Positions 1 to 64,000 of a stretch of DNA of 64,000 bases are shown here, piece by piece (positions within the stretch are counted from its first letter, which is position 1; each line of letters starts with the position of its first letter). The translations under genes were made by a program, and so were the position numbers. Origin of the DNA: Podospora anserina (Eukaryota); NCBI GenBank assembly GCA_017654855.1, contig CM030335.1, positions 1,240,001 to 1,304,000 on the forward strand, read 5' to 3'. A model generated the notes under the pieces. The model was not told where the DNA came from. It did no database searches and was given only the letters and a program-made list of their open reading frames with translations.

Positions 1-1257
1 AATCATCACCGCTGAGCTCATCTTCGATAGCAGCAAGCCTATCCGCCGTGGCCCTCCTGGCGGACGCGCCCTGGCGCTTGGTGCGAGCTGCTGCCGGGTC
101 GCTCTTGCTCGCGGTACCGCCCCCAGAACCCTTCGCACCGCCAGAAGCAAGACTAGCCTGCAAGGCATCATAGCGTTTCAACGCCTCTTTCGGGCCCCAG
201 ATTTCACCACCACCGTGCTCGTATTCGTAAGCGGCGAGCTTCTCGGCCGCGGCCTTCCTCGCAGCTTGGGCCTGGCGCTTAGCGCGAGCGGCTGGGTCGT
301 TCCGGACTTTACCACCGCGGGAGCCGGGGCCGCCTCTCGAACCTGGACCTCCGCCGCGGCCGCCTCGGGTAGAGGAGGCGGAGCTCGGGACGGCAATGAC
401 GGAGTCGTCGGCGCCGTTTCTGGAGTGGTCGTCCTTGTCCTTGGTGCTGTCCTTGTCGGCGCCAGCATGGTGCTCTGTGTCTTGGAGGAAGGTGTTGGGC
501 GCGTTTTTACGCAGCCAGTTGTGCACGGATACGGGGTTTCGAAGGGCGTAGTCGCGGGAGGTCTTCTCGCGGGAAGCGGCCGTCTCATCGGGGTGGGCTA
601 GGGGAGCGAGGGTGGGGAGCTGGTCGGTGTCGTCGAAGAGGCGGAGGTCGAGCTCGTAGAGGTAGTTATCTACATCGTCTGCGGTGAGGAAGGAGGGGGG
701 ATGGGGGGCGCCCTGGAGGGGGTCGACAGGGGAATCTCGGCCTGCTTGGAGATCGGAGACGAGGTCTGGGAAGTTTTCTGCAGCGGCAGCGTAAGGGATG
801 TGTGGGACCTCGCGGAGGAGCTTCTGGAAGGATTTGGTGGGTTTGGGGCATCGGTTTGGCGTTGATGGTCTGTCCATGTCAAGGCGGAGAGCGTCGTCAT
901 CGACTGGGGAGTCCACGCTAAGGTCAAATCGCTTCTCGGGCGGAATCTGGGCCGAGTTGTTGACATCTAGAAGGGTATCGAGCAGCCGACTTTTGAATGA
1001 TGATATTAGCAGGTGTGTACCAAATGGAGATGGACCAGCCATGTTGCTTACTCGTTTTGGATCGCGAGCCTCTTGGCCGTCGCCAGCGCCTTCTGCTCCA
1101 TCATGTGAAGATCCTCGTTGGCCTTCATCTTGTCATCGAAAACGATGCGCATCTTGCGATACTTCTTCTTCCATGACCGATATGATGGCTTTTCGCTGGT
1201 GGTTCTGACATTGTGGCCATCGTCCTCGTCCTTGATCCTGCGCGCATCGGCCTCCAT
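1..1257 (-). CDS. INO80 complex subunit Iec3-like; 2 exons (1257-1052, 989-<1), runs off the window start
   Basis: KPSYRSWKKKYRKMRIVFD..LAIQN joins via a GTAAGC..GCTAAT..AAG intron (1051-990) to DRLLDTLLDVNNSAQIPPEKR and later ALRNPVSVHNWLRKNAP, motifs I recall from fungal Iec3. Confidence 0.8.
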
Positions 1258-1751
1258 CGCTGCTTCTGGAGGCGTGTCCCGCCGGCAATCGTGGTGTTGC
1301 TAATTCGTGTAGAATGAAGTTCACGGAAGAAGACCGATTGAGAATATAGGTGCAAGGCAACCGGGTTGTGCGCCTGGCGTGTGGATCCGCGAAAGTCAAA
1401 AAAGCAGCAAGGCAGGTGAGCTTGTTGTCGTTTTTGGTGATGTGCTCTCTGGGCCTGGAGTTTGGACGCTTCGCAGTTGGAACTTGGATGGCGCGTTTTG
1501 CCCTTTGACAGCCAAACCCCTGAAGGTATAGTGACTTGAAATGGCGGGCGCAAACCGTTCAATGGGGCGTGCGTTTGAAGTACCGGTACTTGCAAGGCGG
1601 CACAGCTCCAGCCCAATCAGATCTTAATCAATCCCTGGTAGCATTTTCGAAATCTCAAAACCTCGCTCAAGACACCACCCGTCCCTCACATATTCACTTC
1701 TTCGCTCAGCCGCCTCGAGACCGAAACCTAGAGAGCCACTGGCAGTAGTAT

Positions 1752-2834
1752 ATGCTTCGCAACTTCATTCTAAAAATGACCGAGAACGCAGCGAAACGCC
1801 TCAAGACGGACAGTGGAGTGGTTGCCATTGGCACTCACAACGGTCACTTCCACGCTGATGAGGCCCTCGCAGTTTACATGCTGCGCAAGCACATCCCAAC
1901 CTACGCCAACGCCAAGCTGGTCCGCACCCGTGATCCCAAGCTTCTCGACGAGTGTGACATCGTCGTCGACGTCGGCGGCGAGTATGAGCCCGCCCGCCAC
2001 CGCTACGACCACCATCAGCGCAGTTTTTCCACCACCTTCCCCGAGCGGGCCACCAAGCTGAGCAGTGCTGGTTTGGTCTACATGCACTTTGGCAAGCAGA
2101 TCATCGCCCGCCGTCTCAGTCAGCCCGAGGAGAGCGAGCAAGTTGGGCTCGTGTGGAATAAGATCTATCAGAGCTTTGTTGAGGCCCTCGATGCCCACGA
2201 CAACGGCATCAGCGCCTACGATGCTGCCGGTCTTGCTGCCGCTGGTTTGGAAAAGAAGTTTTCGGACGGTGGTTTCACTCTCGGCGCCATGGTTGGCAGA
2301 CTGAACCCCAACTGGAACGAACCAATCCCCGAAGACCCCGTCGCCGCCCAAGCAGCTGAGGACCAGCGCTTCGAGCTTGCCAGCCAGCGCATTGGCGAGG
2401 AGTTTGACCGCGGCCTGGACTACTTCACCTCGGCCTGGTTGCCTGCTAGAGAGGTCGTTGCAGAGGCTTTCGCGGCGCGAAACGAGTTCGACGCTGGTGG
2501 CCGCATCATGGTCCTCAAGAAGCAGTCTGCCCCCTGGAAAGATCATCTTTACACCCTCGAGGAGCAGAACCCCGAGGCCGGCAAGGTTCTTTACGTTTTG
2601 TACCCCGAGAAGCCCACCCCCGACGCCAAGTGGAGGATCCAGTGTGTACCCGAGACCAAGGACTCGTTCCAGAGCCGGAAGCCATTGCCTGAGGCCTGGA
2701 GGGGCTTCCGCGATGAGGAGCTTGACGGCATCTCTGGTGTGCCAGGCTCTGTTTTTGTGCATGCCGCTGGCTTCATCGGCGGCAACAATACCTTTGATGG
2801 TGCTCTTGCCATGGCCCAGAAAGCTCTTCTATGA
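1752..2834 (+). CDS. MYG1: MYG1 family (UPF0160) metal-dependent hydrolase/exonuclease
   Basis: Intronless 360 aa ORF with IGTHNGHFHADEALA, VDVGG, YDHHQ, KLSSAGLVY, DAHDNG and FVHAAGFIGG. Confidence 0.93.
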   Translation: MLRNFILKMTENAAKRLKTDSGVVAIGTHNGHFHADEALAVYMLRKHIPTYANAKLVRTRDPKLLDECDIVVDVGGEYEPARHRYDHHQRSFSTTFPERATKLSSAGLVYMHFGKQIIARRLSQPEESEQVGLVWNKIYQSFVEALDAHDNGISAYDAAGLAAAGLEKKFSDGGFTLGAMVGRLNPNWNEPIPEDPVAAQAAEDQRFELASQRIGEEFDRGLDYFTSAWLPAREVVAEAFAARNEFDAGGRIMVLKKQSAPWKDHLYTLEEQNPEAGKVLYVLYPEKPTPDAKWRIQCVPETKDSFQSRKPLPEAWRGFRDEELDGISGVPGSVFVHAAGFIGGNNTFDGALAMAQKALL

Positions 2835-3678
2835 AGCCCAATCTGCCAGGAGTTTGAGACGTTGATTAGCCCATTGCTGCCCAAGCGGGGCTCCTGTGAT
2901 TGAAAAAGGATGGGCGCATTGGGGTTGTAGGCTGCCATAGAGATGCATTGTGTCACTACATACGGCCATCAAAATGGCAAGCCGCCGAGGTCAAGACAGG
3001 TAGTTGATAGTAGCTTGGCTGCATTGTCTTTGTCGCCCTCATCGACCACCCCCAGTGAGTTCACGGCATTGATCAAGTCCGTGGATAACCAAAGGAGCTC
3101 GCACTTCTGCAGAGAGCTCAGATTACTTCTTCCTATCAATCTCGAAGGAAGTGTTAAAGTAATACATACTTTAAATAAAAATAGAAGTCAAAAAAGCAAA
3201 GAAGCTCAAATTTGAGGCTATTACCTTGTGTGCTCATATTCAAATTTCACATCCCAATGCTTCTCCAGTCTCGAAACTCACACTAGGCCCGCATTCTGTC
3301 CAGTAGATGGCTGAATCAGCTTTCCATTCTGAGTGTCAATATTGACGAGAAAACGTGTGGCGGGCGGGCTTGGGGGTGCGAAACAAACAATGAACCCCCC
3401 GCAGCGAAACACCACCCAGTATGTCAAGTTCCAATTTTCAATAAATTCAGAGAAGATAATACCGATGCCCTTCCTCGCTCTTCTCTCCCCATCCCTTCCT
3501 ACATTGTTCGTCATGATCGTTCATACATCAAACAGTAACCAACATCCGCAACAGGGAACCCGGGCCCTTTCCCCCAACCCAAAGAAATACAGAACGCCCG
3601 CAGACACCAACAAAAGAGTTAAAAAGAAAATAGCAAGCCCTCATATCTCGTAATTTGAGTTGCCTCGAGTGCAACAGC

Positions 3679-3702
<24 letters not shown>
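3679..3702. repeat. (CT)n microsatellite
   Basis: ctctctctctctctctctctctct, downstream of the endosulfine gene. Confidence 0.9.
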
Positions 3703-3709
<7 letters not shown>

Positions 3710-3796
3710 TTCATCTTTCTGCCTTCGGTTTTGCCCCCTGTTGTCCATACCCCTTCTCTGGCCATCCTTGGCAGTAATCACGTACAAATTGTGTGT

Positions 3797-4364
3797 TTAT
3801 CGTCTAGTCGGAAGCTCGTCCTGAGCGGTGGGTGTAACAGCCGGCTCGGCACCAGCCTGACCGTTCTCTGCACCGGCACCAGAGACCGGGACCCCCTTCT
3901 CGAGCTCCTCGGCACTGGTCTCCCGGTTAAGAAAGCTGCTCTCTTTGACGGGGCTGCCTGCCTGCATGCTGACATTGTGATGCTGATGGTGATGGTGGGG
4001 ATGGAGGATGCTCCCAATGCCGTTGGGTCCGCTGACGGGGCTCGACAGATGGGGGATGTTCTCGGGGACGGGGTGCTGGCTGCCAACGGAGCCCGTGTCG
4101 ACGCTGTCGCCCTTTCCGGCCTTGCTCATCGCGTAGTCGCCGCTGTCAAAGTACTTGCGCTCCTTGAGATGCTTGGCGAGGTGGTTCGACTTGCTGGGGA
4201 GCTTGCCGTAGAGCCGGACGAGGCGCTGCTCCTCAGGGGAGAGGGACTAGGTGGCGGAAGAAAGAGTGTCAGTTGGATTCTGAATTCATCCCTATCCAGG
4301 GACAGGAAAGGCCATGGGAGACTGAACACACCTCGACATTGATCTTCGCCTGGTGGGGATTCAT
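3797..4364 (-). CDS. Endosulfine/ARPP-19 (Igo1/Igo2-like) phosphoprotein; exons 4364-4332 and 4246-3797
   Basis: Spliced reading MNPHQAKINVE|SLSPEEQRLVRLYGKLP..KERKYFDSGDYAMSKAG contains the FDSGDY Greatwall/Rim15 phosphosite motif; GT..AG intron 4331-4247. Confidence 0.9.
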
Positions 4365-5709
4365 GATTGCGGCCTGGCTTTCTTTGGCGAATGGACGGCT
4401 TGGTGGTGGTTGCTCAAGAACAAAACTGAATCGCTAAAACGAATCGAAGGTTCCTCGCTCGATATGTGTGTGTGTCGGGATGTGATGGTCGCGATGGTGA
4501 AAAAGAGAGTAGACGCTTTCCCCTAGATGGATTTGCTGAAATGGCGGGTCAAGGTTTTGATTCTTGTCTGGTATTCTTGCGTCAAGAGAGGGGCATGATC
4601 GAGCTTCTGGACAGGACGGGAGGTGGGATGTCACTTCGTTCCGCTTGGGTAGCGCCAGGCTGCTTAACCACTGGTCACCTGCTAACAATTGGCACTGCAG
4701 TGCCGTAGGTACTTATGCTCACAACTGGGTGGCTGGTTGCTGGGAACCTCAAAGAAAACGGGGCATTTAGTAAAAAGAGGAAGTAAAGTAAAAAGCTCTT
4801 TGTTTTGGAGGTTGGAATGATAAAAATTAATCAACTCTGAACAGGAACATTGCCTTGGAAACGTTCTGATTATAATGGCCCTCTTATAATGTTTTCCAAC
4901 TCACAGGTTCATTGACCCAAACCCAAACCCGGGGCATCCGCCACCCACCTTGATATACCTCGCTTTAGGTAATCCTACACTGGACCTGCCTACCTGATAC
5001 CATCTGATCACTTCCAATAAACTGTCGGGCTTCACAATTTGTTTTGCAACACCGCCGACTTTATGCAACACTGTTGAGGAAACTGGGCATTCCTTGCACC
5101 TCTCTGTCGTCTGTTATAGAGATACTTCCAACCTCAGAATCAACCACGGGACGTCAGCCAGTGGAAAAAGCACAAGCCACATGCTGCCCTCCGCTCCCTG
5201 AGCCATCCAACCCATGAACAGGCTACCGTCTAACAAAGACTTGCGTCAAACATCCCGATTAACTCGATCCATTATCACGCGATACATGTAATTCCAAAAT
5301 GCAACAAAATCTAATCTCTATGTATGTCATGCAATGTGATCTCTGTAAATAAATTCTACCATGTTTCCCTGGCTCTAGTTCTTGGCAACATGTCTGGTCT
5401 GGAAACAAGGCTCGCCAGGGAGCGCCAGTGCGATGAGCCTTTGTCATTCTATGCATTGTAGATTCTGTCAATCAGGCTATAGTGATCAAACAGACGGTGA
5501 ATTTGACGTACTTCAGGTGTACAAAGCCATCCATGCCCTTGGGCGAGTAGCTAGAGCCGTGGACGAGAGCAAACTTATTCCTTGTAGTAACACGCTACAC
5601 GCTTGGCCACGAATTCCCAGAAAAGACTAATAACCAGAGAAACTACATTGCATTCACCCATTCATGGAAAGATAATCTAACCAGCCACTCTACTCGGCTG
5701 GGAAAGCTG

Positions 5710-6546
5710 TCACAGCCTCGCCAGCCTCGAACCCATAGGCCCCAAGTCTTGAGGCTTGGAGGCCGGGGTCAACTCAACAACAACCCCCTGTTTTCCTTCC
5801 CCTTCAGCCTTGAAGTAGATCTCTTGACAGTCCTCTTCCCCCTGTCCATTCGCAAACTGCACCACCAGAAAATCAAGGGCTGTGCCAGGCTTCCCAACAG
5901 CCACCATGGGCGCGTGCCAAGTCCCCGCACCGTATGTCACAGCTTGCTTGCCTGTGGCAACGAAGGCACGCAGTCCGCTGAGATCGGGAAGTCCCCTGCC
6001 AGGGAGGGGGCGGGGATAAGAGGCTCCTGCTTGGTCTGTGGTCGTGAGATTCGCTGGAACTGGCAAATCTGCGTCTGCATCAGCGGGTGGGAGGGTAGGC
6101 GCCACGATAACAAGATAGTGCTGATTTTCAGGTGCCGAGAGAGGGATAAAAGTCTGGGTTGTGAAAGGATGGCGCTCCAATACACGCACAGGGAATGCGG
6201 TAGCTGGTTGTGGTGGTTGTGACGGTGACGCGGACGAGGTTGGGATACTGATCCGTGAAGCACAGATGAAGATGTTCATTACCGAGACCCCTGGGACGGC
6301 ACTGGGAGCCTGGGGGTAGAGGTTTATTTGACGAGAGACATGTTGATATTTAATGGCTGAGCCTTGGTTGGCGGAGATTCCATCAAAGGGGAGTGAGGGT
6401 ACTGATGTGGCAGAGAATGGGTGCAAGTCTGGTCGAGGGTTGTTGATCACGTCCCCGAACGGAGCGAAAGCTTCCCGGGTGAGGGGTACCGCTTCGACCA
6501 CCAGTTTTGGAACAGTAAGCGTGATGTTCTTGGTTGGAGAAGGCAT
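5710..6546 (-). CDS. DAL3: Ureidoglycolate lyase (Dal3/AllA family)
   Basis: PLTREAFAPFGDV, ANQGSA, LERHPFTTQTFIP and YGAGTWHAPM motifs. Confidence 0.88.
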   Translation of the reverse strand: MPSPTKNITLTVPKLVVEAVPLTREAFAPFGDVINNPRPDLHPFSATSVPSLPFDGISANQGSAIKYQHVSRQINLYPQAPSAVPGVSVMNIFICASRISIPTSSASPSQPPQPATAFPVRVLERHPFTTQTFIPLSAPENQHYLVIVAPTLPPADADADLPVPANLTTTDQAGASYPRPLPGRGLPDLSGLRAFVATGKQAVTYGAGTWHAPMVAVGKPGTALDFLVVQFANGQGEEDCQEIYFKAEGEGKQGVVVELTPASKPQDLGPMGSRLARL

Positions 6547-8054
6547 ATTGAAAGAGCGAGGCGCCAGTTACCCAATTCCGGTGATGAATCGAACGCGGCA
6601 ACGGTGATGTTGATGACGGTCCCGGTGTTACGGTCGGTTTATTGAGTGGCTCCCTGGAAGTAACAGAAGATGGTGGGGTCTGCGGCCCCCTCCGAGAGGC
6701 ATATGGCGACAGATCGGAGCATTTTCTTCGTGCACCAATACCATCACACTAGCATAATCATCTCAAACAAGAAAACCACTTTCCAAGCAGCTCGGTAATT
6801 AAATTCCTTATCGTTTACCATGATGCGTTGCCAATGTCTCGTCTCTGATTGAAGCGGCAATGCGTGCCACACACTCTACCAAAATAACAGCTCGAGCCCG
6901 GGTTCCAAAAGACAAACATCGGCTGTCACTCTCTCCGCACAATACGTTTGCGGTTCACGTTATGGGGTAAACAGACATGGGCTCTAGGTAGGCGGGTTAA
7001 CAATCTCTACCTGTTTTAGACGTGCTAACAATGTTGCTTGAGACTCATGCCGTTGTTTGTTCAGAGTAGCCAGCTCCCAAGGACACCATACATCCATGGC
7101 AATCATTGAGCAAGTGTCCTCACATCATACTCGACAGACATGGGCATCTATACAGCTGATTCAACCAGTTCTGTAGTCTCAAAGCACATCCGAACACCCG
7201 GGAGGGGTTTCCTATTTTTAGCCCTCGCCAATGATTATACACGGAACGGCAATCTCTCGATTTTGCGGCTACCAATCCCTCCCGGTCCTCAATATCGAGC
7301 CTCGGGGTTGGGTGGACAAGGATTCCTGCGAGGACGTCCACCAGAGGCGTCATCCATCGTCCTGGCCTCACCACGGAGAGCTTTTCCGTTTGGACAATCC
7401 ACACCAGAAACCCAAAGCAAGAACTGGCCGACAGCGGTACCTGCCTCCTATATCTTGAGTTGGACACCATAAGTGATCTCCAGGCCCTTGCGGCCGGTAA
7501 CAGACGGGCTCGGTTAGATTGTCCATATCATCATTACTCATAATGAATATTACATGACAGGAGACAAAACAAGGTCTTCTGCCAGGCGCCCCTCCGCCAT
7601 GTTGCCGGACTTCACACCCAACACTCCCCAGGATATCCGGGTATGTTAAGTCCCACGCAGCGGACATATAATTGTCAGCTGGGATAGGACGGCTGCTCGC
7701 AAATAAGAGGCTATCTGCTAAGCGGGCATGTATTGCAATCACTAGGGCTGTCTTCTAACAGGCTGAATGCAAGTCAATATGATGATCCTGCGATGCAATA
7801 TGGTTCTATCTCTCACTGTTCCAAACACCCAGGTATCTGGTCCCTTGGACACAGCGGCCCTTTCCAGTATCCCTGTCGGAATGTCACCGAACTAGTTAAA
7901 CGATAGGATTCGATGACAACGAAGTTTGAGTGGTCCCAAAGTCCCGGATCAGGGCAAACGTTGATATAAGTTAACACAGCCCGAGTCCCCTTGCGTCCGC
8001 CAGGATTGTCAGCTCTCACGGCTACCGTAATCCAGCTCTGTTGTTCTAAATAAG

Positions 8055-9570
8055 ATGGGGCAAAGCAGTTTGAAGTGTCTCTGGGCACTGTTCATGTTTC
8101 TGGCTATCGGCTTCGGTACCGCGTGTACGAGCTACGGTGTTGACTATTCCAACGGAGGCGCATATAACATTGACGGCTCATCGAACCAATATTTCAGTTT
8201 CGTCACTATATTTCAAGGTAGGCGGCTGCTTGGGTTGAGCATGACGACCTGTAAAAGCAGACGTGCTGATGTTGCCCGGCAGGATGTGATCAAGAGTCGA
8301 TCAGCCCGGTCCTCATCGGGCCAGACAACAACCAATATGCGTGTTCAGCCATCAGGACCGAGCAAGCCGGTGTACAAGTCACATCGACCTGGTAAGAAAG
8401 AACGCTGTCCAGAAAAAGAATTGCGAGTTGACTCTGTGCTAGTGGCATTCCTTTCTCGGCCATGAAGTCAGGGAACTGGAAGATTATTCTATCCGGAACC
8501 CAAGTTTCATCACAACGCACCTTCTCGGTAACAGTCGGCACGCCTGAAACTACCTGGGTCACGGTAAGAAGGGTGTGTCCAACCACATGAAGGCCATCAC
8601 TTAACAAGACATCTGCAGGCGACACCAACCGTTGTTGTCGGCGTTACTACTACAGCAAGAGCCTCGACTGTTTTGACTACCATTGTGCAGACTCAGACTC
8701 TGATCATCGTACCCCGAACCATTACTGCAGCATGTAGCGGACCTACCCGGACAGTCACAAGCTATCCACAAGCACCGACGGCCACAGTCAGATCGACGGT
8801 CACCCGGACAGCAACTGATGGGCAGATAACAAGTTACTGGACCACCATAGTCACAACAACAGCAAAGTGCAATTATCCTACCAGTACGTTATATTCCTGA
8901 TCTGGCAGGTGTAAGAATGCTGAAGCGGCCATGGTGGTGTGGCGAGAGGGACGAGAGAAGGCTCCAGCGAAGACACTCTGGTTCTAATGTCACTGTGTTA
9001 GGAAAACGAGATGTAGCTGCGACTCCCGCCGCACAGGTCGCCGCAATCACATCGACATACACACAAACCACATATACAGTCACCAGGACAACTACGACAA
9101 CTGTTGCTGGAAGGGTGACTACCGAAACTGGTGAGTTCATCGGCTGTCCTAAAACGCCTTCTTTCCTTCGTAATGAATGTATGCTAATCCGAAGTAAAAC
9201 AGTCCTTCGAACTACGACAGCCACAGTGTAAGCACCCTTCCGTAGCAACAGCACTCTCCTCGCTCTTCTCATCTGGCAGCTAACACTGGTCTTCTCTCCA
9301 GCACCCCTCCGCCATCAACGGCATGCGTAGGAAACGCACCTGGTTCCACTGTGACTGTTATCAGGACACAGAGCGCCGTAACCGAAACGAACGTTGTCTA
9401 TTTAACGAGCCATCTGTCTGGCACTGTCTGGGTTGGGTATGTGGCTGCGTTACTCCATTTTACTGATAGGTGCTAACAGTATTCTCTTTAGCCAAACGCA
9501 ATACACTACAATTTCCAACCCTGTCAGCGCTACAGCTTGTTGGAGAGCTGGTGGGTGGTATGGAAAGTAG
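8055..9570 (+). CDS. Multi-exon secreted Thr-rich hypothetical protein
   Basis: Signal-peptide-like N-terminus. About 7 short GT-AG introns (e.g. 8218-8282, 8884-9001) join CTSYGVDYSNGG..CDQESISP..GIPFSAM..Thr-rich..RKRD..ATACWRAGGWYGK*. Internal boundaries partly approximate. Confidence 0.75.
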
Positions 9571-9891
9571 TAGCCTACGACATCCACATGAGCACTCCAG
9601 ATCCTCGGAGAGAGATCTGCAATTGCCTGACAATTGTTTGCGGGCATGTTGAAGGATTGTGAATAACATTATCCTGGCACTTTCAGATACGCCGCAAAGG
9701 TTGGAGCATTCGATATACTTGATCATCGTACAACACTGGCCATCGGATTTTTGACGATAAATGTGTCCAAGTACTCATGCACAACACTCTTCCAGTTCCA
9801 TTATGGGGAGAAGCGTTTAGTGTTAAGGGTATAAGTAAAGACTCTTAAACCAGGCCCGTGAATAACCATGTCTGTGATCGTGAAGTTGACT

Positions 9892-12188
9892 TCAAACATC
9901 GTCATCTTCATCGCCTGCAAGCCATATCTCATGCCCATTACCCTCGTGTACGAAGAGACTTGCCACAATCCCACCTATCGCAATTGCGCTGAGGCACCAG
10001 AATACAGCACCAACAACGCCCCGTGCCAGACCCTGCCCATACAAAAACCCTCCTAAGAAGGGGCCCACTGTCCTTGAAAGACTCGAGACGCTCTGCCCAA
10101 TGCCATGCACTGTCCCCAGTACGCTTGGATGCGGCGTACAATTATTTACCAGAATCGTCTGAGCAGGCAGTGCAAATGTCCGGCCAATGACATGGAAACA
10201 AAGCACGCCCGCGATGGCAAGCCACACAACAAAACCATCCTTGGGTGCCGGCGGCAGAGAGAAAGAGGGGACCAAGCTCAGATAAGGTGCGATGAAGTAG
10301 GTAAAGGGGAAAAAGAGCAGAAATAACCGCCAGCTCCGGACGGTGCCGAGCCGGGCCGAAAGCCAGGGATAGGTGCCAAGCTGGAGAGCAATACCAAGAA
10401 CACCCAGGATAGCCATGGCCATGCCGACTTCACGAGGATGTAGACCGAGACCTCCAGTGAATATAAACGGAAGATGCCGTTGGAAGGCGTCGGGTGATTC
10501 TGGGCCTTTGGCTGGATCGTAGACTGGGGTTGAGAGAAATACGAACCAGAGTGAGTTGAACGTGCCCACGTGAAGGGACAGAAGACAGCTAGCTGTGAAC
10601 GTGGAGACTACGTTTGGCGTGAAGATGCGGCGGAAAGGGAGTCGTTGTGTGTAGCGTCGTCTGGCATATTTTGGCTTGAAAGGGGCTACATCTGAAATGG
10701 AGGACTGCTGGGAGTCTGTGCCATGGGTAAGAGGGTGGGTTTCGATATCGATGGTGGTAGGGTCTTCAGTGGAAAGGCGTGCGTACCCCCCCTTGGATCT
10801 CTTGCGAGATACCCACAGTTTTATGCTCTGTCCAATTTCCAAGCCTCTATCACGTTGGTCGGCGCAAAGGTCAAGTGTCTGTGGAGAATTAGTATTGGTG
10901 AAAGGATAATACGATGAGCTGGGTCACAGCACTCACTTCTTCGAGAAATAGCCACACAAGAAGCATAGCACAGAAGAGAAAGATTGCCGAGAGGATGTTC
11001 GGGGCAGCATACGGGAACTCATGGAAGAACCATACGTCTCCGAATAGGGATGGGTAGCTACTTGCTGGATCGGAAAGGATACCACCAAGTACTGCAGCCA
11101 TAATGTGTTAGTGAGCACCCAGAAAGTCCTGCTTGATACGTACTCGGTCCAATGATAGTCCCAATGTTGAAGGTCATTGGAAGTAGAAGAAATGCTCGCG
11201 ACTGATATCTATTATACCGGTTAGAGCTCGCCCACCGTGCCACTTGACTGTAAGCATACTTTTTCTCCTGTACCGTTTCACTGATCCTGCAAGATAAAAT
11301 GGATATTAGCGAGATGCTTGGGTTGTTAGCAGAGGCATTATCCTACATGGTTCTCAACACTCCCACGTTCCCATTGGTGATCCCGCCGAGAGACCTGAAG
11401 AAGAGGGCTTGCCAAAAGGTGGTCGAAAAGCCAAATCCGAGGCACGAGATCACTAGACATAAATATGATGAGCCAAACTGCAACAAGGTGATGGGTTCTC
11501 GGGTCAGTCTTACTTGTCCCAGCAAGGCCAATGAGCAAGACGGTTTTGCGACCAAACCGGCGGGAATCAGCAACTCGACCCCACATCATTGATGTCACGA
11601 ACTGAGCGGCAGTGAAGCTAGCACTACATGATGCCACCGGACAAAGTCAGTCTCGTGCCACTTGCTGCCTAGTGGTGGTGGTTTACACATGAGGACTGGA
11701 ATAGCACGAACTGCAAGATGCCTGCCTGGCTTGAAATGACAGAATCTGGCAGGCTTGTGTCAAACCATTTCAGTTGGTAAAACATATATGACTACAGCTT
11801 TATTAGCCAGGATCCAACGATCGCTGTGATGCCGTAGAAGCCCTACCTGTAATGATGTCTGCACAAGTGGTTCACTCAACCTGGCAAGGGTGATAACGGT
11901 GAGTTGGTCTTTGCGCGGAAGGTCTCTCCAGGCGACCGTCTTCGCACCAGAAGGAGTCTGAGAGATATTGGCGTTGAGCCCCGAAGGTGTCACACCGGGC
12001 ATGATTCCAGCGATTGATACGGTGCTGTTGGTGCCGTGACTTGAAGCAGAAGACTCGGCTTGTAACTCCGAGTCGGAGAGCAACCTGGAGTTTATGGATC
12101 CGTCGTCTTGATTGTCGCCAGTAGGGTAGCTTGCTGGGGCCGTGGCCGTGGTCTCAACAGCCCCTCCATGACCGGAATTGCTACTCAT
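9892..12188 (-). CDS. Major facilitator superfamily transporter (YCR023C/ZIFL-like), multi-exon
   Basis: LARLSEPLVQTSLQ, WGRVADSRRFGRK (MFS motif A), GNVGVLRTM, FNIGTIIGP and LGTVHGIGQSVSSLSRTVGP on successive exons. Confidence 0.88.
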
Positions 12189-15100
12189 GAGAGCTCTCTC
12201 GTGGTGTTGTCACTTCCTGGCCTACACCCTGCCCCTTTGTCTTTCGAGCCCCAGCAACAGCGTCACTGCCCAGCTGTGTCGAACTTCCTGACCAGTTTTA
12301 TAGTAAAGAAAGGTAATGGTGGACTGTAATCATCAGCGGGTGGGAGAACAAGGAAAACCATGTATTTTCTGGTGCTCTATCAGTTGTGGAATACAAAGCC
12401 AAGTCATTAATACCACCTTCTCGTCAATCAAAACCCAATCCTCTCATCGTATAACCCCAACCTACTCTCGGCACCGCTGGCGGCATCAACAGAATGCATT
12501 GGAGAGAGCAAGGCTGGTGGCAAGGGTGTGACACACGCAATCATCTCGCCTGTCAACGTCAACGAGGACCCACTATCGGTCCCGCAGCGGACAAGAGGCT
12601 AGTCCGTGCGGCTCATCAACGGTCGGTTACCTAGCTTCCGATGACCGATCGATATTCTGGTATCTAGTCTTCCATCAACGGATGCATGATCGCTTGCTCT
12701 GCTTTCTTTGGATACTTTTACCCAGACCGCTAGAGGGTGGGAGAACCGACATGTCGCTAAAGGAGGAGCGGGCGGAAGGTAGGTGAGCGACAGACGGCGC
12801 CCAGTGTTGATCACAGAGCTTGAGCTGATGAACCTTAGAGCTCTCCATCTTCTGGCCGCAATGGCTCCATGCTTGCTTGCTCCTTCTGGCAGACAATAAT
12901 ACTCCGCAAGATACTCCGACGCCACTGAGATGAGAGCACTGCCTCGACCCTCCAACCAATGCAATATCTTCCTTCCCTGTTCTGCAACTGCAGAGAATCT
13001 GGAGCAAGATACGGTCCAATGCCTAGTAGCCCCGTTTGGTGGTTTCAGGTATGTTCGCCGTGCCACCCAAAATTGCCACAGCTGGGTTATCTGGCCGAAT
13101 GTTTGATACGTGGATCACGCGACATGTCCCGTGGGCGAACAATCTGCCGTGCCGAGCTCGGTGGTTTAGGCCGTGCCCGCCCGTCTCTGATGAGCAACTG
13201 ACCATCGCACGGCCGGACTTCCGGAGGCGGGCTCCTCGAGACACCATCACCGATCACTACCGGCAGATCTCCCGTCTACGGTCTTGGCATGGAGTTAAAT
13301 GGGTGTCCTTCCAGGTTGTGCTGGTTCCGCCTCACCGCAGCATTTGTTCACCCAGGTGAACACCTCCGGGATTGCCTTGCATTTGTGGGAAACAGGGAAA
13401 CCCAGATATTGAGAAAAGACGATCGATCTCCGAGTCTAGTCCGAGGGGTCCTTGCGGCTTTTTTATCTCACCGACCTGTCCCATCGTTTTCCTCTTCAAA
13501 GCATCAGCTGCATGCTCAGGCTTTAGCGATGTGATGTTGGGTGGAACTGATGCTGGCTGTTGTATGGTCATTTTGGTTTCGTCTAGCACCTACCTTACAA
13601 CCATGTTGCAGGCTTCTTCTCCTGCTTTTGGTTCACTGTGTGTCAACGGTGTAAAGGTACATGTTGGTTTCTGTGCTGCTGAGGAGTGGCAGTCTGATGG
13701 CAAGGAACCGGGGCAAATCAAAGGCGGTGCGGACGGGCTGGAGTTTGCAGCGATGGGGAGAAACGGGGTTAATCTTCAGCAGGGTCCGCCCATCGCGACA
13801 ACTTCACCTGGTTCTTCCCTGCCGCCAAAACGCGAGGAGCGAGCCCGGTTCGCAGCCTCCCCCTGGTTAAAGGCGGGTCTTTCTCGAACCCTGTGGAATG
13901 GGACTAGCCACGATCTTTGTTATCTTTTGTTGTCACTGTCGAACCAGTATGGTGAGCATCTTCTATGTTTGAATCAACAAGAGAGAGATAGAGGCTCCGT
14001 AGTAGTCCATGTCTGAGAACAGCTCTCGTCAATCCCAGTTTATCATCCATTGTGTCCTTGGATTCCTTGGGTTGATATCTCGAGGTTCCTCCATTGGACC
14101 CAAAGTCCTAATCAGGACGCTCTATAGACCTATGGATCTGTGGGGGCTGTTTAAGCGCATCTGAAGCCAGAAACGGTGTGGGAGCACCACGCTAGCTATT
14201 CTAGTCGGGTGCGGCACCTGCCGGACACTCCGTTTATTCAGGCAGGCCCGGCATCTATGAACTAGCGGGTTTGCTCCGGGAGAGGGCGGCATCATTGGTG
14301 ATCTTGTGAAAAATTCTGAGTGGAGTTTTGTCAGTCCAGGTTGTGCTTAATTTCTCGTTCACGAGACCATACCATCAAATACTATTCCTTTGTTCGCAAT
14401 CCCAGGTTGAATGAGAAGACGAATATCTAAGCTAGATACCCTTAGCATACCGGAGCCGTGACATATTCCCCAGGTACTGTGCAGACAGCATCAAACGGTT
14501 TACGCCGCTTCAGGAGCGATTTGTCAAAACCGATGTAAAAACTTGTTCGGCGACATGGAATTACTGCAGTGGACTTCCATTTCTAGTACCACCTCGTTCT
14601 TGGTAGGGTAGCACCATTGCTGTCTGACAGTCGACTCAACATATCAATCATCTGTTTAGTGTTTGTGGTATTCTTTTTCTCCACAGTCATATCGTCCTGC
14701 AGCTGTGTCGCTTCTGGCCGTTGCATTGTGAGAAAAGCTCCTGCACTGCCCTCCTCAAACAAAACTCCAAAAGATTTTTGTGAGAGCCCCGAACCTTGGC
14801 TCCTGTGGAGCTTTGAGAAACGCCATTTGTTTACCTTTCCTGCACTTGTATGGGGAAAACTACCAATCAGACTGTCGTGATTTACTATCTCCATCACAGT
14901 GTGTCCCCATCGGAACCAGACTGATCGCTTCAGGGTTTTCTTTCAATGCGCTGCCCAAATTCTCTTTTGAACTCAGGTCCTTCGGAACAGGGAGTGTCCT
15001 TGCCCATTGGACCTGGCTTTGCCGGATCTTTTGCCCGGTGACGGACAGAAGGGGCAGAGTCTCTTCGTCACCTGCTCCAGGGTGCAACTTGAAACGCTGC

Positions 15101-15311
15101 GTTCTTCTGGTATGTGTAGTTTATGATGTATGCACATTTTGCTGTGGAAACCGGTCTTCCCCTTGCTGAAAAACCATAATAGTCTTTTCTTAACAACACC
15201 TGATGTTTGAAATGACGTATCTACTTTGACATGAACAGCTTTAATGTCTATAAACACTCCTTTATACTGATATAGAATGAAGTTTGGGGCCTTTTCTCTT
15301 ACCCTGTTAGT

Positions 15312-15371
15312 AAAAAAAAAAAAAAGAAGAAAAAAGAAGAAAAAAGAAAAGAAAGAAAAGGAAAAAAAAAA
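15312..15371. repeat. Poly-purine A/G tract
   Basis: A14 run followed by gaagaaaaaa-type units. Confidence 0.8.
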
Positions 15372-15913
15372 CAACCAAGAACGCCATGTTGTAAAGTGTG
15401 TTGAAGAAAGAAAAGAATTACTGAGGGTATAGAAATTAAGGTAGCAGTGCTTTTCGTGTCCCGAAATTTATCCGTCCAATATCCATTCCATGTTATGCAG
15501 AACAAAGCGAAAAACCTGAGCGTGAGCCAATGCTGCATGTCTATGTTGGTCCCGGTGTTTGTGTCCGCCTGCAAGACTCCTATTCTTGAGAAAACAAACC
15601 CAAAAACTCCAAGCAAAGTGCCGAGACGGCCCTGTTTTCCCCTTCTGGGGGTGATCGCTGTCGCCCGATATTTCACCCGCTGCTGGCGTGACAGGGTGGC
15701 CCACATATCAACCGGCAGTATGTGGCCATGTCAGATATCGCTGCCAGATTGTGCATCGTCTGGGTGTTTTCACCCAATCCCGGGAGCGTCGACGTGCTTG
15801 GGGCCGATTAAGGAACGAAGGTTTGTCCACTGCTGCAGGTGGCGGCAAGTGATGAGTGGCGTAGGGTGGGTGATAAAGGTCTTCTTGGGTGATCCGGTCA
15901 CCGTGAGAGCCAT

Positions 15914-16923
15914 TCATAGACCAGCAGCCTGTGGCAGTCCATGTGGCTGCGGCTGGTAGTAAGAGGGATACATCGTCGCGGACCACGGTTGAGGTGTGAT
16001 GTATCCTGCAGCTGGCTGCGATACATTGGGATTAGGATAGCCATGGTCTGCTGCTGATGACACCTTGCTGTTAGCGTTTGGCCATGATTCTGAAATATGA
16101 TCGGCCCCACGGCTCGTCGTTGTACCTGGATCAATATCTCGTTGTTCAAACTCCAGTTTCGTAGCGGCAGCATCCATGCACGGCATAGAAGTGGGCGTGA
16201 TCACATTCCCTTCCATCATGGTCGGCATGCTGGTCGGGATATAGGCCGGGATGAAGGCTTCGTCGGGGTGGCTCGGGGAAGAGCAAGGGCTGGAAACGAC
16301 CGAGGGAACCGAGACGGAGGACACTGGAACCGAAGATACTGACACCCCAGAGGGCCATTGTTCCTCTGTCGTGGGCACAAATGTGAAGGTCTGCGGCGCC
16401 GAGTTGTAGTCGTTGGATGGTTGGCCAAATGGCGGAGGCCGGCTAGGAATGCCGGCGTGACCGGCGGGTAGCAGATCGGGTGCCTCAAAGCCTGGGGCTG
16501 GTGTGGTTAGAATGGAAGCTCGAAATGGACAGGCAAGAGCTGATGGCTGGGATATACCGGGTGGTGAAAACATATTATGATTGAAGCGTTTGAGTTCTTC
16601 GCGCAAACTGAACACCTCTCTCTCCAGCGCATGGTTCCTCATCTGGAGCTGGTTGATAGTCTCGTCCCGGCTATGTCGGTTCTTGTACTCTTCCAACTCC
16701 TTCTCCAGCCGCTCGATGTGCTCTTTTGTGCGTTGCCTGATTGCGCGCTGGGCTTCCCGGTCATTGGCCCGTTTCCGGGCAAGTTGCGTGGGCGTGAGTG
16801 TCGACACGCTGCGAGTACCTGATGACGGCAGAGGTTAGAGATGTGTGAAAACAGTGGAGATGGGCAATCCATACCCTTCCGCTTGGATGGCTTTGGTGGT
16901 TCTGTAGATGTCTCTCGGGTCAT
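15914..16923 (-). CDS. bZIP transcription factor (MeaB-like basic region, no recognisable C-terminal domain)
   Basis: MTRETSTEPPKPSKRKG|TRSVSTLTPTQLARKRANDREAQRAIRQRTKEHIERLE plus zipper; intron 16874-16819; probable introns 16557-16492 and 16125-16048. Confidence 0.85.
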
Positions 16924-18892
16924 GTCGAAGATGATGTGTTTTGCGTGTATGAGACGACGTCAGTCCTCGGAGACTTTGTCGACGGCGACGTTATATGTGG
17001 ATGGAGATAGAAGTCTTTTCATCTACCATGGAAAGTGTGAGGGTTTTTGATGTCGAGGACAGCAAGAGCCATGTGAACCAGCAATAATCGGCACCATGGT
17101 GGGGTGGGGAGTTGGCAGGCACGAGGATTAAGTAAATATACGGAGTAGCCATGGACCATCCCCAAGGTCACTATCACTGGCAAGACCAGGGAACAAGGGT
17201 GGAAGAAGAATCGGTATCTCGATGCTTGGCTCAGCACCAGTCCATTGCCGTCGACAGACTTGGTGGAGATGGCGGCGGGTGGGGTCCACACGGGCTCACT
17301 CCATATCCCGCATCCACCTCCAGCACGCACTGGTGTGGTTCGGTCACAGAGACCGGCCTGGTCCACAACCAGCAAAAGTCCAGATGTGGTGCGGTAGGGT
17401 GCGCGTGGTGGCCGTGTGGCCTGCCATGGATTTGAGATGGAACAGCTGCGAAGCCTGTAGCAGGAACCATGAACGATGAAGATTAGGGGGACCTGGAAGA
17501 CAGACACACAGACAGACAAGAGACACCAGGAGAAGAGTTAGAGCGGCGAGCGGGACTGTGCTGGAAGGTCACTCTCTGGACAGCACGCGGTCGGAGGCGC
17601 GGCGTGGCGCCCACCCCCGCCCGCCGAAGCAGCGGCAGGGACGGAGTCGAGAAGGGGCTTGCTTCTGGAAGATGGATCTGAGGTTACACGGTCCCAAATT
17701 TAAACTTTTGCGCTACAGGAGGCGCGACGCGGCCTCACGTTTGGCACTGGGAGGACGCCACTGCCAGTCTGGCAGGGAAGAGCTTGGATGATGCGGGCAC
17801 GGGCGTTCCCGGGGAAGAACCAGAGCATTCGGCGACCATCCTCCGCCACAGCTGCCAGAGTGACAGACTGCCAGACCCGAGCTCGCCGAACCTTATCCCT
17901 CATCTGTGGCAGCGGGTTCCGTTCGTTCATGGGTCAGTATTCCGGCAGAGCTCCGAGACGGAGGCCTTTGCCGCAACATACTCCGGCAGACCTACGAGTG
18001 TAGCTTTTAGCCCATGAGCATGAGGATGGAGAAGAGCGATGACGCTACCATGAAACTTTCTTATGGGTGATGGAATTGTGTGGGTGGTTTTTTGCGGATG
18101 GAGGACAGTTCCGGGAGCATCGAAGGGATAGCCCAAGCAGCTCAGCCTGTCAGGGTCCTCGCTAAGCAGCACAAACTCCACACCTATTCTACAGATGCCT
18201 CGAGAGGCTTAATCTGATGAACCTCTGCCCAGCAAGATCAGGTCAACAGAGAAGCATCACCGACGACAGCGACGAAGAGGGGCCATGGAACACCTGCATG
18301 GAGTACCAGACTTATTCGTGTCTTGTGTCGGGATTGCCGCTCAAAACTCAACAAGGCGGGGATGAAAGCTAAACTCTCCTTGTTGGCCATAGCATCAGGA
18401 GGAGTCTGACGTTTTGTTAGCTGCTGGTAGTATCATACCCAAGAAAGTAACCACGCAATGGCCCGTCCATGTCTTGAGAGTAAAGCCCCGACTTGGGCCC
18501 TGGGCACCAATGGACCTTGAAAGACATATGATGCTCGTAGCTCGTCAAGAGTTCAGAAAGCAAGACTCGAGAAAGCAAAATCAGAGAGCTCCTCTCCATC
18601 CCCATACAACGACTGACGTCACTACTATAGCGCCCGAACCATCACAGCACATTGCCGCAAGCCAACGTCTGCCAGATCGGCCGATATAAATCTAGATCAA
18701 CTTGTGATCTAGCCCATGGTTAACCCAAGTACCGGATTTCAAGAGGCCGAACCAAAATTGAGATTGGTGCCGAGATGGGCGAGGTGGTGCGGCTATCTCA
18801 TTGGATTCAGAACTCAAAACATGGAAAACAGCTGGCTTCCTATGAACCTCCTTCTTCCTCCAGCCAAGTAGCAATGTATTCGAATGGGTGAT

Positions 18893-20332
18893 CTATGAGA
18901 CTTCGATTTTCATATCCTCCCCGGCAGCCTCCACTAGATCGTCCATGCCGCCAACCTGTGTTGGTCCGCTTGCGCCTTCGGGCGGCATGGCCCAGGCTGG
19001 CAGCGGGCTCACATAACTCCAGGACCCATCGGCATCCTCGTACCGGAGACTGTGCAGCCACAGAGAGAGCTCCTGGCTGCCTGGATCGGTATACAACGGG
19101 GTTTCGCAAACATCGCAAAGCTGGCCCGACATCCTTTCCGCCTTCTTCTTGTGATACACGTCCACCATCTCGTCATAGTACGCCACAGCGTCCGCAACCT
19201 GTTCCTTTCCCATCCGTGCCAGGCGGGAAAGAACATCCTCATCGGTATTCAGGGTTGCTTCGGCATCATTGCGCCCGAGGTCGAAGCCCCAAACCTTCTG
19301 GTTGGCATAGATTGGATCGTTCTGTACAGGATGACCTAGAAACTGTAGGTGAACCCGAATTTGATGTGTTCTGCCTGTGACGGGCAAGCAGCGGACAATC
19401 GAATATCCCTCGGTTTCTCTAGTGAACTGGTCTTCGGGACCGCCTGTCTCTGCCTCATCCGGCGACGGGCTGTTGCTGGAACTAGGTTTGATGATGGGCG
19501 ACGGATAGTAAGCAAGGCGCTTGAAGACAGTCTTCGCAGACTTGCCATTAGCTCGGACCCGGTTCAAGCCCAGTTTTGGAGAAATTTGAAGGATCGGCTG
19601 GTCGCAGACAACCTCGCCATCAGGAAATCGACCGACCACACGGGCAAGATATTCTTTCCGAACACTGCGTCTGAAGATCTGGGCACTAAGACTTTCGGCA
19701 GCTTTGGCCGTCTTGGCAATAAACATGATACCGCTGGTCAGCCTGTCGAGCCGGTTGCATGGTCGGGGCGCAAAGGTCGGCCCCCTCTCGGCCTTCATAA
19801 TCTCCACCACCGAGTTGTAATGGTATCGACCGGCAGGGTGTACTGGCACGCCCGAGGGCTTGTTGATCACGATCATGTCGTCGTCTTCGTGGATGACCTG
19901 CACGGGATCTTGTGTAACGGGAGGCTCGTGTCGATGTGTGGTATGCGAAACCAGGTCGCCGTTCACCATCACATAATCCGGGCTCACGATTTTGCCATTG
20001 ACCGCGACTTGACCAGACTCCATCGCCGCACGGTAATACTCGACCGGTCGCTCGCGAAACTCGCTTTCAAACACTTCAATGATTTTTCTTCCTCGCCATC
20101 GCTCCTTGCACCAGGTGTTATATGTGTAGAAATAAGGGGCCACCCGTCGAAGACCATCTTTGAAGAAGTATGGATGTGGAGGGCCCAGCGAGGCTGAAGG
20201 CTCGGGTTGCGAGATCAAGCTTGGTTCGGTATAACTGATGGCGCCAGTAGATTCTACGACTTTGTTGTTCTCAGCGACGACAGCAGTCAACGGTTGTGAC
20301 GGTGCACCAGGCAGGAGGATGGAGGCGGTCAT
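18893..20332 (-). CDS. RluA-family pseudouridine synthase (Rib2/Pus9-like, no deaminase domain seen)
   Basis: KERWRGR, HRHEPPV, INKPSGVPVHP, NRLDRLTSG (catalytic Asp), TGRTHQIRVH; first ATG at 20332. Confidence 0.9.
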   Translation of the reverse strand: MTASILLPGAPSQPLTAVVAENNKVVESTGAISYTEPSLISQPEPSASLGPPHPYFFKDGLRRVAPYFYTYNTWCKERWRGRKIIEVFESEFRERPVEYYRAAMESGQVAVNGKIVSPDYVMVNGDLVSHTTHRHEPPVTQDPVQVIHEDDDMIVINKPSGVPVHPAGRYHYNSVVEIMKAERGPTFAPRPCNRLDRLTSGIMFIAKTAKAAESLSAQIFRRSVRKEYLARVVGRFPDGEVVCDQPILQISPKLGLNRVRANGKSAKTVFKRLAYYPSPIIKPSSSNSPSPDEAETGGPEDQFTRETEGYSIVRCLPVTGRTHQIRVHLQFLGHPVQNDPIYANQKVWGFDLGRNDAEATLNTDEDVLSRLARMGKEQVADAVAYYDEMVDVYHKKKAERMSGQLCDVCETPLYTDPGSQELSLWLHSLRYEDADGSWSYVSPLPAWAMPPEGASGPTQVGGMDDLVEAAGEDMKIEVS

Positions 20333-20736
20333 CGTGCGGGCGAGGGTTGCAAGTGTAGACGTTCTTCTTAACAGGGCTTCGCCGGCCAACATCAGCGCTC
20401 CATCAAGCAGAAACTCTCGGAGGTCTGAGGGTCGATAGCCAAGTGTTGGTGAGTTGTGGTGGGGTTCGTGGCAGACTTGAAGATTCACGCTTGATTGGAT
20501 GAGGGGTTCACCTGTTCAGATGCTGAACTCGACGGAAAAAAACAGGCGGTCGGAAAGGGCAGTATTTGACAGGTTCCAACCTGCAGGGTTACCCCACAGT
20601 CTTGGCTGCAGCGAACCTCGGCTCTTTCCGCAGCTATATTCGAGCCGTCAGCAACAATGAAATTCCTCTTTCCTCACTTCTTGCCTCGTGCTTGTCTTTC
20701 GAAGCTGAGGTGTTTATCCCCTTTCCTGCCGCTGCA

Positions 20737-21266
20737 ATGTCAGACATCAGCCGTCTCAAAAGCAGAACGAGGGCTGACTATCGGTACATTCTGGAATATC
20801 GCACACGATGGTAAGAACATTCGATGTCAACCTACTTCTAAGACGCGTTTTGGGATTAATAATGATCAGGAGCGATAACGATATGTACGACCACATGAAC
20901 AACTCCATTTACAACTTCCTTTACGACTCGGTCATCAATACTTACCTGATGGAAAACTGTGGCCTCCATCCCCCCTCGTCTCCGCAATATGGCATGGTTG
21001 TACATTCACACAACGATTACTTTGCTTCAATTTCGTTTCCTGCCTGCGCTGAGTTGGCCCTGCGAGTAAACCGCATAGGAAATTCCAGTGTGGCATATGA
21101 AATAGCTCTGTTTGAAAAGGGGCACGATGCGGTTCGATCTGTGGGCGAGTTTGTTCAAGTCTTTGTCGACCGCGAGACAGGGAGGCCAAATGCAAAGGGG
21201 ATGAACCCAGAGCTACGCCGGGGATTGGAGAATCTACTAGTGAATCGAGAAGCAAGTAAACTTTAA
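20737..21266 (+). CDS. Hotdog-fold thioesterase (4HBT-like); exons 20737-20810 and 20870-21266
   Basis: YRTRW|SDNDMYDHMNNSIY, RIGNSSVAYEIALF, GEFVQVFVDR; GTAAGA..CAG intron. Confidence 0.88.
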
Positions 21267-21384
21267 AAGGGGGTCGAGTATGTATACAAGATACTACGTT
21301 TGGCTTCACAAGTTGACTAGAATATATATACTTGTAACAACCATCTGGATCGAAACTTGTCGTGAATCTAACCGTAGAAATAAA

Positions 21385-21762
21385 TGTCACGGATCGTGCA
21401 CGAAGTGCCGGTGCACAGGGCGCGGGGTGCCCGTAGCCAATCATTACCTGACCAATAAGAGGTGGAGCGACGGGATCACTGGTGGAGCGACAGGAGCGCG
21501 GTGATCCAAAGGAAGGAAAGGTGATCCAGATCACTCTTGGCGAAAGTGATCTAGGTAATCCAGAGGTCTATATATATGGAGGAACTAGATAGGTAGCAGA
21601 TAGTTCCGTAGTATGTAATATAAGTTACATTCGTTAGTATTAAGACTATTGTGATTAAGACAAGCTATTGTTGTGCACTGTTTAGGTGCACCAACCTAAG
21701 ATTGTCTGGAAGCGCCTTTGACTAGTATCACATTCAGAGGTTCTGAATAGAGGTTCGCCACA
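21385..21762 (+). mobile_element. Solo LTR of the main Gypsy family, U3 type a
   Basis: TGTCAC..CCACA termini, shared TATATATA-GGAGGAACT core, flanks ATAAA/ATAAG (TSD with one mismatch). Confidence 0.85.
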
Positions 21763-22754
21763 ATAAGATACTATATATGTAGCCTTACATCAAAAGTCTG
21801 AAAAGAATACATAGGTAGTTTTGATTTCTCAATAGTATCTATAGATCTTCTTTTGATCCGAGTTTATAGAAATCCCAAAAATGATTTAAGATATTTCCAA
21901 TTTTCTAATCATAAATAAAGTTTTAAGTGAAATTTATTACTTAATTTTGTTTGGGGTTAATATTTATGGAATTTTATATAAAAAGGGTTTATATAATACT
22001 ACTCTGATCATGTTATTATTTAACAACAGATAATATAAAATTATAACCAGTAATTATAATAACAAATATGTTTGGTTTTTAAAAAAAATAGCCAGAGCTT
22101 CGTATAAAAAATATAGTAGCTTTATCTACTATTAAAATAGTAAGCGTCACATATATAATAAAGAGATATTAAGATTAAGATACAGAGAAAGAAATTTTAG
22201 CTTTAAAGGATAAGTTAATATAGCTAGAGGCTATAGTGATATAAAAGTTAAAATTGTAGTTAATAGTAATAAAAATAGTAAGAGTAGTAGTAATAAAAAA
22301 GGAAAATATAGAGTAGAATATTATAATAAGAAAGAAAATGAAAAAATGAAGTAGTAGTAACATAAATAGAGGTAAACAAAATATAGACAAAAGTATCAAG
22401 TAATAATACATTAAAATTGTTAATCTTTTTATATATAATGGAAATAGATTATTAAATATATTTATGACATTTACTAAGGTGTAAGAAAGTAATAGAATAG
22501 TAAAGAATTCAAAATTAAAAGATAATATCAGATTCATTATTAGCTAATAAAAGGACTAGAATATTAGATATTTTTATGCACTTATTTGCTATAATTAGAA
22601 TAAAGGAATTGGAAAAAAAATGAAAATATTATGTTTGTAGATTAATAATATTATCTATAAATTTATTATGAAATATTATATATTTTCATATTCAAGTCAA
22701 TTTCTTTAAAAAAAATGTATAGTCTTAACTCTATAAAATAGTAATAAAGTAATA

Positions 22755-24612
22755 ACGTGCATGATAAGCGAGCGCCGCAGATAAGCGAGCGCCGCACTTT
22801 TCGACGCGACCTAACTCTCTACCTTTAACATTCCATTTCTGAACTAAAAACTATGTTTTCTACCTTTAACGAAGCTAGAGTAATTCTGGCCGCTAAAGTT
22901 ATAAAAAATAATAAAAACCTAAGTAAACGAGCCGCAGCGAAGATCTATAAAGTTAATAATAAAATTATTTGCCGTCGACTTACCGATATACTTATACGAC
23001 ATAATACTTTAATTATTTCGTATAAACTTACGGATTTAAAAAAAAAACGATTATTTAATATATAATTAAGTTATCTATACGCGTATTTTATTCCCGGCTT
23101 TTATATATAAAAGATATAACTAATCGATTATTACGCGAACGTAACGCGCCTCCTATTAGCGTACGATAAGTTTATAATTTTATTAAATATTAGTTAGAAT
23201 TTCGGACGTGTTTTATATATAAATAGAATTACTAGAGGGCTAAATATAAGGATTTAAAGGTTATTAGTAAGTAGTTTACTTTCGTACGGAATACTAAAGT
23301 TAAATATAGTATCGTAAATAACGATATTTATAATTTTAATAAAATTAGGTTTATAATAAGTATTATCGTTACTATTATAATTATTATAATTTTTAATAAT
23401 TATAATAAAGTTAAATAAGTTTAACTTAATAATTATAAGTAAATTATAGTTATTTAAAACGTAAATACTTTAAGTTAAACTATTTTATTATTTATTATTT
23501 TAATTAAATAATATTATTTTATTAATTAATATTAAAAGTATAGCCTTCCGGCTATTTAACGTATTATAATAATCGATAATAATTAAATTATTAATAAGAA
23601 AAATATAAATTAAATTCAGTACTTTAATTTCTATATAGTATTTCGTACGAAAGGTAAATATCGGTTATTAATCTTTAACGGCTACGAGAGCTACTACTCC
23701 GAAAAATTCGAGACCTATTATTAGGAGTATAAGATTATTATATTATATATATCTCCGTACTCCTCCTATATATTTTAACTATTAAATATTAATTATTTTA
23801 CGTTATTAAAGGAGGTATATAGCCGCTAAATTAAATAATTAATATAAATAAATATTATATATATTAATAAATTAAAGTTTCTTTATATATTTAAAGAAAC
23901 GTTTTTTACTTCGATTATAGAAAAAAATATCCAGGAAGGTTTTACTAGAGCTAGCCTTATACCGTATAATCTAGAAAAGGTAATATTTAAGCTAGATATA
24001 TATATTCGGACCCCAATACCCCCAGCTTTAAGCCTAACTACGGTACTACCTTAGGTCTCTTAAACGCTATATAACCCTCGAAAGGTTATTTTATAATTAA
24101 CGTTTATTAAAATTCGAATTTCTAACTATTAAAATAGCTCTCTAACCTTAATACTAACCGCTATAAATTAATTTATTAAGGGAGTAATAAGTATAATATA
24201 CGAGGTAGCTCTTCTCCGTACAAAGGTCTCTTCGCTACGTAAAGCTAATAAGGAGCTTAGTAAAAAACGGAAAGCTAAAAAAATATGTGTGCGGCTTAGA
24301 GGGTCACTTACTATACAAGAGGCACAGGATCTACTAGATCAAAAGGCTAGGTAAGCAGGTAGCCCAGGAAATACAATAAAGTGGTGGTGGTACAGGGGGG
24401 TCTCGTACGAAGATTCGGTGCTGTAGCGTATACGGTAAGCCTGGCTATAATACACGTATATATTAGGAGGCTATAGAATTATTTAATTTATTTATTTCTA
24501 ATTCAGTTATCGTTATTTCCTAGTATTATGGTTGTATAATTAAGGATAGCTATGGTAGGATAGTAGAAAGTGCGGCGCTCGCTTGTCTGCGGCGCTCGCT
24601 TATCATGCACGT
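22755..24612 (+). mobile_element. Fot1/Pot2-type (pogo, Tc1-mariner) DNA transposon, RIP-inactivated
   Basis: TA TSDs; TIRs ACGTGCATGATAAGCGAGCGCCGCAGA(T/C)AAGCGAGCGCCGCACTTT; decayed transposase 22853-24523 (LSKRAAAKIY HTH, LIFNGYESY = decayed LILDGHESH). Confidence 0.93.
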
Positions 24613-25041
24613 TATACAAATACACTATTAGAAATTAAGAAGATGAATATAAACTGGGATATTTAAAAATAATTTATAGTTTTACAGGGTAGATTTATAA
24701 TAGTTTCATAATGAGTAGGTTTAAAAAAACAAATACCGGGGTATTATATAAAAGATAGAGATAGTAACCTTAAATATTAATAGGATAATAAAGTAAAATG
24801 TAAATAAGAAAAAGCTATACAAAAAAGACTATTTCTCTATTATATATAAAAACTGACTGATATAAGTTATTAAGATAATAGTTAGGAAAATAAAGTATTA
24901 ATATAATAATAAACCCAAATAAATTTAAAGAAAAGAGTTGATACTTATTGTACTATAAAAACTAAATAACCTATATAATCTAAAAATTATATTACCTTAA
25001 TCTTAAAAAGCTAGTGGTTATTGATTATTGAATGAATATTC

Positions 25042-25663
25042 TGTTAATGTGTGGGTACTACTAAGTGCCCTACTTACTGCCCTACAGATTGATACTACAG
25101 TGGGCAGTACTGCTATAAGCAGTAGTGGAACTTCCCGGCTTGGATCCCTTTAGAATATTCTTTACAAGGGACCTTTGAAGGCTTACAGGGCTACTGTGGC
25201 CTAAGGCTTAGTTAATGGATACTAGAACCTTCCAAAGTAGCTACAGGCTTACGTAGTAAGTTGCTACAATAGTGTGATTTACAGGGCACCTCTGCTACCG
25301 AAGGTTCTATGGATTTCCGTGAGTCTACATTAGACCCACCTAAGCCCACCAAATACCCTAAAGTGGTATAGGGGCTTCCAGGGCCTACAGGACCTACAGT
25401 AGGCCTACGAAGGCCTATATATAGACCTCTCCTCTCTCCTGTAGAATAGTTCCTTTCTTTCTTTCCTTAAGGGCAAAAGCTTAAGGCTAAGGCCAAAAGT
25501 AATAAAGGCAATTCTTATTCCTTATACCTTACTATATTACAGTGCTTTACCTTCCTTCGGCACTGCCGATGTGTCCTCCCGCTTCCGCTTGCGCACTGCT
25601 GTATTTTACAGCAACCCTATATAGGTTCTATATTATAGGCCTATCAGGGCTCACCAGCTAACA
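25042..25663 (+). mobile_element. Solo LTR of a second, unrelated family (622 bp)
   Basis: TGTTA..TAACA termini, exact TSD TATTC/TATTC, internal CTATATATAG TATA box; strand inferred from TATA context. Confidence 0.8.
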
Positions 25664-26259
25664 TATTCATAGAAAAAATATACTTTAACTTCCTGTATTT
25701 AGCAAAATTTAAATTTATAACAAAATAAAAAATACAATCAAAAAAACCTGATAAATACTTGAAGGCTATTAAAAGACTTTTTAATATTTCTATATAATCT
25801 AGAATCCTAAATAAATAGAATAACTGAATTAATTATTAGATTTATGCTTTTAAATAAGGTCAAAACAAAAAATGTAATACTTAAGTGATGTGAGATTGGT
25901 AGAAAAAAAGTTTAATGAGTTATAAAGAAGCTTTTTCTTTATAAAGACCTAGTTAGTTAGGTCTTTATAAACTAAGATAATACTCTTATGAATTGTTGTA
26001 TAGAAATTATTAGAGTATAGTCATACAAAAAAGTTTAAAACAAGGCCTTTCGATAAATATGCAACGTTAAAAGTTTAATTAATTAAAGCTTTTTATTTAG
26101 AAGCGTATATTATAATTAAAATATATTGCTTAATAATATTTATACTAAAATATAACCTTTACTGATTAAAACCTTACTAATTGGTTCCCTATACATAGTG
26201 CTCTTTTCTTTAGAAATTAAAGTACAAAAGTCTAGAGTTATAAAATACTAATAGATTAA

Positions 26260-26701
26260 TGTCACAGTTAACCCAACAGCAGGCCGCGCCACATGTGGGG
26301 CGCAGGACGTCCCTAGCCAATCATTAGAGAAGTCAGGAGACAGCCAATCAGGGCTGGACGAAAGTGCTATGGCGCCAAGACACACGAGCACTCTGCAGGA
26401 TGCAAGATGCTACGAGTGATCAGAGGCATAGCACGACGAGCACTTTGCAGGATGCAATGTGCTATGGGTAATCGGGGCCGTAGCAGGGCGAGCACCTCAG
26501 GGCCCCAGGATCTATATATACGGAGGAACTGGCTGGTGTAGATAGACAGTTCCGCAGTATGCAATCCACAGTTGTATTCACGGTATCTTGTGTTTACATT
26601 GAGACATCTTGTTGTGCACTGTCTAGCTGCACCGAACCAATTGTCAGAAGTTACCTTCAACCCGTATCCCTTTCAGAGGTTCTGTACAGGGGTTCGTCAC
26701 A
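26260..26701 (+). mobile_element. Solo LTR of the main family, U3 type b
   Basis: TGTCACAG..TTCGTCACA, exact TSD ATTAA, shared core, little RIP. Confidence 0.93.
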
Positions 26702-28312
26702 ATTAACTATGCGAGATATTTCTGTATATTGTAATAATGAATTAGCAACATTTTCTTTCATTAATCTTATATATCTTTAAAAGTTTTACTTTCTTGTCTA
26801 GCTTAATTGAAGATTGAAACTTTACATTTGATTAAACTAATTCAAATTTTTATAATATTGCTGATTCTTTAATAACTTGGAAATCATTATAAATCTCTTT
26901 AAGCTAATCTCTATTTAACTATGAGTCTGAAGCTAAAATATAAGGAAACTACTAATATAAATCTCATTAAAAGTAATTATTAATAACTAGGCCTTTAACT
27001 ATTGATGCAACATAATTTTTAACTTATACAGGTTTCCTAACTTCTAAAACGTAAAAACTTTAATTTTTAATATAAAATGATATTTGATATAATGAAGTAT
27101 AATTATATAATAAATGATATGTTGTTTCTACTATTTAATGATTTATTATATTAATAGCTTTTTAATAAGAAACATATAATACTACTCATTGAAATATTCT
27201 AACACTTTACTACTTGTTTTTAAAATTACCATTTTCATAACAAGCAAACCTAATATTCTCCTCTTTTATATTATACCCCGGCTTTTTGTTTCTTGAACAC
27301 TATTCATTAATATTAAGATATGATTTGTAAAGGTTTAACTAACTAGGAGCCTACAAAAAAGGAGCCACTTTATAAAGTAAGATATTTTAGGGCTATAAAT
27401 ATATTATAATTAATGTTTTAGATATCAACAGTAATTTCTATATATTTATCTTTCTATTATTACTAGATTGTCACAGTCAAGCTAACGGGCAGGGTGGACC
27501 GTGTGCGGGGTACGACACGCACAGCCTATCGCTAGTAGAACTGATCAGGACGGGAATGGCCTCACCTATATGATCATTGCCAAGAGTCAATAATCTAGCG
27601 CGGGATTATTGCTAAAGGTTAATAATCCAGGGCAGAATCATTACTAAAGGTTAATAATTTAGGCGATTACTAGGTCTACATATACGGAGAAACTGGATGG
27701 TACAAATAAATAGTTCCTTAATATATAATATAAATTATAATCGTTAATATCTAAACTATTATAATTACAACAAGCTATTTATTATATACTACTTAATTAT
27801 ATTAAACTATGTGACGAACCCGTATCCAGAACCTCTGAAAAGGATACTGGTTAATAGCACTTCTAAATAATCCTAGTTTGGTACAGCTAAATAATATACA
27901 ACAAGTAGCTTATCTTAATTATAATAGTTAAGATACTAACGATTATAACTTATATTACATACTATGAAACTATTTATCTATACTAGCTAGTTTCTCCGTA
28001 TATATAAACCTAGGGACCGTGGACCGTTAATTTATAAACGGTCATCAGTTTACTCCTGATTAGCCGATACTAGACCATGGACCGTGAGCCCCGCCGCAAT
28101 CCCCGGTCCCTATTTATTAGTCTATTCTATTTACTTAAATCGTAAGTCCCGCTCCGTCGCCCGGTTTAGTCCTAATTAATTTCTTATAGCCTTACTATTT
28201 TTTAAAACTGTAATATATACTCCCTTTCCAGGCTGAAGTTCTCACGGCTAAGTTTTTATTTTTATTAATAATATTATAAGTTTTTCTTTTTTACTTTTTT
28301 TTACTTTTTATT

Positions 28313-28967
28313 ATATTTAACTATATATAGAAACGTTATTATAAAATTGAAGAATTTTTTCTTTTACCTTGTAAATCGTTTACTATAATTCTACTATAAT
28401 ACTTTATTCTATCTACTTTACCGCCGGAATCCTTTATATTATAACCTCTAAACTTTTATAATATTTTAAATATATACGTGATAAGATTCTATATTATAAG
28501 TTTAATATTAACACCGCCTCTAACTATATTTTTCCGTCTTTTTCTACCGCAATTTATTACTCTATAGTAACCTGAGCAATAGAAAAGTAAAATAGATTCG
28601 AACGTAAAGAGTAAATAAAAGCTTAAAGATTAACTTTTAAAATTAATTATTAAATTTATTCGGGTAAAATAAATATATTACTTTCTCCGTACTTGCGACA
28701 AGCGTTTTTTTTCGCGGGATATCTAGGAGGAAGATACTTAAGTAGCGTAGTCCGTAATTATAGTATTATTTAATTCTTTACCGGGTACTCCTACGCGGCC
28801 GGACGGCGCCTGAAATATTAGCCTGTAATCTTCTTACGTTCCGGACCTTTCTTTAAGCTTTAACTAACCTTCCGACCTTTCCTTCGATCTTAATATAGCC
28901 GGTTTCTTCCTTCCTACCTATATAAGGCACCGCTGGTAACGTACCTTTTATTGCTTAAAGTAATTAA
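28313..28967 (+). pseudogene. Antisense accessory ORF of element X: Zn2Cys6-like cluster, coiled coil, acidic/aromatic tail
   Basis: 28405-28497 reads Y-x2-Y-x6-Y-x8-Y-x2-Y-x6-YY (TAY = RIP product of TGY Cys); tail PDLSLSFN*PSDLSFDLNIAGFFLP; ends approximate. Confidence 0.7.
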
Positions 28968-29009
28968 AGTGTATAACGTTAACTATACTTAAATTCCTTT
29001 ATACTTTCC

Positions 29010-29083
29010 AACCTCGTAATATAATATATAATATATTAATTATTATATCGAAGGTATAGATAGGTTCGATTCCCGTCGAGGTT
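29010..29083 (+). ncRNA. tRNA-like element (antisense) in element X
   Basis: 74 nt; AACCTCG/CGAGGTT acceptor-like stem; intact B-box GGTTCGATTCC at 29063-29073; A-box position RIP-degraded. Confidence 0.6.
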
Positions 29084-32000
29084 CTCCGAATTTTAAGTTT
29101 ATAGAAACCCTTTCGTAAACTTAAATACATTCTTTTTAATTATCCTATTAATAATATATTTTCGAAATTTTTTATAGTAATTGAAGTACATGGTATTAAT
29201 TAAACCTAGGTTCCTTCTTTTTTTATTAACCTCGTAGTATAATCTATAATACGTCGTTCACTCAATTAAAAGCGTAAATTCGATTCCTATCGAAGTTTTA
29301 TATGTAAATATTGGTTTTTTATTCAAATTATTTTCGGTATTACTAGTAAAAGTCTTTCTATTTATTGAAATAATTAATATTCATTTCCAGTTTCTATAAA
29401 CTATTTATAACAGAATATTTTAATTAATTAACTAAATATTTTTATTTATCTTTATTAAATTATAAAATTAACATTTTTTATATCGGGGTTTTTTGTCGTT
29501 TTTCGATACTTTTGACGTATTAATTTTATTTACCGGTAATACGGATTTTAAAAGTAAAAAATAAAAAGTATATAACCTTAAATATATTATATTAAATAGC
29601 TTGAATTGAAATACCGTTTCCGATATCTTTCATTTAACCTTAAAAATCTTATTTTTTTATAATTTTTTTTTTACTAAATCTCTTAATATAAATATTATAT
29701 ATAGAAAGGAATATTATATCTCTCCCTTTAAAGCCAGGTCCCTCGAGTTTTTTAGTATTATAATATTTCCGTATCTTTTTCTTTATAAACTCTAATTCAT
29801 TTTAAACTTCCCGTAAAATATATATAATGTATTTACTTTAACCTTAATCCTAAATACTCTAACGTTAAGTCCCTACGATAAGTCTACTTTATATTTAAAA
29901 TTTACGAAAAATAATGTAACTTTATTTATTTTTCCTAATAACATATTATATATTGATTATATTATAAATACTAATTTAACTGAATACGTTTACTCGAAAT
30001 TAATATCATTCCGTAAATACTGTTCTATAATTTAATTAAACCGTTCCGTTTCATTATTTATTTAAAGGTAATGAACCGAAAATACTTTACTTATTATCCT
30101 TAACCTCGTTATTAATGCTTTTTAAAAATTTTAATATAAACATGGTATCGAGGTTTATGATAATTTCCTTTCATTATGTATATATGATTATAATATACCG
30201 TAATATTATATCCGTTAATTCCTTTACCGATTAAATTTTCTTATAAAGTAAAAAGTATGTTTCTTTAGTAAATCTATCAATTATTATTACTTATCTCTGT
30301 ATTTAACGTTAGTTACTATATTTTTAGATTTTAATAATTATTAATAAAGTTTATAGTAATTAAACTCTAAGATTGTTCCGCCATTAATAATAATTTTAAA
30401 AATCTAAAAGGCTTATACTTTATAATCCTTATTTTTTTATACGTATATAGTAGTACAAATAAATAACCTTTTTAGCGTTATTTTTAATTCTTAATTAATT
30501 AAAGTATTATTTAAATGTTTCTAGATTCTTTATAATACTTATATATTTTTCAAGTTTCGACCCGTAAATTTTTATTATTAATATTATTTTATTATTAACT
30601 TTACATACGTTTGATTTTTATACTATAGTTTTCTTTAATTACTTTTTTCACATATTTTATAATTTTAACCTTTTTTATTAATGTTACTTTATGATATTAT
30701 TATTTAATTTCCTTTAATAATTGTCAAAAATATTTTCTTTATAATATAATATATAATACTTTATTTACGGTTAAAGCAAATATTAAAAAATATCTTTTAA
30801 CGTTTCCTTAAGTGATAATGGTAATTTCTTAAATATATTTTTATAACAATTAGCTCTCTGGTTATATACGTTTGCCCTAATATTCTCCGAATCTTTTTTA
30901 TCATTAATTTAAAAATTAAATTCCAAAAGAGATTTTAATTAATATATTTACCATACGTTAAAAGTCTTTATAATAATTAAGTATCGTAGGTTCTAATAAT
31001 TTATATAGACCTATACTGTATAATTAATATTATTAAAGTGTAGCCTTTACTTTTCGAGCTTTTCGATAATAATAAATGTTTTTTTCTTATAAACTAAATA
31101 GCTTTAACGTACCCCCTTTAATTCTTTTTAAAAAGAATTATCGGGTATAACTTTTTATTCATTATTTTATTAACTTAATCATTTACCGATCGTATAATTT
31201 AATATATTAACCTCGACTTTGAATCGTCAATTAGGGTTTAGTAATTTAAGAATTAAAGTTTTTAATAAATTTTTTAAGCTCTTGAAAGACTTACTTTTCT
31301 TCTTACCCCCACCGGAACTCTATATTCTTTTTGATCAAATAATGAAATAATTACGAAATCCCCGCGTACCCCCGGATAAATATCTAATAAAAATTTATAA
31401 ACTTTAATTCTTTTAACATATATCTATAATTATAATATGAATTAATTTTGATTCATTATAATTCTTTTAAATTTCATATAAATCTCTCTTAATAATACTA
31501 AATATTTAAATATACTATTATTTATATATAAAATTCGCTCTTTTCTTATTATTCAAAAGTCTAGCTCCGTATAGCGTATTAGATATTTTCCGTACGTATC
31601 GCCTATATTTCTTTCAAGTACATAAGTAAATAAAACTATTATTAAATAATATATCATTATTTTATTAAGGTATATCCGAAGTATATAAATAGTAAAAAGT
31701 ACAAATATTATTAATGATATTAATTAACTGGAATAGTATTATAAAGTATTTAATACAATTATAAGGTGATTGAAATATTATTTTTTATTTATTTCTTTTT
31801 TTAGTTTATATATAAATATATTTAACACGTATATTTAAATATATCAAACATTCTGTTTTAACTAATTAACTCAGTAATATAAATATCAATAATGATAAGT
31901 AAATATTTTCTACTATTTTATTATTTCATTAATACTAATTTATATATAGTTTTAGATTACTATCCTTCTTCGTTACGAAAAATATAGGGTATCTTACTAG

Positions 32001-34997
32001 CGATATAGATTCCTTAATATATCCTTTCTTTAAAATTTATTTCAATTTTTCTATAACTCTTTATTTTACTTATCTTTAATTTCATAAATCTAAAATAACT
32101 ATAGTTTAATTCATTTTTTTAATTAAATTTCGTAGTCTTATAGTCCTCGCTTTAAAAGTCCCTTTGAATAATTAGCTGTAAAAATTCAATATTTTCGGTA
32201 TTCTACCGGTACTGCTTTTTTCTCGCTTTTTTCGATACTATTATAGTAAGTATATTTACTAACATTCGATATTTTTACTAACGTTAATAATCTTATTCCT
32301 TCAATTTTACTGCCTATGTTAATAAAGTATATTATTATTTTTTATGTTCTTTACGGTAATACTATAACGGGTATTTATTTATTTTATCCTTTAATCTATG
32401 TATATTCCTAATCTCTTATCGTTAATTAATTACTTTCAAAATTCTTTTGGTTGTAAGTAGCTACTATCCTTCTAATTAATATCCAAATTATGATTTTGAT
32501 ACTATAATTACCTTAAAAGTTTATCTTTTGAGGGTCCTATATTTATAATATTAAATATAATTAAAATTATTTTCTTTTAAATATAATATTTAGAAATAAT
32601 ATTTTTCCAGAAATTTTTTATATTGGCTATAGTCTTGATATAACGATTTATTTTTTATAGTATTTTAGTTTTAATATACGAATTATAATAAAATTGAATT
32701 TGTTTCTATGCTTTTATTTAATAATATTACCGCTTAAATATTTCTTAATATGTTGCAACGTGGAGATATTGGTTTTTTTTGCTTTCTCCTTATATGATAA
32801 AAATTTTATTAACGAATATTAAGTCGTTATCCTATACTTTCGCTTTACGCCGATATTTTGATAATATTATTTATAATATATTAAATGATATTAGGTTGCG
32901 CGAAGGGCAACGAGTCGTTTTTTAAGCGATTATATTATTTAAAAGCGTTTTTTTACTCTGGGTTATTTCATAATATAAAATTTTTTAATTACCCCTTTTT
33001 AATTTGCTTTTATTTTCCGTTTTTAGATTTTTTAATATTTTATTATATTTACATTTGATAGCGGTGCTTTTTTCAATTATCTCCGTAACCCATTTTATTT
33101 GATAATATTGATTAACTTTCTTTTGTTAATGTACTACGTAGTCCGGGCCTAAGTACTATTTTAATACCGCTCCTTCCTAAAAAAACTATATTATCGTCCG
33201 TATTCTTACTATCCGTATACTCCGAAGTAGTAGCTCGTATACTTTAAAGCTAACTATATTACCAGAAACCTATTCTTTAATTTAACCGGGTCCTGAACCT
33301 TCTATAAGAAATAGTTATTTAGGTTTTCGTACGCTCTTTCCTGTTTAACTATAATCTTTTTAACCGGCTATGGTTTACCCTCTTTAGTTACTTCACGTAC
33401 CGGCTAATAACTATATAGTAATTTACCTTAAGAATACTTTATATATTAATATATAATATATTAAAATTAAATGTACCCTTGGGTATTCCGGATATGAAAA
33501 TAAATTTATATTACAATTTTTCTTAAGGTATATACTATATAAAGATAAGTATATCCCCTAACCGTTTCGAGATTTTAACATTCATAACTTTCTTATTTTC
33601 TTTATATTCCTTTTTATACTTTTATATATAAGCTTTATAAATTATTCTTACGAAATAATAATTTTATATTTATTGTGTTACTTCTTTAGTATCGTTTACA
33701 GGGTAGGTCCTCTTTACTATATAAGGTTATTATTTTTAATAATTTCCGTAGCAATTTCTATAGTAATTTATATTAATCCATTTTATATACCTATGTTTAA
33801 ATCTTTCTCTTCATACTCTGCTTTTAGCCTTTCTATTACTTTTCGTAACTTTTAAATTTTTTCTTCATTCGGTATATTAACTAAAATCTTTCTCGAAACT
33901 TACTATTTTACTTTAATAATACCCGATAGTTATGACTTTATAATCCTTAGTCCTTTTAATATAATAATTCATATGATTTCTTTTTTTATTCGAATCGTTT
34001 AAATACCTTATAATCTTTTTTAAAGTCATTTACTTTACTATAATTAAAATACCCAAAGTTATTCCTACCTTAACACCGGCTTTATGGTTTTCATTATTAA
34101 ATAGCGTTACCATTTATTTGTTTTAAATATATAATACTAAAGTAATTAATATTAAATCATTCCAACTTTCGTTTATTATTAAATTAATTATTAAAGTATT
34201 CTTTATTATTATTACCATAGTAACTTTAATTATTTTTTTTCTTCCGTATAACGTTAAATTTAATGATCGTTAATTGACATAATTATAGTAATATATTTAT
34301 TAATAATATTAAGCTTCAACTCTTTATATAATTTATTCTTTACCTTTTCTTTAAAGTTATCATAAAAGGTTATATTAGTCCCTCATTATTAATAGTATTA
34401 TATAAGCTATCGATTTTAAACAAAACTATATAATTAACCGTTGTACAGGTTTAGCATAGGTTTATAAAAAACCTTTATATATATTTTACCTTATTATATT
34501 TTTTAAATTTAACTTTAAAGATTATAACAACTTTCCAAATATTCTATAGTAATTCTTTTTCAGTCCTTTAACTCTTTTTTATAATAAATATTTAGGATAG
34601 ATTGGATTTATATGAAAGCTTTATCTTGAAGTTTAATAAACGCGAACATTATTTTCAATTCTTCGTTAATAAATTAATTTAGGTATTAACGAAAATAGGG
34701 TTTAAATTAAATTAAGAATTCTTTAAGATTTATATTTCCATCCTTATAGTATTTTAATACCGGAAAGTTAGGTATTACTTTAGGTACGGCCGAAATGATA
34801 ATAATTTATTTTTATTATTATTAAACTTTATTCTCGAGCTCGTGAAAGCGTTATTTTATAATAATAAAAGTAGGTTTAGTACTGGTAGAAGGTCCCTCGT
34901 TACCTAGGCTAGGCAGGACGCCTCCTATCTTAACGTTCTAAGATCCGGCTATAGTAATGAAAAAACGTTTTTAATTTATCTATAATAGAGTCAACGT

Positions 34998-35009
34998 CAG
35001 TATATAATA
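34998..35009 (-). promoter_or_regulatory. Self-priming-type primer binding site of element X
   Basis: TATTATATACTG directly after the 5' LTR is the RIP-altered reverse complement of the LTR core CAGTATGCAATA; Y has GTTGTATACT at 35428-35437. Confidence 0.65.
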
Positions 35010-38000
35010 TATAACGAACCCCTATCTAAAACCTCTAAAAGGAATATTAATTAAAAGTACGTTTAAATAATCCTAGTTCGGTATAATTAAATGGAATATG
35101 ATAAATAGTTTATATTAATTATAATAATTAAACCACTAACGATTATAATATATATTATATACTACGGAACTATTTATTTACACTAGCTAGGTCCTCCGTA
35201 TATATAGACCTAGGGACCGTGGACCGTTGACTTATAGACGGTCCTCGGTCCACTCCTGATTGGCCGATGCTGGACCGTGGACCGTGAGCCCCGCTCGATC
35301 GCCCGGTCCAGTCCTGATTGGTTCCTTGTGGCCCTACTGTCTTCCACAACCGTGACAAACTAGGATTATTTAAAAGTACCTTTAATTAATATCCCTTTTA
35401 AAGGTTCTAGATAGGGGTTTATTATACGTTGTATACTTACTTTAACTCTATTATAGTTAATCTAAAAGCGTTTTTTTATTACTATAGCCGCACTTAATAA
35501 TATTGAAATAAGAAATATCCCGCTTGATTTAAGTAACGAAGGACCTTCCACTATAATAATTAGATCTAATATTTACGTTTGCGAAATGGTTTATTAAACG
35601 CGTTAAAGACCTTAAAAGCAATATTTAGTGGATCCGGGATTAAATTACTATTATAATAATTATACTTGAATTGATACCTAAATTTCCAGTACTAAAGTAT
35701 TTATTTTAAAGGAAAAAAAGTAAAGTGTAAAAGGTTCTTAATTTAGTTTAAAACTTATTTTCGTTATTACTTAAATTAAGTTATTAACGAAATATTAAAA
35801 GTGATTTTCGTAGCAATTAGGGTTAAAGATAGAGCTTTTATATAATTGGAACTTATTTTTAACCACTATTATAAAGAGGAGGTGGAAAAGTAGGAAAAGA
35901 TTAGGGTTTAATACTATTATATTTTTTTAAACTAAGTTTAAAGAAATATTCAAGAAACATAGTAAAATAAAAATTATATAGGAAAGGCTCGTAAACCTAT
36001 ATTAAATACGTTTAATAGTAAATTATATAGCTGTGTTTAAAATCGATAATTTACGTAATATTATTAACGATAAGGGATTAGAACAGCTTTTTGATAATCG
36101 TTTTAAGGAAAAGGTAAAGGATAGGTTATATAAGAAATCGAGGCAGGATACTATCCATTAATATATTACTATAGTTATATAAATCGATGATCGGTAATTT
36201 TAATATTATATAAAAAAAGTAATTATAAAAATTAGTATAGCAGTAATGATGTTAACAATAAATATAAATGGTAATGCTTTAATATTAATTACTCCGGTAT
36301 TATTTATACAGGACTAATAGAAGTCGACGCTATATAGTAATAGAAGCTGTAAGGCCGGGATTAAAGTAAAGGTAACTTTATATAATTTGATTATAGTAAA
36401 GTAAAATATTTTGAACAGGATTATAATGTATTTAAACAATTCAGTAAAAAGAAATGAATTACGGTAATTACTATATTAAAAGGACCGAGGGTTATAAAGC
36501 TTATAATTATTAGGTACTAAAAGTAGTTTTAAATTTGAAGGAAGATTTTAATTAATATAGTAGATAAAAGAAAGCAGAGGTCCAGAAGGTACGGGAAGTA
36601 ATAGAAAAGATAAAGGTAAAGTATAAGAAAAGAGATTTTTCAATATATAAATTTTTAAGGAAATTACTACGGAGGTTATTAGAGACGATAGCCCTACATA
36701 ATAGTAAGGACTTACTTAGTAAATCATACTAAAGAAATAATACGAATCATAGAAAATAAATATTATAGCTCTAAAAACTTGAATATAAGAGATAAAAGGA
36801 ATTTTAAAAAACATACATAAGGTTATTAATATTAAAATTGTAAAACAAGGTACCGAAATAAAGTTAATTTTATTACAGTTCGTACATCAAATTAAAAGAC
36901 AATTATCAAAAAAGGAATAGATTATAATATAAGAACTATTTCCGATGTAAAAGGTTCATAGAGAAATGTTATTTGTAAATATTATAGCCGAAAGGAAAAT
37001 AATTCTGATTATATCTAATATTTCTAATATAGAACCTTCGAAAGACAGAATCCTAACGTCACTAGAATATAACAACTATCCTCTAAATATTAAAGGGATA
37101 GTAGCTATTTATAATTATGACAACCTTAAAAGCATTTAATTAACAATAGAACATTGAAAGTACGTATAAAGCAAAGTGTCGGATAAGTACCCTTTACAGT
37201 ACTACCGTAAAGAACCTGAAAAATAATAATATATGTTGTGAACATAAGCGGTAAAATTAAAGAAATATGGTTAACGACGTTAGTAAAGATATCGGAGGGT
37301 AATATATATATTTATTATAATAGAATAGAGAAAGGTGAGAAAAAGGTGGTACTAATAGAACATCGAGGATATTTAGTTTTTACGGTTAAATGTTTAAAGG
37401 GACTTTTAAAGCAGGGACCGTAGGAATACGAAATTAAGTTAAAAGAAGGCATTAAACTTTGACTATTTATGGTCTATTATATTAACGATAAGTAAAGTAA
37501 TGAATTACGGAAATACCCAATAAAAGATTTAAAGAAAGAATATACTATGGAGCTTATGTCGTTCATAAAATACCTTATATTTTTAGTGCCGAAGAAAAAC
37601 GGTAGTTTACGATTATATATAGATCATCATTAATTAAATAACGAAACGGTAAAAAATATGTACCCGCGACTATTAATACTTAAATTATAAAATCAATTAA
37701 TTAGGGCACGATACTTTATATATTTCAAAATATATACTAAGTACGCTTATATATAAATTAAGAAAAAGAACAAATAAACAATGGCGTTTTATATACCTTA
37801 TAATTATTTTAAATATTTTGTAATAGTATTCGAATTACTTAATATATTTATAACGTTTCGATTTTTTATTAATTATATAATTCCAAAATACTTTACTAGA
37901 ATAATAATATATTATTTTAATAACGGTTTTATTTATTCCTATACATTAAAAGAATATAAGTAATATATACGAAAGATAAAAAACGCGTTATATAAAACCG

Positions 38001-38298
38001 GATTTTCAATTAATAAAGAAAAAAACGAGTTTATATATAAAAAATAATATATTTAAAGTATTTAATATCATTAATTAAAGTATAAATAAAACTTAAGAAA
38101 ATCATAGTAATTAAGGATTAGCCTATACTATAATTATCAATATATAATAAAGAACTTTTAAGATTCGTAAATTTTTATTGAATATTTATCCGGAAATATA
38201 TAGGGATCGCGTAATTACTTAACTATTTGCCTCAAAAAACGTAGAGTTCCGGTAAAAGTAGGAAAAGGAGTAGGCCTTTTAAGAACTAAAAGAAGCTA

Positions 38299-40161
38299 AC
38301 GTGCGTGATAAGCGAGCCGAACAGACAAGCGAGCCGAACACTTTCCAACGCAGCGCAACCCTCCAACTTCTTTCACCAACTTTACCACCAATTCGCTATA
38401 AATTCACTTCCAACCGAATCTCGAATTATTTTAGCCCTCGAAGCTATCAAAAACGACCCAAATATTAGTCTTCGACGCGCAGCTAAGCTTTATAACGTAC
38501 CAATTACAACTCTCTATGACCGACGCGCTGGCCGGCTTGCACGACGCGATATGCCAGCCAACTCACGCAAGTTTACCGATTTGGAAGAGAAAACGATTGT
38601 TTAATATATTATTGAGCTATGTACACGCGTATTCCATCCTCGGCGTTCGTATGTAGAAGATATAGCCAATCGATTACTATGCGAACGCGACGCGCCTCCT
38701 GTTGGCGTACGATAGGCTTATAACTTCGTTAAACGCTAGCTAGAACTTCGGACGCGTTTTACGCGTAAATATAATTATTAGAGGGCCAAATGCGAGGATC
38801 TAAAGGTTATTAGCGAGTAGTTTACTTTCGTACGGAATACTAAGGCTAAGTACGGTATCGTGGATAACGATATTTATAATTTCGACGAGACTAGGTTTAT
38901 AATAAGTATTATTTTTACGGGTATAGTAGTTATAACTTCTAATAGCCGTAATAAGGCGAAACTAGCCTAGCCTAGTAACCGCGAATAGGTAATAGTAATC
39001 TAAAGAGTTAATACCCTCGGCTAAACTATCCCTCTTATTATTATTTTAATTACGTAATATTACTTTATTAACTAATATACTAAGTATAATTTACTATTTA
39101 CTTAGCGTATTATAATTATCGATAATAATTAGATTATTAATATAATAAGTTTAAATTAAATTAAATACTTCGATTATTATATAGCGTCCTATATAAAAGG
39201 TAAATACCGGTTATTAATCCTCGATAGTTACGAAAGTTATTACTCGACCGAATTTAAGTGTTATTACTAGTAAAATAATATTATTACGCTCTACATACCT
39301 CTATATTCTTTCTACCTCCTCCAGCTACTTAATATTAATTGCTTTAGGCCGCTAAAATAGGCGTACGGTCGCCAGATCGAGGACTTAATACGTATATATA
39401 TTAACTATATAAGTAAGCTCGAGTTCCTCTATACTTTCCGCGAAACTTTTTTCGCCTCTATAATAGAGAAGAATATATAGAGTAGCTTTATAGGTGCTAG
39501 CCTTATACCGTACGATCTAGAGAGGATACTTTTTAAGCTAAATATAAAGCTTCGTACGCTAATACCTCTAAACTTACGGCCCGGTACTATATAACCTTAG
39601 GTCTCCCAGATACTATATAACCCTCGAGAAACTAACTCACAGTTAACGCTCATTAAAACTCGCATTACTAACCATCAAAATAGCTCCCCGACTTCAATAT
39701 TGGCTACTATGGACCAGCTTACTATAAGTATAATGGCTGTGATGCACTAGGTGGCTCTCCTTCGTGCAAAGAACACTACACTCCGTAAGGCTAACGAGGC
39801 ACTAAGTAAGCGCCGGAGAGCCAAAAAAAACACGTATGCGGCTTGGAGGGTCACTTACTGTACAAGAGGCACAGGATCTACTGGATCAGAAGGCTGTAGG
39901 TGAGCAGGTAATCCAGGAAGATCGACAAAGTGGTGGTGGTGCAAGGGAGTCACGTCCGAAGATTCAGTGCTGTGGCGTGTGCGGTAAGCCAGGCCATAAT
40001 GCACGCACCTGCAAGGAGGCTGCAGAATCATCTGATTTATCTGTTTCTGGTTCAATTATTGTGGTTTCCTAGTATTGTGGTTGTGTAATTGAAGATAGTT
40101 GTAGTGGGGTGGTGGAAAGTGTTCGGCTCGCTTGTCTGTTCGGCTCGCTTATCATGCACGT
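38299..40161 (+). mobile_element. Fot1/Pot2-type DNA transposon inserted in pol of element Y
   Basis: TA TSDs; TIRs ACGTGC(G/A)TGATAAGCGAGCCGAACAGACAAGCGAGCCGAACACTTTCC; transposase ~38398-40072 with SLRRAAKLYNVPITTL HTH and CGVCGKPGHNARTC knuckle; many RIP stops. Confidence 0.95.
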
Positions 40162-42178
40162 TATTTTAAAAAAACCCGGTACATAAATTATTAAACTTTA
40201 ATCGACCGTTCGAGGTAGAGGCTAATTAATATCTTAAATTATACGATCGCTAAATGATTAGGCTAGCGAAATAGTAACGGAAAATGGTACTTAATACCTT
40301 TCTTTTCGAAAACATTAAAGAAAATACGTTAAAATTATTTAATTTATAATAAAGAACTATCTGTTACTATCGAAATATTCGAAAGGTAAAGGCTATATTT
40401 TAATAGTATTAATTACGAAATATAAATCTATATAAATTATAAAAACCTATAATGCTTTATTATTATAAAGGTTTTTATCGTACGGTAAACGCAATAACCA
40501 AAGTTTCTTTCGGAGTTCTTTTTTTAAATTAATTAAAAAAAGGTTCGGAAAATATTAGGGTAAACGTATTTAGCCGGCAAGCCGATTACTATAAAGATAT
40601 ATCTAGGAAAATACTATTATTATTTATAAAGATACTAACAGGTATTTTTTAGTATTCACTCTAGCTATAATAATGTATTATACAGAATATCGTACGTAAG
40701 TTACTTTAAATAAGTATTAAAGGAAATTAAGTAACAATATTATAGAGTAATATTAATAAGAAATATTAGAGCCGTAAAGTATTTAAAAAAATAATTAGGG
40801 AAAATTACAGTATAAAGATCGAGTGTACGTAAAGTTATGTAGCAAAACGTTATTAATTATAGAAACCTTTAGGTCGAAGCTCGAAGGGTATATAAATATT
40901 ATAAAGACTATAAAAAAAATTAAATAGTACTTTAATTAGTTAAGGATTTAAAATAACGTTAAAAAGCTATTTAGTTATACCATATGTAAAAAGAATAAGA
41001 GTTACGAAGTATAAGCTTTATATATTTTAAGAATTACTGCTAATAGCGGAACGACCATAAAATTTAATTATAATAAACCTTATTACTAAGTTACTAGAGT
41101 TAAGAGATAGAGTAATTATCGTTAAGTATAATAATTTATTAAAGGTAGTCGATAGACTTATCAAATAAGTATACTTCTTACCTACCCTATAAAGACACCT
41201 AATGGATAAAGCAATTAACAAATATAGTACTACAGTATATTATAGTAATATATATATAATTAAAGGAATTTATTTCGGACCGCGATATTAAATTTATATT
41301 AAAGTTTTAAGAAACGTTAATAACGAGGCAAGTGGTAATAAATAAGGCGTTTTCGGCTTATCACCTCTCAATAAGTAGTAAAATAAAATAATTGAACTAA
41401 AGTATAGAATATTATCAACGGAATTATATCATTTTTAAATAGGACGACTAAGTTAAACTATTATTTATAGTATAACTAATATATAATATATCGCTAATAG
41501 AGACGACTAAAATTATACTATTCTTTATAAACATTAAATATAAAGTCGACCTACGGTAAGGATTTAATATTAAGGTACCTAGAGTTCAAATTAGGGTAAA
41601 TTAGTTATATATATTCTATAGCAAACTTAAAGAAGAATTAAAATTTATAAGGGAATGAATACGAAAATACTATAATAGTAAAAAGTTTAAAGAACTTTAC
41701 TTTAAGGGGAAGGATATAGTATTCCTTTCTCTATATAATTTACGTATTAAGAGACTTAGTAAGAAGCTAAACTATAGGAGAGTAGACCTATTTAAGGTTA
41801 GAAAAAAATACCGGAAATAGAATTCGAATTAAAATTATTTAGTACGATACGTTTACAATTATATACCTTTTATATTTTACTTTCAAAACCTATACTACTA
41901 ATGAGTTAAATTAATACGTAAGAGGTAACGGAGGACGAAAAAAGAAATTTAAAATAGAAAACATATTAGATTTACGGTTTTATAAAGGATAATTAAAATA
42001 TTAAATTAATTAATTAAGATATCCGGCCATAGATAATTCGTAGAAATTAGCGGTAAATCTTAATTGCCTGAATAATCTAAAAGAATTCCACCTGTAATAC
42101 CTCAACCGATTAAAACTAATATAAGTAAAAGAAACGTGTTAAACTCTAAAGGAAAAGCTAAAGATTTTAAGATATAGG

Positions 42179-42249
42179 AACCTCGACGGGAATCAAATCT
42201 ATACCTTTAACGTAATAATCAACGTACTATATATTATACTATTAAAATT
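42179..42249 (-). ncRNA. tRNA-like element (antisense) in element Y
   Basis: Minus strand TAGTATAAT..TATTACG..AGATTTGATTCCCGTCGAGGTT, homologous to the X copy, B-box RIP-damaged. Confidence 0.5.
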
Positions 42250-42289
42250 AAGAAATACCTAGGGACTATTATATAATTAACGTTATATA

Positions 42290-42881
42290 TTAACTTCCCT
42301 AAGTAGTTAGTAGAGCCTCGTCGGTAATATTTTAACTAGCTAGGAAGAAAAGACCGGCCACATTGAAATCTAAAAGAAAGTCGGAAGGCCAGTTTAAATT
42401 TAAAAAAGGATCTAGAAATAAAAAGTCGGAACTGAGGGTCATAGAAGACACCGCAGTAAAATAATCCCGAAGAAAAACGGAACGAATAAACTCCTTTTTA
42501 CATTTAGTTTTTTCTAACTCCTCTACACTATCGAAACCACAAAAGACGGCTCACGATATTTGCTCTAACTGAGCTTTTTTTAAATAACGACAACGACGGA
42601 CCCTAACGTAAGTTACTTCGGTGAGTTCCTCGGCCTTTTTTAATTTAGCTTCGACGGTATCGTACTAAAAGATAATTTTAAAAAGCTAATCAAAAGGTTT
42701 ACATAAAGCGTCGTAATAAAGTAAAGTCTCCACGAATATATTTATCGTAATATAAAAAATTAAAAGAGAAAAGGACGTAAAAAAGATTATAGGAAATATA
42801 TACGGAGTAAAATAAAGGTATCGTAAATAAATCATCGAGGTTTTTTCTATGAAGCTTTATCGAGCAAACGCTTTTAAATAT
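42290..42881 (-). pseudogene. Antisense accessory ORF of element Y (~197 codons)
   Basis: Y-x2-Y-x6-Y-x9-Y-x2-Y, then a frameshift; VEAKLKKAEELTEVTYVRVRRCRYLKKAQLEQIS*AVFCGFDSVEELEK; tail DPFLNLNWPSDFLLDFNVAGLFF. Confidence 0.75.
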
Positions 42882-45800
42882 TATAAGAATAAAGAAAAAA
42901 AAGGAAAATAAACGGTTATTCTAGGGTTTAAATCGATAGACTTTCGACTTAAAAGGAGGGATATTATATTATAATTAAGCTGACGGGTAAAGCGAACCGT
43001 ATACGGAGTACGATACGTATAACTAATTGCTAATAGAATTAAATGGGACGGGAATAGCCTTGTCTGATGAATTGTTACTAAGAGTTAATAATATAACGTG
43101 GGACTATTACTAAAGGTTAATGATCTAGGACTGGATTATTCTAAGGGTTAATGATCCAGGAAACTACTAGGTATATATATACGGAGGAACTGGATAGTGT
43201 AGATAAATAGTTCCGTAATATATAATATAAGTTATAATCGTTAATATCTAGACTATTGTGATTAAGACAAGCCATTTATTGTATATTGTTCAGCTGTACC
43301 GAACCAAGATTGTTTAGAAGTGCTTTTAACTAGTATCCCTTTTAGAGGTTCTGGATAGGGGTTCGTCACATAGATGTATTGTATCTGGAAGTTTAAAAAG
43401 TACTCATAATTCTTATTTTGGTTATTTTAGAATTCTTATGAATTTATTACTATAAGTAATTAATTTCTTTAACATTATTTTCATATATGTTTCAATAGTT
43501 TTCTAATATCCTTGAATAATTAATTAACATTAAAATCTTCTTATAAATTCATTAAAGTAAAGGCTAAACATAACACTTTAAAAACATAATAAAATCACCA
43601 TTAAAGTTAGGTATTTAAATACCTATTTATAAGTTTTAAATAGACTTTTGAAAAACTATCGTTTTGAAAGTTTAAAGATTGTTATGAAACATTTACTTTT
43701 AATTTTTCATAATATTGATTTTGATATACTAAACTCTAATATTTTGTTACTATTATTAGTTATGGAAACAAATTTTTGTTTTTATTTTATAGAAGAAATA
43801 TTATTTTAAGGATATTTAAAATATAAAAAGTAATATTGTATATAACTCTATTTAAACTTTATTCGGAGTTTTAAGCAGTTGATAAATTATCTCTATCATA
43901 CAAATATCCTAAATAAAACTACTAAGCCTTAATCCTATTTTTCGAGAACATACCAACCTGTTTATTTTTTATCTTTAAATTAAATTAACTAGCAATAACC
44001 AAAAATCAATGTATTTTTGAGTTATATTTACTACTTATTTATACTGATAAATTCCCTAAACTATTATCGTTAAGAAAAAGAGTTTGAATAAGATATAGTT
44101 CAAATTTCATGTATAATTATTTCAACCGTATTAATTCAATACAACTACGTGGATAATTTTAATTATATTCTACAGAAAAGATAAGTGTCTGAATATTAGA
44201 GAGTATAAGATTTGATTTCATAAAAATTAACAGTATGATTTTAATTCAGGCTTATTAAATTTTTTGGTTCTAGGAATAAATTGTTATACATAATTCATAG
44301 TATTGAAAAAGATAAGTTGTATAGAAGGATAACAAATAACTTTCAATTAAAGAAAGTTTTCGGTAGTAAAATATCTTATTTACTTATTTAGTTATAAGTT
44401 TACTATTACTGTCCTTAGTTACTTTATCAACTTATCTTTTAGCTTCGGATTATACCTTTCAACGCATTTCTAAAACGTATTTTATAAATAGTTCATTTTA
44501 CTATTATAGTATAGTTTTTTATTATAGTTAATTATATACTAAATTCAAGTTTTAATATTAAATATAGTTACAAGAGAATTAAAATCAAACTTGTACTTTA
44601 CATTTACCGTTATTATTTGATTATTGTAATTAATTTACATACACCAGTAAATAAGTAAGTATAATGTGTATCAGTACGGTTATTTTAGTACTTATAGAGT
44701 TTACTTTAAATTTTTAATATTTCCTAAGTTATAGACACCTATTTGGTTAGGTTTTCATATGTAAGAGCTTCTTCATGAAGATTAAGGTAAAGAAGTCCAG
44801 GGTTATAAAATATTTATAAAGATAGAAGGAAGATCTTCTTAATTTGACACGTCAAGTTATTATTGATACATTATTTTTTATATAGGTATGATGGATGTAA
44901 AATAGAAATTAATATATTTATATTTATTGAAGATATATAAACGTGGATGTATAATATTATACTAATAATGATCCTTTTAGTAATTTATATAAATAATTTA
45001 GGTAAGATAAACGAGAAAATATAAATATGTTAGAAAATTAGTTTTCTAAAAGGTAAGAGATTTAAAAAGAACTTAAATAAAAGAAAATGTGATATATATT
45101 CCACTAGTTAGTTTTTGAAAGGTAATTTAACCCTTTATTTAAAAAGTTAAGTCTAATAATTTAAAAGAGATTACTTCCGTATATAAAGAAAAATATTTAA
45201 ACCCTATTTCCCATTGAATAAAGCACTATTTTCAATATAAGCTCCTCTTTATTTTACTTCTTCTATCAATATAACCCTACATTCCCTCTCACTATTATTA
45301 GTATCTTCTTCAAATTTATTAATATTAATATACTTTACTGTTTTTTTATTCACTTTTGACATATCATTTACTTTCTAATATTCCTTTTATTTTCTGTAAT
45401 ATATTATTTTACCTCACTATTAAGATTATAATAAATATTTTCTTCTAACCTATTATCTATTGCTATTTTTTTGGGGTTATTTTCATTTATATTAATAATC
45501 ATATCTTTATCCTTGCTATTAAATTTTCTTTTTCTTTCGTTTCCATTTATTTCAACCTTTGCTACGTTTATTATTATTATTAATACTTTTATCTTCTATC
45601 TTTAATTCAAATGATTAATAATGAATTTTTAATACTGATATATATTTTATCTGTTAGTGTGACGAACCTCTATCCAGAACCTCTGAAAAGGATACTAGTA
45701 GAAGGCACTTCTGAACAATCCTGATTCGGTACAGCTATACAGTATACAACAAATGCCTTGTATCAATCACAGTAGTTAAGATACCAACAATTGTAACTTA

Positions 45801-46179
45801 TATTTATTCTATATTGCGGAACTATCTATTTATACCAGGCAGTTCCTCCGTATATATAGATTTACTAATATTCGAAATTCTTAACTTTTAACAATAATGC
45901 CTTTCTAGAATATTAACTTTTAATAATAATCCCGCACTAAATTATTAACTGTTAATAATAATCCTATAAGTAAAGCCATTCTCTATCCTAATTAAAATTA
46001 TTAATAACTAACTATACGCATTATATTCCGTATACGGTCCGTCCTACGTATAAATATAGTTATAATATAATACCCTTCTTTTTAGGTTAAAGTCCCGTCG
46101 ACTTAAGTCCTAAAATAACCGTTTATTACCTATCTTTCTCTTCCTATAAATATTCCGCTTACCTTTCTTTATTTTTTAC

Positions 46180-46793
46180 GATATTTAACTATATAAATAA
46201 ATAAAATATTTTAAACTACTTAATCCCTAAAGCTTTATAGAGATTTCGTTTCGTAAGTCGACTAGAATATCTTCGTTTTATTCTGTATATACTTTTTACA
46301 ATTTTTCCTACGTCCTCTTTTATTTTATTTTTTTATATTGCTATAATTATATTTACTAAGCCTTTCCTTATTATAATACCCTAAGCGTATAAATAAGTTA
46401 GTCGTTTAAATTATTCTTTAACATAATATTATTTAAATTTAATAAAAATTAAATAAAGAAATGATAAAGGTAACCTATATTAGAGTTCGTCGGTTTTATT
46501 AAAAAAAGGTTTTATTAAAGCGAATATCGCGAAATGTTTTTTATAGTTTCGATAACGTAAAGAAACTAAAAAGGGCTCAGCGCGAACAGTACTCCGCTCG
46601 TTCCGCTTTTCCTCGGGATCGTGCCGTAATAAAGCTTTTTATTACTATTCCTTCCGACTTCTGTTTCCTAAATTCTTCTCTAAACCTTAATCAATCTTCC
46701 GATCTTTCTTTATCTCCTAATATAGCCGCTCCTTCCTTCCTAACCAGTTAAGGTGTTACTAATAATACGACTCTAGCTTTTTATAGTAAATAA
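46180..46793 (+). pseudogene. Antisense accessory ORF of element W
   Basis: 46279-46374 reads Y-x2-Y-x6-Y-x9-C-x2-Y-x6-YY, with the fourth Cys still TGC (46339-46341); KVTYIRVRRF..SFDNVKKLKRAQREQ follows. Confidence 0.7.
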
Positions 46794-46832
46794 TATGCAA
46801 TATTAATTTATGTCGGTCCCTATGTATTTATT

Positions 46833-46900
46833 AATTTTTTAGTGCAATATATACTACCTGCTATTACGTTAGAAGCGCGGCTTTAATTTCCGTCGAGGAT
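46833..46900 (+). ncRNA. Degraded tRNA-like element in element W
   Basis: TAGTGCAAT..CTATTACG..GCGCGGCTTTAATTTCCGTCGAGG at the homologous position. Confidence 0.45.
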
Positions 46901-47901
46901 TTTTTATATTTAGATTGATAAATATGATCCATAATTCAAGCGCAGATATTTTTATCTCTATTGGTTTTAATCGGTTTAAATATTATTAATAGAATTCCTT
47001 TTATTTATCAAGGTAATTTAAATTTACCGTTATTTTTAACGAGTTATTTATACTTAAGTAACCTAATTAACTATTTAAACATTCCAACTAACCTTTATTC
47101 AATTATAAATTTAGTATTTCCTCTATATTATATTTCGTTTCTTCGTCTTCTACTATTTCCTTAATATTAACTTTACTTACCGGTACTATGGGTTTTAAAA
47201 GTAAAATATAAAGGGCATATAACCCTAAATATACTATACTAAGTAGCTCTAGTTCGAATGTTATTTCCGATATCTTTCTCTTAACTTAAACTAAACCTAC
47301 TTTTTTATAATTTAACTTTTTATTAAGTCTTTTAATACGGAAATTACATATAGAAAAGAATACTATATCCTTCCTTCCAATGTAAAGTCCCTCGAGCTTT
47401 TTAATATTATAGTATTCCATATCCTTTCTCCTATAAACTCTAATCTTTCTTTAAACTTTCACCAAAATATGTATATTTTACTTCCTTTAATACAAACCCT
47501 AGGTACCTTTATATGAGGTCCTTACCGTAGATTTATTTTATATTTTAAGTTCACTAAAAATAACGTACCTTTCGTTATTTTTATTAGTAATGTATTTAGG
47601 TTAATTATACTATAAGTAATACTTTAGTTTAATTATTTTAATGAAAATTAATATATTCCCGTAAACATTATTTTATAATTTAATTAGGCTGTTCCGTTGA
47701 ACTATTTTTTAAGGATAGTAAACCGAAAACGCTTCACTTACCCCTTAACCTCATTATTAACGCTCTTGAAAACTTTAAGATAAATTTAATATTACGGTTC
47801 GTAAGAAACTTTTTTACTTATAAATATATTACGAAAATATAATATAATACTATAACCATTTACTATTTTTCCAACTAAGTCTTTTTGTAAGGTAAAAGTA
47901 A

Positions 47902-48107
47902 GTCCACGGTCCCAAGGTCTATATATACGGAGGAACTGGCTGGTGTAGATAGACAGTTCCGCAGTATGCAATACAAGTCACAATCGTGGTATCTAAGCTG
48001 TTGTGATTAAGACATCTTGTTGTGCACTGTTTAGCTGCACCGAACTAATTGTCAGAAGTTACCTTCAACTTATCCGTGACAGAGGTTCTGTACAGGGGTT
48101 CGTCACA
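47902..48107 (+). mobile_element. Half LTR (end of U3 type d, core and U5), essentially un-RIPed
   Basis: GTCCACGGTCCCAAGGTCTATATATACGG..GGGGTTCGTCACA. Confidence 0.88.
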
Positions 48108-48150
48108 TAACCTAAAATCAATAATTAGGTTTATGTTTGCTCCAACGTTA

Positions 48151-48555
48151 TGTGACGAACTTCTCTCCAGAACCTCTGAAAGGGGTACTAGTTGAAGGCA
48201 CTTCTGAATAATTCTGGTTTGGTACAGCTAAACAATGTACAACAAATGGCTTGTCTCAAGCACAATAGCTAAGATACTAACGATTGCGACTTGAATTGCA
48301 TACTGCGGAACTGTCTATCTACACCAGCCAGTTCCTCCGTATATATAGACCTTGGGACCGTGGACCGTTGACCTACAGACGGTCCTCGGTCCACTCCTGA
48401 TTGGCCGATGCTGGACCGTGGACCGTGAGCCCCGCCGCGGTTCCCGGTCCCCATCTCATTGGTCCGTTCTGTCCACCTGGACCGTGAGCCCCGCTCGATC
48501 GCCCAGTCCAGTCCTGATGGTTTCTTGTGGCCCCACTGTCTTCCAAACCGTGACA
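48151..48555 (-). mobile_element. Solo LTR, U3 type d
   Basis: TG..CA termini, exact TSD CGTTA. Confidence 0.93.
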
Positions 48556-48560
48556 CGTTA

Positions 48561-51500
48561 GGAATTGCTAACATCTTTATTTTATTGCATTTTAAAGAAG
48601 GAAATATTTGATAATTTTTGTTAAATTTTTTAATATATATATGAATATCATTTATGACTATTGTTAACTACTTTTTATGAAATGAAATTGAATGGCTCGA
48701 TAATGAAATGTTTTTTTAAAAATATATATGTATATTATAATTTCAGAAAAGGTTATCATTTTACATATCTTTAGAATAATACTAATAAGGCTATAGTTAG
48801 TAAAGTATTATAATTATTATCTAGGTATTTTAACTTTTAAATTGTTTTTTGAAAATCAATTATATTATCTTTCTTAAAAGATTATTTTATGAGTTTATTA
48901 GTTACTTTATAATAGTATTTCAAAATGTACTATAATATACATTTGATTGATTTAATTCGTTTATTTTAAAAAATATTTTAGAATTTAATATTTTATCATT
49001 ATAATAAAAATGATACTTTACAGTTTATTATGCTTTATTTATTATACTCTTTTTAAGTAAACTATAATCTGAAACATTTCACTTTAAGTTAACTAATTAT
49101 ACTTAATAGTTTATACTGTGTTAAAATAATATATTATTGAATTCTACGCTCATTACAAAATTAAAGTGGTTTCCTAATTGTTATGATATTAAAAGGATTA
49201 GTTTTTATTTTTATTAAAGCTTCATTAATGTACTAGGAGCAAATTTATAATTTATCAACAAGATTGAAAGATATAGTGTCATATTAAATGATAAATCTCT
49301 TGTCATTAAAATACATCCAAATATATTTCAGTGTAAGTAAAATTCAACATATATGTTAGTAAAGACTTTAGTTTAATTAATAACTTATTATTTCATTACT
49401 TTCTAATTATCTGTATAAAAGTAAAGGCTACTATTAGGTATATATATATATATCTATATATAACACTAAAATCATTCATATTATAGCATTAAATCCTTAT
49501 TTATTTTATATTTAAAATGTTCATTATATATGCTAGGTACGTTATAATTCTAATGGTCAGTTTTTTATATATACAACCATGTTTGGATTCTTTAGTAACC
49601 GTTACTAATATTAAGTTGTAATTATTAATAAAATAAAAGAAGGCTATAGTAGAAGCTATAATATTTTCAAAAGACTTAAAGAAATAAGTAAAATCTTGAA
49701 TTTCAATTACTTTAAGTAATTATTTTATAATTATTCTTCATTACTTTTTTTTTAGTAAGTTCATATCCTTAATATAGTTTTTTAATATAATTGAATAAGC
49801 GTTTTTGAAAATCTCAACTATAATTATATTAATTATAATAAAAGTTCAAGGTTTCATTAAGTAATAATAATCCTGGCTATTCTTAAGAATATCGCTGTAA
49901 TTGTTCTACTTTGTAGGATATTTATGAGTCTCTCCTTAAATTCTAATAGGTAATAGTATTTCTGAAAGATTTTAGTCATTTATAATCTATGTTATAAATT
50001 AATTTTCAAATATTATTTAATTAATTAAATCTTTTTTACATTAAGTTAAGGGTTTTAAACTACCATCGATTTTTACTAGAAAATTATAAGTTAATAATAC
50101 ATTATGATAGAACAAATTTTGATTTTTTAAATTTATTAATAAATTATTAATATGATTTATCCTTTTTGACATATATTTGATGTTTTAGATATTTAATTTT
50201 AAAAGCTTTTTTGAGAAATGAAAAGTATTATTAATTATAACTTAAAAGGAATTTATATTTAATATATTCTTCTTAATAATCAAATCATATGACCTTTTCA
50301 TTATAGTAATCGATGATATCAGTTTAAATGTAATGTTTAGATTTTTCAATATTTATAGTAGAAAATATATTTCTCATGATAAAATTCTATTGATAAGTAA
50401 ATAATATACTTTCAAATTTTAGAAATCATATAAATAATTTAAAACGGTTTATTATTTATTGTAAAATATAATATTATCCCAGTTAACTATTTATATCTTT
50501 ACTGAAATATCCCTTTGTAGAATAAAATTATAATTATTAATGATGCTTTAAAAGAATATATTAATATATCATTCATGGTTTTAATTCCTAATTCCTGTGT
50601 CTTTATGCATAAAACAATGACTTTTTTATATTAAAATATAAATTTTTTAATTATAAGATGATATAATGAATTTTAAAACTAAATAATCAAAAGATCTAAG
50701 TTACTATAATATTTTTATTGTAAGATTTATTTATACTAATACTATTATAGAAATTTAAATTAAATAAATTATTATTGCTATAAAGTAACGTAATACTCTT
50801 TGTAGTTGATATCATAGAATTTTTTATATTCAGTTGAGGATTTAACATGAATCGTAAGCTAAAACATTAGGATATTAGAGTAGTTTAGAGTTTAAGAAAA
50901 GATTTACAGAGAGACTCTATTTTGTATTAGTTTCGATATTTACAACATTTTCTAGTTACAAAAAAGAATTTATTTTTAAATATTGTAGAATTATCAATTG
51001 CATTTATTATTAAGTTAATATAACTTTATTTAGTTTCTATTTACGAATATAATTATCCTAGTTATTACTTCAATAATGAAGTGAGTATTCAAAGATATTA
51101 ATTTTATTAGGATATTCCATTTATGCAGGGTAGTAATGTTTTAGTAGTTTTTAGTAAAGTATATATTACTATAAAGAATATAAGAATTCTGGTAGAGTAA
51201 TCGCTCGTTTACAATTAAGCTTATTTTTATTATACGGTACCATATTTTAAAACATATATGTTATTGATACTATTATAGCAGTGAGAAAGGTTTATTGTTC
51301 TGGATATGTAGTTATATTTTCAATAGTACGAAGTTTTAAATTGTGGGGTATTCTTTATAATACACTTTTTTTGAATTAATAGATCATAGCTTTAGCCTGT
51401 TGGTTTAGGTTTATTTTATAATATAAACCTCCTTAGCAATGATTATATTTTTTGATATTATTATTATTCATTATTAATACGTATTTATTTTTAGTTTGTA
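48561..51500 (-). mobile_element. Older degraded retroelement relic (RT/RNase H-like remnants)
   Basis: AT-rich RIP pattern; weak resemblance to gypsy pol around 49900-51000. Confidence 0.35.
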
Positions 51501-53809
51501 GAGTTGTGGTGACGTTATTTATTTATTTTATTAGTTTATTTACATTTAATAAATATAATCGCTTTTAAATTATACTATATTAAAAGGTATTTAAATAGTA
51601 ACAATAATAATTAAAGGTACGAAAACGAATTTAATTTCATTATAGTGTATATATTCAACTAGGATATTATAAGAAGAGAGAAGGAATAAATCGTTATATA
51701 AAGACTATTTTTAAGGTAAAACCCTTATAAAGAAATGTTATTTTTAAATATTATAGTTAAAAGGAAAATAACTTTAATTATATCTAATATTACAAATCAA
51801 GACCCTCAAAAACTATAATTTTAGGGTAATTATGATATTAGAAACATATGTTAAATACTAATTAGAGGGATAGTAATTATTTACGATTAAAAGAGGGTTA
51901 AAAGTATTTAAGGAACGATAGGAAATAACGAGGACGTATAAAGTAAAGTATAGAATAAATACCCTCTACCGTACTACCGTAAAAAGCTTATGAAATAATA
52001 GTATAATTTATAGATAAAAGCGGGTAAAATCGAAGAAGTAAACTTAATAACGTTAGTAATAATATCGGGGGTTAATAAATATCTTCACTGTAATAATATA
52101 GAGAAAGGCGAGAAAAAGGTGGTACTAATAAAAGATCGAGGATATTTAGCTTTTATAATTAAATTTTTAGAGGGATTTTAAAAGTGAAGACCGTAAAATC
52201 ACGAAAATAAATTAAAAGAAAGAGTTAAACTATAGTTATTTAATACTCATTATAATAATAAAATGTAATGTAAAAGGTTACGCAAATAGTTAAACGAAAT
52301 TTTAAATAAAAGATATATTAAGGGGTTTATATTACTGGTAAAATACCGTTCATTTTCCGTATCCAAAAAGAAACGGTAATTTACTATTATATATAAATTA
52401 TTATTAATTGAATAATAAAACGGTAAAAAATCATTACTTACCATCATGAATATTGAAATTAAGGAATTCATTAATTAAAGCGTAATAGCTCATATATTTA
52501 AATATATTCACTACACATATTTAAATATAAATTAATAATAAAAATAAATAAGAAATAACGTTTTAAATACCTTATAAATATTTCGAATATTTCGTAGTAT
52601 ACTTCGGGTTAATTAATACGGCCATAACGTCGAAATCTTACGTTAATTATATAATCCGGAAATATTCTAATAAAATAATAATATATTATTTGGATAATAT
52701 ATTTATCTATTTATATACTTTAAAGGAATATAACTAATATATACGAAAGATATTCCACGCGCTATACGGAGCTAGACTTTTAATTATGAAGGAAAAAAGC
52801 GAATCTTACGTCCAAAAAATAGTATATTTATGATATTTGATATTATTAAGAGAGGTTTGGAAAAATTTAAGAGAATTACGGTAACTAAGGATTGGTTTAT
52901 AATATAATTATAAATATACGTTATGGAACTTTTACGGTTTATAAGGTTCTATGGGATATTTATTTAAAGGTATATTACAATAATATAGTTATTTAATTAC
53001 TTCATTAAGAAAGATATAAAGTTCCGGTAAAGATAGGAAGAAAAGTAAGCCTTTTAGAAATTAAAGGAAGTTATATTAAAAGGCCCGGTATTTATATTAT
53101 TAAACTTTGATCAATCATTTAAGGTCGAGGTTAGTATATTAGATTACACGAGTAGTTAATAATTAAATCACCGAAATAACGTTAGCAAGTTATATTTAAT
53201 AGCTTTTCTTTCGAAAGAACCAAGGAAATACGTTAAAACTCTTTAATTTATAACAAAGAACTACTTAGTATGATCAAAATATTTGAGGAATAGATGTTAT
53301 ATTTTACTATTACTAATTATAAAGTATAGGTTTATACGGATTATAAGAACTTATAATACTTCATCGTTGTAAAGGCTTTTAACGTACGTAGTAGTTATAT
53401 TTTCTTTAAAAGTTTAACTTCTAAATTAACTATAAAAAGGGTTCGGAGAACGTTGGGGTAAACAAACGTATTTTACCGGCCAGCCGATTACTATAAAAAC
53501 ATACCTAAGAAATTACAATTATTACTCAAATTACTTTTAAAACGTACTTTTAAGTATTTATTTTAACCGTAAATAAAATTTTACGTAGTATATTAAAAGA
53601 AAATTACTTTTAATAAGTATTGAAGAAAGTGAAATGATAATTTTACGATGTAATATTGATAGAAAAAATTAGAACTATAAAGCATTTAAAAAGATAATTA
53701 AAAAAGATTATAGTATAAAAATAAGCCTACCTAAAGCTAAATAATAAAATAATATTAATAATAGAAATTTACGGATCAAAGTTCGGAGAATATATTAGTA
53801 TTATAAAGA

Positions 53810-54213
53810 TATAACGAACCCCTATCCAGAACCTCTGAAAAAGACACTGGTTAAAGGCACTTCTGAACAATCCCGGTTCGGTACAGCTAAACAGTGTACA
53901 ACAATGGCTTGCCTCAGTCACAACATCTAAAATACCACGATTGTGACTTATATTGCATACTACGGAACTGTCTATCGATACTAGCTAGTTCCTCTGTATA
54001 TATAGACCTTGGGACCGTGGACCGTTGACTTACAGACGGTCCTCGGTCCACTCCTGATTGGCCGATACTGGACCGTGGACCGTGAGCTCCGCCGCGGTCC
54101 CCGGTCCCCATCTTATTGGTCCGTTTGCCTACCTGGACCGTGAGCCCCGCTCAATCGCGCGGTCCAGTCCTGATTGGTCCGTCGCGGCCCCACTGTCTTC
54201 CAGAACCGTGACA
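53810..54213 (-). mobile_element. Solo LTR, U3 type d, inserted near the integrase N-terminus of Z
   Basis: Exact TSD AAAGA; near-identical to 48151-48555. Confidence 0.93.
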
Positions 54214-55458
54214 AAAGACTATAGAAAAAAAAATAATACTTTAATTTACTAAAGATTAAGCACATGTAAAAAAAATGAAAGGTTATAAAAGATAAGGTTT
54301 ATAAATCTCTAAAGCTACTAATAATAGCGGAACGAAAATAAAGTTTAATTACGATAGACTTTACTATTAAATTATTATAATTGAAAAAATGTAATAACCG
54401 GCGTTAAATATAATCATATTCTAATAATAATCAATAAGTTTACTTAGTAAACGTGCTTTTTACCTTTTAATGAAAATTAGTTTGTAAAATAATTAACGGA
54501 TAGAATGCTATTATAAATTATAATAATATATATATATCAATAAAGGAGCACATGACGGACCGTGATATTAAATTCGTATTAAAATTTTAAAAAATTCTAT
54601 TAATAGAGTTAAGGATAATGAATAAAGCGTTTTCGGCTCATTACCTCTACATTAATTGTTAGACGGAACTGTTTAATAAAACTGTAAAATAATATTCACG
54701 GAATCACATTAACTTTAACTAAACCGATTAAACTAACTTATTATTTACGGTATTATTAATATATAATATATTATTAATAGAGACGATTAAAGTTATACTA
54801 TTTTCCGTACACTTTAAATACAGAGTAAACTTAAGATAGGGACCCAATATAGTGGTTTGTAGGGTTAGGCTTAAAGTAAGTAAATTATATATATTTTATA
54901 GTAAATTTAAGGAAAAATTAAAGTTTATAAGGAGAGGATACGAAAATACTATAATATTCAAACAATCGAGGGACCTTACCTTAAGGAGAGGGATATAATA
55001 TCCCTTCCTATATATAATTTATATATTACAAAACTTGGCAAGAAGCTAAACTATTGGAAAGCAAGCTTATTAAAAGTTAAAAGAAAAATATCGGAAATGA
55101 TATTTACATCAAAACTATTTAATATAATATTTTATAGTAATATACCTTTTATATTTAATCTGCAGAACATGTATTAATGGTAGATAAAGTTAATATAAAG
55201 GAAGTAGCGGAGAATGAAAAAAAAGAAATATAATATAATAAAAAGCATATTAGATTTACGATTTAATAAAACTTAATTAAAATATTCAACTAATCAACTA
55301 GAATATTTAATTATTAATAGTTTATAGGAACTAACGGTAACCCCTAATTTTCTAAATAAATGGATAGAACTTTACCGATAATATTTAAACGGACTAAAAT
55401 AATATAAATAAATTAAATATATTAAAAATTTTAAAAATTAAAATCTTAATACTCTAAA

Positions 55459-55527
55459 AACCTTGACGGGAATCGAACCCTCGCCTTTATCGTAGTGGCC
55501 GGTATATTACGTTTTATACTATAAAGC
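55459..55527 (-). ncRNA. tRNA-like element (antisense) in element Z
   Basis: Minus strand GCTTTATAGTATAAAACGTAATATACCGGCCACTACGATAAAGGCGAGGGTTCGATTCCCGTCAAGGTT; intact B-box at 55469-55479. Confidence 0.6.
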
Positions 55528-55579
55528 TAATAAAAATACAGAAAATACAGGTATAATTAACGCTATATACCTTATTTAC

Positions 55580-56210
55580 TTTAAAAATTCAAAATATATT
55601 ACTAGCGGTACCTTAATTAATTAAGAAAAAACGACTGGGTACATTTGGGTTTAAGCAAAGGTCGGAAGGCTAATTAAGGTTTAGAGAACGATTTAGGAAT
55701 GAAAAGTCAGAAGGGACGGTAACGGAAAACTCCGCTATAGGACGGGCCCGAGTGAAGGCGAAACAAATAAACTACTCTCTACGTTTAACTTCTTTTTAAT
55801 TTTTCTATATTATTAAGCTTATAAGAGACGGTATGAAATATTTTATTAAATTAAAGGCTTTTTTACTTTTATAAATCAGCGACTTTATTTATAAAACTAA
55901 ATCATTTAGCCTTTACCTTTTTACATTAAAGTTAAGACGGTTATGATATATAATAATTTTACAGAGGTAGAAATACATAAACCGCTAGCCCTTAAAAAAA
56001 GCTAATTAAAAGCAATATAAAATGAGTGGCGAGAGGAATCGGAAAAGAAAAGTTCGTAAGGAAGTAACTAGCGTTTATACTAAGTATAACAAATAATTAT
56101 AATAATAAAATTAAATAAAACAATATTAAAGAAAGCATTATGATAAATTATTTTAAAATAAGTTACTTTTGAGCGGTCAAAAACCCGGTTGAAAATATTA
56201 TAAAAATCAA
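55580..56210 (-). pseudogene. Antisense accessory ORF of element Z
   Basis: YT*YKR*LLPYELFFSDSSRHSFYIA, read as de-RIP C-x2-C-x6-C-x9-(C)-x2-C; conserved PSDL tail near 55660; ends approximate. Confidence 0.6.
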
Positions 56211-59200
56211 AGAAGCAAGAAAATGAATTTCCTATATTGATAATAAAAATAAAGATTAAGTTATAGGGACTTCGGCCTAGAGAAGGAATATTATATTACG
56301 GTTTTAAAAAAACGGGGACGTTAGAATCAATAAGATTAAAGTGGGCGGATAAGTAACGCCTATAGGGTAGGAAATAGTACGGGTCAAGGGATTAAGGATT
56401 TAGGAGATAGGCCTGTGGATCTATAGATTTAGAGCTAGATTTAAGGATTTAAAGTTTAGAAACTAGATATAGGCAATTTAGGAAATAAAAAAGTAGATTT
56501 AAGTATAAAGGTATTTAGAGCCCTAGGTCTATATATACGAAGGAACTAGCTAATATAAATAAATAGTTCCTTAATATATAATTATAAGTTACAATCATTA
56601 GTATTTGAATTATTATAATCGAGATAAGCCGTTTGTTATGTACTGTTTACCTATACCGAACTAAGATTGTTTAGAAGTACTTTCAACCAGTATCCCTTTT
56701 AGAGGTTCTGGATAGGAGTTTGTCATAAGAAGCTTAAATATTAGGACTTGTCGTATATTGTAAATGGCAGGCTAGATTCCCCACCTTAAATTAGAATATA
56801 GTATCTAAACTCTTTGAATATTATAAATAATAACTTTTTTTATACATCTTTAAGTTATGTTAAGTTACCTATAAATTTTAATACTATTAATACTATTACT
56901 ATTAACACATAGCCTTATTGCTATCTATCTTTATAAGTAATTATTTAAAATTAAAAACTCTATATTTGATTAATTTCTATAATTGTATATTCCATTTCCT
57001 GAAAGCTAATATATATATATATTTTAATAGTTATTTATTGTTTTACTAGATTATCTTAATTTTTTCGTTTTCTCCCTTGTATTTACCTCTATTAAATCTA
57101 TTACTCGGTTAGTTGATCCAAAAAGATTTCGTATTAAACAATAAACCTTTTTTGACCGTTTTTTGATATATTTTTCACTTTTAAACTTAAAATGTATATA
57201 ATTCTCATAAAGAAAACAAGGCGTCTTAAATTTGTTTTCACTTAGCTTATTAATATTGAATGTAGAAGTGTTCCGAATTTGGAATCTTCACACATTTTCT
57301 TTTGACTCGTTATTGATAGTAATACTTGAATAAATCAGGGATTATTCATAAATCATTTTTTTACAAAGATGAATAAATATTTTTTTTCTGATAATAAGAA
57401 ATAATAATATATAAGAAGTTATATATTAAGTGTTATTACTTATAAACTCTTTTAATAATTAAATTCGATGATATAAGATACATATATAGTAATGAAGTGC
57501 ATTATAGAGAGATAATATAAAAATAGATAAACGATATTATTTATATTACTTATTCATAAATAAATAAGTAGTAAGGGAGCTAGTCAGAAATTTATAGGTG
57601 ACTAGTAGTATATAAAGTATTTAAAAGGGTAAAATCTGTTATTCAATTATAAATTTATAGAGTTGAAAAATAAAGGGTAATAAATTACAATTTTATAATA
57701 TATATATAGCTTATTCTTTATAGTAAAAAGGCTTTAATTATTAAAATATTCCATGTCAGGAATTAACGTTTAAAAAATATTTTTTATTAATCTTTTTCTA
57801 TCGGTTTAAAACTATAAATAGTATACTTTAGTAATCTGTAGTAGCTAAATTATAATTATCTCCTACTTTAACTTTTACTTAATATTAGGTAAATAGTTTG
57901 TTATTTCATAGTTATATATAATTAATCAAATTCTGAGGAGTTTTACTATTTAGGAGATATTTAACAAAATAAAAGATATTTTAATAGAAATATATTATAA
58001 CTAAATTTCTTCATAAATATAATTATTATACTATTAAATTAGATTTGTATATAAATATAATATATACAAATAAAACTTTTTTAAATGTATTTTATATTAA
58101 AGAAAGAAATATTTTATTTTAAGTAAAAACAATGATGTTTTAATTGTTGAAAAATTAGTGTAGAAGATTACTTAATAAGTTATTGAATCAATAATACTAA
58201 AAGGCTTAATATTTAAAAACTAGTTTATTTACCTTACTTATTTTAATTAATTAATAAAGTAATAGCTCATAAATATCAAAGGTATTTCCATTGAATAGTT
58301 TAATAATCTAACTAATATAATAGAGTTATTAAACTAAGTAATAAATAATGATTAATAAGTCTTTTGAAGTAAGTTAGGATTTATACTTATTAAAAGTCCT
58401 AAACAATTATACATTTCTTTTTATAAGTCTTAAAGTAGAATAAATTAAATAAGTATTATATATATAAGTCGACATATTTTATATTATAACATATAAATAT
58501 ATTTATAATCTATTTCAATTAACTATTATAAGTTGATTAATTTGAAAGATATACAAATTGAATCCTAATTGATATAGAAATGTTTTATGTATATATTAAA
58601 TTCCTTTAAATAGATTAATAATTCATTAAACTTATTTTGAATACGAATAATAAATAAGATTATAATTATGAACTAATATATTTATTGTATTAACTCAATT
58701 ATACCAACTATTTATTTAACAAGATTGTTAAAATTAACATCATACTTTAATAATTTAAAAGTTAAGATGAAAAAGTTTAAGGGCTAAAATAACGCTAAAC
58801 GGTATTATGATAGGCTTTTAAAAAATATATAAAAATATGTTTCTATTCTTTAAAAAACTAATGAAAAGAATAACATATTAAATAAATATTAAAGGAGTAT
58901 AATATTAATATAATCTTACTTCTCTTTAAATAGTAAAGAAAATTTACTATTTATTATAAAGACCTAGAAAATACAACCCTTAATAGTAATCGGTATAGTC
59001 TATTGAAAGTAAAGAAAACTTTAATTAAAGTATTTAATAATAACAAAATACTACAGGAAAAGAAATGATAAAGCTAATACTTTATAATATATATTATAAT
59101 TATTAAAATATAGACTTATAAAGTAATTAAATATAGTAAGTGGAGTTGAAAGTATATGTTTTAGAAACCTTAAATCATTTAATTTCTTTTTACAACCCTT

Positions 59201-60683
59201 TTATTTTTAAGGTTAAATACCTATGAAATAAACTAAATAATATGAAGGTTGAAAAGTAATAAATCATCAATATCCAGAAACTTACTTTGCTATTAAGGTA
59301 TAACTTTATTTTGATTATAATACCGTTTACTATCGAATAACCATATATATGTTTTTTACTCTTTTATTATTTTTAAAATCCTATATTTTATAAAGGTTAA
59401 ATTTTTTGTATAGTATAAATAAATATTATAATTTAATAGATCGTTTCTTAATAATGTATTGATATTAATTAAAATAGTTTAAAGATTCTATTACTAAAAT
59501 ACATTTGTTTACTAGTACTACTAAATACTATCTTTCTAGTAAGGATGTTGATATTTCTTTTAAACATAACTTTCTTGATTTTAATATAATAAATAAAAAT
59601 ATATTCCATTCAAAGATAAAACTAATAATTATATTACTAAGCAATATGATGCTGAAGATTAAAGGCTAATATATATTAAAGTAAATTAACTTCAATATTA
59701 AGGTTGAGGAGGATACGACTATATAAGATAAAAAAGAAAATAATCTTTCCAACTCGTCCGCACTATATTACTCATTTATATTATATATAATATAACAAAT
59801 AATTTAACCGAAATAAAAGGACCGCGGTATAATACGAAAGGTGAAGATATTAATCTTATATCTTTTTAAAACAGTAAAATTCATTTAAATAATAAAAAAC
59901 TAAAATAACCTAAAATAATGATATTATACGATTTTTTAAAAAAGACTATTAAAACTTTTTTTGTATTATCTTAGAATTTAAATAAAATATATTATTTAAA
60001 AACTATGATATTTTTATCCATAAATGGTTTACTTGGCATTATACAACAAATACTCATAGCGAAAATATATTTTAATTTTAGGGTAATATTAAAATATAAC
60101 ATATATTTCAAAAAATTTATATAAACTATAACGTTTTTTACAGATTTATTAGTATTATTATTAAAATTAGACTTTTCCAATAAATATAATAACTATATTT
60201 AAATTAAAGTAGAAAAAAAATTATGTATTAAAGTTTATAAAAAATATAATTCATAAACTATGAAGTAAAAAAGATATTTAGAAAGATTAATATAGATATA
60301 TTTTATAAACCTAGACTTTTTTACTTTTATTTTTATACAGAAGCCCTTTATTTATTAGGACTCAGTTAATTCGGTCTTAAGGAATTCAAATAATTTATAT
60401 TATTTTCAAATAATTTAAAATAAATGAATTAATCATATTACCTGATTTTAAATTTTATAATAATATTAATGGAAATATGAAAGACAAAAAGGTCCATAGG
60501 GATAAGGACTTTATATCAAGGTTTCAAAGCATCAACAAGAGAAAATTCAAAGTTTAAGTAAGAATGGTTTTTATTAAATAAAATATTAAGCATTAGAGAA
60601 TTCCATAATATTTAAAAACTTATATTTTATATTAATACGCTTATATAAAAGTGTATAGAGTTATTTTCTTCATTTTTACAGTA

Positions 60684-61733
60684 AATGAAATAAATAAAAT
60701 AAATAAAATAAACAAAATAAACAAAATAAAATAAATAAAATAAATAAAATAAATAAAATAAATAAAATAAATAAAATAAATAAAATAAATAAAATAAAAA
60801 AAAAATAAAATAAATAAAATAAATAAAATAAATAAAATAAAAAAATAAATAAAATAAATAAAATAAATAAAATAAATAAAATAAATAAAATAAATAAAAT
60901 AAATAAAATAAATAAAAAATAAATAAAATAAATAAAATAAATAAAATAAATAAAATAAATAAAATAAATAAAATAAATAAAATAAATAAAATAAATAAAA
61001 TAAATAAAATAAATAAAATAAATAAAATAAATAAAATAAATAAAATAAATAAAATAAATAAAATAAATAAAATAAATAAAATAAATAAAATAAATAAAAT
61101 AAATAAAATAAATAAAATAAATAAAATAAATAAAATAAATAAAATAAATAAAATAAATAAAATAAATAAAATAAATAAAATAAATAAAATAAATAAAATA
61201 AATAAAATAAATAAAATAAATAAAATAAATAAAATAAATAAAATAAATAAAATAAATAAAATAAATAAAATAAATAAAATAAATAAAAATAAATAAAATA
61301 AATAAAATAAATAAAATAAATAAAAAAATAAATAAAATAAATAAAATAAATAAAATAAATAAAATAAATAAAATAAATAAAATAAATAAAATAAATAAAA
61401 ATAAATAAAATAAATAAAATAAATAAAATAAATAAAATAAATAAAATAAATAAAATAAATAAAATAAATAAAATAAATAAAATAAATAAAATAAATAAAA
61501 TAAATAAAATAAATAAAATAAATAAAATAAATAAAATAAATAAAATAAATAAAAAAATAAAATAAAATAAATAAAATAAATAAAATAAATAAAATAAATA
61601 AAATAAATAAAATAAATAAAATAAATAAAATAAATAAAATAAATAAAATAAATAAAATAAATAAAATAAATAAAATAAATGAAGAAAATAAAATAAATAA
61701 ATAAAATAAAATAAATAATATAAATAATATAAA
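60684..61733. repeat. ~1 kb tandem array of the 9-bp unit AAAATAAAT
   Basis: Over 100 near-perfect units; two AAAATAAAC variants at the left edge. Confidence 0.97.
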
Positions 61734-61767
61734 TGAAAATATTAACTTTCTTGTGGTTCTATTATAC

Positions 61768-62185
61768 TGTCACAGACCAACCATATAGCAAGGCAGAGTG
61801 GGGACTGCAGCAGGCCGTGGTGACCAGTCAAGTAACAGATAACAGCGGGGCTGCAGGACAGTGGGGCGCTCACCTCTTAGCAGAGGTGAGCCGGCTCGCC
61901 AGGAGCACTGGGTGAGCGAGGTGAGCCAGGATGGATCACCAGGAGCGCTTGGTGATCGAGGTGATCCAGGTACGGAGGTACCTGGAGGATTGAGGTCTAT
62001 ATATACGGAGGAACTGGCCGGTATAGATAGACAGTTCCGCAGTATGCAAATCAGCTTGTATTCACGGTATCTAGTGTTTACATTGAGACATCTTGTTGTG
62101 CACTGTTTAGCTGCACCGAACTAATTGTCAGAAGTTACCTTCAACCAGTATCCCTTTCAGAGGTTCTGTACAGGGGTTCGTCACA
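61768..62185 (+). mobile_element. Solo LTR, U3 type f
   Basis: TGTCACAG..TTCGTCACA, exact TSD TATAC, little RIP. Confidence 0.93.
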
Positions 62186-63108
62186 TATACGCAACTTATT
62201 ACTTTATTATCCAGATTTTAAAATACACACTATAATTTTAAAAGAAATGACTTCAAAACCGAAAAACCTCAACTAATGTTATTTATAATAGTAATAATAT
62301 ATCACTAAAAATCTTAAAAAAGAATGTAGGAATTTAAAAACTTCAAATAATAAAATTAAAAATATTTATAATAAAACTAAGTATATACCTTTATGGGATA
62401 ATAAAATGTAAAAAGTTAAAATATTGTAATAAAATCGTTAAGATTTAATATGTTTCGCAAAAACTAAAAGTATTTTTCAACTTATATTATAATGGAAATA
62501 CTTTAACTATTAAGAATTCTTTTAAAGGTTAAAAGTAAGATATTTAACATCTATGTATTAAAGTTTTATAAAATATAATAATGCTAAAGGATATTTCTGA
62601 AAATCCATAAATTTAAAGCCGCCGTTATTGTTTCCAAATCCTTGAAACCTTTTAAAGATTTCCCTTTAAATTTTGAAGAATTTAATAGTATTGAAGGTAT
62701 ATGAAAAAATGGGTTTTGGCTTGAAACAGCCTTTTAAATATAAAACAAAGTCTGCTTTTCAAGGAATTCTTTTAGAAAGGAAATTAATTATTATTGAACA
62801 ACTATTAATAATATAAAGTATCATTAATATTATATAAATAGTATTTGTTAATAGTATCCAATAAAAGAAATACAAAAGGTTATAAAAAAAGGTACTTTTA
62901 TTTGAAAAAAGTTAAATATAAAGTAAAGTGCTATATTATTATAATCAATAATTTTTATTTTTAGAAGAAATTATGAGTTCTATAGTAAAGGTAATGTTTC
63001 TCTCAACTATAAATAATATAAATAAAGAGGTTCATTATAGATTTCATCGAAGTATAATATTTATAAAAAATGGGAATATTATTAAGGTTTATCAGAGATT
63101 ATTAACTA

Positions 63109-64000
63109 ACGTATATTATCAGTGAGTCGTGCATATCAGTGGGTCGTGCATATCAGTGGGTCGTGCCTATCAGTGGGTCGCGCACTCTCTACCACCCTAC
63201 TACAAAACCCTCAATTATAACACACCAACATTAGGAACTAACTACAATTACATCAGAAACAGCTGAATTAGATGATTCTGCAGCCTCCTGGTAAGTGCGT
63301 GCATTATGGCCAGGCTTGCCACACACATCACAGCACCGAACCTTTATATAAGCCCCCCCTGCACCACTACTATCCGGCTGCGTTTCTTGCACTCCCTCTC
63401 CACCTACGGCCTTCTTATCCAATAGATCGTGTGCATCCTGCACAGTAAGTGATCCTCCGAGCCGCACACGTGTTTTTTTGGCTCTCCGGCGTTTACTTAG
63501 TGCCTCGTTGGCCTTACGGAGTAAAGTGTTTTCTGTACGAAGGAGAGCTACCTAGTGTATTACAGCTATCGTACTCTTGGTAAGCTGGTCTATAGCAGCT
63601 AATATTGAAGTTGGGGAGCTATTTTGATGGTTAGTAATCCGAGTCTTAATAAGTGTTAACTGCGAGTTAGCTTTTCGGGGGTTGTACAGTGTTTGGAAGA
63701 CCCAAGGTTATATAGTGCCGGGCCGTAAGTTTAGAGGTATTAGCGTACGAAGCTTTATATCTAGCTTAGAAAGTACCTTTTTTGGATCGTATAGTATAAG
63801 GCTAATACCCGTAAAGCTACCCTATATATTTTTCTCCGTTATAGAGGCGAAAAAGGTTTCGCGGAAAGTATAGAGGAACTCGAGCTTACTTACGTAGTTA
63901 ATATATATATATATATTAAGTCCTCGATCTAGCGGCTGTACGCTTACTTTAATAGCTTAAAGTAGCCGATATTAAGTGGCTAGAGGTAATGCGAAAAATA
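63109..64000 (-). mobile_element. Third Fot1/Pot2-type transposon (3' part; continues beyond the window)
   Basis: TA|ACGT terminus, four 17-bp TATCAGTGGGTCGTGCA repeats, transposase C-terminus RLGGSLTVQDA..CDVCGKPGHNART ending at 63231. Confidence 0.9.

What the first reader, a model, noticed from the sequence alone, without database searches (positions are those of the whole stretch)
27469..56727. Lock-and-key co-diversification of the Zn-cluster recognition loop and U3 type
Seen: Y and W share U3 type c and have similar Cys2-Cys3 loops (literal ISYNLF and TFYNFS, both compatible with xSHNLx after de-RIP) and similar coils. X (type d) has FTAGIL and Z (type e) has KR*LLP. The acidic tail, tRNA-like element, pol and LTR core stay alignable across all four. 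Established: the Cys2-Cys3 region makes base contacts in Gal4-type proteins. From memory, a family with variable 5' LTR halves (crapaud, Podospora) has been described, and I do not recall a mechanism being given. Inference: the ORF and the adjacent 3' U3 travel as one swappable cassette, copied to both LTRs at reverse transcription, giving each subfamily a private activator/operator pair. This could exclude freeloading relatives or help evade homology-based silencing. Only four copies support this.
Basis: inference. Interest (0 to 1): 0.88.

Follow-up and report, generated by a model that had tools for sequence, protein, structure and literature searches.

The report
Retrotransposon carrying its own zinc-cluster regulator
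Four mutation-riddled copies of a fungal retrotransposon each hide a backward-facing gene for a small Gal4-like DNA-binding protein, and its variable half lies next to, and changes together with, the element's variable promoter region, which suggests but does not prove that each subfamily has a private activator.

Summary
The window carries four RIP-degraded crapaud-type Ty3 LTR retrotransposon copies with 3' ends. The "Tyr = de-RIPped Cys" reading is right. A profile of the four antisense tails found a 155-aa Podospora protein, with a 171-aa full form, P0007. It has C-x2-C-x6-C-x8-C-x2-C-x6-C, a long helix and an acidic tail. Copy e1 is RIP-compatible with P0007 at 151 of 171 codons.

U3 falls into six mutually unalignable types in the window; e2 and e3 share one. 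The type-specific block runs past U3 into the N-terminal half of the gene. The crapaud papers I read describe the U3 subfamilies but only two ORFs.

Verdict: a real, apparently undescribed antisense regulator-like gene. The pairing with U3 is a good testable hypothesis.

The parts
3' LTR 27808-28214 (407 nt). 5' LTR 35008-35356 (349 nt, lacks one 58-nt U3 unit).
   Evidence: RT_RNaseH_2 23.8 bits, below the 29.8 cut-off
28399..28964 (+). e1 antisense Zn-cluster ORF. The start codon reads ATA. The six Cys positions read TAY. Loop FTAGIL. It carries RIP stops and needs two frameshifts.
   Evidence: RIP-compatible with P0007 at 151 of 171 aligned codons; 19 of 22 codons in the two Cys lobes
29228..29298 (+). 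tRNA-like piece on the same strand as the ORF and downstream of it. A second copy of its core lies near 29079 (duplication in e1). Cores in e2 and e4 lie at 42183 and 55463.
   Evidence: Rfam tRNA RF00005 24 bits (gathering 29), E 0.013 in a 601-nt search; no tRNA row in the e2 stretch; ARAGORN found none; core motif positions
27479..27807 (+). First ~330 nt of the e2 5' LTR (type c U3, little RIP), cut off from the rest by the insertion of e1. It holds three tandem 32-nt units, each with a dyad GATYATTG-N8-CAATRATC.
35358..43372 (+). Rest of e2 (last ~70 nt of the 5' LTR, gag-pol, ORF, 3' LTR 42968-43372). A pogo-like DDE_1/HTH_psq insertion lies at about 38299-40160.
42293..42821 (-). e2 antisense ORF (type c). 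Loop ISYNLF. The Zn part and the tail are in different frames.
   Evidence: open frames of 0 stops in 71 codons and 1 in 110 (segments were chosen after seeing them)
45658..47897 (-). e3: 3' part of a type c copy. 3' LTR 45658-46066.
46267..46790 (+). e3 antisense ORF (type c). Loop TFYNFS. One literal Cys (TGC) is kept at the Cys4 position. The end coordinate is approximate.
3' LTR 56295-56727. Interrupted by solo LTR I.
   Evidence: no recognisable 5' part
55583..56100 (-). e4 antisense ORF. Loop KR*LLP. Only 4 of 6 Cys positions are RIP-compatible with Cys (His and Phe at Cys4 and Cys6).
48149..48554 (-). LTR H, type d U3 with little RIP. GGACCGTG occurs three times, with inverted ACGGTCC pairs.
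53814..54212 (-). Solo LTR I (type d) inserted in e4.

Best explanation
These are crapaud-type Ty3 LTR retrotransposons of a Podospora-like fungus. They carry a third gene, antisense, between the end of pol (plus a tRNA-like piece) and the polypurine tract and 3' LTR.

In intact form the gene encodes a protein of about 170 aa built like a miniature Gal4. It has a six-Cys cluster at residues 3-32, a long helix at 37-104 that models as a homodimer, and a disordered acidic/hydrophobic tail.

The N-terminal half of the gene, its upstream spacer and the U3 upstream of the TATA box form one type-specific block of about 0.8-1 kb. On one side the block is bounded by the conserved tail, tRNA-like piece and pol. 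On the other it is bounded by TATA-R-U5. The polypurine tract and LTR tip form a conserved island inside it. Both daughter LTRs take U3 from the 3' end of the RNA, so gene half and U3 are inherited as a unit.

Most likely mechanism (inferred):
1. An antisense transcript starts in or near the 3' LTR.
2. The protein dimerises and binds the type-specific repeat and dyad arrays in U3.
3. This stimulates element transcription, so each subfamily has its own activator/operator pair.

My odds by step: the gene is real and part of the element, about 0.95. The block is one cassette, about 0.85. The protein regulates the element's own LTR, about 0.5. The pairing is subfamily-specific, about 0.3.
For: Homologue:
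- The profile of the four antisense tails (A2) hit P0004 at E 2.3e-4 among 1.84 billion proteins. The other 5 of the 6 hits are repeat proteins.
- P0004 and P0007 carry C-x2-C-x6-C-x8-C-x2-C-x6-C.
- All 6 word-search relatives are from Podospora or a Logan assembly. Two are named 'Zn(2)-C6 fungal-type domain' by UniRef.

Match to the window copies:
- e1 versus P0007, RIP-compatible codons: 28/33 (Zn), 53/57 (coil), 36/40 (middle), 34/41 (tail). Chance is 0.17 per codon.
- The gene is present in 4 of 4 copies that have a 3' end.
- The type c copies keep unusually open antisense frames.

Structure:
- The AF2 model has two short helices at the Cys pairs and then helix 37-104. pLDDT is 74-82 over the cluster.
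- All 24 Foldseek PDB matches with E<=10 are Zn2Cys6 DNA-binding domains (Leu3, Put3, Gal4, Pho7, Ppr1, Hap1), at rmsd 2.2-2.4 A over 30-35 columns.
- Homodimer model: score 0.57, best of 3 controls 0.00. Runs agree in at least 87% of contacts; partner pLDDT at least 77. The mark was reached by 21 of 30 proteins solved as pairs of one chain and 0 of 23 solved as single chains. On eukaryotes it was 17 of 29 and 0 of 30, but only 1 of 7 with no older solved relative. Zn rode along, unlike the calibration. The model supports binding and does not show it.

Cassette:
- pol transversion distances are alike for all pairs, about 6-9 per 100, while only e2-e3 align through the block.
- Each low-RIP U3 type has its own repeat array just upstream of the TATA box: type d GGACCGTG x3 with inverted pairs, type c 3 x 32-nt dyad units, and three other types.
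Against: - There is no RNA, binding or activity evidence of any kind.
- Pfam Zn_clus scores 16.2-16.7 bits against a cut-off of 21.
- PDB sequence search found nothing better than E 0.34.
- The Cys2-Cys3 loop of the intact protein has no basic residue.
- The type c repeat unit holds no CGG triplet, the usual Zn2Cys6 half-site (that half-site is recalled, not from a call).
- The dimer contacts run antiparallel (i+j about 127), unlike what I recall of Gal4.
- In all four window copies the Zn part and the tail lie in different frames.
- P0004 and P0007 are gene predictions.
- All intact relatives found are of one type, so no intact type c or type e protein is known.
- Only 3 types in 4 copies are available, and the e4 cluster is degenerate.
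Confidence: 0.4

Rival explanations
1. Linkage only. The gene is real, but its N-terminal half and U3 co-vary simply because they are adjacent and unalignable between types. Template switching and gene conversion can then cross over only in the conserved flanks (pol/tail and R-U5). The protein acts on something common to all subfamilies or on host genes, and U3 types diversify through host-factor sites.
For: - The block is contiguous.
- CCAAT-type motifs such as AGCCAATCA occur in several U3 types.
- B and K share R-U5 (0.04) but not U3 (0.32), so exchange happens at the TATA boundary.
- The Cys5-Cys6 loop, which carries the basic residues, is the more conserved of the two loops (V/I-R-x-x-hydrophobic-P/L-C).
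- The paper reports recombinant LTRs and homogenised internal regions (PMC10787394, sections 8 and 12).
Against: - The architecture (start position, six Cys positions, coil, tail) is kept across types although the sequence changes beyond RIP: 11-12 of 22 codons are compatible for type c and 7 of 22 for e4, against 19 of 22 for e1. That argues the variable half is functional.
- Every U3 type has its own repeat array.
Confidence: 0.33
2. Negative or RNA-level regulator. The antisense unit limits the element, either through a repressor or copy-number-control protein, or through antisense RNA that forms dsRNA with the genomic RNA. It would not activate the element.
For: - Antisense ORFs between pol and the 3' LTR are known in plant elements. 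Their function is unknown, and a dsRNA role is discussed (PMC7264820, passages read).
- HTLV-1 HBZ is an antisense bZIP protein that dampens 5' LTR transcription (recalled).
Against: - The acidic/hydrophobic tail is conserved in all four copies and in all 5 relatives long enough to reach it. It looks like an activation region, though this is inference.
- An RNA-only role would not preserve the Cys spacing.
Confidence: 0.15
3. Passenger. A fragment of a host Zn-cluster gene was captured once and is decaying, with no role for the element.
For: - The domain scores below the Pfam threshold.
- Several database relatives are N-terminally truncated or lack part of the cluster (P0008, P0010, P0011).
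Against: - It is present in all 4 copies, of 3 deeply diverged types, at the same place and orientation, with the architecture kept.
- Relatives occur in at least 4 Podospora species.
Confidence: 0.07

Closest known systems
crapaud, the Ty3 chromodomain LTR retrotransposon family of the Podospora anserina species complex (Westerberg et al. 2024, PMC10787394: outline, sections 3, 8, 12 and term passages read; 2025 preprint 10.64898/2025.12.02.690432: passages read)
   Same: - LTRs of about 400 bp with a variable 5' half (U3) and conserved R-U5.
- Elements of about 7.4 kb, heavily RIPped, nested and common.
- Relatives of the ORF are found only in Podospora.
   Different: The Fig. 2 legend names two ORFs (GAG; RT-RNase H-IN-chromodomain). 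'zinc' and 'antisense' have 0 occurrences in both texts. The antisense gene is not described there, nor is the spread of the variable block into the internal region. Supplements were not visible and may bear on this.
Gal4-type Zn(II)2Cys6 binuclear-cluster transcription factors (Pfam PF00172)
   Same: Six-Cys spacing; two short helices at the Cys pairs; a helix that models as a dimer right after the cluster; an acidic C-terminal region.
   Different: Only about 170 aa and no fungal-specific middle domain. It scores below the Pfam cut-off. The first loop is not basic and the basic residues lie in the second loop. The modelled dimer is antiparallel. It is encoded by a mobile element.
Antisense ORFs between pol and the 3' LTR in plant Ty3 elements (Grande gene23, RIRE2, Retand; PMC7264820, passages read; PMC11963269, listing and start of abstract only)
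   Same: Same place and orientation in the element. Some products are nuclear. Their transcription comes from a promoter of their own.
   Different: The review states that the plant ORFs have no clear similarity to known proteins. This one has a recognisable DNA-binding-type architecture and sits in a fungus.
Retroviral trans-regulators: HTLV-1 HBZ (antisense bZIP protein made from the 3' LTR), foamy-virus Tas and HTLV Tax, which act on U3 (recalled; only the HTLV antisense promoter is mentioned in PMC7264820)
   Same: An element-encoded regulator acting on, or made from, its own LTR. HBZ is antisense and forms dimers.
   Different: These are retroviruses of animals with other protein folds. 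No family of interchangeable regulator/U3 pairs is described for them as far as I recall.

Membership tests
crapaud (Podospora Ty3 LTR retrotransposon) | LTR of about 400 bp whose 5' half (U3) falls into discrete subfamilies while R-U5 is conserved | tested here: met
   LTRs are 349-433 nt. U3 cross-type dissimilarity is 0.26-0.46 (shuffled 0.36), against 0.03-0.17 from TATA to the LTR end.
crapaud (Podospora Ty3 LTR retrotransposon) | pol with RT, RNase H, integrase and chromodomain | tested here: inconclusive
   Only RT_RNaseH-type hits, and below cut-off: 23.9 and 22.3 bits in e2, 23.8 bits in e1. One weak relative, P0012. Pfam sees no chromodomain in the RIPped e1 stretch; a chromodomain-like motif was read by eye only.
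crapaud (Podospora Ty3 LTR retrotransposon) | [quoted passage not shown] | not testable with these tools
   No fungal genome or crapaud reference sequence is held. Indirect evidence: 5 of 6 ORF relatives are named Podospora species, and 20 runs of one coded organism of about 37 Mb hold the locus.
Zn(II)2Cys6 binuclear cluster (PF00172) | C-x2-C-x6-C-x(5-12)-C-x2-C-x(6-8)-C | tested here: met
   Intact in P0004 and P0007. Cys positions RIP-compatible with Cys: e1 6 of 6, e3 6 of 6 (one literal Cys), e2 5 of 6 followed by a 1-nt frameshift, e4 4 of 6.
Zn(II)2Cys6 binuclear cluster (PF00172) | Score at or above Pfam's gathering threshold | tested here: not met
   16.7 bits (P0004) and 16.2 bits (P0007) against a cut-off of 21. 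The best stretch aligns residues 2-20 to model positions 18-36.
Zn(II)2Cys6 binuclear cluster (PF00172) | Fold of the solved DNA-binding domains | tested here: inconclusive
Zn(II)2Cys6 binuclear cluster (PF00172) | Basic residues in the Cys2-Cys3 loop that contact CGG half-sites (feature recalled) | tested here: not met
   The P0007 loop FTSGTP has no Lys or Arg; RRK lies between Cys5 and Cys6. The e4 loop reads KR*LLP. DNA binding itself is not testable here.
Antisense additional ORF between pol and the 3' LTR | Conserved ORF, antisense, between pol and the 3' LTR in most copies | tested here: met
   Present in 4 of 4 copies with a 3' end. The start lies 146-200 nt from the LTR edge.
Antisense additional ORF between pol and the 3' LTR | Own antisense transcript and promoter | not tested
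   No intact copy was available to lay reads on.

The most novel reading that the evidence does not exclude
Each crapaud subfamily is defined by a private, self-encoded activator/operator pair. One part is a mini Zn-cluster protein made from an antisense gene. The other is the repeat array in the adjacent U3 that it recognises. The two are swapped between elements as a single cassette during reverse transcription. Competition for, or escape from, each other's activators would then be what split the family into 14 U3 subfamilies.
Probability: 0.3. Interest if true: 0.9.

Novelty: new variant of a known kind. Interest (0 to 1): 0.77.

Why it matters
The authors who classified crapaud left open why its U3 split into 14 subfamilies. 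They proposed selection on promoter function but had no binding factor in hand. A gene inside the element that encodes a DNA-binding-type, dimerising, acid-tailed protein supplies a concrete candidate, because its variable half is welded to the variable U3.

The question also becomes directly testable with existing genomes (about 150 full copies in 7 species) and with simple binding or reporter matrices.

It would be the first antisense extra ORF of an LTR retrotransposon with a recognisable regulator architecture. It would also be a fungal counterpart to retroviral trans-regulators. Matched pairs of this kind could serve as orthogonal promoter/activator parts.

It further shows that RIP-aware reading can recover genes that annotation pipelines miss.

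Tried and rejected
The genome-wide ORF/U3/RT comparison could not be done.
- Transversion periodicity as a coding test failed even on pol, so it says nothing.
- The [YC] spacing scan alone is not significant.
- A word search with the e2 tail over longer proteins only found none. The 'near' length range was not searched with that query.
- The RIPped pol query gave one weak hit.
- Two metagenome scans and one viral scan found no relative and no LTR core.
- PDB sequence search found nothing meaningful.
- ARAGORN and Rfam at gathering threshold found no RNA gene. The e2 stretch gave no tRNA row at E<=10.
- Sequencing runs: no RNA holder was listed.
- Read laying at 80% likeness: in the bin over the e2 Zn part, summed depth equalled that of the locus's own contig in each run, so no less-RIPped type c copy could be read. 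Dozens of contigs lie on the LTR core.
- The Atlas's nearest feature clusters are unnamed Ascomycota proteins at 0.92-0.93, a level reached by chance 4-10 times in 100. This is a lead only.
- No 5' part of e4 could be recognised.
- The stop-count P values come from segments picked after seeing them. e1 and e4 show no excess of openness.
- Literature: 0 papers hold 'LTR retrotransposon' + 'antisense' + 'Zn2Cys6'. None of the 15 papers listed concerns a transposon-encoded Zn-cluster protein.
- I rejected the idea that the ORF is an artefact of AT-rich Tyr codons, because.

Full report
**What is in the window.**
From about 21.5 kb to its end the window is AT-rich (GC 0.14-0.37) and made of nested repeats. 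Self-comparison and alignments show eleven copies of a ~200-nt LTR core. The core begins at a TATA box and ends ...TTCGTCACA.

Four element copies keep a 3' end:
- e1 (27808-35356, minus strand) is full length and sits inside the 5' LTR of e2.
- e2 is 27479-27807 plus 35358-43372, plus strand. It also carries a pogo-like DDE_1/HTH_psq insertion.
- e3 (45658-47897, minus strand) is a 3' fragment.
- e4 (about 51577-56727, plus strand) is interrupted by a solo LTR. No recognisable 5' part was found.

pol is so mutated that Pfam sees only RT_RNaseH-type matches, below the cut-off. Copies differ mostly by transitions, which is the mark of RIP.

**Check of the observation.**
All four literal loop strings are present, each on the strand antisense to its element and 180-250 nt inside the 3' LTR edge.

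To compare U3 regions without being misled by RIP transitions, I scored dissimilarity as the share of alignment columns that are transversions or gaps:

| Comparison | Dissimilarity |
|---|---|
| e1 3' LTR with solo LTRs H and I (type d) | 0.02-0.03 |
| e1 5' LTR to that group (differs by one missing 58-nt unit) | 0.29-0.30 |
| e4 to type d | 0.28-0.30 |
| Other cross-type pairs | 0.26-0.46 |
| Shuffled pairs | 0.36 |
| TATA box to LTR end, all pairs | 0.03-0.17 |

Counting LTRs A, B and K, the window holds six U3 types.

**Is the ORF real?**
On the window alone this could not be decided.
- Nearly every 'Cys' is a literal Tyr.
- A Tyr/Cys pattern with Zn2Cys6 spacing occurs 3 times outside simple repeats in the RIPped 42.5 kb (6 frames), against 1.3 expected in shuffles.
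- In all four copies the cluster and the tail lie in different frames.

I therefore aligned the four antisense tails, with stops read as X (A2), and searched 1.84 billion representative proteins with the profile.
- Of the 6 hits, 5 are repeat proteins.
- The sixth, P0004 (155 aa, E 2.3e-4), begins with C-x2-C-x6-C-x8-C-x2-C-x6-C and ends with the tail motif seen in the window.
- A word search from P0004 gave 6 proteins. Five are named hypothetical proteins of four Podospora species and one comes from a Logan assembly. Two bear the UniRef name 'Zn(2)-C6 fungal-type domain'.
- P0007 (171 aa) is the full form.

A frameshift-tolerant alignment of P0007 to e1 counted a codon as matching if it can be reached from a codon of the P0007 residue by C-to-T or G-to-A changes only.
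- It gives 151 of 171 codons: 28/33, 53/57, 36/40 and 34/41 for cluster, coil, middle and tail.
- It needs two frameshifts and shows a longer linker in e1.
- Chance is 0.17 per codon.

The stops that end the tail in e2, e3 and e4 are RIPped Gln codons, as P0009 shows.

**What the protein looks like.**
- AlphaFold2 on the six-sequence alignment gives two short helices at the Cys pairs (pLDDT 74-82), one long helix at 37-104 (pLDDT 90-99) and a disordered tail.
- All 24 Foldseek matches in the PDB with E<=10 are Zn2Cys6 DNA-binding domains (Leu3, Put3, Gal4, Pho7, Ppr1, Hap1). None has an E-value better than 0.64.
- Pfam Zn_clus reaches 16.2-16.7 bits against a cut-off of 21. Its best stretch aligns the protein's first lobe to the model's second lobe.
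- A homodimer model of residues 1-110 passes. The score is 0.57 and the best of 3 controls is 0.00. Runs agree in at least 87% of contacts, and the partner's pLDDT is at least 77.
- Calibration of that mark: 21 of 30 proteins solved as pairs of one chain reached it, and 0 of 23 solved as single chains. On eukaryotes it was 17 of 29 and 0 of 30, but only 1 of 7 with no older solved relative. Zn rode along, unlike the calibration.
- The dimer model supports binding and does not show it. The contacts run antiparallel.

The architecture is Gal4-like. Strict membership of PF00172 is not met by score.

**The cassette.**
RIP-aware pairwise profiles and BLAST end points show the following.
- All pairs align through pol with 0-3 gap columns and about 4-14 transversions per 100.
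- e2 and e3 go on aligning to the LTR end.
- e2/e3 versus e4 break down from about 800 nt, and e1 versus the rest from about 1000 nt, before the LTR end. They do so until the TATA box, with 17-33 gap columns per 100.
- Within that stretch there is an island of similarity at the polypurine tract and LTR tip.

In gene terms, the tail is shared by all. The coil is partly shared. The cluster, the linker, the spacer upstream of the start codon and U3 are type-specific.

Over the two Cys lobes (22 codons), RIP-compatibility with the type d protein is 19 for e1, 11 for e2, 12 for e3 and 7 for e4. The types therefore differ beyond RIP.

In pol, e2 and e3 are no closer to each other than to the other copies. 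The block thus has a history of its own. This fits the published finding that internal-region trees do not follow LTR subfamilies (PMC10787394, section 12).

**Why lock-and-key is plausible but unproven.**
Each low-RIP U3 type has its own array of repeats in the ~130 nt upstream of the TATA box:
- type d: GGACCGTG three times, with inverted ACGGTCC pairs
- type c: three tandem 32-nt units, each a dyad
- types A, K and B: their own units

Such arrays suit a dimeric binder.

Against the idea:
- No binding or expression data exist.
- Two adjacent segments with no homology between types cannot be separated by homologous template switching. They will co-vary whatever the protein does.
- The sample is 4 copies of 3 types.
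The more basic Cys5-Cys6 loop is the better conserved one.
- Every intact relative found is of one type.

**Literature.**
- Westerberg et al. 2024 define the 14 U3 subfamilies. They discuss promoter selection and recombination, and they draw two ORFs. 'zinc' does not occur in the text (sections 3, 8 and 12 read).
- The 2025 preprint speaks of possible transcription-factor sites in U3. It has no 'ORF', 'zinc' or 'antisense'.
- Antisense ORFs between pol and the 3' LTR are known in plants, with unknown function and no similarity to known proteins (PMC7264820).
- Searches for a transposon-encoded Zn-cluster protein found nothing.
- Supplements were closed and might hold an annotation of this ORF.

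**Verdict.**
The gene is real and, as far as I could read, undescribed for this family. The cassette structure is shown for this window. The private activator/operator idea is a well-posed hypothesis at roughly 0.3.

Noticed in passing
29228-29298 (+), core also near 29079; 42183; 55463: A tRNA-like piece lies downstream of the antisense ORF, on the ORF's strand, in the copies examined. It is duplicated in e1 as part of a ~200-nt duplication. It could be a 3'-end processing signal for the antisense RNA or a captured tRNA gene. Its function is unknown.
   Followed up: partly
23028-24615, 38573-40164, 63181-63986: Three RIPped copies of a pogo-like DNA transposon (DDE_1 and HTH_psq, above the Pfam cut-offs in the copy inside e2). 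One of them is inserted into the pol of e2.
   Followed up: partly
60533-61900: A long array of about 9-nt tandem repeats (103 copies reported), extremely AT-rich (GC 0.14). It lies just upstream of solo LTR K.
   Followed up: no
26246-26701 (B) and 61764-62187 (K): LTRs B and K share almost the same TATA-to-end part (dissimilarity 0.04) but have unrelated U3 (0.32). U3 has therefore been exchanged at the TATA boundary independently of R-U5.
   Followed up: partly
35008-35356 versus 27808-28214: The two LTRs of e1 are of one type but differ by one 58-nt U3 repeat unit (349 versus 407 nt). Repeat number in U3 changes within a single element.
   Followed up: partly
21500-64000: The nest of crapaud-type copies spans at least 42 kb. 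A 2025 preprint (passages read) reports crapaud enriched in 44-90 kb centromeric regions of these species, so this may be a centromeric or pericentromeric region.
   Followed up: no
P0007 residues 37-93 (model): The modelled homodimer pairs the long helices antiparallel (contacts with i+j about 127). That would put the two Zn clusters at opposite ends, unlike the parallel coiled coil I recall for Gal4.
   Followed up: no
47905-48109 (G): LTR G keeps the core and only about 30 nt of type d-like U3. Upstream lies unrelated AT-rich DNA that abuts the truncated end of e3.
   Followed up: no
43373-45657 and 48555-51576: Two AT-rich stretches between the copies matched nothing else in the window and were not identified.
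   Followed up: no

What the first reader, a model, noticed from the sequence alone, without database searches (positions are those of the whole stretch)
29010..29083. Conserved tRNA-like element between pol and the antisense ORF
Seen: at the same position in all four copies (29010-29083 +, 42179-42249 -, 46833-46900 +, 55459-55527 -) is a ~70-74 nt unit. It has an acceptor-like stem (AACCTCG/CGAGGTT in X), an A-box-position TAGTRYAA and a T-arm GGTTCGATTCCCGT, intact in X and Z. Three copies have YTACG at the anticodon position, but the anticodon stem pairs poorly. It lies ~40 nt downstream of the accessory ORF stop and on the same strand. Positional conservation makes it an integral part of the element, not an independent SINE insertion. 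The element appears to self-prime, so a primer role is unlikely. Possible roles (inference): an RNase P/Z cut site ending the antisense mRNA before it overlaps pol (mascRNA-like, limiting dsRNA), a Pol III/TFIIIC barrier, or a Pol III small-RNA unit.
Basis: partly seen in the sequence, partly recalled or inferred. Interest (0 to 1): 0.8.

Follow-up and report, generated by a model that had tools for sequence, protein, structure and literature searches.

The report
tRNA-shaped unit inside fungal retrotransposon
A decayed family of fungal jumping genes carries, always at the same spot just behind its polymerase gene and on the opposite strand, a complete tRNA-shaped sequence that could not decode, and it may be a borrowed signal for the cell's tRNA machinery.

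Summary
The unit is real and tRNA-derived. It occurs five times, not four. The fifth (29228-29298) comes from a 218-bp tandem duplication in one copy. All 4 of 4 element copies that keep the pol 3' end carry it, antisense to pol, and the window holds no free copy. Rfam's tRNA model matches 3 of 5 units full-length but below threshold (19.6-24.5 bits, cut-off 29). The exact B box occurs twice against 0.03 expected.

Moving its 3' strand by one column raises pairing from 39% to 74%, giving a full cloverleaf with a 6-nt anticodon loop, so it is a non-decoding tRNA mimic.

The host element is a Tf1/Tf2-like Ty3/gypsy retrotransposon with ~406-bp LTRs, destroyed by RIP-like C:G-to-T:A decay. The unit and a 180-nt block upstream of it are as conserved as pol. 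The spacer beside it and the ~600-nt region towards the LTR are much more diverged.

The "antisense accessory ORF" is not supported. Function is inferred only. I favour a tRNA-gene-like Pol III/TFIIIC module. An RNase P/Z processing signal and a neutral passenger remain open. No whole genome, RNA data or relatives could be examined.

The parts
29010..29084 (+). tRNA-like unit, copy W (first of a tandem pair). Acceptor stem pairs 7/7, B box is exact, and there is a 4-nt insertion in front of the T stem.
   Evidence: Rfam tRNA 24.5 bits, positions 1-71/71; model R1 79.3 bits; B box match.
29228..29298 (+). It is the second member of a 218-bp tandem duplication in copy W.
   Evidence: Rfam tRNA 24.0 bits, 1-71/71; R1 83 bits; flanks align with the other copies.
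42178..42248 (-). tRNA-like unit, copy X.
   Evidence: R1 84 bits; no Rfam tRNA hit at E<=10; aligned in A4.
46833..46901 (+). tRNA-like unit, copy Y (this element is truncated at about 47897).
   Evidence: R1 74.1 bits; no Rfam tRNA hit at E<=10; A4.
55458..55528 (-). tRNA-like unit, copy Z. It has the fewest C-to-T/G-to-A changes (13 of 71 positions) and an exact B box.
   Evidence: Rfam tRNA 19.6 bits, 1-71/71; R1 79.2 bits.
28831..29009 (+). Conserved ~180-nt block directly upstream of the unit in copy W. Equivalents: X 42250-42423 (-), Y 46641-46832 (+), Z 55529-55694 (-). It is pyrimidine-rich on the unit's strand, carries CCTTCCGAC 2-3 times, a TATAACGTTA palindrome, and a TTAATTATA-like string ending about 23-25 nt before the unit.
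   Evidence: Transversions 0.102 per site, the same as pol; alignments; flanks.
29084..29150 (+). Poorly conserved spacer between the unit and the end of pol similarity. It is about 75 nt in X, Y and Z and shorter after the second W unit.
   Evidence: Transversions 0.244 per site; 25 of 58 ungapped columns carry a transversion against 8 of 68 in the unit, p = 8.7e-05.
28230..28830 (.). Variable region of about 600 nt between the polypurine tract and the conserved block. It is close to unalignable among W, Z and X/Y.
   Evidence: Transversions 0.249 per site; pairwise 0.22-0.30 except X-Y at 0.10; no open frame beyond chance; no meaningful Pfam hit.
27810..28215 (-). 3' LTR of copy W (406 bp). 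On the + strand it reads TGTGACG at one end and a RIP-altered form of CGTGACA at the other. A polypurine tract on the pol strand follows at about 28216-28229.
   Evidence: LTR alignment with two solo LTRs and the W 5' LTR; coordinates.
29343..33600 (-). pol of copy W (integrase and RNase H parts were identified). It is riddled with stop codons.
   Evidence: RT_RNaseH_2 E 2.4e-05. The integrase part matches P0001 at E 2e-07, and P0001 carries RVT_1, RT_RNaseH, Integrase_H2C2, rve, SH3_Tf2-1 and Chromo.

Best explanation
The unit is a copy of a tRNA gene that became a fixed part of the 3' untranslated region of a Tf1/Tf2-like Ty3/gypsy retrotransposon family. It lies on the strand opposite to pol, a few dozen bases past the end of pol and about 800 bases before the polypurine tract and 3' LTR. 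It keeps all four cloverleaf arms, but its anticodon loop has six bases, so it could not decode.

Mechanism I commit to (inferred, not shown). It worked as a tRNA-gene-like module.
1. TFIIIC binds the perfect B box and the partial A box.
2. TFIIIB sits on the TATA-like string about 25-30 nt upstream.
3. Pol III makes a short tRNA-like RNA, antisense to the element's 3' UTR, that ends at the T-run just after the unit.
4. The intact acceptor and T arms let RNase P and RNase Z trim it.

The benefit to the element is the least certain step. It would come from the bound TFIIIC/Pol III complex (a chromatin barrier, or a roadblock just past pol) or from the small RNA itself. All five copies in this window are now dead from RIP-like mutation.
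For: SHOWN: tRNA origin and shape.
- Full-length sub-threshold Rfam tRNA matches in 3 of 5 units.
- Cloverleaf pairing of 78.6% of cells against 38-45% for slid controls, with helices at 80, 95, 74 and 68%.
- A RIP-corrected column call pairs 7/7, 4/4 and 5/5 in the acceptor, D and T arms, and 5/5 in the anticodon stem in the shifted register.
- ARAGORN calls that corrected version as a 71-nt tRNA with a two-base 'anticodon' at 95% of its thresholds, while 0 of 300 shuffles are called even at 80%.
- The 21-nt T-arm/acceptor string recurs in real tRNA genes: 89 of 125 metagenome matches are ARAGORN tRNAs.

SHOWN: promoter-type features.
- Exact B box in 2 of 5 units against 0.03 expected. The other three differ from it only by C-to-T or G-to-A changes.
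- A TAGTATAA-type A-box half without any transversion.
- A TTAATTATA-like string ending 23-25 nt upstream in all five, and a run of 4 or more T beginning within about 25 nt after the unit in all five.

SHOWN: fixed position. 4 of 4 element copies carry it and the window holds no free copy.

SUGGESTIVE: constraint. 8 of 68 ungapped columns carry a transversion in the unit, against 25 of 58 in the adjacent spacer (p 8.7e-05) and 215 of 466 in the variable region. The unit does not differ from pol (153 of 894) or R-U5 (14 of 199).

PRECEDENT. tRNA- and 5S-derived Pol III promoters inside LTR elements are described for Helenus, Ajax and Cassandra (PMC10886601; I read the abstract, Results part 1 and the Discussion).
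Against: - There is no RNA evidence of any kind and no ChIP data.
- No copy has GG at the D-loop position, so the second half of the A box is missing.
- T-runs and TATA-like strings are cheap in DNA of 25% GC made T-rich by RIP.
- Five degraded copies give no covariation (shuffle control).
- The four element copies are star-like in pol: 13 of 894 columns show any 2:2 split. The unit's conservation could therefore reflect recent common ancestry rather than selection, and only the spacer contrast argues otherwise.
- A stand-alone Pol III gene does not explain why 180 nt upstream are equally conserved.
- A head-on Pol III complex would also hinder the element's own full-length transcript.
Confidence: 0.4

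Rival explanations
1. RNA processing signal. A Pol II transcript antisense to the element's 3' region runs through the conserved 180-nt block, and RNase P cuts it at the 5' end of the tRNA-like fold. This gives a non-polyadenylated RNA that stops before it overlaps pol.
For: - The features RNase P and RNase Z need are the ones best kept. The acceptor helix pairs in 80% of cells and the T helix in 68% of raw cells; both pair fully in the RIP-corrected call.
- The decoding loop is spoiled (6 nt).
- The block just upstream on the same strand is as conserved as pol, as would be expected for the 3' end of a functional transcript.
Against: - No open frame beyond chance and no meaningful Pfam match between the LTR and the unit.
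- About 600 nt of the supposed transcript are unalignable between lineages.
- The last ~23 nt before the unit are pyrimidine-rich, not the A-rich tract next to U-rich motifs that stabilises MALAT1 and NEAT1 ends (the MALAT1 anatomy is recalled and was seen only in passages of PMC13541005).
- No promoter was identified and no RNA data exist.
Confidence: 0.17
2. Neutral passenger. A tRNA gene, tRNA pseudogene or short tRNA-derived SINE was captured once by an ancestral element, through insertion or template switching, and has been carried along since without any role.
For: - Full tRNA copies inside a gypsy element are on record: cqgypsy_1 of Culex has two tRNAs at its primer-binding site (PMC3286476, section 'Osvaldo lineage' read).
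- Helenus is proposed to arise by SINE insertion into an LTR (PMC10886601, Discussion).
- The unit is no better conserved than pol (p 0.31) or R-U5 (p 0.30).
- It has taken indels in 3 of 5 copies.
- There is no covariation.
Against: - The neighbouring spacer, in the same backbone, carries about 3.6 times more transversion columns (43% against 12%, p 8.7e-05).
- All 8 transversion columns in the unit are private to single copies, with none shared.
- All four arms still pair in the corrected call while the flanks have turned over.
Confidence: 0.27
3. Sense-strand role. On the genomic RNA the unit is the complement of a whole tRNA, in the same orientation as a primer-binding site, and it is followed directly by a long purine-rich tract. 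It could anneal a host tRNA, acting as a second priming, packaging or tRNA-capture site. It could also be the relic of a read-through copy of a primer tRNA.
For: - The orientation equals that of a primer-binding site.
- The adjacent block is purine-rich on the pol strand, with polypurine-tract-like strings.
- cqgypsy_1 shows that full tRNA copies can arise at a primer-binding site (PMC3286476).
Against: - The unit is about 6 kb from the 5' LTR and about 800 nt from the 3' LTR.
- The three bases after the discriminator fit a RIP-altered CCA in only 2 of 5 units.
- The exact tRNA consensus motifs (B box) lie on the antisense strand.
- No host tRNA with this sequence could be looked for, because no genome is held.
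Confidence: 0.08
4. Chance resemblance in AT-rich repeat DNA.
For: Every Rfam score is below the family cut-off, and ARAGORN at default settings finds nothing.
Against: - B box: 2 observed against 0.03 expected.
- 16 of 16 pairs in three arms of the corrected call, against a per-pair chance of 0.40.
- 0 of 300 shuffles are called as tRNA.
- The model boundaries are the same in three units.
Confidence: 0.02

Closest known systems
Helenus / TRIMp3 (with Cassandra and Ajax): LTR retrotransposons carrying a small-RNA-gene-derived Pol III promoter (Kojima 2024, PMC10886601)
   Same: A tRNA-derived sequence with conserved A/B-box regions is built into an LTR retrotransposon. It is judged unlikely to encode a working tRNA. 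The group is also found in fungi.
   Different: In Helenus the tRNA-like part lies inside the LTRs of short (311-1263 bp) non-autonomous elements and is thought to drive their own transcription. The fungal cases are in Pucciniales and Agaricomycetes and depend on Copia elements. Here the unit is internal, 794 nt from the LTR, antisense, and sits in a ~7.5-kb pol-bearing gypsy element.
cqgypsy_1 of Culex quinquefasciatus (Osvaldo lineage; PMC3286476)
   Same: Complete cloverleaf tRNA copies lie inside an autonomous Ty3/gypsy element.
   Different: There, two tRNAs with CCA ends sit head to head at the 5' LTR/primer-binding-site boundary in a single element, and its relatives lack them. Here there is one unit without a clear CCA, past the 3' end of pol, present in every copy seen.
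mascRNA / menRNA modules at the 3' ends of MALAT1 and NEAT1 (anatomy recalled; abstract of PMC12941219 and passages of PMC13541005 seen)
   Same: A tRNA-shaped fold with a defective anticodon arm, suited to RNase P/Z cutting, lies downstream of a conserved block on the same strand.
   Different: Those are vertebrate lncRNAs with U-rich motifs and an A-rich tract forming a triple helix right at the cut site. No such tract is seen here, and no upstream transcript is known.
tRNA-derived SINE heads (SINE2)
   Same: A tRNA-derived A/B-box unit followed by a short tail, of a kind that could have inserted once into an ancestral element.
   Different: SINEs are dispersed and have target-site duplications. 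SINE heads usually lose acceptor-stem pairing (recalled). Here the stem is complete, all five copies sit at one fixed place in the element, and none is free in 64 kb.

Membership tests
tRNA (Rfam RF00005) | Score at or above the family's gathering score (29 bits) | tested here: not met
   Best scores are 24.5, 24.0 and 19.6 bits. Two of the 5 units give no hit at E<=10, and the whole window gives none at gathering threshold.
tRNA (Rfam RF00005) | Four-arm cloverleaf | tested here: met
   78.6% of 103 cells pair, against 37.9-44.9% when partners are slid. Helices pair at 80, 95, 73.9 and 68%.
tRNA (Rfam RF00005) | Seven-base anticodon loop with a readable anticodon | tested here: not met
   The stem pairs only with a 6-nt loop. 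ARAGORN reports a two-base 'anticodon'.
tRNA (Rfam RF00005) | GG in the D loop (positions 18-19) | tested here: not met
   None of the 5 units has GG there, and RIP-type reversal does not give it (alignment A4).
tRNA-type Pol III promoter | B box GGTTCGANTCC | tested here: met
   Exact in 2 of 5 units. The other three differ only by C-to-T or G-to-A changes.
tRNA-type Pol III promoter | Transcription by Pol III and binding of TFIIIC | not testable with these tools
   No RNA or ChIP data could be reached.
tRNA-derived SINE | Dispersed free copies with their own target-site duplications | not testable with these tools
   No genome is held. Within the window 0 free copies were found. Duplications would in any case be blurred by RIP.
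Helenus / TRIMp3 | tRNA-like sequence located inside the LTR | tested here: not met
   The W LTR is 27810-28215 and the unit starts at 29010.
Helenus / TRIMp3 | Short non-autonomous element without pol | tested here: not met
   The element is about 7.5 kb and has RT_RNaseH and integrase remains.
mascRNA-like 3'-end module | U-rich motifs plus an A-rich tract directly upstream of the tRNA-like fold | tested here: not met
   The 23 nt before the unit are pyrimidine-rich in all 5 copies. A short purine-rich string lies about 42-55 nt upstream, not at the junction.
mascRNA-like 3'-end module | Upstream Pol II transcript cut by RNase P | not testable with these tools
   No RNA data.
Primer-binding site | Lies next to the 5' LTR and is complementary to a tRNA 3' end including CCA | tested here: not met
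   The unit is at the other end of the element. The 30 nt after the 5' LTRs show no match to any unit above shuffles, apart from 2 of 15 comparisons that exceed the 95% level by one base.
Ty3/gypsy, Tf1/Tf2-like (the host element) | RT-RNase H and integrase of the gypsy type, flanked by LTRs | tested here: met
   RT_RNaseH / RT_RNaseH_2 hits. The integrase part matches P0001 at E 2e-07, and P0001 has RVT_1, RNase H, H2C2, rve and SH3_Tf2-1. LTRs shown.
Chromovirus (host element) | Chromodomain at the end of integrase | tested here: inconclusive
   A chromodomain-like motif can be read by eye in the X-at-stop translations, and the best library match has a Chromo domain. However, Pfam finds none in 4 of 4 copies, and BLASTP against P0001 does not align it.

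The most novel reading that the evidence does not exclude
An autonomous fungal LTR retrotransposon lineage has turned a non-decoding tRNA mimic, together with the 180-nt block upstream of it, into a cis-acting 3'-UTR device that recruits the host tRNA machinery. One form would be a TFIIIC/Pol III roadblock or barrier placed just past pol. The other would be an RNase P-made end for an antisense RNA, making it a retrotransposon counterpart of MALAT1-mascRNA outside animals.
Probability: 0.15. Interest if true: 0.75.

Novelty: new variant of a known kind. Interest (0 to 1): 0.45.

Why it matters
tRNA-derived modules in LTR elements are so far described in the LTRs of tiny non-autonomous elements, or as one-off copies at the primer-binding site. 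A fixed, internal, antisense and structurally complete but non-decoding tRNA mimic in a pol-bearing family would be a new arrangement.

If it is functional, it would show a retrotransposon using Pol III/TFIIIC or RNase P/Z for its own regulation. That is directly testable wherever intact relatives exist.

On the practical side, such units can inflate or confuse tRNA and SINE annotation in RIP-affected fungal genomes.

My searches of the held library found no description of this arrangement. Subscription journals and supplementary files were not visible.

Tried and rejected
- Whole genome: none is held.
- SRA search: 20 rows from 6 studies hold 0.89-0.99 of the sampled words (5 rows are flagged as a possible source). 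No RNA holder is listed. This is not evidence on expression.
So there was no copy census and no RNA look.
- Metagenome scan with the unit's T-arm/acceptor string: only ordinary tRNA genes (Arg-CCT 57, Glu 25, Asp 4, Arg-CCG 3; 36 of 125 matches not called). I looked only at ~120-nt windows around each match, and none was followed up as a retroelement. RIP-tolerant scoring could not assign an isotype (group means 61-67, overlapping).
- RNAalifold on block plus unit: -10.2 kcal/mol and no cloverleaf, so it is uninformative on RIP-degraded copies.
- Rfam on the upstream block: only chance-level rows.
- Pfam on the LTR-to-unit region: nothing meaningful; one Rep_N row at E 0.23.
- Pfam on the chromodomain region: nothing.
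- BLASTP of that region against P0001: no alignment.
- Codon-phase test of substitutions: showed little even in pol. I consider it invalid, because indels scramble the phase.
- Self-priming check: inconclusive.
- PBS-to-unit complementarity: nothing above shuffles. My slice for copy W started 8 nt too far in.
- The listing of cluster members for P0001: no name.
- Tycowski et al. 2016 (PMC4864102): not held.

Full report
SETTING.
The window has a gene-like part of about 52% GC (1-21.5 kb) and an AT-rich part (22-64 kb, 25% GC). The AT-rich part has RIP-type dinucleotide indices: TpA/ApT is 1.23 and (CpA+TpG)/(ApC+GpT) is 0.58, against 0.66 and 1.27 in the genic part. The usual thresholds for these indices are recalled. 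Self-comparison and LTR alignment resolve a nest of one LTR retrotransposon family:
- Copy W, about 27810-35345, pol on the - strand.
- Copy X, about 35358-43370, pol on +, abutting W head to head with both 5' LTRs cut short.
- Copy Y, 45658-47897, pol on -, truncated.
- Copy Z, about 47898-56727, pol on +, with solo LTRs nested at 48151-48555 and 53814-54213.

The LTR is about 406 bp in W (27810-28215). On the unit's strand it reads TGTGACG at one end and CGTGACA at the other, and a polypurine tract abuts it on the pol strand.

Pfam sees only RT_RNaseH and RT_RNaseH_2 in X-at-stop translations. The integrase part of W finds 14 library proteins at E<=0.001. The best, P0001 (E 2e-07, 25% identity), carries RVT_1, RT_RNaseH, Integrase_H2C2, rve, SH3_Tf2-1 and Chromo (6 of the 14 were scanned). 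The element is therefore a Tf1/Tf2-like Ty3/gypsy retrotransposon. A chromodomain in the window copies can be read by eye only and is not confirmed.

THE OBSERVATION.
The unit exists at the four stated places. A fifth lies at 29228-29298, 218 nt from the first, with matching flanks. It is a tandem duplication inside W.

Rfam's tRNA model aligns end to end (1-71 of 71) to three units at 24.5, 24.0 and 19.6 bits, below the cut-off of 29. The X and Y units give nothing at E<=10. ARAGORN and Rfam at gathering threshold report nothing. The B box GGTTCGANTCC is exact twice, against 0.03 expected.

A covariance model built from the five units and run over the whole window without filters scores them at 74-84 bits. 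The next match scores 27.6 bits and overlaps a known unit. So there are no further copies and no free copy in these 64 kb. All 4 of 4 element copies that retain the pol 3' end have the unit, always on the strand opposite to pol.

THE FOLD.
While checking a RIP-corrected column call against slid partners, I saw that the anticodon stem pairs 5 of 5 when its 3' strand is moved by one column. On the raw alignment this register gives 73.9% for that helix. The whole cloverleaf then pairs in 78.6% of cells, against 37.9-44.9% for slid versions.

The consequence is a six-base anticodon loop and a four-base variable loop. ARAGORN agrees. It calls the corrected version as a 71-nt tRNA of unknown type with a two-base anticodon at 95% of its thresholds, though not at default. 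It of 300 shuffles even at 80%.

The raw units differ from that corrected call by 13-24 C-to-T or G-to-A changes and by 0-5 other changes. There is no covariation beyond shuffles, as expected for five copies whose stems are being eroded by one-directional mutation. RIP can also mimic compensation by turning C-G into T-A.

No copy has GG in the D loop. The unit is thus a structurally complete tRNA mimic that could not decode. Its isotype could not be assigned. The T-arm/acceptor string is shared by Arg, Glu and Asp tRNA genes in metagenomes: 89 of 125 matches were called as tRNAs.

SURROUNDINGS.
On the unit's strand the order is:
1. LTR.
2. Pyrimidine run (the polypurine tract on the pol strand).
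3. About 600 variable nt.
4. A conserved block of about 180 nt.
5. The unit.
6. A spacer of 25-75 nt.
7. The end of pol, in antisense.

Transversions per aligned site are insensitive to RIP. Their values are:
- R-U5: 0.036
- unit: 0.058 (95% bootstrap interval 0.021-0.100)
- block: 0.102
- pol: 0.084-0.102
- spacer: 0.244
- variable region: 0.249
- U3: 0.236

By columns, 8 of 68 in the unit carry a transversion. This compares with 25 of 58 in the spacer (p 8.7e-05), 215 of 466 in the variable region and 153 of 894 in pol (p 0.31 against the unit). All 8 are private to single copies.

This makes the unit plus block a conserved island, like the LTR end with its polypurine tract, set in fast-changing non-coding DNA. 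There is a caveat. The copies are star-like in pol (13 of 894 columns show any 2:2 split), whereas U3 and the variable region show lineage structure (31 of 179 and 39 of 466 columns split W,Z against X,Y). The 3' module may therefore have been swapped by recombination, and part of the unit's conservation may be plain recent ancestry. Only the spacer contrast argues for constraint, and that spacer is AT-rich and indel-prone.

THE 'ACCESSORY ORF'.
I could not support it. No frame on either strand has fewer stops than the 5% quantile of shuffles. The best case is 10 stops in 228 codons in X, where the 5% quantile is 9. The longest open run is 82 codons in Y, where the 95% level of shuffles is 81. 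There is no meaningful Pfam match. The region is near-unalignable between lineages. The shared 'frame' over the last ~40 codons follows from DNA conservation of the block and reads equally well on the other strand.

WHAT IT LIKELY IS AND DOES.
Shown: it is a tRNA-gene copy fixed in the element's 3' UTR in antisense. It keeps the features used by the tRNA machinery and has lost decoding. Those features are:
- a perfect B box;
- the first half of the A box;
- complete acceptor, D and T arms;
- a TATA-like string about 25-30 nt upstream;
- a T-run downstream.

Inferred: it acted as a Pol III/TFIIIC-bound tRNA-gene-like module whose short product is trimmed by RNase P and RNase Z. What that gives the element is open. 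It could be a barrier, a roadblock just past pol, or an antisense small RNA.

Rivals:
- An RNase P/Z end-maker for an antisense Pol II RNA. This fits the intact acceptor and T arms and the conserved upstream block, but it lacks the transcript, the ORF and any A-rich/U-rich stabiliser.
- A neutral passenger from a single capture.
- A sense-strand tRNA-annealing site. The orientation matches a primer-binding site and a purine-rich tract follows, but there is no clear CCA complement (2 of 5 units fit after RIP reversal) and the place is wrong.

A primer role for the unit's own RNA finds no support.

COMPARISON WITH WHAT IS KNOWN.
The nearest described class is Helenus/TRIMp3: tRNA-like Pol III promoter sequences in the LTRs of short non-autonomous elements, found also in fungi (PMC10886601; abstract, Results part 1 and Discussion read). 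The location and non-autonomy criteria of that class are not met here.

cqgypsy_1 of Culex shows that whole tRNA copies can sit in a gypsy element, but at the primer-binding site and in one element only (PMC3286476; one section read).

The mascRNA comparison holds for the shape of the fold and fails for the upstream triple-helix motifs.

I found no paper describing an internal, antisense, fixed tRNA mimic in an autonomous LTR element. Supplements and subscription journals were out of reach.

VERDICT.
This is a real, ancestral, tRNA-derived part of the element and a new arrangement of a known theme. Function is unproven, and every copy at hand is dead.

Noticed in passing
38294-40184 (nested in copy X); also 23028-24615 and 63183-63986: A pogo/Tc1-like DNA transposon remnant (HTH_psq plus DDE_1) interrupts pol of copy X. 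Two further partial copies lie elsewhere in the AT-rich block. Its GC (about 40%) is higher than that of the surrounding retroelements.
   Followed up: partly
60682-61741: A tandem array of a 9-nt unit (TAAATAAAA), about 118 copies with 95% matches.
   Followed up: no
48151-48555 and 53814-54213: Two solo LTRs of the same family, 87.6% alike over 403 bp, are nested in copy Z. One sits just after its 5' LTR and one inside pol. Both are in the orientation opposite to Z.
   Followed up: partly
about 35345-35358: Copies W and X meet head to head with both 5' LTRs truncated (about 335 bp and about 70 bp left). This suggests a deletion or recombination between inverted neighbours.
   Followed up: no
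28831-29009 and equivalents in X, Y, Z: The conserved block holds CCTTCCGAC repeated 2-3 times about 44 nt apart, a TATAACGTTA palindrome, and a ~10-bp long-range inverted repeat (AAACYTTAAYTA with TARTTAAGG) that RNAalifold pairs in all four copies. Its role is unknown.
   Followed up: partly
LTR U3 and 28230-28830 against pol: U3 and the variable 3' region group X with Y and separate W from Z, whereas pol is star-like among the four copies. This hints at recombinant (mosaic) 3' modules within the family.
   Followed up: partly
48380-48494 and the matching part of the other long LTRs: The U3 part of the W-type LTR contains a ~58-nt tandem duplication rich in GGACCGTG and GAGCCCCGC motifs, and is unusually GC-rich for this region.
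   Followed up: no

What the first reader, a model, noticed from the sequence alone, without database searches (positions are those of the whole stretch)
61868..61957. LTR U3 subtypes are built from their own ~24-bp dyad, an operator-like array upstream of a shared TATA
Seen: type f has three 24-mers, GCTCACCTCT-TAGC-AGAGGTGAGC (61868), GCTCGCC-N10-GGTGAGC (61894) and GATCACC-N10-GGTGATC (61934). Type c has GATCATTG-N8-CAAT(A/G)ATC three times at a 32-bp period (27572, 27604, 27636). Type d has GGACCG-N12-CGGTCC 24-mers (48362, 54077). Type b has AGCAC..(GT/AT)GCT 25-mers twice (26387, 26439). Type a has GATCACT-N9-AGTGATC (21529, 23 bp). Type e is too RIP-damaged to read. Arm sequences differ among types (a and f are related), but span and position just upstream of the TATA are conserved. 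Inference: these are sites for a dimeric DNA-binding protein with fixed spacing and variable specificity.
Basis: partly seen in the sequence, partly recalled or inferred. Interest (0 to 1): 0.8.

Follow-up and report, generated by a model that had tools for sequence, protein, structure and literature searches.

The report
Retrotransposon promoter dyads track own regulator
A fungal jumping gene comes in many promoter versions, each built from its own short palindromic DNA word, and each version travels with its own variant of a small zinc-cluster protein encoded backwards inside the element, which suggests the element makes a private regulator for its own promoter.

Summary
The dyads are real. 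The window holds LTRs of one fungal chromovirus family, probably Podospora crapaud. They share TATA-R-U5 but have unalignable U3s. In 12 of 14 U3 types, dyads exceed shuffles. Spans of 24-26 bp are the mode (10 of 14 types), not a fixed value. Each U3 repeats one half-site word in both orientations.

The element also carries an antisense, intron-containing gene beside the 3' PPT: a Zn2Cys6-like cluster plus a long predicted helix. Its variant matches the U3 type in 44 of 47 junctions, while chromodomain and R-U5 are shared. Linkage alone could explain that. In metagenome relatives, however, the word follows the protein rather than the surrounding DNA: L197 shares leader, 5' U3 and TATA region with L198, but protein and word with this genome's GTGATAA type.

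Best reading: an element-encoded dimer binds its own U3 and activates it. Binding is inferred, not shown. U3 subfamilies and an antisense gene (brtn) are in print; I found no paper on the dyads or the zinc cluster. This scan noted the gene in other genomes, and the co-variation elsewhere in this genome, where it was put down to linkage.

The parts
61768..62185 (+). Type f solo LTR (TGTCAC...GTCACA, 226-nt U3), 5-bp target duplication TATAC
61868..61891 (.). f dyad 1, GCTCACC-N10-GGTGAGC (10-bp perfect arms)
   Evidence: spacer 10 in 25 of 26 f-type copies
61894..61927 (.). f dyad 2 plus a second right half-site 9 bp further on
61934..61967 (.). f dyad 3, GATCACC-N10-GGTGATC, plus a second right half-site 9 bp further on; tandem duplicate of dyad 2
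61966..61985 (.). Further palindrome CCAGGTAC-N4-GTACCTGG between array and TATA; a related segment occurs in e-like U3s
61994..62185 (+). Shared TATA core, R and U5; 62041-62049 is complementary to the primer-binding site, so the likely RNA start (self-priming, inferred)
   Evidence: (366 core matches genome-wide)
21385..21762 (+). Type a LTR; dyad at 21529-21551
26260..26701 (+). Type b solo LTR (duplication ATTAA); dyads at 26387 and 26439
27469..43372 (+). Full-length RIP-damaged type c element (flanks TAGAT): 5' LTR 27469-27809 plus about 35358-35426, primer-binding site at 35427, 3' LTR 42967-43372; dyads at 27572, 27604, 27636
27810..35357 (-). Full-length RIP-damaged type d element nested in the type c 5' LTR (flanks AACTA); 3' LTR about 27810-28215
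28316..28525 (+). Broken remnant of the type d antisense zinc-cluster exon, next to the type d 3' LTR
   Evidence: best purine/pyrimidine match to L138 in the window, 67 of 90
42640..42860 (-). Expected place of the type c antisense exon; too damaged to read as a cluster (approximate)
   Evidence: L173
45658..46067 (-). Type c 3' LTR after a PPT
46175..46400 (+). Broken antisense exon remnant of type c with Cys/Tyr spacing (approximate)
   Evidence: L174
48151..48555 (-). Type d solo LTR (duplication TAACG); dyad at 48362
53810..54213 (-). Type d solo LTR (duplication TCTTT); dyad at 54077
55975..56190 (-). Broken remnant of the type e antisense exon (approximate)
   Evidence: L175, Zn group 7
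56294..56727 (+). Type e 3' LTR after a PPT

Best explanation
The U3 arrays are binding sites for a protein that the retrotransposon encodes itself. Shown: between the chromodomain and the PPT lies an antisense gene for a ~200-aa protein: basic N-terminal arm and helix, six-cysteine cluster, intron, long predicted helix, acidic/aromatic tail. Its 5' end faces the 3' LTR. Each U3 type carries its own variant of this gene and its own half-site word, beside CCAAT and GCCARG sites that most types share. Inferred: the gene is transcribed from the 3' LTR region; the protein dimerises through the long helix, binds the convergent half-sites and raises transcription from the shared TATA, probably also its own. 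Gene and U3 sit together at the 3' end of the RNA, so they move as one cassette between gag-pol and R-U5 by template switching. Protein and word can then drift together into separate specificity groups.
For: Anatomy of an undamaged, RT-deleted copy, L115. The intron position agrees with database protein models P0002 and P0004 and with GT...AG or degenerate-donor introns in L196-L199. Family of 1208 representatives at E<=1e-3, six cysteines nearly invariant in 115 aligned proteins. Model pLDDT 87 with a 66-residue helix. 11 of 12 Foldseek rows for the full model are Zn2Cys6 DNA-binding domains, all weak; cluster rmsd 2.2-3 A over 31-33 residues. Gene variant matches the dyad cluster in 44 of 47 junctions, ARI 0.90 against a permutation maximum of 0.15; chromodomain (0.84 same group vs 0.81 different) and R-U5 (0.66 vs 0.61) do not separate by group. 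Across metagenome contigs: L196 and L197 (82-84% identical to L115 over arm plus cluster) and L204 (50%) have GTGAYA arrays like L115; L198, L199, L200, L202 and L203 (54-59%) have TGATCC arrays. L197 and L198 share leader 0.92, 5' U3 0.85, TATA region 0.95 and integrase 85%, yet differ in protein (56%) and word. L197 and L115 share 0.47-0.60 in those DNA segments and 59% in integrase, yet share protein and word. The word is confined to U3: 8 GTGATAA in 177 nt against 1 in 4656 nt of the internal region.
Against: No binding or expression data. Gene and U3 are about 100 bp apart, so linkage fully explains the within-genome match; an earlier agent concluded this (e1-7123520). The cross-host test rests on two protein clades and about four LTR lineages, and conversion of the middle segment would leave gene and array in phase without selection. 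Similar words occur with dissimilar proteins: type f (TGAKCC) and cl7 (ATGATCC) exons are no closer to L198 (TGATCC) than background (0.63-0.64). L206 shows no dominant word. No family member reached the Pfam Zn_clus cut-off (11 of 44 weak hits; 14.3 and 20.1 bits), no fold match had E<=0.001 and the best Z was 2.5. The Cys2-Cys3 loop has no conserved lysine pair, whereas Gal4 reads CGG there (recalled). Only type d contains CGG. Activation rather than repression is inferred only from the acidic tail and the TATA-proximal position.
Confidence: 0.52

Rival explanations
1. The dyads are sites for host transcription factors (GATA-type, Zn2Cys6 or others), and each U3 type taps a different host signal, as proposed for Tnt1 and crapaud. 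The antisense gene does something else and matches the U3 only because it is linked.
For: Host-type motifs are enriched in the U3s: GCCARG 16 against 3.8 expected, CCAAT 21 against 5.0. One word contains GATAA and another CGG (host motifs recalled). Gene and U3 are adjacent. PMC10787394 (section 8) proposes promoter selection or recombination.
Against: It does not explain why the gene is as divergent among types as the U3 while the chromodomain and R-U5 are shared. Nor does it explain why word and protein stay together when the DNA between them follows another lineage.
Confidence: 0.23
2. The element's protein does bind the arrays but represses (copy-number control, exclusion of same-type copies) or opens chromatin, as VANC does, rather than acting as a plain activator.
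For: Same co-variation evidence. Proximal half-sites start 9-20 bp above the TATA core in many types, close enough to block it. VANC precedent (PMC5735166, passages).
Against: The Gal4-like layout with an acidic/aromatic tail suggests activation (inference). The words are confined to U3, not spread through the element.
Confidence: 0.15
3. The palindromes are by-products of duplication and fold-back during reverse transcription, or act as RNA/DNA hairpins, as in maize Sirevirus LTRs. No protein reads them.
For: Tandem duplications of 30-40 bp build several arrays. Some spacers pair (f dyad 1, b). Sirevirus palindromes form hairpins (PMC4728375, abstract).
Against: In d, c and cl4 the spacer does not pair. 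The same word recurs in rearranged arrays in other hosts. GGATCAC-N10-GTGATCC recurs with different spacers within L198 and L199. U3 of the 5' LTR lies upstream of the inferred RNA start.
Confidence: 0.1

Closest known systems
crapaud Ty3/Gypsy family of Podospora (Westerberg et al. 2024, PMC10787394; read: abstract, sections 5, 6, 8, 12, 16, term search; supplement 1 searched, supplement 2 gave no text)
   Same: Two ORFs (gag; RT-RNaseH-integrase-chromodomain), LTRs of about 400 bp, 14 subfamilies that differ only in U3 above the TATA box, shared internal region, RIP damage. Earlier notes of this scan call the genome Podospora. Very probably the same family.
   Different: The main text has 0 hits for zinc, palindrom and antisense and states that promoter binding sites are unknown. 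I had no crapaud reference sequence, so identity is by description only.
brtn, antisense gene of Boty-like elements of Botrytis and Sclerotinia (Zhao et al. 2011, PMID 21802103: not held; seen only as cited in PMC8365987, PMC4227169 and PMC7264820)
   Same: Extra antisense gene between pol and the 3' LTR of a fungal Gypsy element.
   Different: The review PMC7264820 (parts 1-2 of 3 read) gives the function of such genes as unknown. I could not compare sequences, and I do not know whether Zhao et al. saw a zinc cluster.
VANC proteins of Arabidopsis VANDAL transposons (PMC5735166, passages)
   Same: Element-encoded protein with family-specific short motifs that multiply by tandem duplication and evolve with the protein.
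   Different: DNA transposon and unrelated protein; motifs arrayed in one orientation across non-coding regions; anti-methylation role shown. Here an LTR element, with convergent dyads confined to U3.
Gal4/Put3/Ppr1-type Zn2Cys6 factors
   Same: Six-cysteine spacing 2-6-8-2-6 (81 of 118 proteins with the pattern), followed by a long helix; weak sequence hits to Put3 and weak fold hits.
   Different: Below the Pfam cut-off; extra helix before the cluster; basic VRRGR motif in the second loop instead of lysines in the first; about 200 aa only; most candidate half-sites lack CGG.
Foamy-virus Tas/Bel1 (recalled, not checked)
   Same: Retroelement-encoded DNA-binding activator of its own U3, specific to its own virus.
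   Different: Sense gene of an animal retrovirus, unrelated protein, not known to me as many co-existing variants within one family.
Tnt1 U3 subfamilies (PMC1838419, abstract) and maize Sirevirus palindrome region (PMC4728375, abstract and opening)
   Same: Modular, fast-evolving U3 on a shared backbone; palindrome-rich cis region.
   Different: Copia elements of plants; read as host-factor sites or hairpins; no element-encoded cognate factor in what I read.

Membership tests
Ty3/Gypsy chromovirus | TG...CA LTRs with 5-bp target duplication, PPT | tested here: met
Ty3/Gypsy chromovirus | gag, RT, RNase H, integrase, chromodomain in that order | tested here: met
   Pfam on L115 (this copy lacks RT); PF00078 about 2.1-2.4 kb behind the TATA core in other copies
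Tf1/sushi-type self-priming elements | Primer-binding site complementary to the RNA 5' end in R | tested here: met
   9-nt complement AGTATGCAA; the RNA start itself was not measured; the priming mode is recalled
crapaud | U3-only subfamilies, conserved 3' half, ~400-bp LTR, two ORFs | tested here: met
   against PMC10787394 sections 6 and 12
crapaud | Sequence identity to the reference element | not testable with these tools
   No reference sequence held; LTR motif not found in supplement 1, supplement 2 unreadable
Zn2Cys6 binuclear cluster (PF00172) | Six conserved cysteines with 2-6-(5 to 12)-2-(6 to 8) spacing | tested here: met
Zn2Cys6 binuclear cluster (PF00172) | Score above the curated cut-off of 21 bits | tested here: not met
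   best 20.5 bits; 11 of 44 weak hits, 2 of 2 weak
Zn2Cys6 binuclear cluster (PF00172) | Fold of the cluster | tested here: inconclusive
   top rows are Zn2Cys6 domains but E about 1 or more; Z 2.4 at rmsd 1.8 A over 33 residues
Zn2Cys6 binuclear cluster (PF00172) | Conserved basic residues between Cys2 and Cys3 that read CGG (recalled) | tested here: not met
   loop is variable; basic motif sits between Cys5 and Cys6
Zn2Cys6 binuclear cluster (PF00172) | Zinc binding, dimer, sequence-specific DNA binding | not testable with these tools
   needs biochemistry
brtn-like antisense genes | Antisense gene between pol and 3' LTR | tested here: met
brtn-like antisense genes | Homology to Brtn | not tested
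   sequence and paper not available
VANC-like self-targeting system | Element-specific motif, multiplied by tandem duplication, co-varying with the protein | tested here: met
   co-variation only, linkage not fully excluded
VANC-like self-targeting system | Binding shown and loss of silencing | not testable with these tools
   needs EMSA/ChIP and chromatin data

The most novel reading that the evidence does not exclude
One widespread fungal chromovirus lineage carries an exchangeable regulator-operator cassette. Selection for private activation has split it into many orthogonal specificity groups that co-exist in one genome and persist across hosts, much like phage immunity groups. Each subtype would switch on only itself and deny its activator to competing or defective relatives.
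Probability: 0.35. Interest if true: 0.92.

Novelty: new variant of a known kind. Interest (0 to 1): 0.74.

Why it matters
It would give one answer to two questions that papers leave open: why crapaud-type U3s diversified while the rest stayed shared (PMC10787394), and what antisense extra genes of LTR retrotransposons do (PMC7264820). It would be an LTR retrotransposon with its own sequence-specific regulator; my paper searches found none in fungi. It also offers a natural set of protein-site pairs, in a family of over 1000 representatives, for studying how zinc-cluster specificity changes, and hundreds of solo LTRs would be type-specific switches near host genes.

Tried and rejected
Homodimer prediction: no verdict (score 0.15, alignment not used). 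RNA runs for the antisense gene: none was listed, so no reads were laid. Wide fold search: best Z 2.5, nothing clear. Viral-contig scan: 1 locus, L208, a chance match with a stop and no LTR. Of 12 metagenome loci, L207 is a false hit, L205 has no upstream DNA, L201 was left out as a damaged near-duplicate of L200/L202, and L206 shows no dominant word. The ESM Atlas gave only unnamed ascomycete clusters. A fixed-offset control for the integrase end was noisy and was replaced by an anchored chromodomain control (33 of 47 junctions). A strict 24-bp rule was rejected. A simple one-word-one-protein code was rejected. Paper searches for prior description listed nothing on dyads or a zinc cluster in these elements; subscription papers, including Zhao 2011, are not covered. 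Look-ups of earlier findings returned nothing.

Full report
Setting. The window is gene-rich to about 21 kb and AT-rich with RIP-type damage after that. Self-comparison shows about a dozen LTRs that share about 195 bp from a TATA core to GTCACA and differ upstream. The 24-nt core has 366 matches at up to 2 mismatches in the genome, and 0 for the reversed control. From 112 loci plus the window I extracted 169 distinct LTR copies in 28 clusters, 16 of them with two or more members. Many are solo LTRs with 5-bp duplications, including the type f copy at 61768-62185. An undamaged but RT-deleted copy (L115) encodes gag with a zinc knuckle, RNase H, integrase and a chromodomain. RT lies about 2.1-2.4 kb behind the TATA core in other copies. 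The primer-binding site is complementary to 9 nt in the LTR, as in self-priming Tf1-type elements (recalled). The description matches crapaud of Podospora (PMC10787394, sections 6 and 12), and earlier notes call this genome Podospora; I could not compare sequences.

Observation. The f, d, a and second b dyads are as written; the c dyads are damaged in the window and perfect in L028. I chose one least-damaged natural copy for each of 14 types, leaving out length variants and truncated or nested clusters. Twelve of 14 have more dyads than 500 shuffles at p<0.05; the R-U5 of 8 of them does not stand out. Ten of 14 have a perfect dyad of span 24-26, but other spans are enriched too. Each U3 is an array of one half-site word (for example TGAKCC, CGGTCC, GTGATAA, ATCGATC, ATGATC, TAGATCC), often with a second right half-site 7-9 bp on. 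Spacers are constant within types: f 10 in 25 of 26 copies, cl4 10 in 19 of 19, cl6 11 in 11 of 11, cl5 12 in 12 of 13, cl3 11 in 20 of 21, d 10 in 19 of 23. Indels are rare everywhere in these alignments, so this is weak. Across types, GCCARG (16 against 3.8 expected, 11 of 14 types) and CCAAT (21 against 5.0, 12 of 14) are enriched; the names PacC site and CCAAT box are recalled.

The candidate protein. Between chromodomain and PPT, on the opposite strand, L115 reads C-x2-C-x6-C-x8-C-x2-C-x6-C, then a GT-AG intron, then a heptad-like segment and an acidic/aromatic tail. This copy is broken in its second exon. Database protein models continue in frame across the same position (P0002, P0004). 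A profile finds 1208 representatives at E<=1e-3 and 478 at 1e-10; the nearest Atlas clusters are unnamed and mostly ascomycete. The six cysteines are nearly invariant in 115 aligned proteins. The model of P0002 (pLDDT 87) has a helix, the cluster and a 66-residue helix. Fold searches rank Ppr1, Hap1, Pho7, Put3 and Gal4 first, none with E<=0.001. Pfam Zn_clus hits 11 of 44 proteins, all below cut-off; one source names a member 'Zn(2)-C6 fungal-type domain-containing protein'. The first loop lacks conserved lysines and the second carries VRRGR. So it looks like a Gal4-type factor but I do not file it under PF00172.

Co-variation in this genome. A PPT-LTR pattern has 70 matches (4 for the control). 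The loci I held gave 68 junctions. Clustering on purine/pyrimidine codes, which ignores RIP, gave 9 gene groups with 53 junctions and 15 singletons (nested, deleted, heavily damaged or chance). Six of the 53 lack a full U3, leaving 47. In 44 of 47 the gene group goes with one dyad cluster (ARI 0.90, permutation maximum 0.15). The exceptions are one nested LTR (L044) and two diverged U3s with a related word (L141, L163). Chromodomain (0.84 against 0.81, 33 junctions) and R-U5 (0.66 against 0.61) do not separate by group. In the window, the type d 3' LTR has the type d exon remnant beside it. Gene and U3 are about 100 bp apart and are copied together in reverse transcription, so this match alone does not show binding. 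An earlier agent said so (e1-7123520), and for within-genome data I agree.

Test across hosts. A metagenome scan gave 12 loci: 10 have pol on the opposite strand, L203 is too short for pol but has a PPT-LTR junction, and L207 is a false hit. Among the 9 used, L196, L197 and L204 have GTGAYA arrays (8, 11, 4 sites) like L115 (9), and their arm-plus-cluster is closer to L115 (84, 82, 50%) than to L198 (61, 56, 36%). L198, L199, L200, L202 and L203 have TGATCC arrays (9, 8, 5, 5, 5). L206 has no word. The DNA between gene and array does not follow this split. L197 and L198 share leader 0.92, 5' U3 0.85, TATA region 0.95 and integrase 85%. L197 and L115 share 0.47, 0.60, 0.55 and 59%. So protein and word stay together while everything around and between them follows another lineage. 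One linked block cannot give that pattern; it needs selection against mismatches, or repeated conversion of the middle segment only. Limits: two protein clades, about four LTR lineages, and no formal phylogenetic test. Against a simple code, type f and cl7 have TGATCC-like words but exons no closer to L198 than background, and the exon that goes with type a is unknown.

Mechanism. Most likely (0.52) the protein dimerises, binds the convergent half-sites and activates the shared TATA, with CCAAT and GCCARG sites giving common host input. It may instead repress or act on chromatin (0.15). Host factors plus linkage (0.23) and hairpins or by-products (0.10) remain. Anatomy and co-variation are shown; expression, dimer, binding and sign are inferred.

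Novelty. U3-only subfamilies are published for crapaud, with binding sites stated as unknown and no mention of palindromes, zinc or antisense in the main text; its PDF supplement, which I could not read, may bear on this. An antisense gene in fungal Gypsy elements is published (brtn; seen only through citing papers). Element-encoded factors with co-evolving motifs are known from VANDAL transposons and, from recall, foamy viruses. Searches listed no paper on this combination. This scan noted the antisense zinc-cluster gene in 32 findings in at least 7 genomes and the co-variation once in this genome. New here are the 14-type dyad statistics, the 47-junction match and the cross-host discordance. 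Verdict: a new variant of a known kind, interest 0.74.

Noticed in passing
U3 of 14 types, e.g. window 61898-61903: GCCARG (PacC-like, name recalled) recurs in 11 of 14 otherwise unrelated U3 types, often inside the dyad spacer or next to the TATA; 16 seen against 3.8 expected. It suggests common pH control.
   Followed up: partly
L115:2120-6776: Undamaged copy (GC above 50%) lacking about 1.9 kb including RT, with matching U3 ends in both LTRs and a broken second exon in the antisense gene; a recent non-autonomous copy.
   Followed up: partly
L023, L044, L014, L066; window 27810-35357: Copies often insert into LTRs of the same family, several times within U3 arrays.
   Followed up: no
L196-L202 and L204, just upstream of the PPT: A conserved short hairpin, GTCTTTCG-N3-CGAAAGAC or similar, in the leader of the antisense gene.
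   Followed up: no
L086, L130, L094: Mosaic U3s: the 5' part of one type joined to the dyad module of another; in L094 the gene-to-dyad pairing is kept despite a different 5' part.
   Followed up: partly
window 22752-24615, 38297-40164, 63181-63986: A 1.9-kb repeat with about 50-bp terminal inverted repeats, probably a RIP-damaged DNA transposon; third copy partial.
   Followed up: no
window 60680-61741: About 1 kb of A-rich simple repeat (AAAT/AAAAT) directly before the type f solo LTR.
   Followed up: no
window 1749-2834, 5710-6567, 18893-20515: Ordinary-looking genes; by recall MYG1-like, ureidoglycolate-lyase-like and RluA-type pseudouridine synthase; not tested.
   Followed up: no
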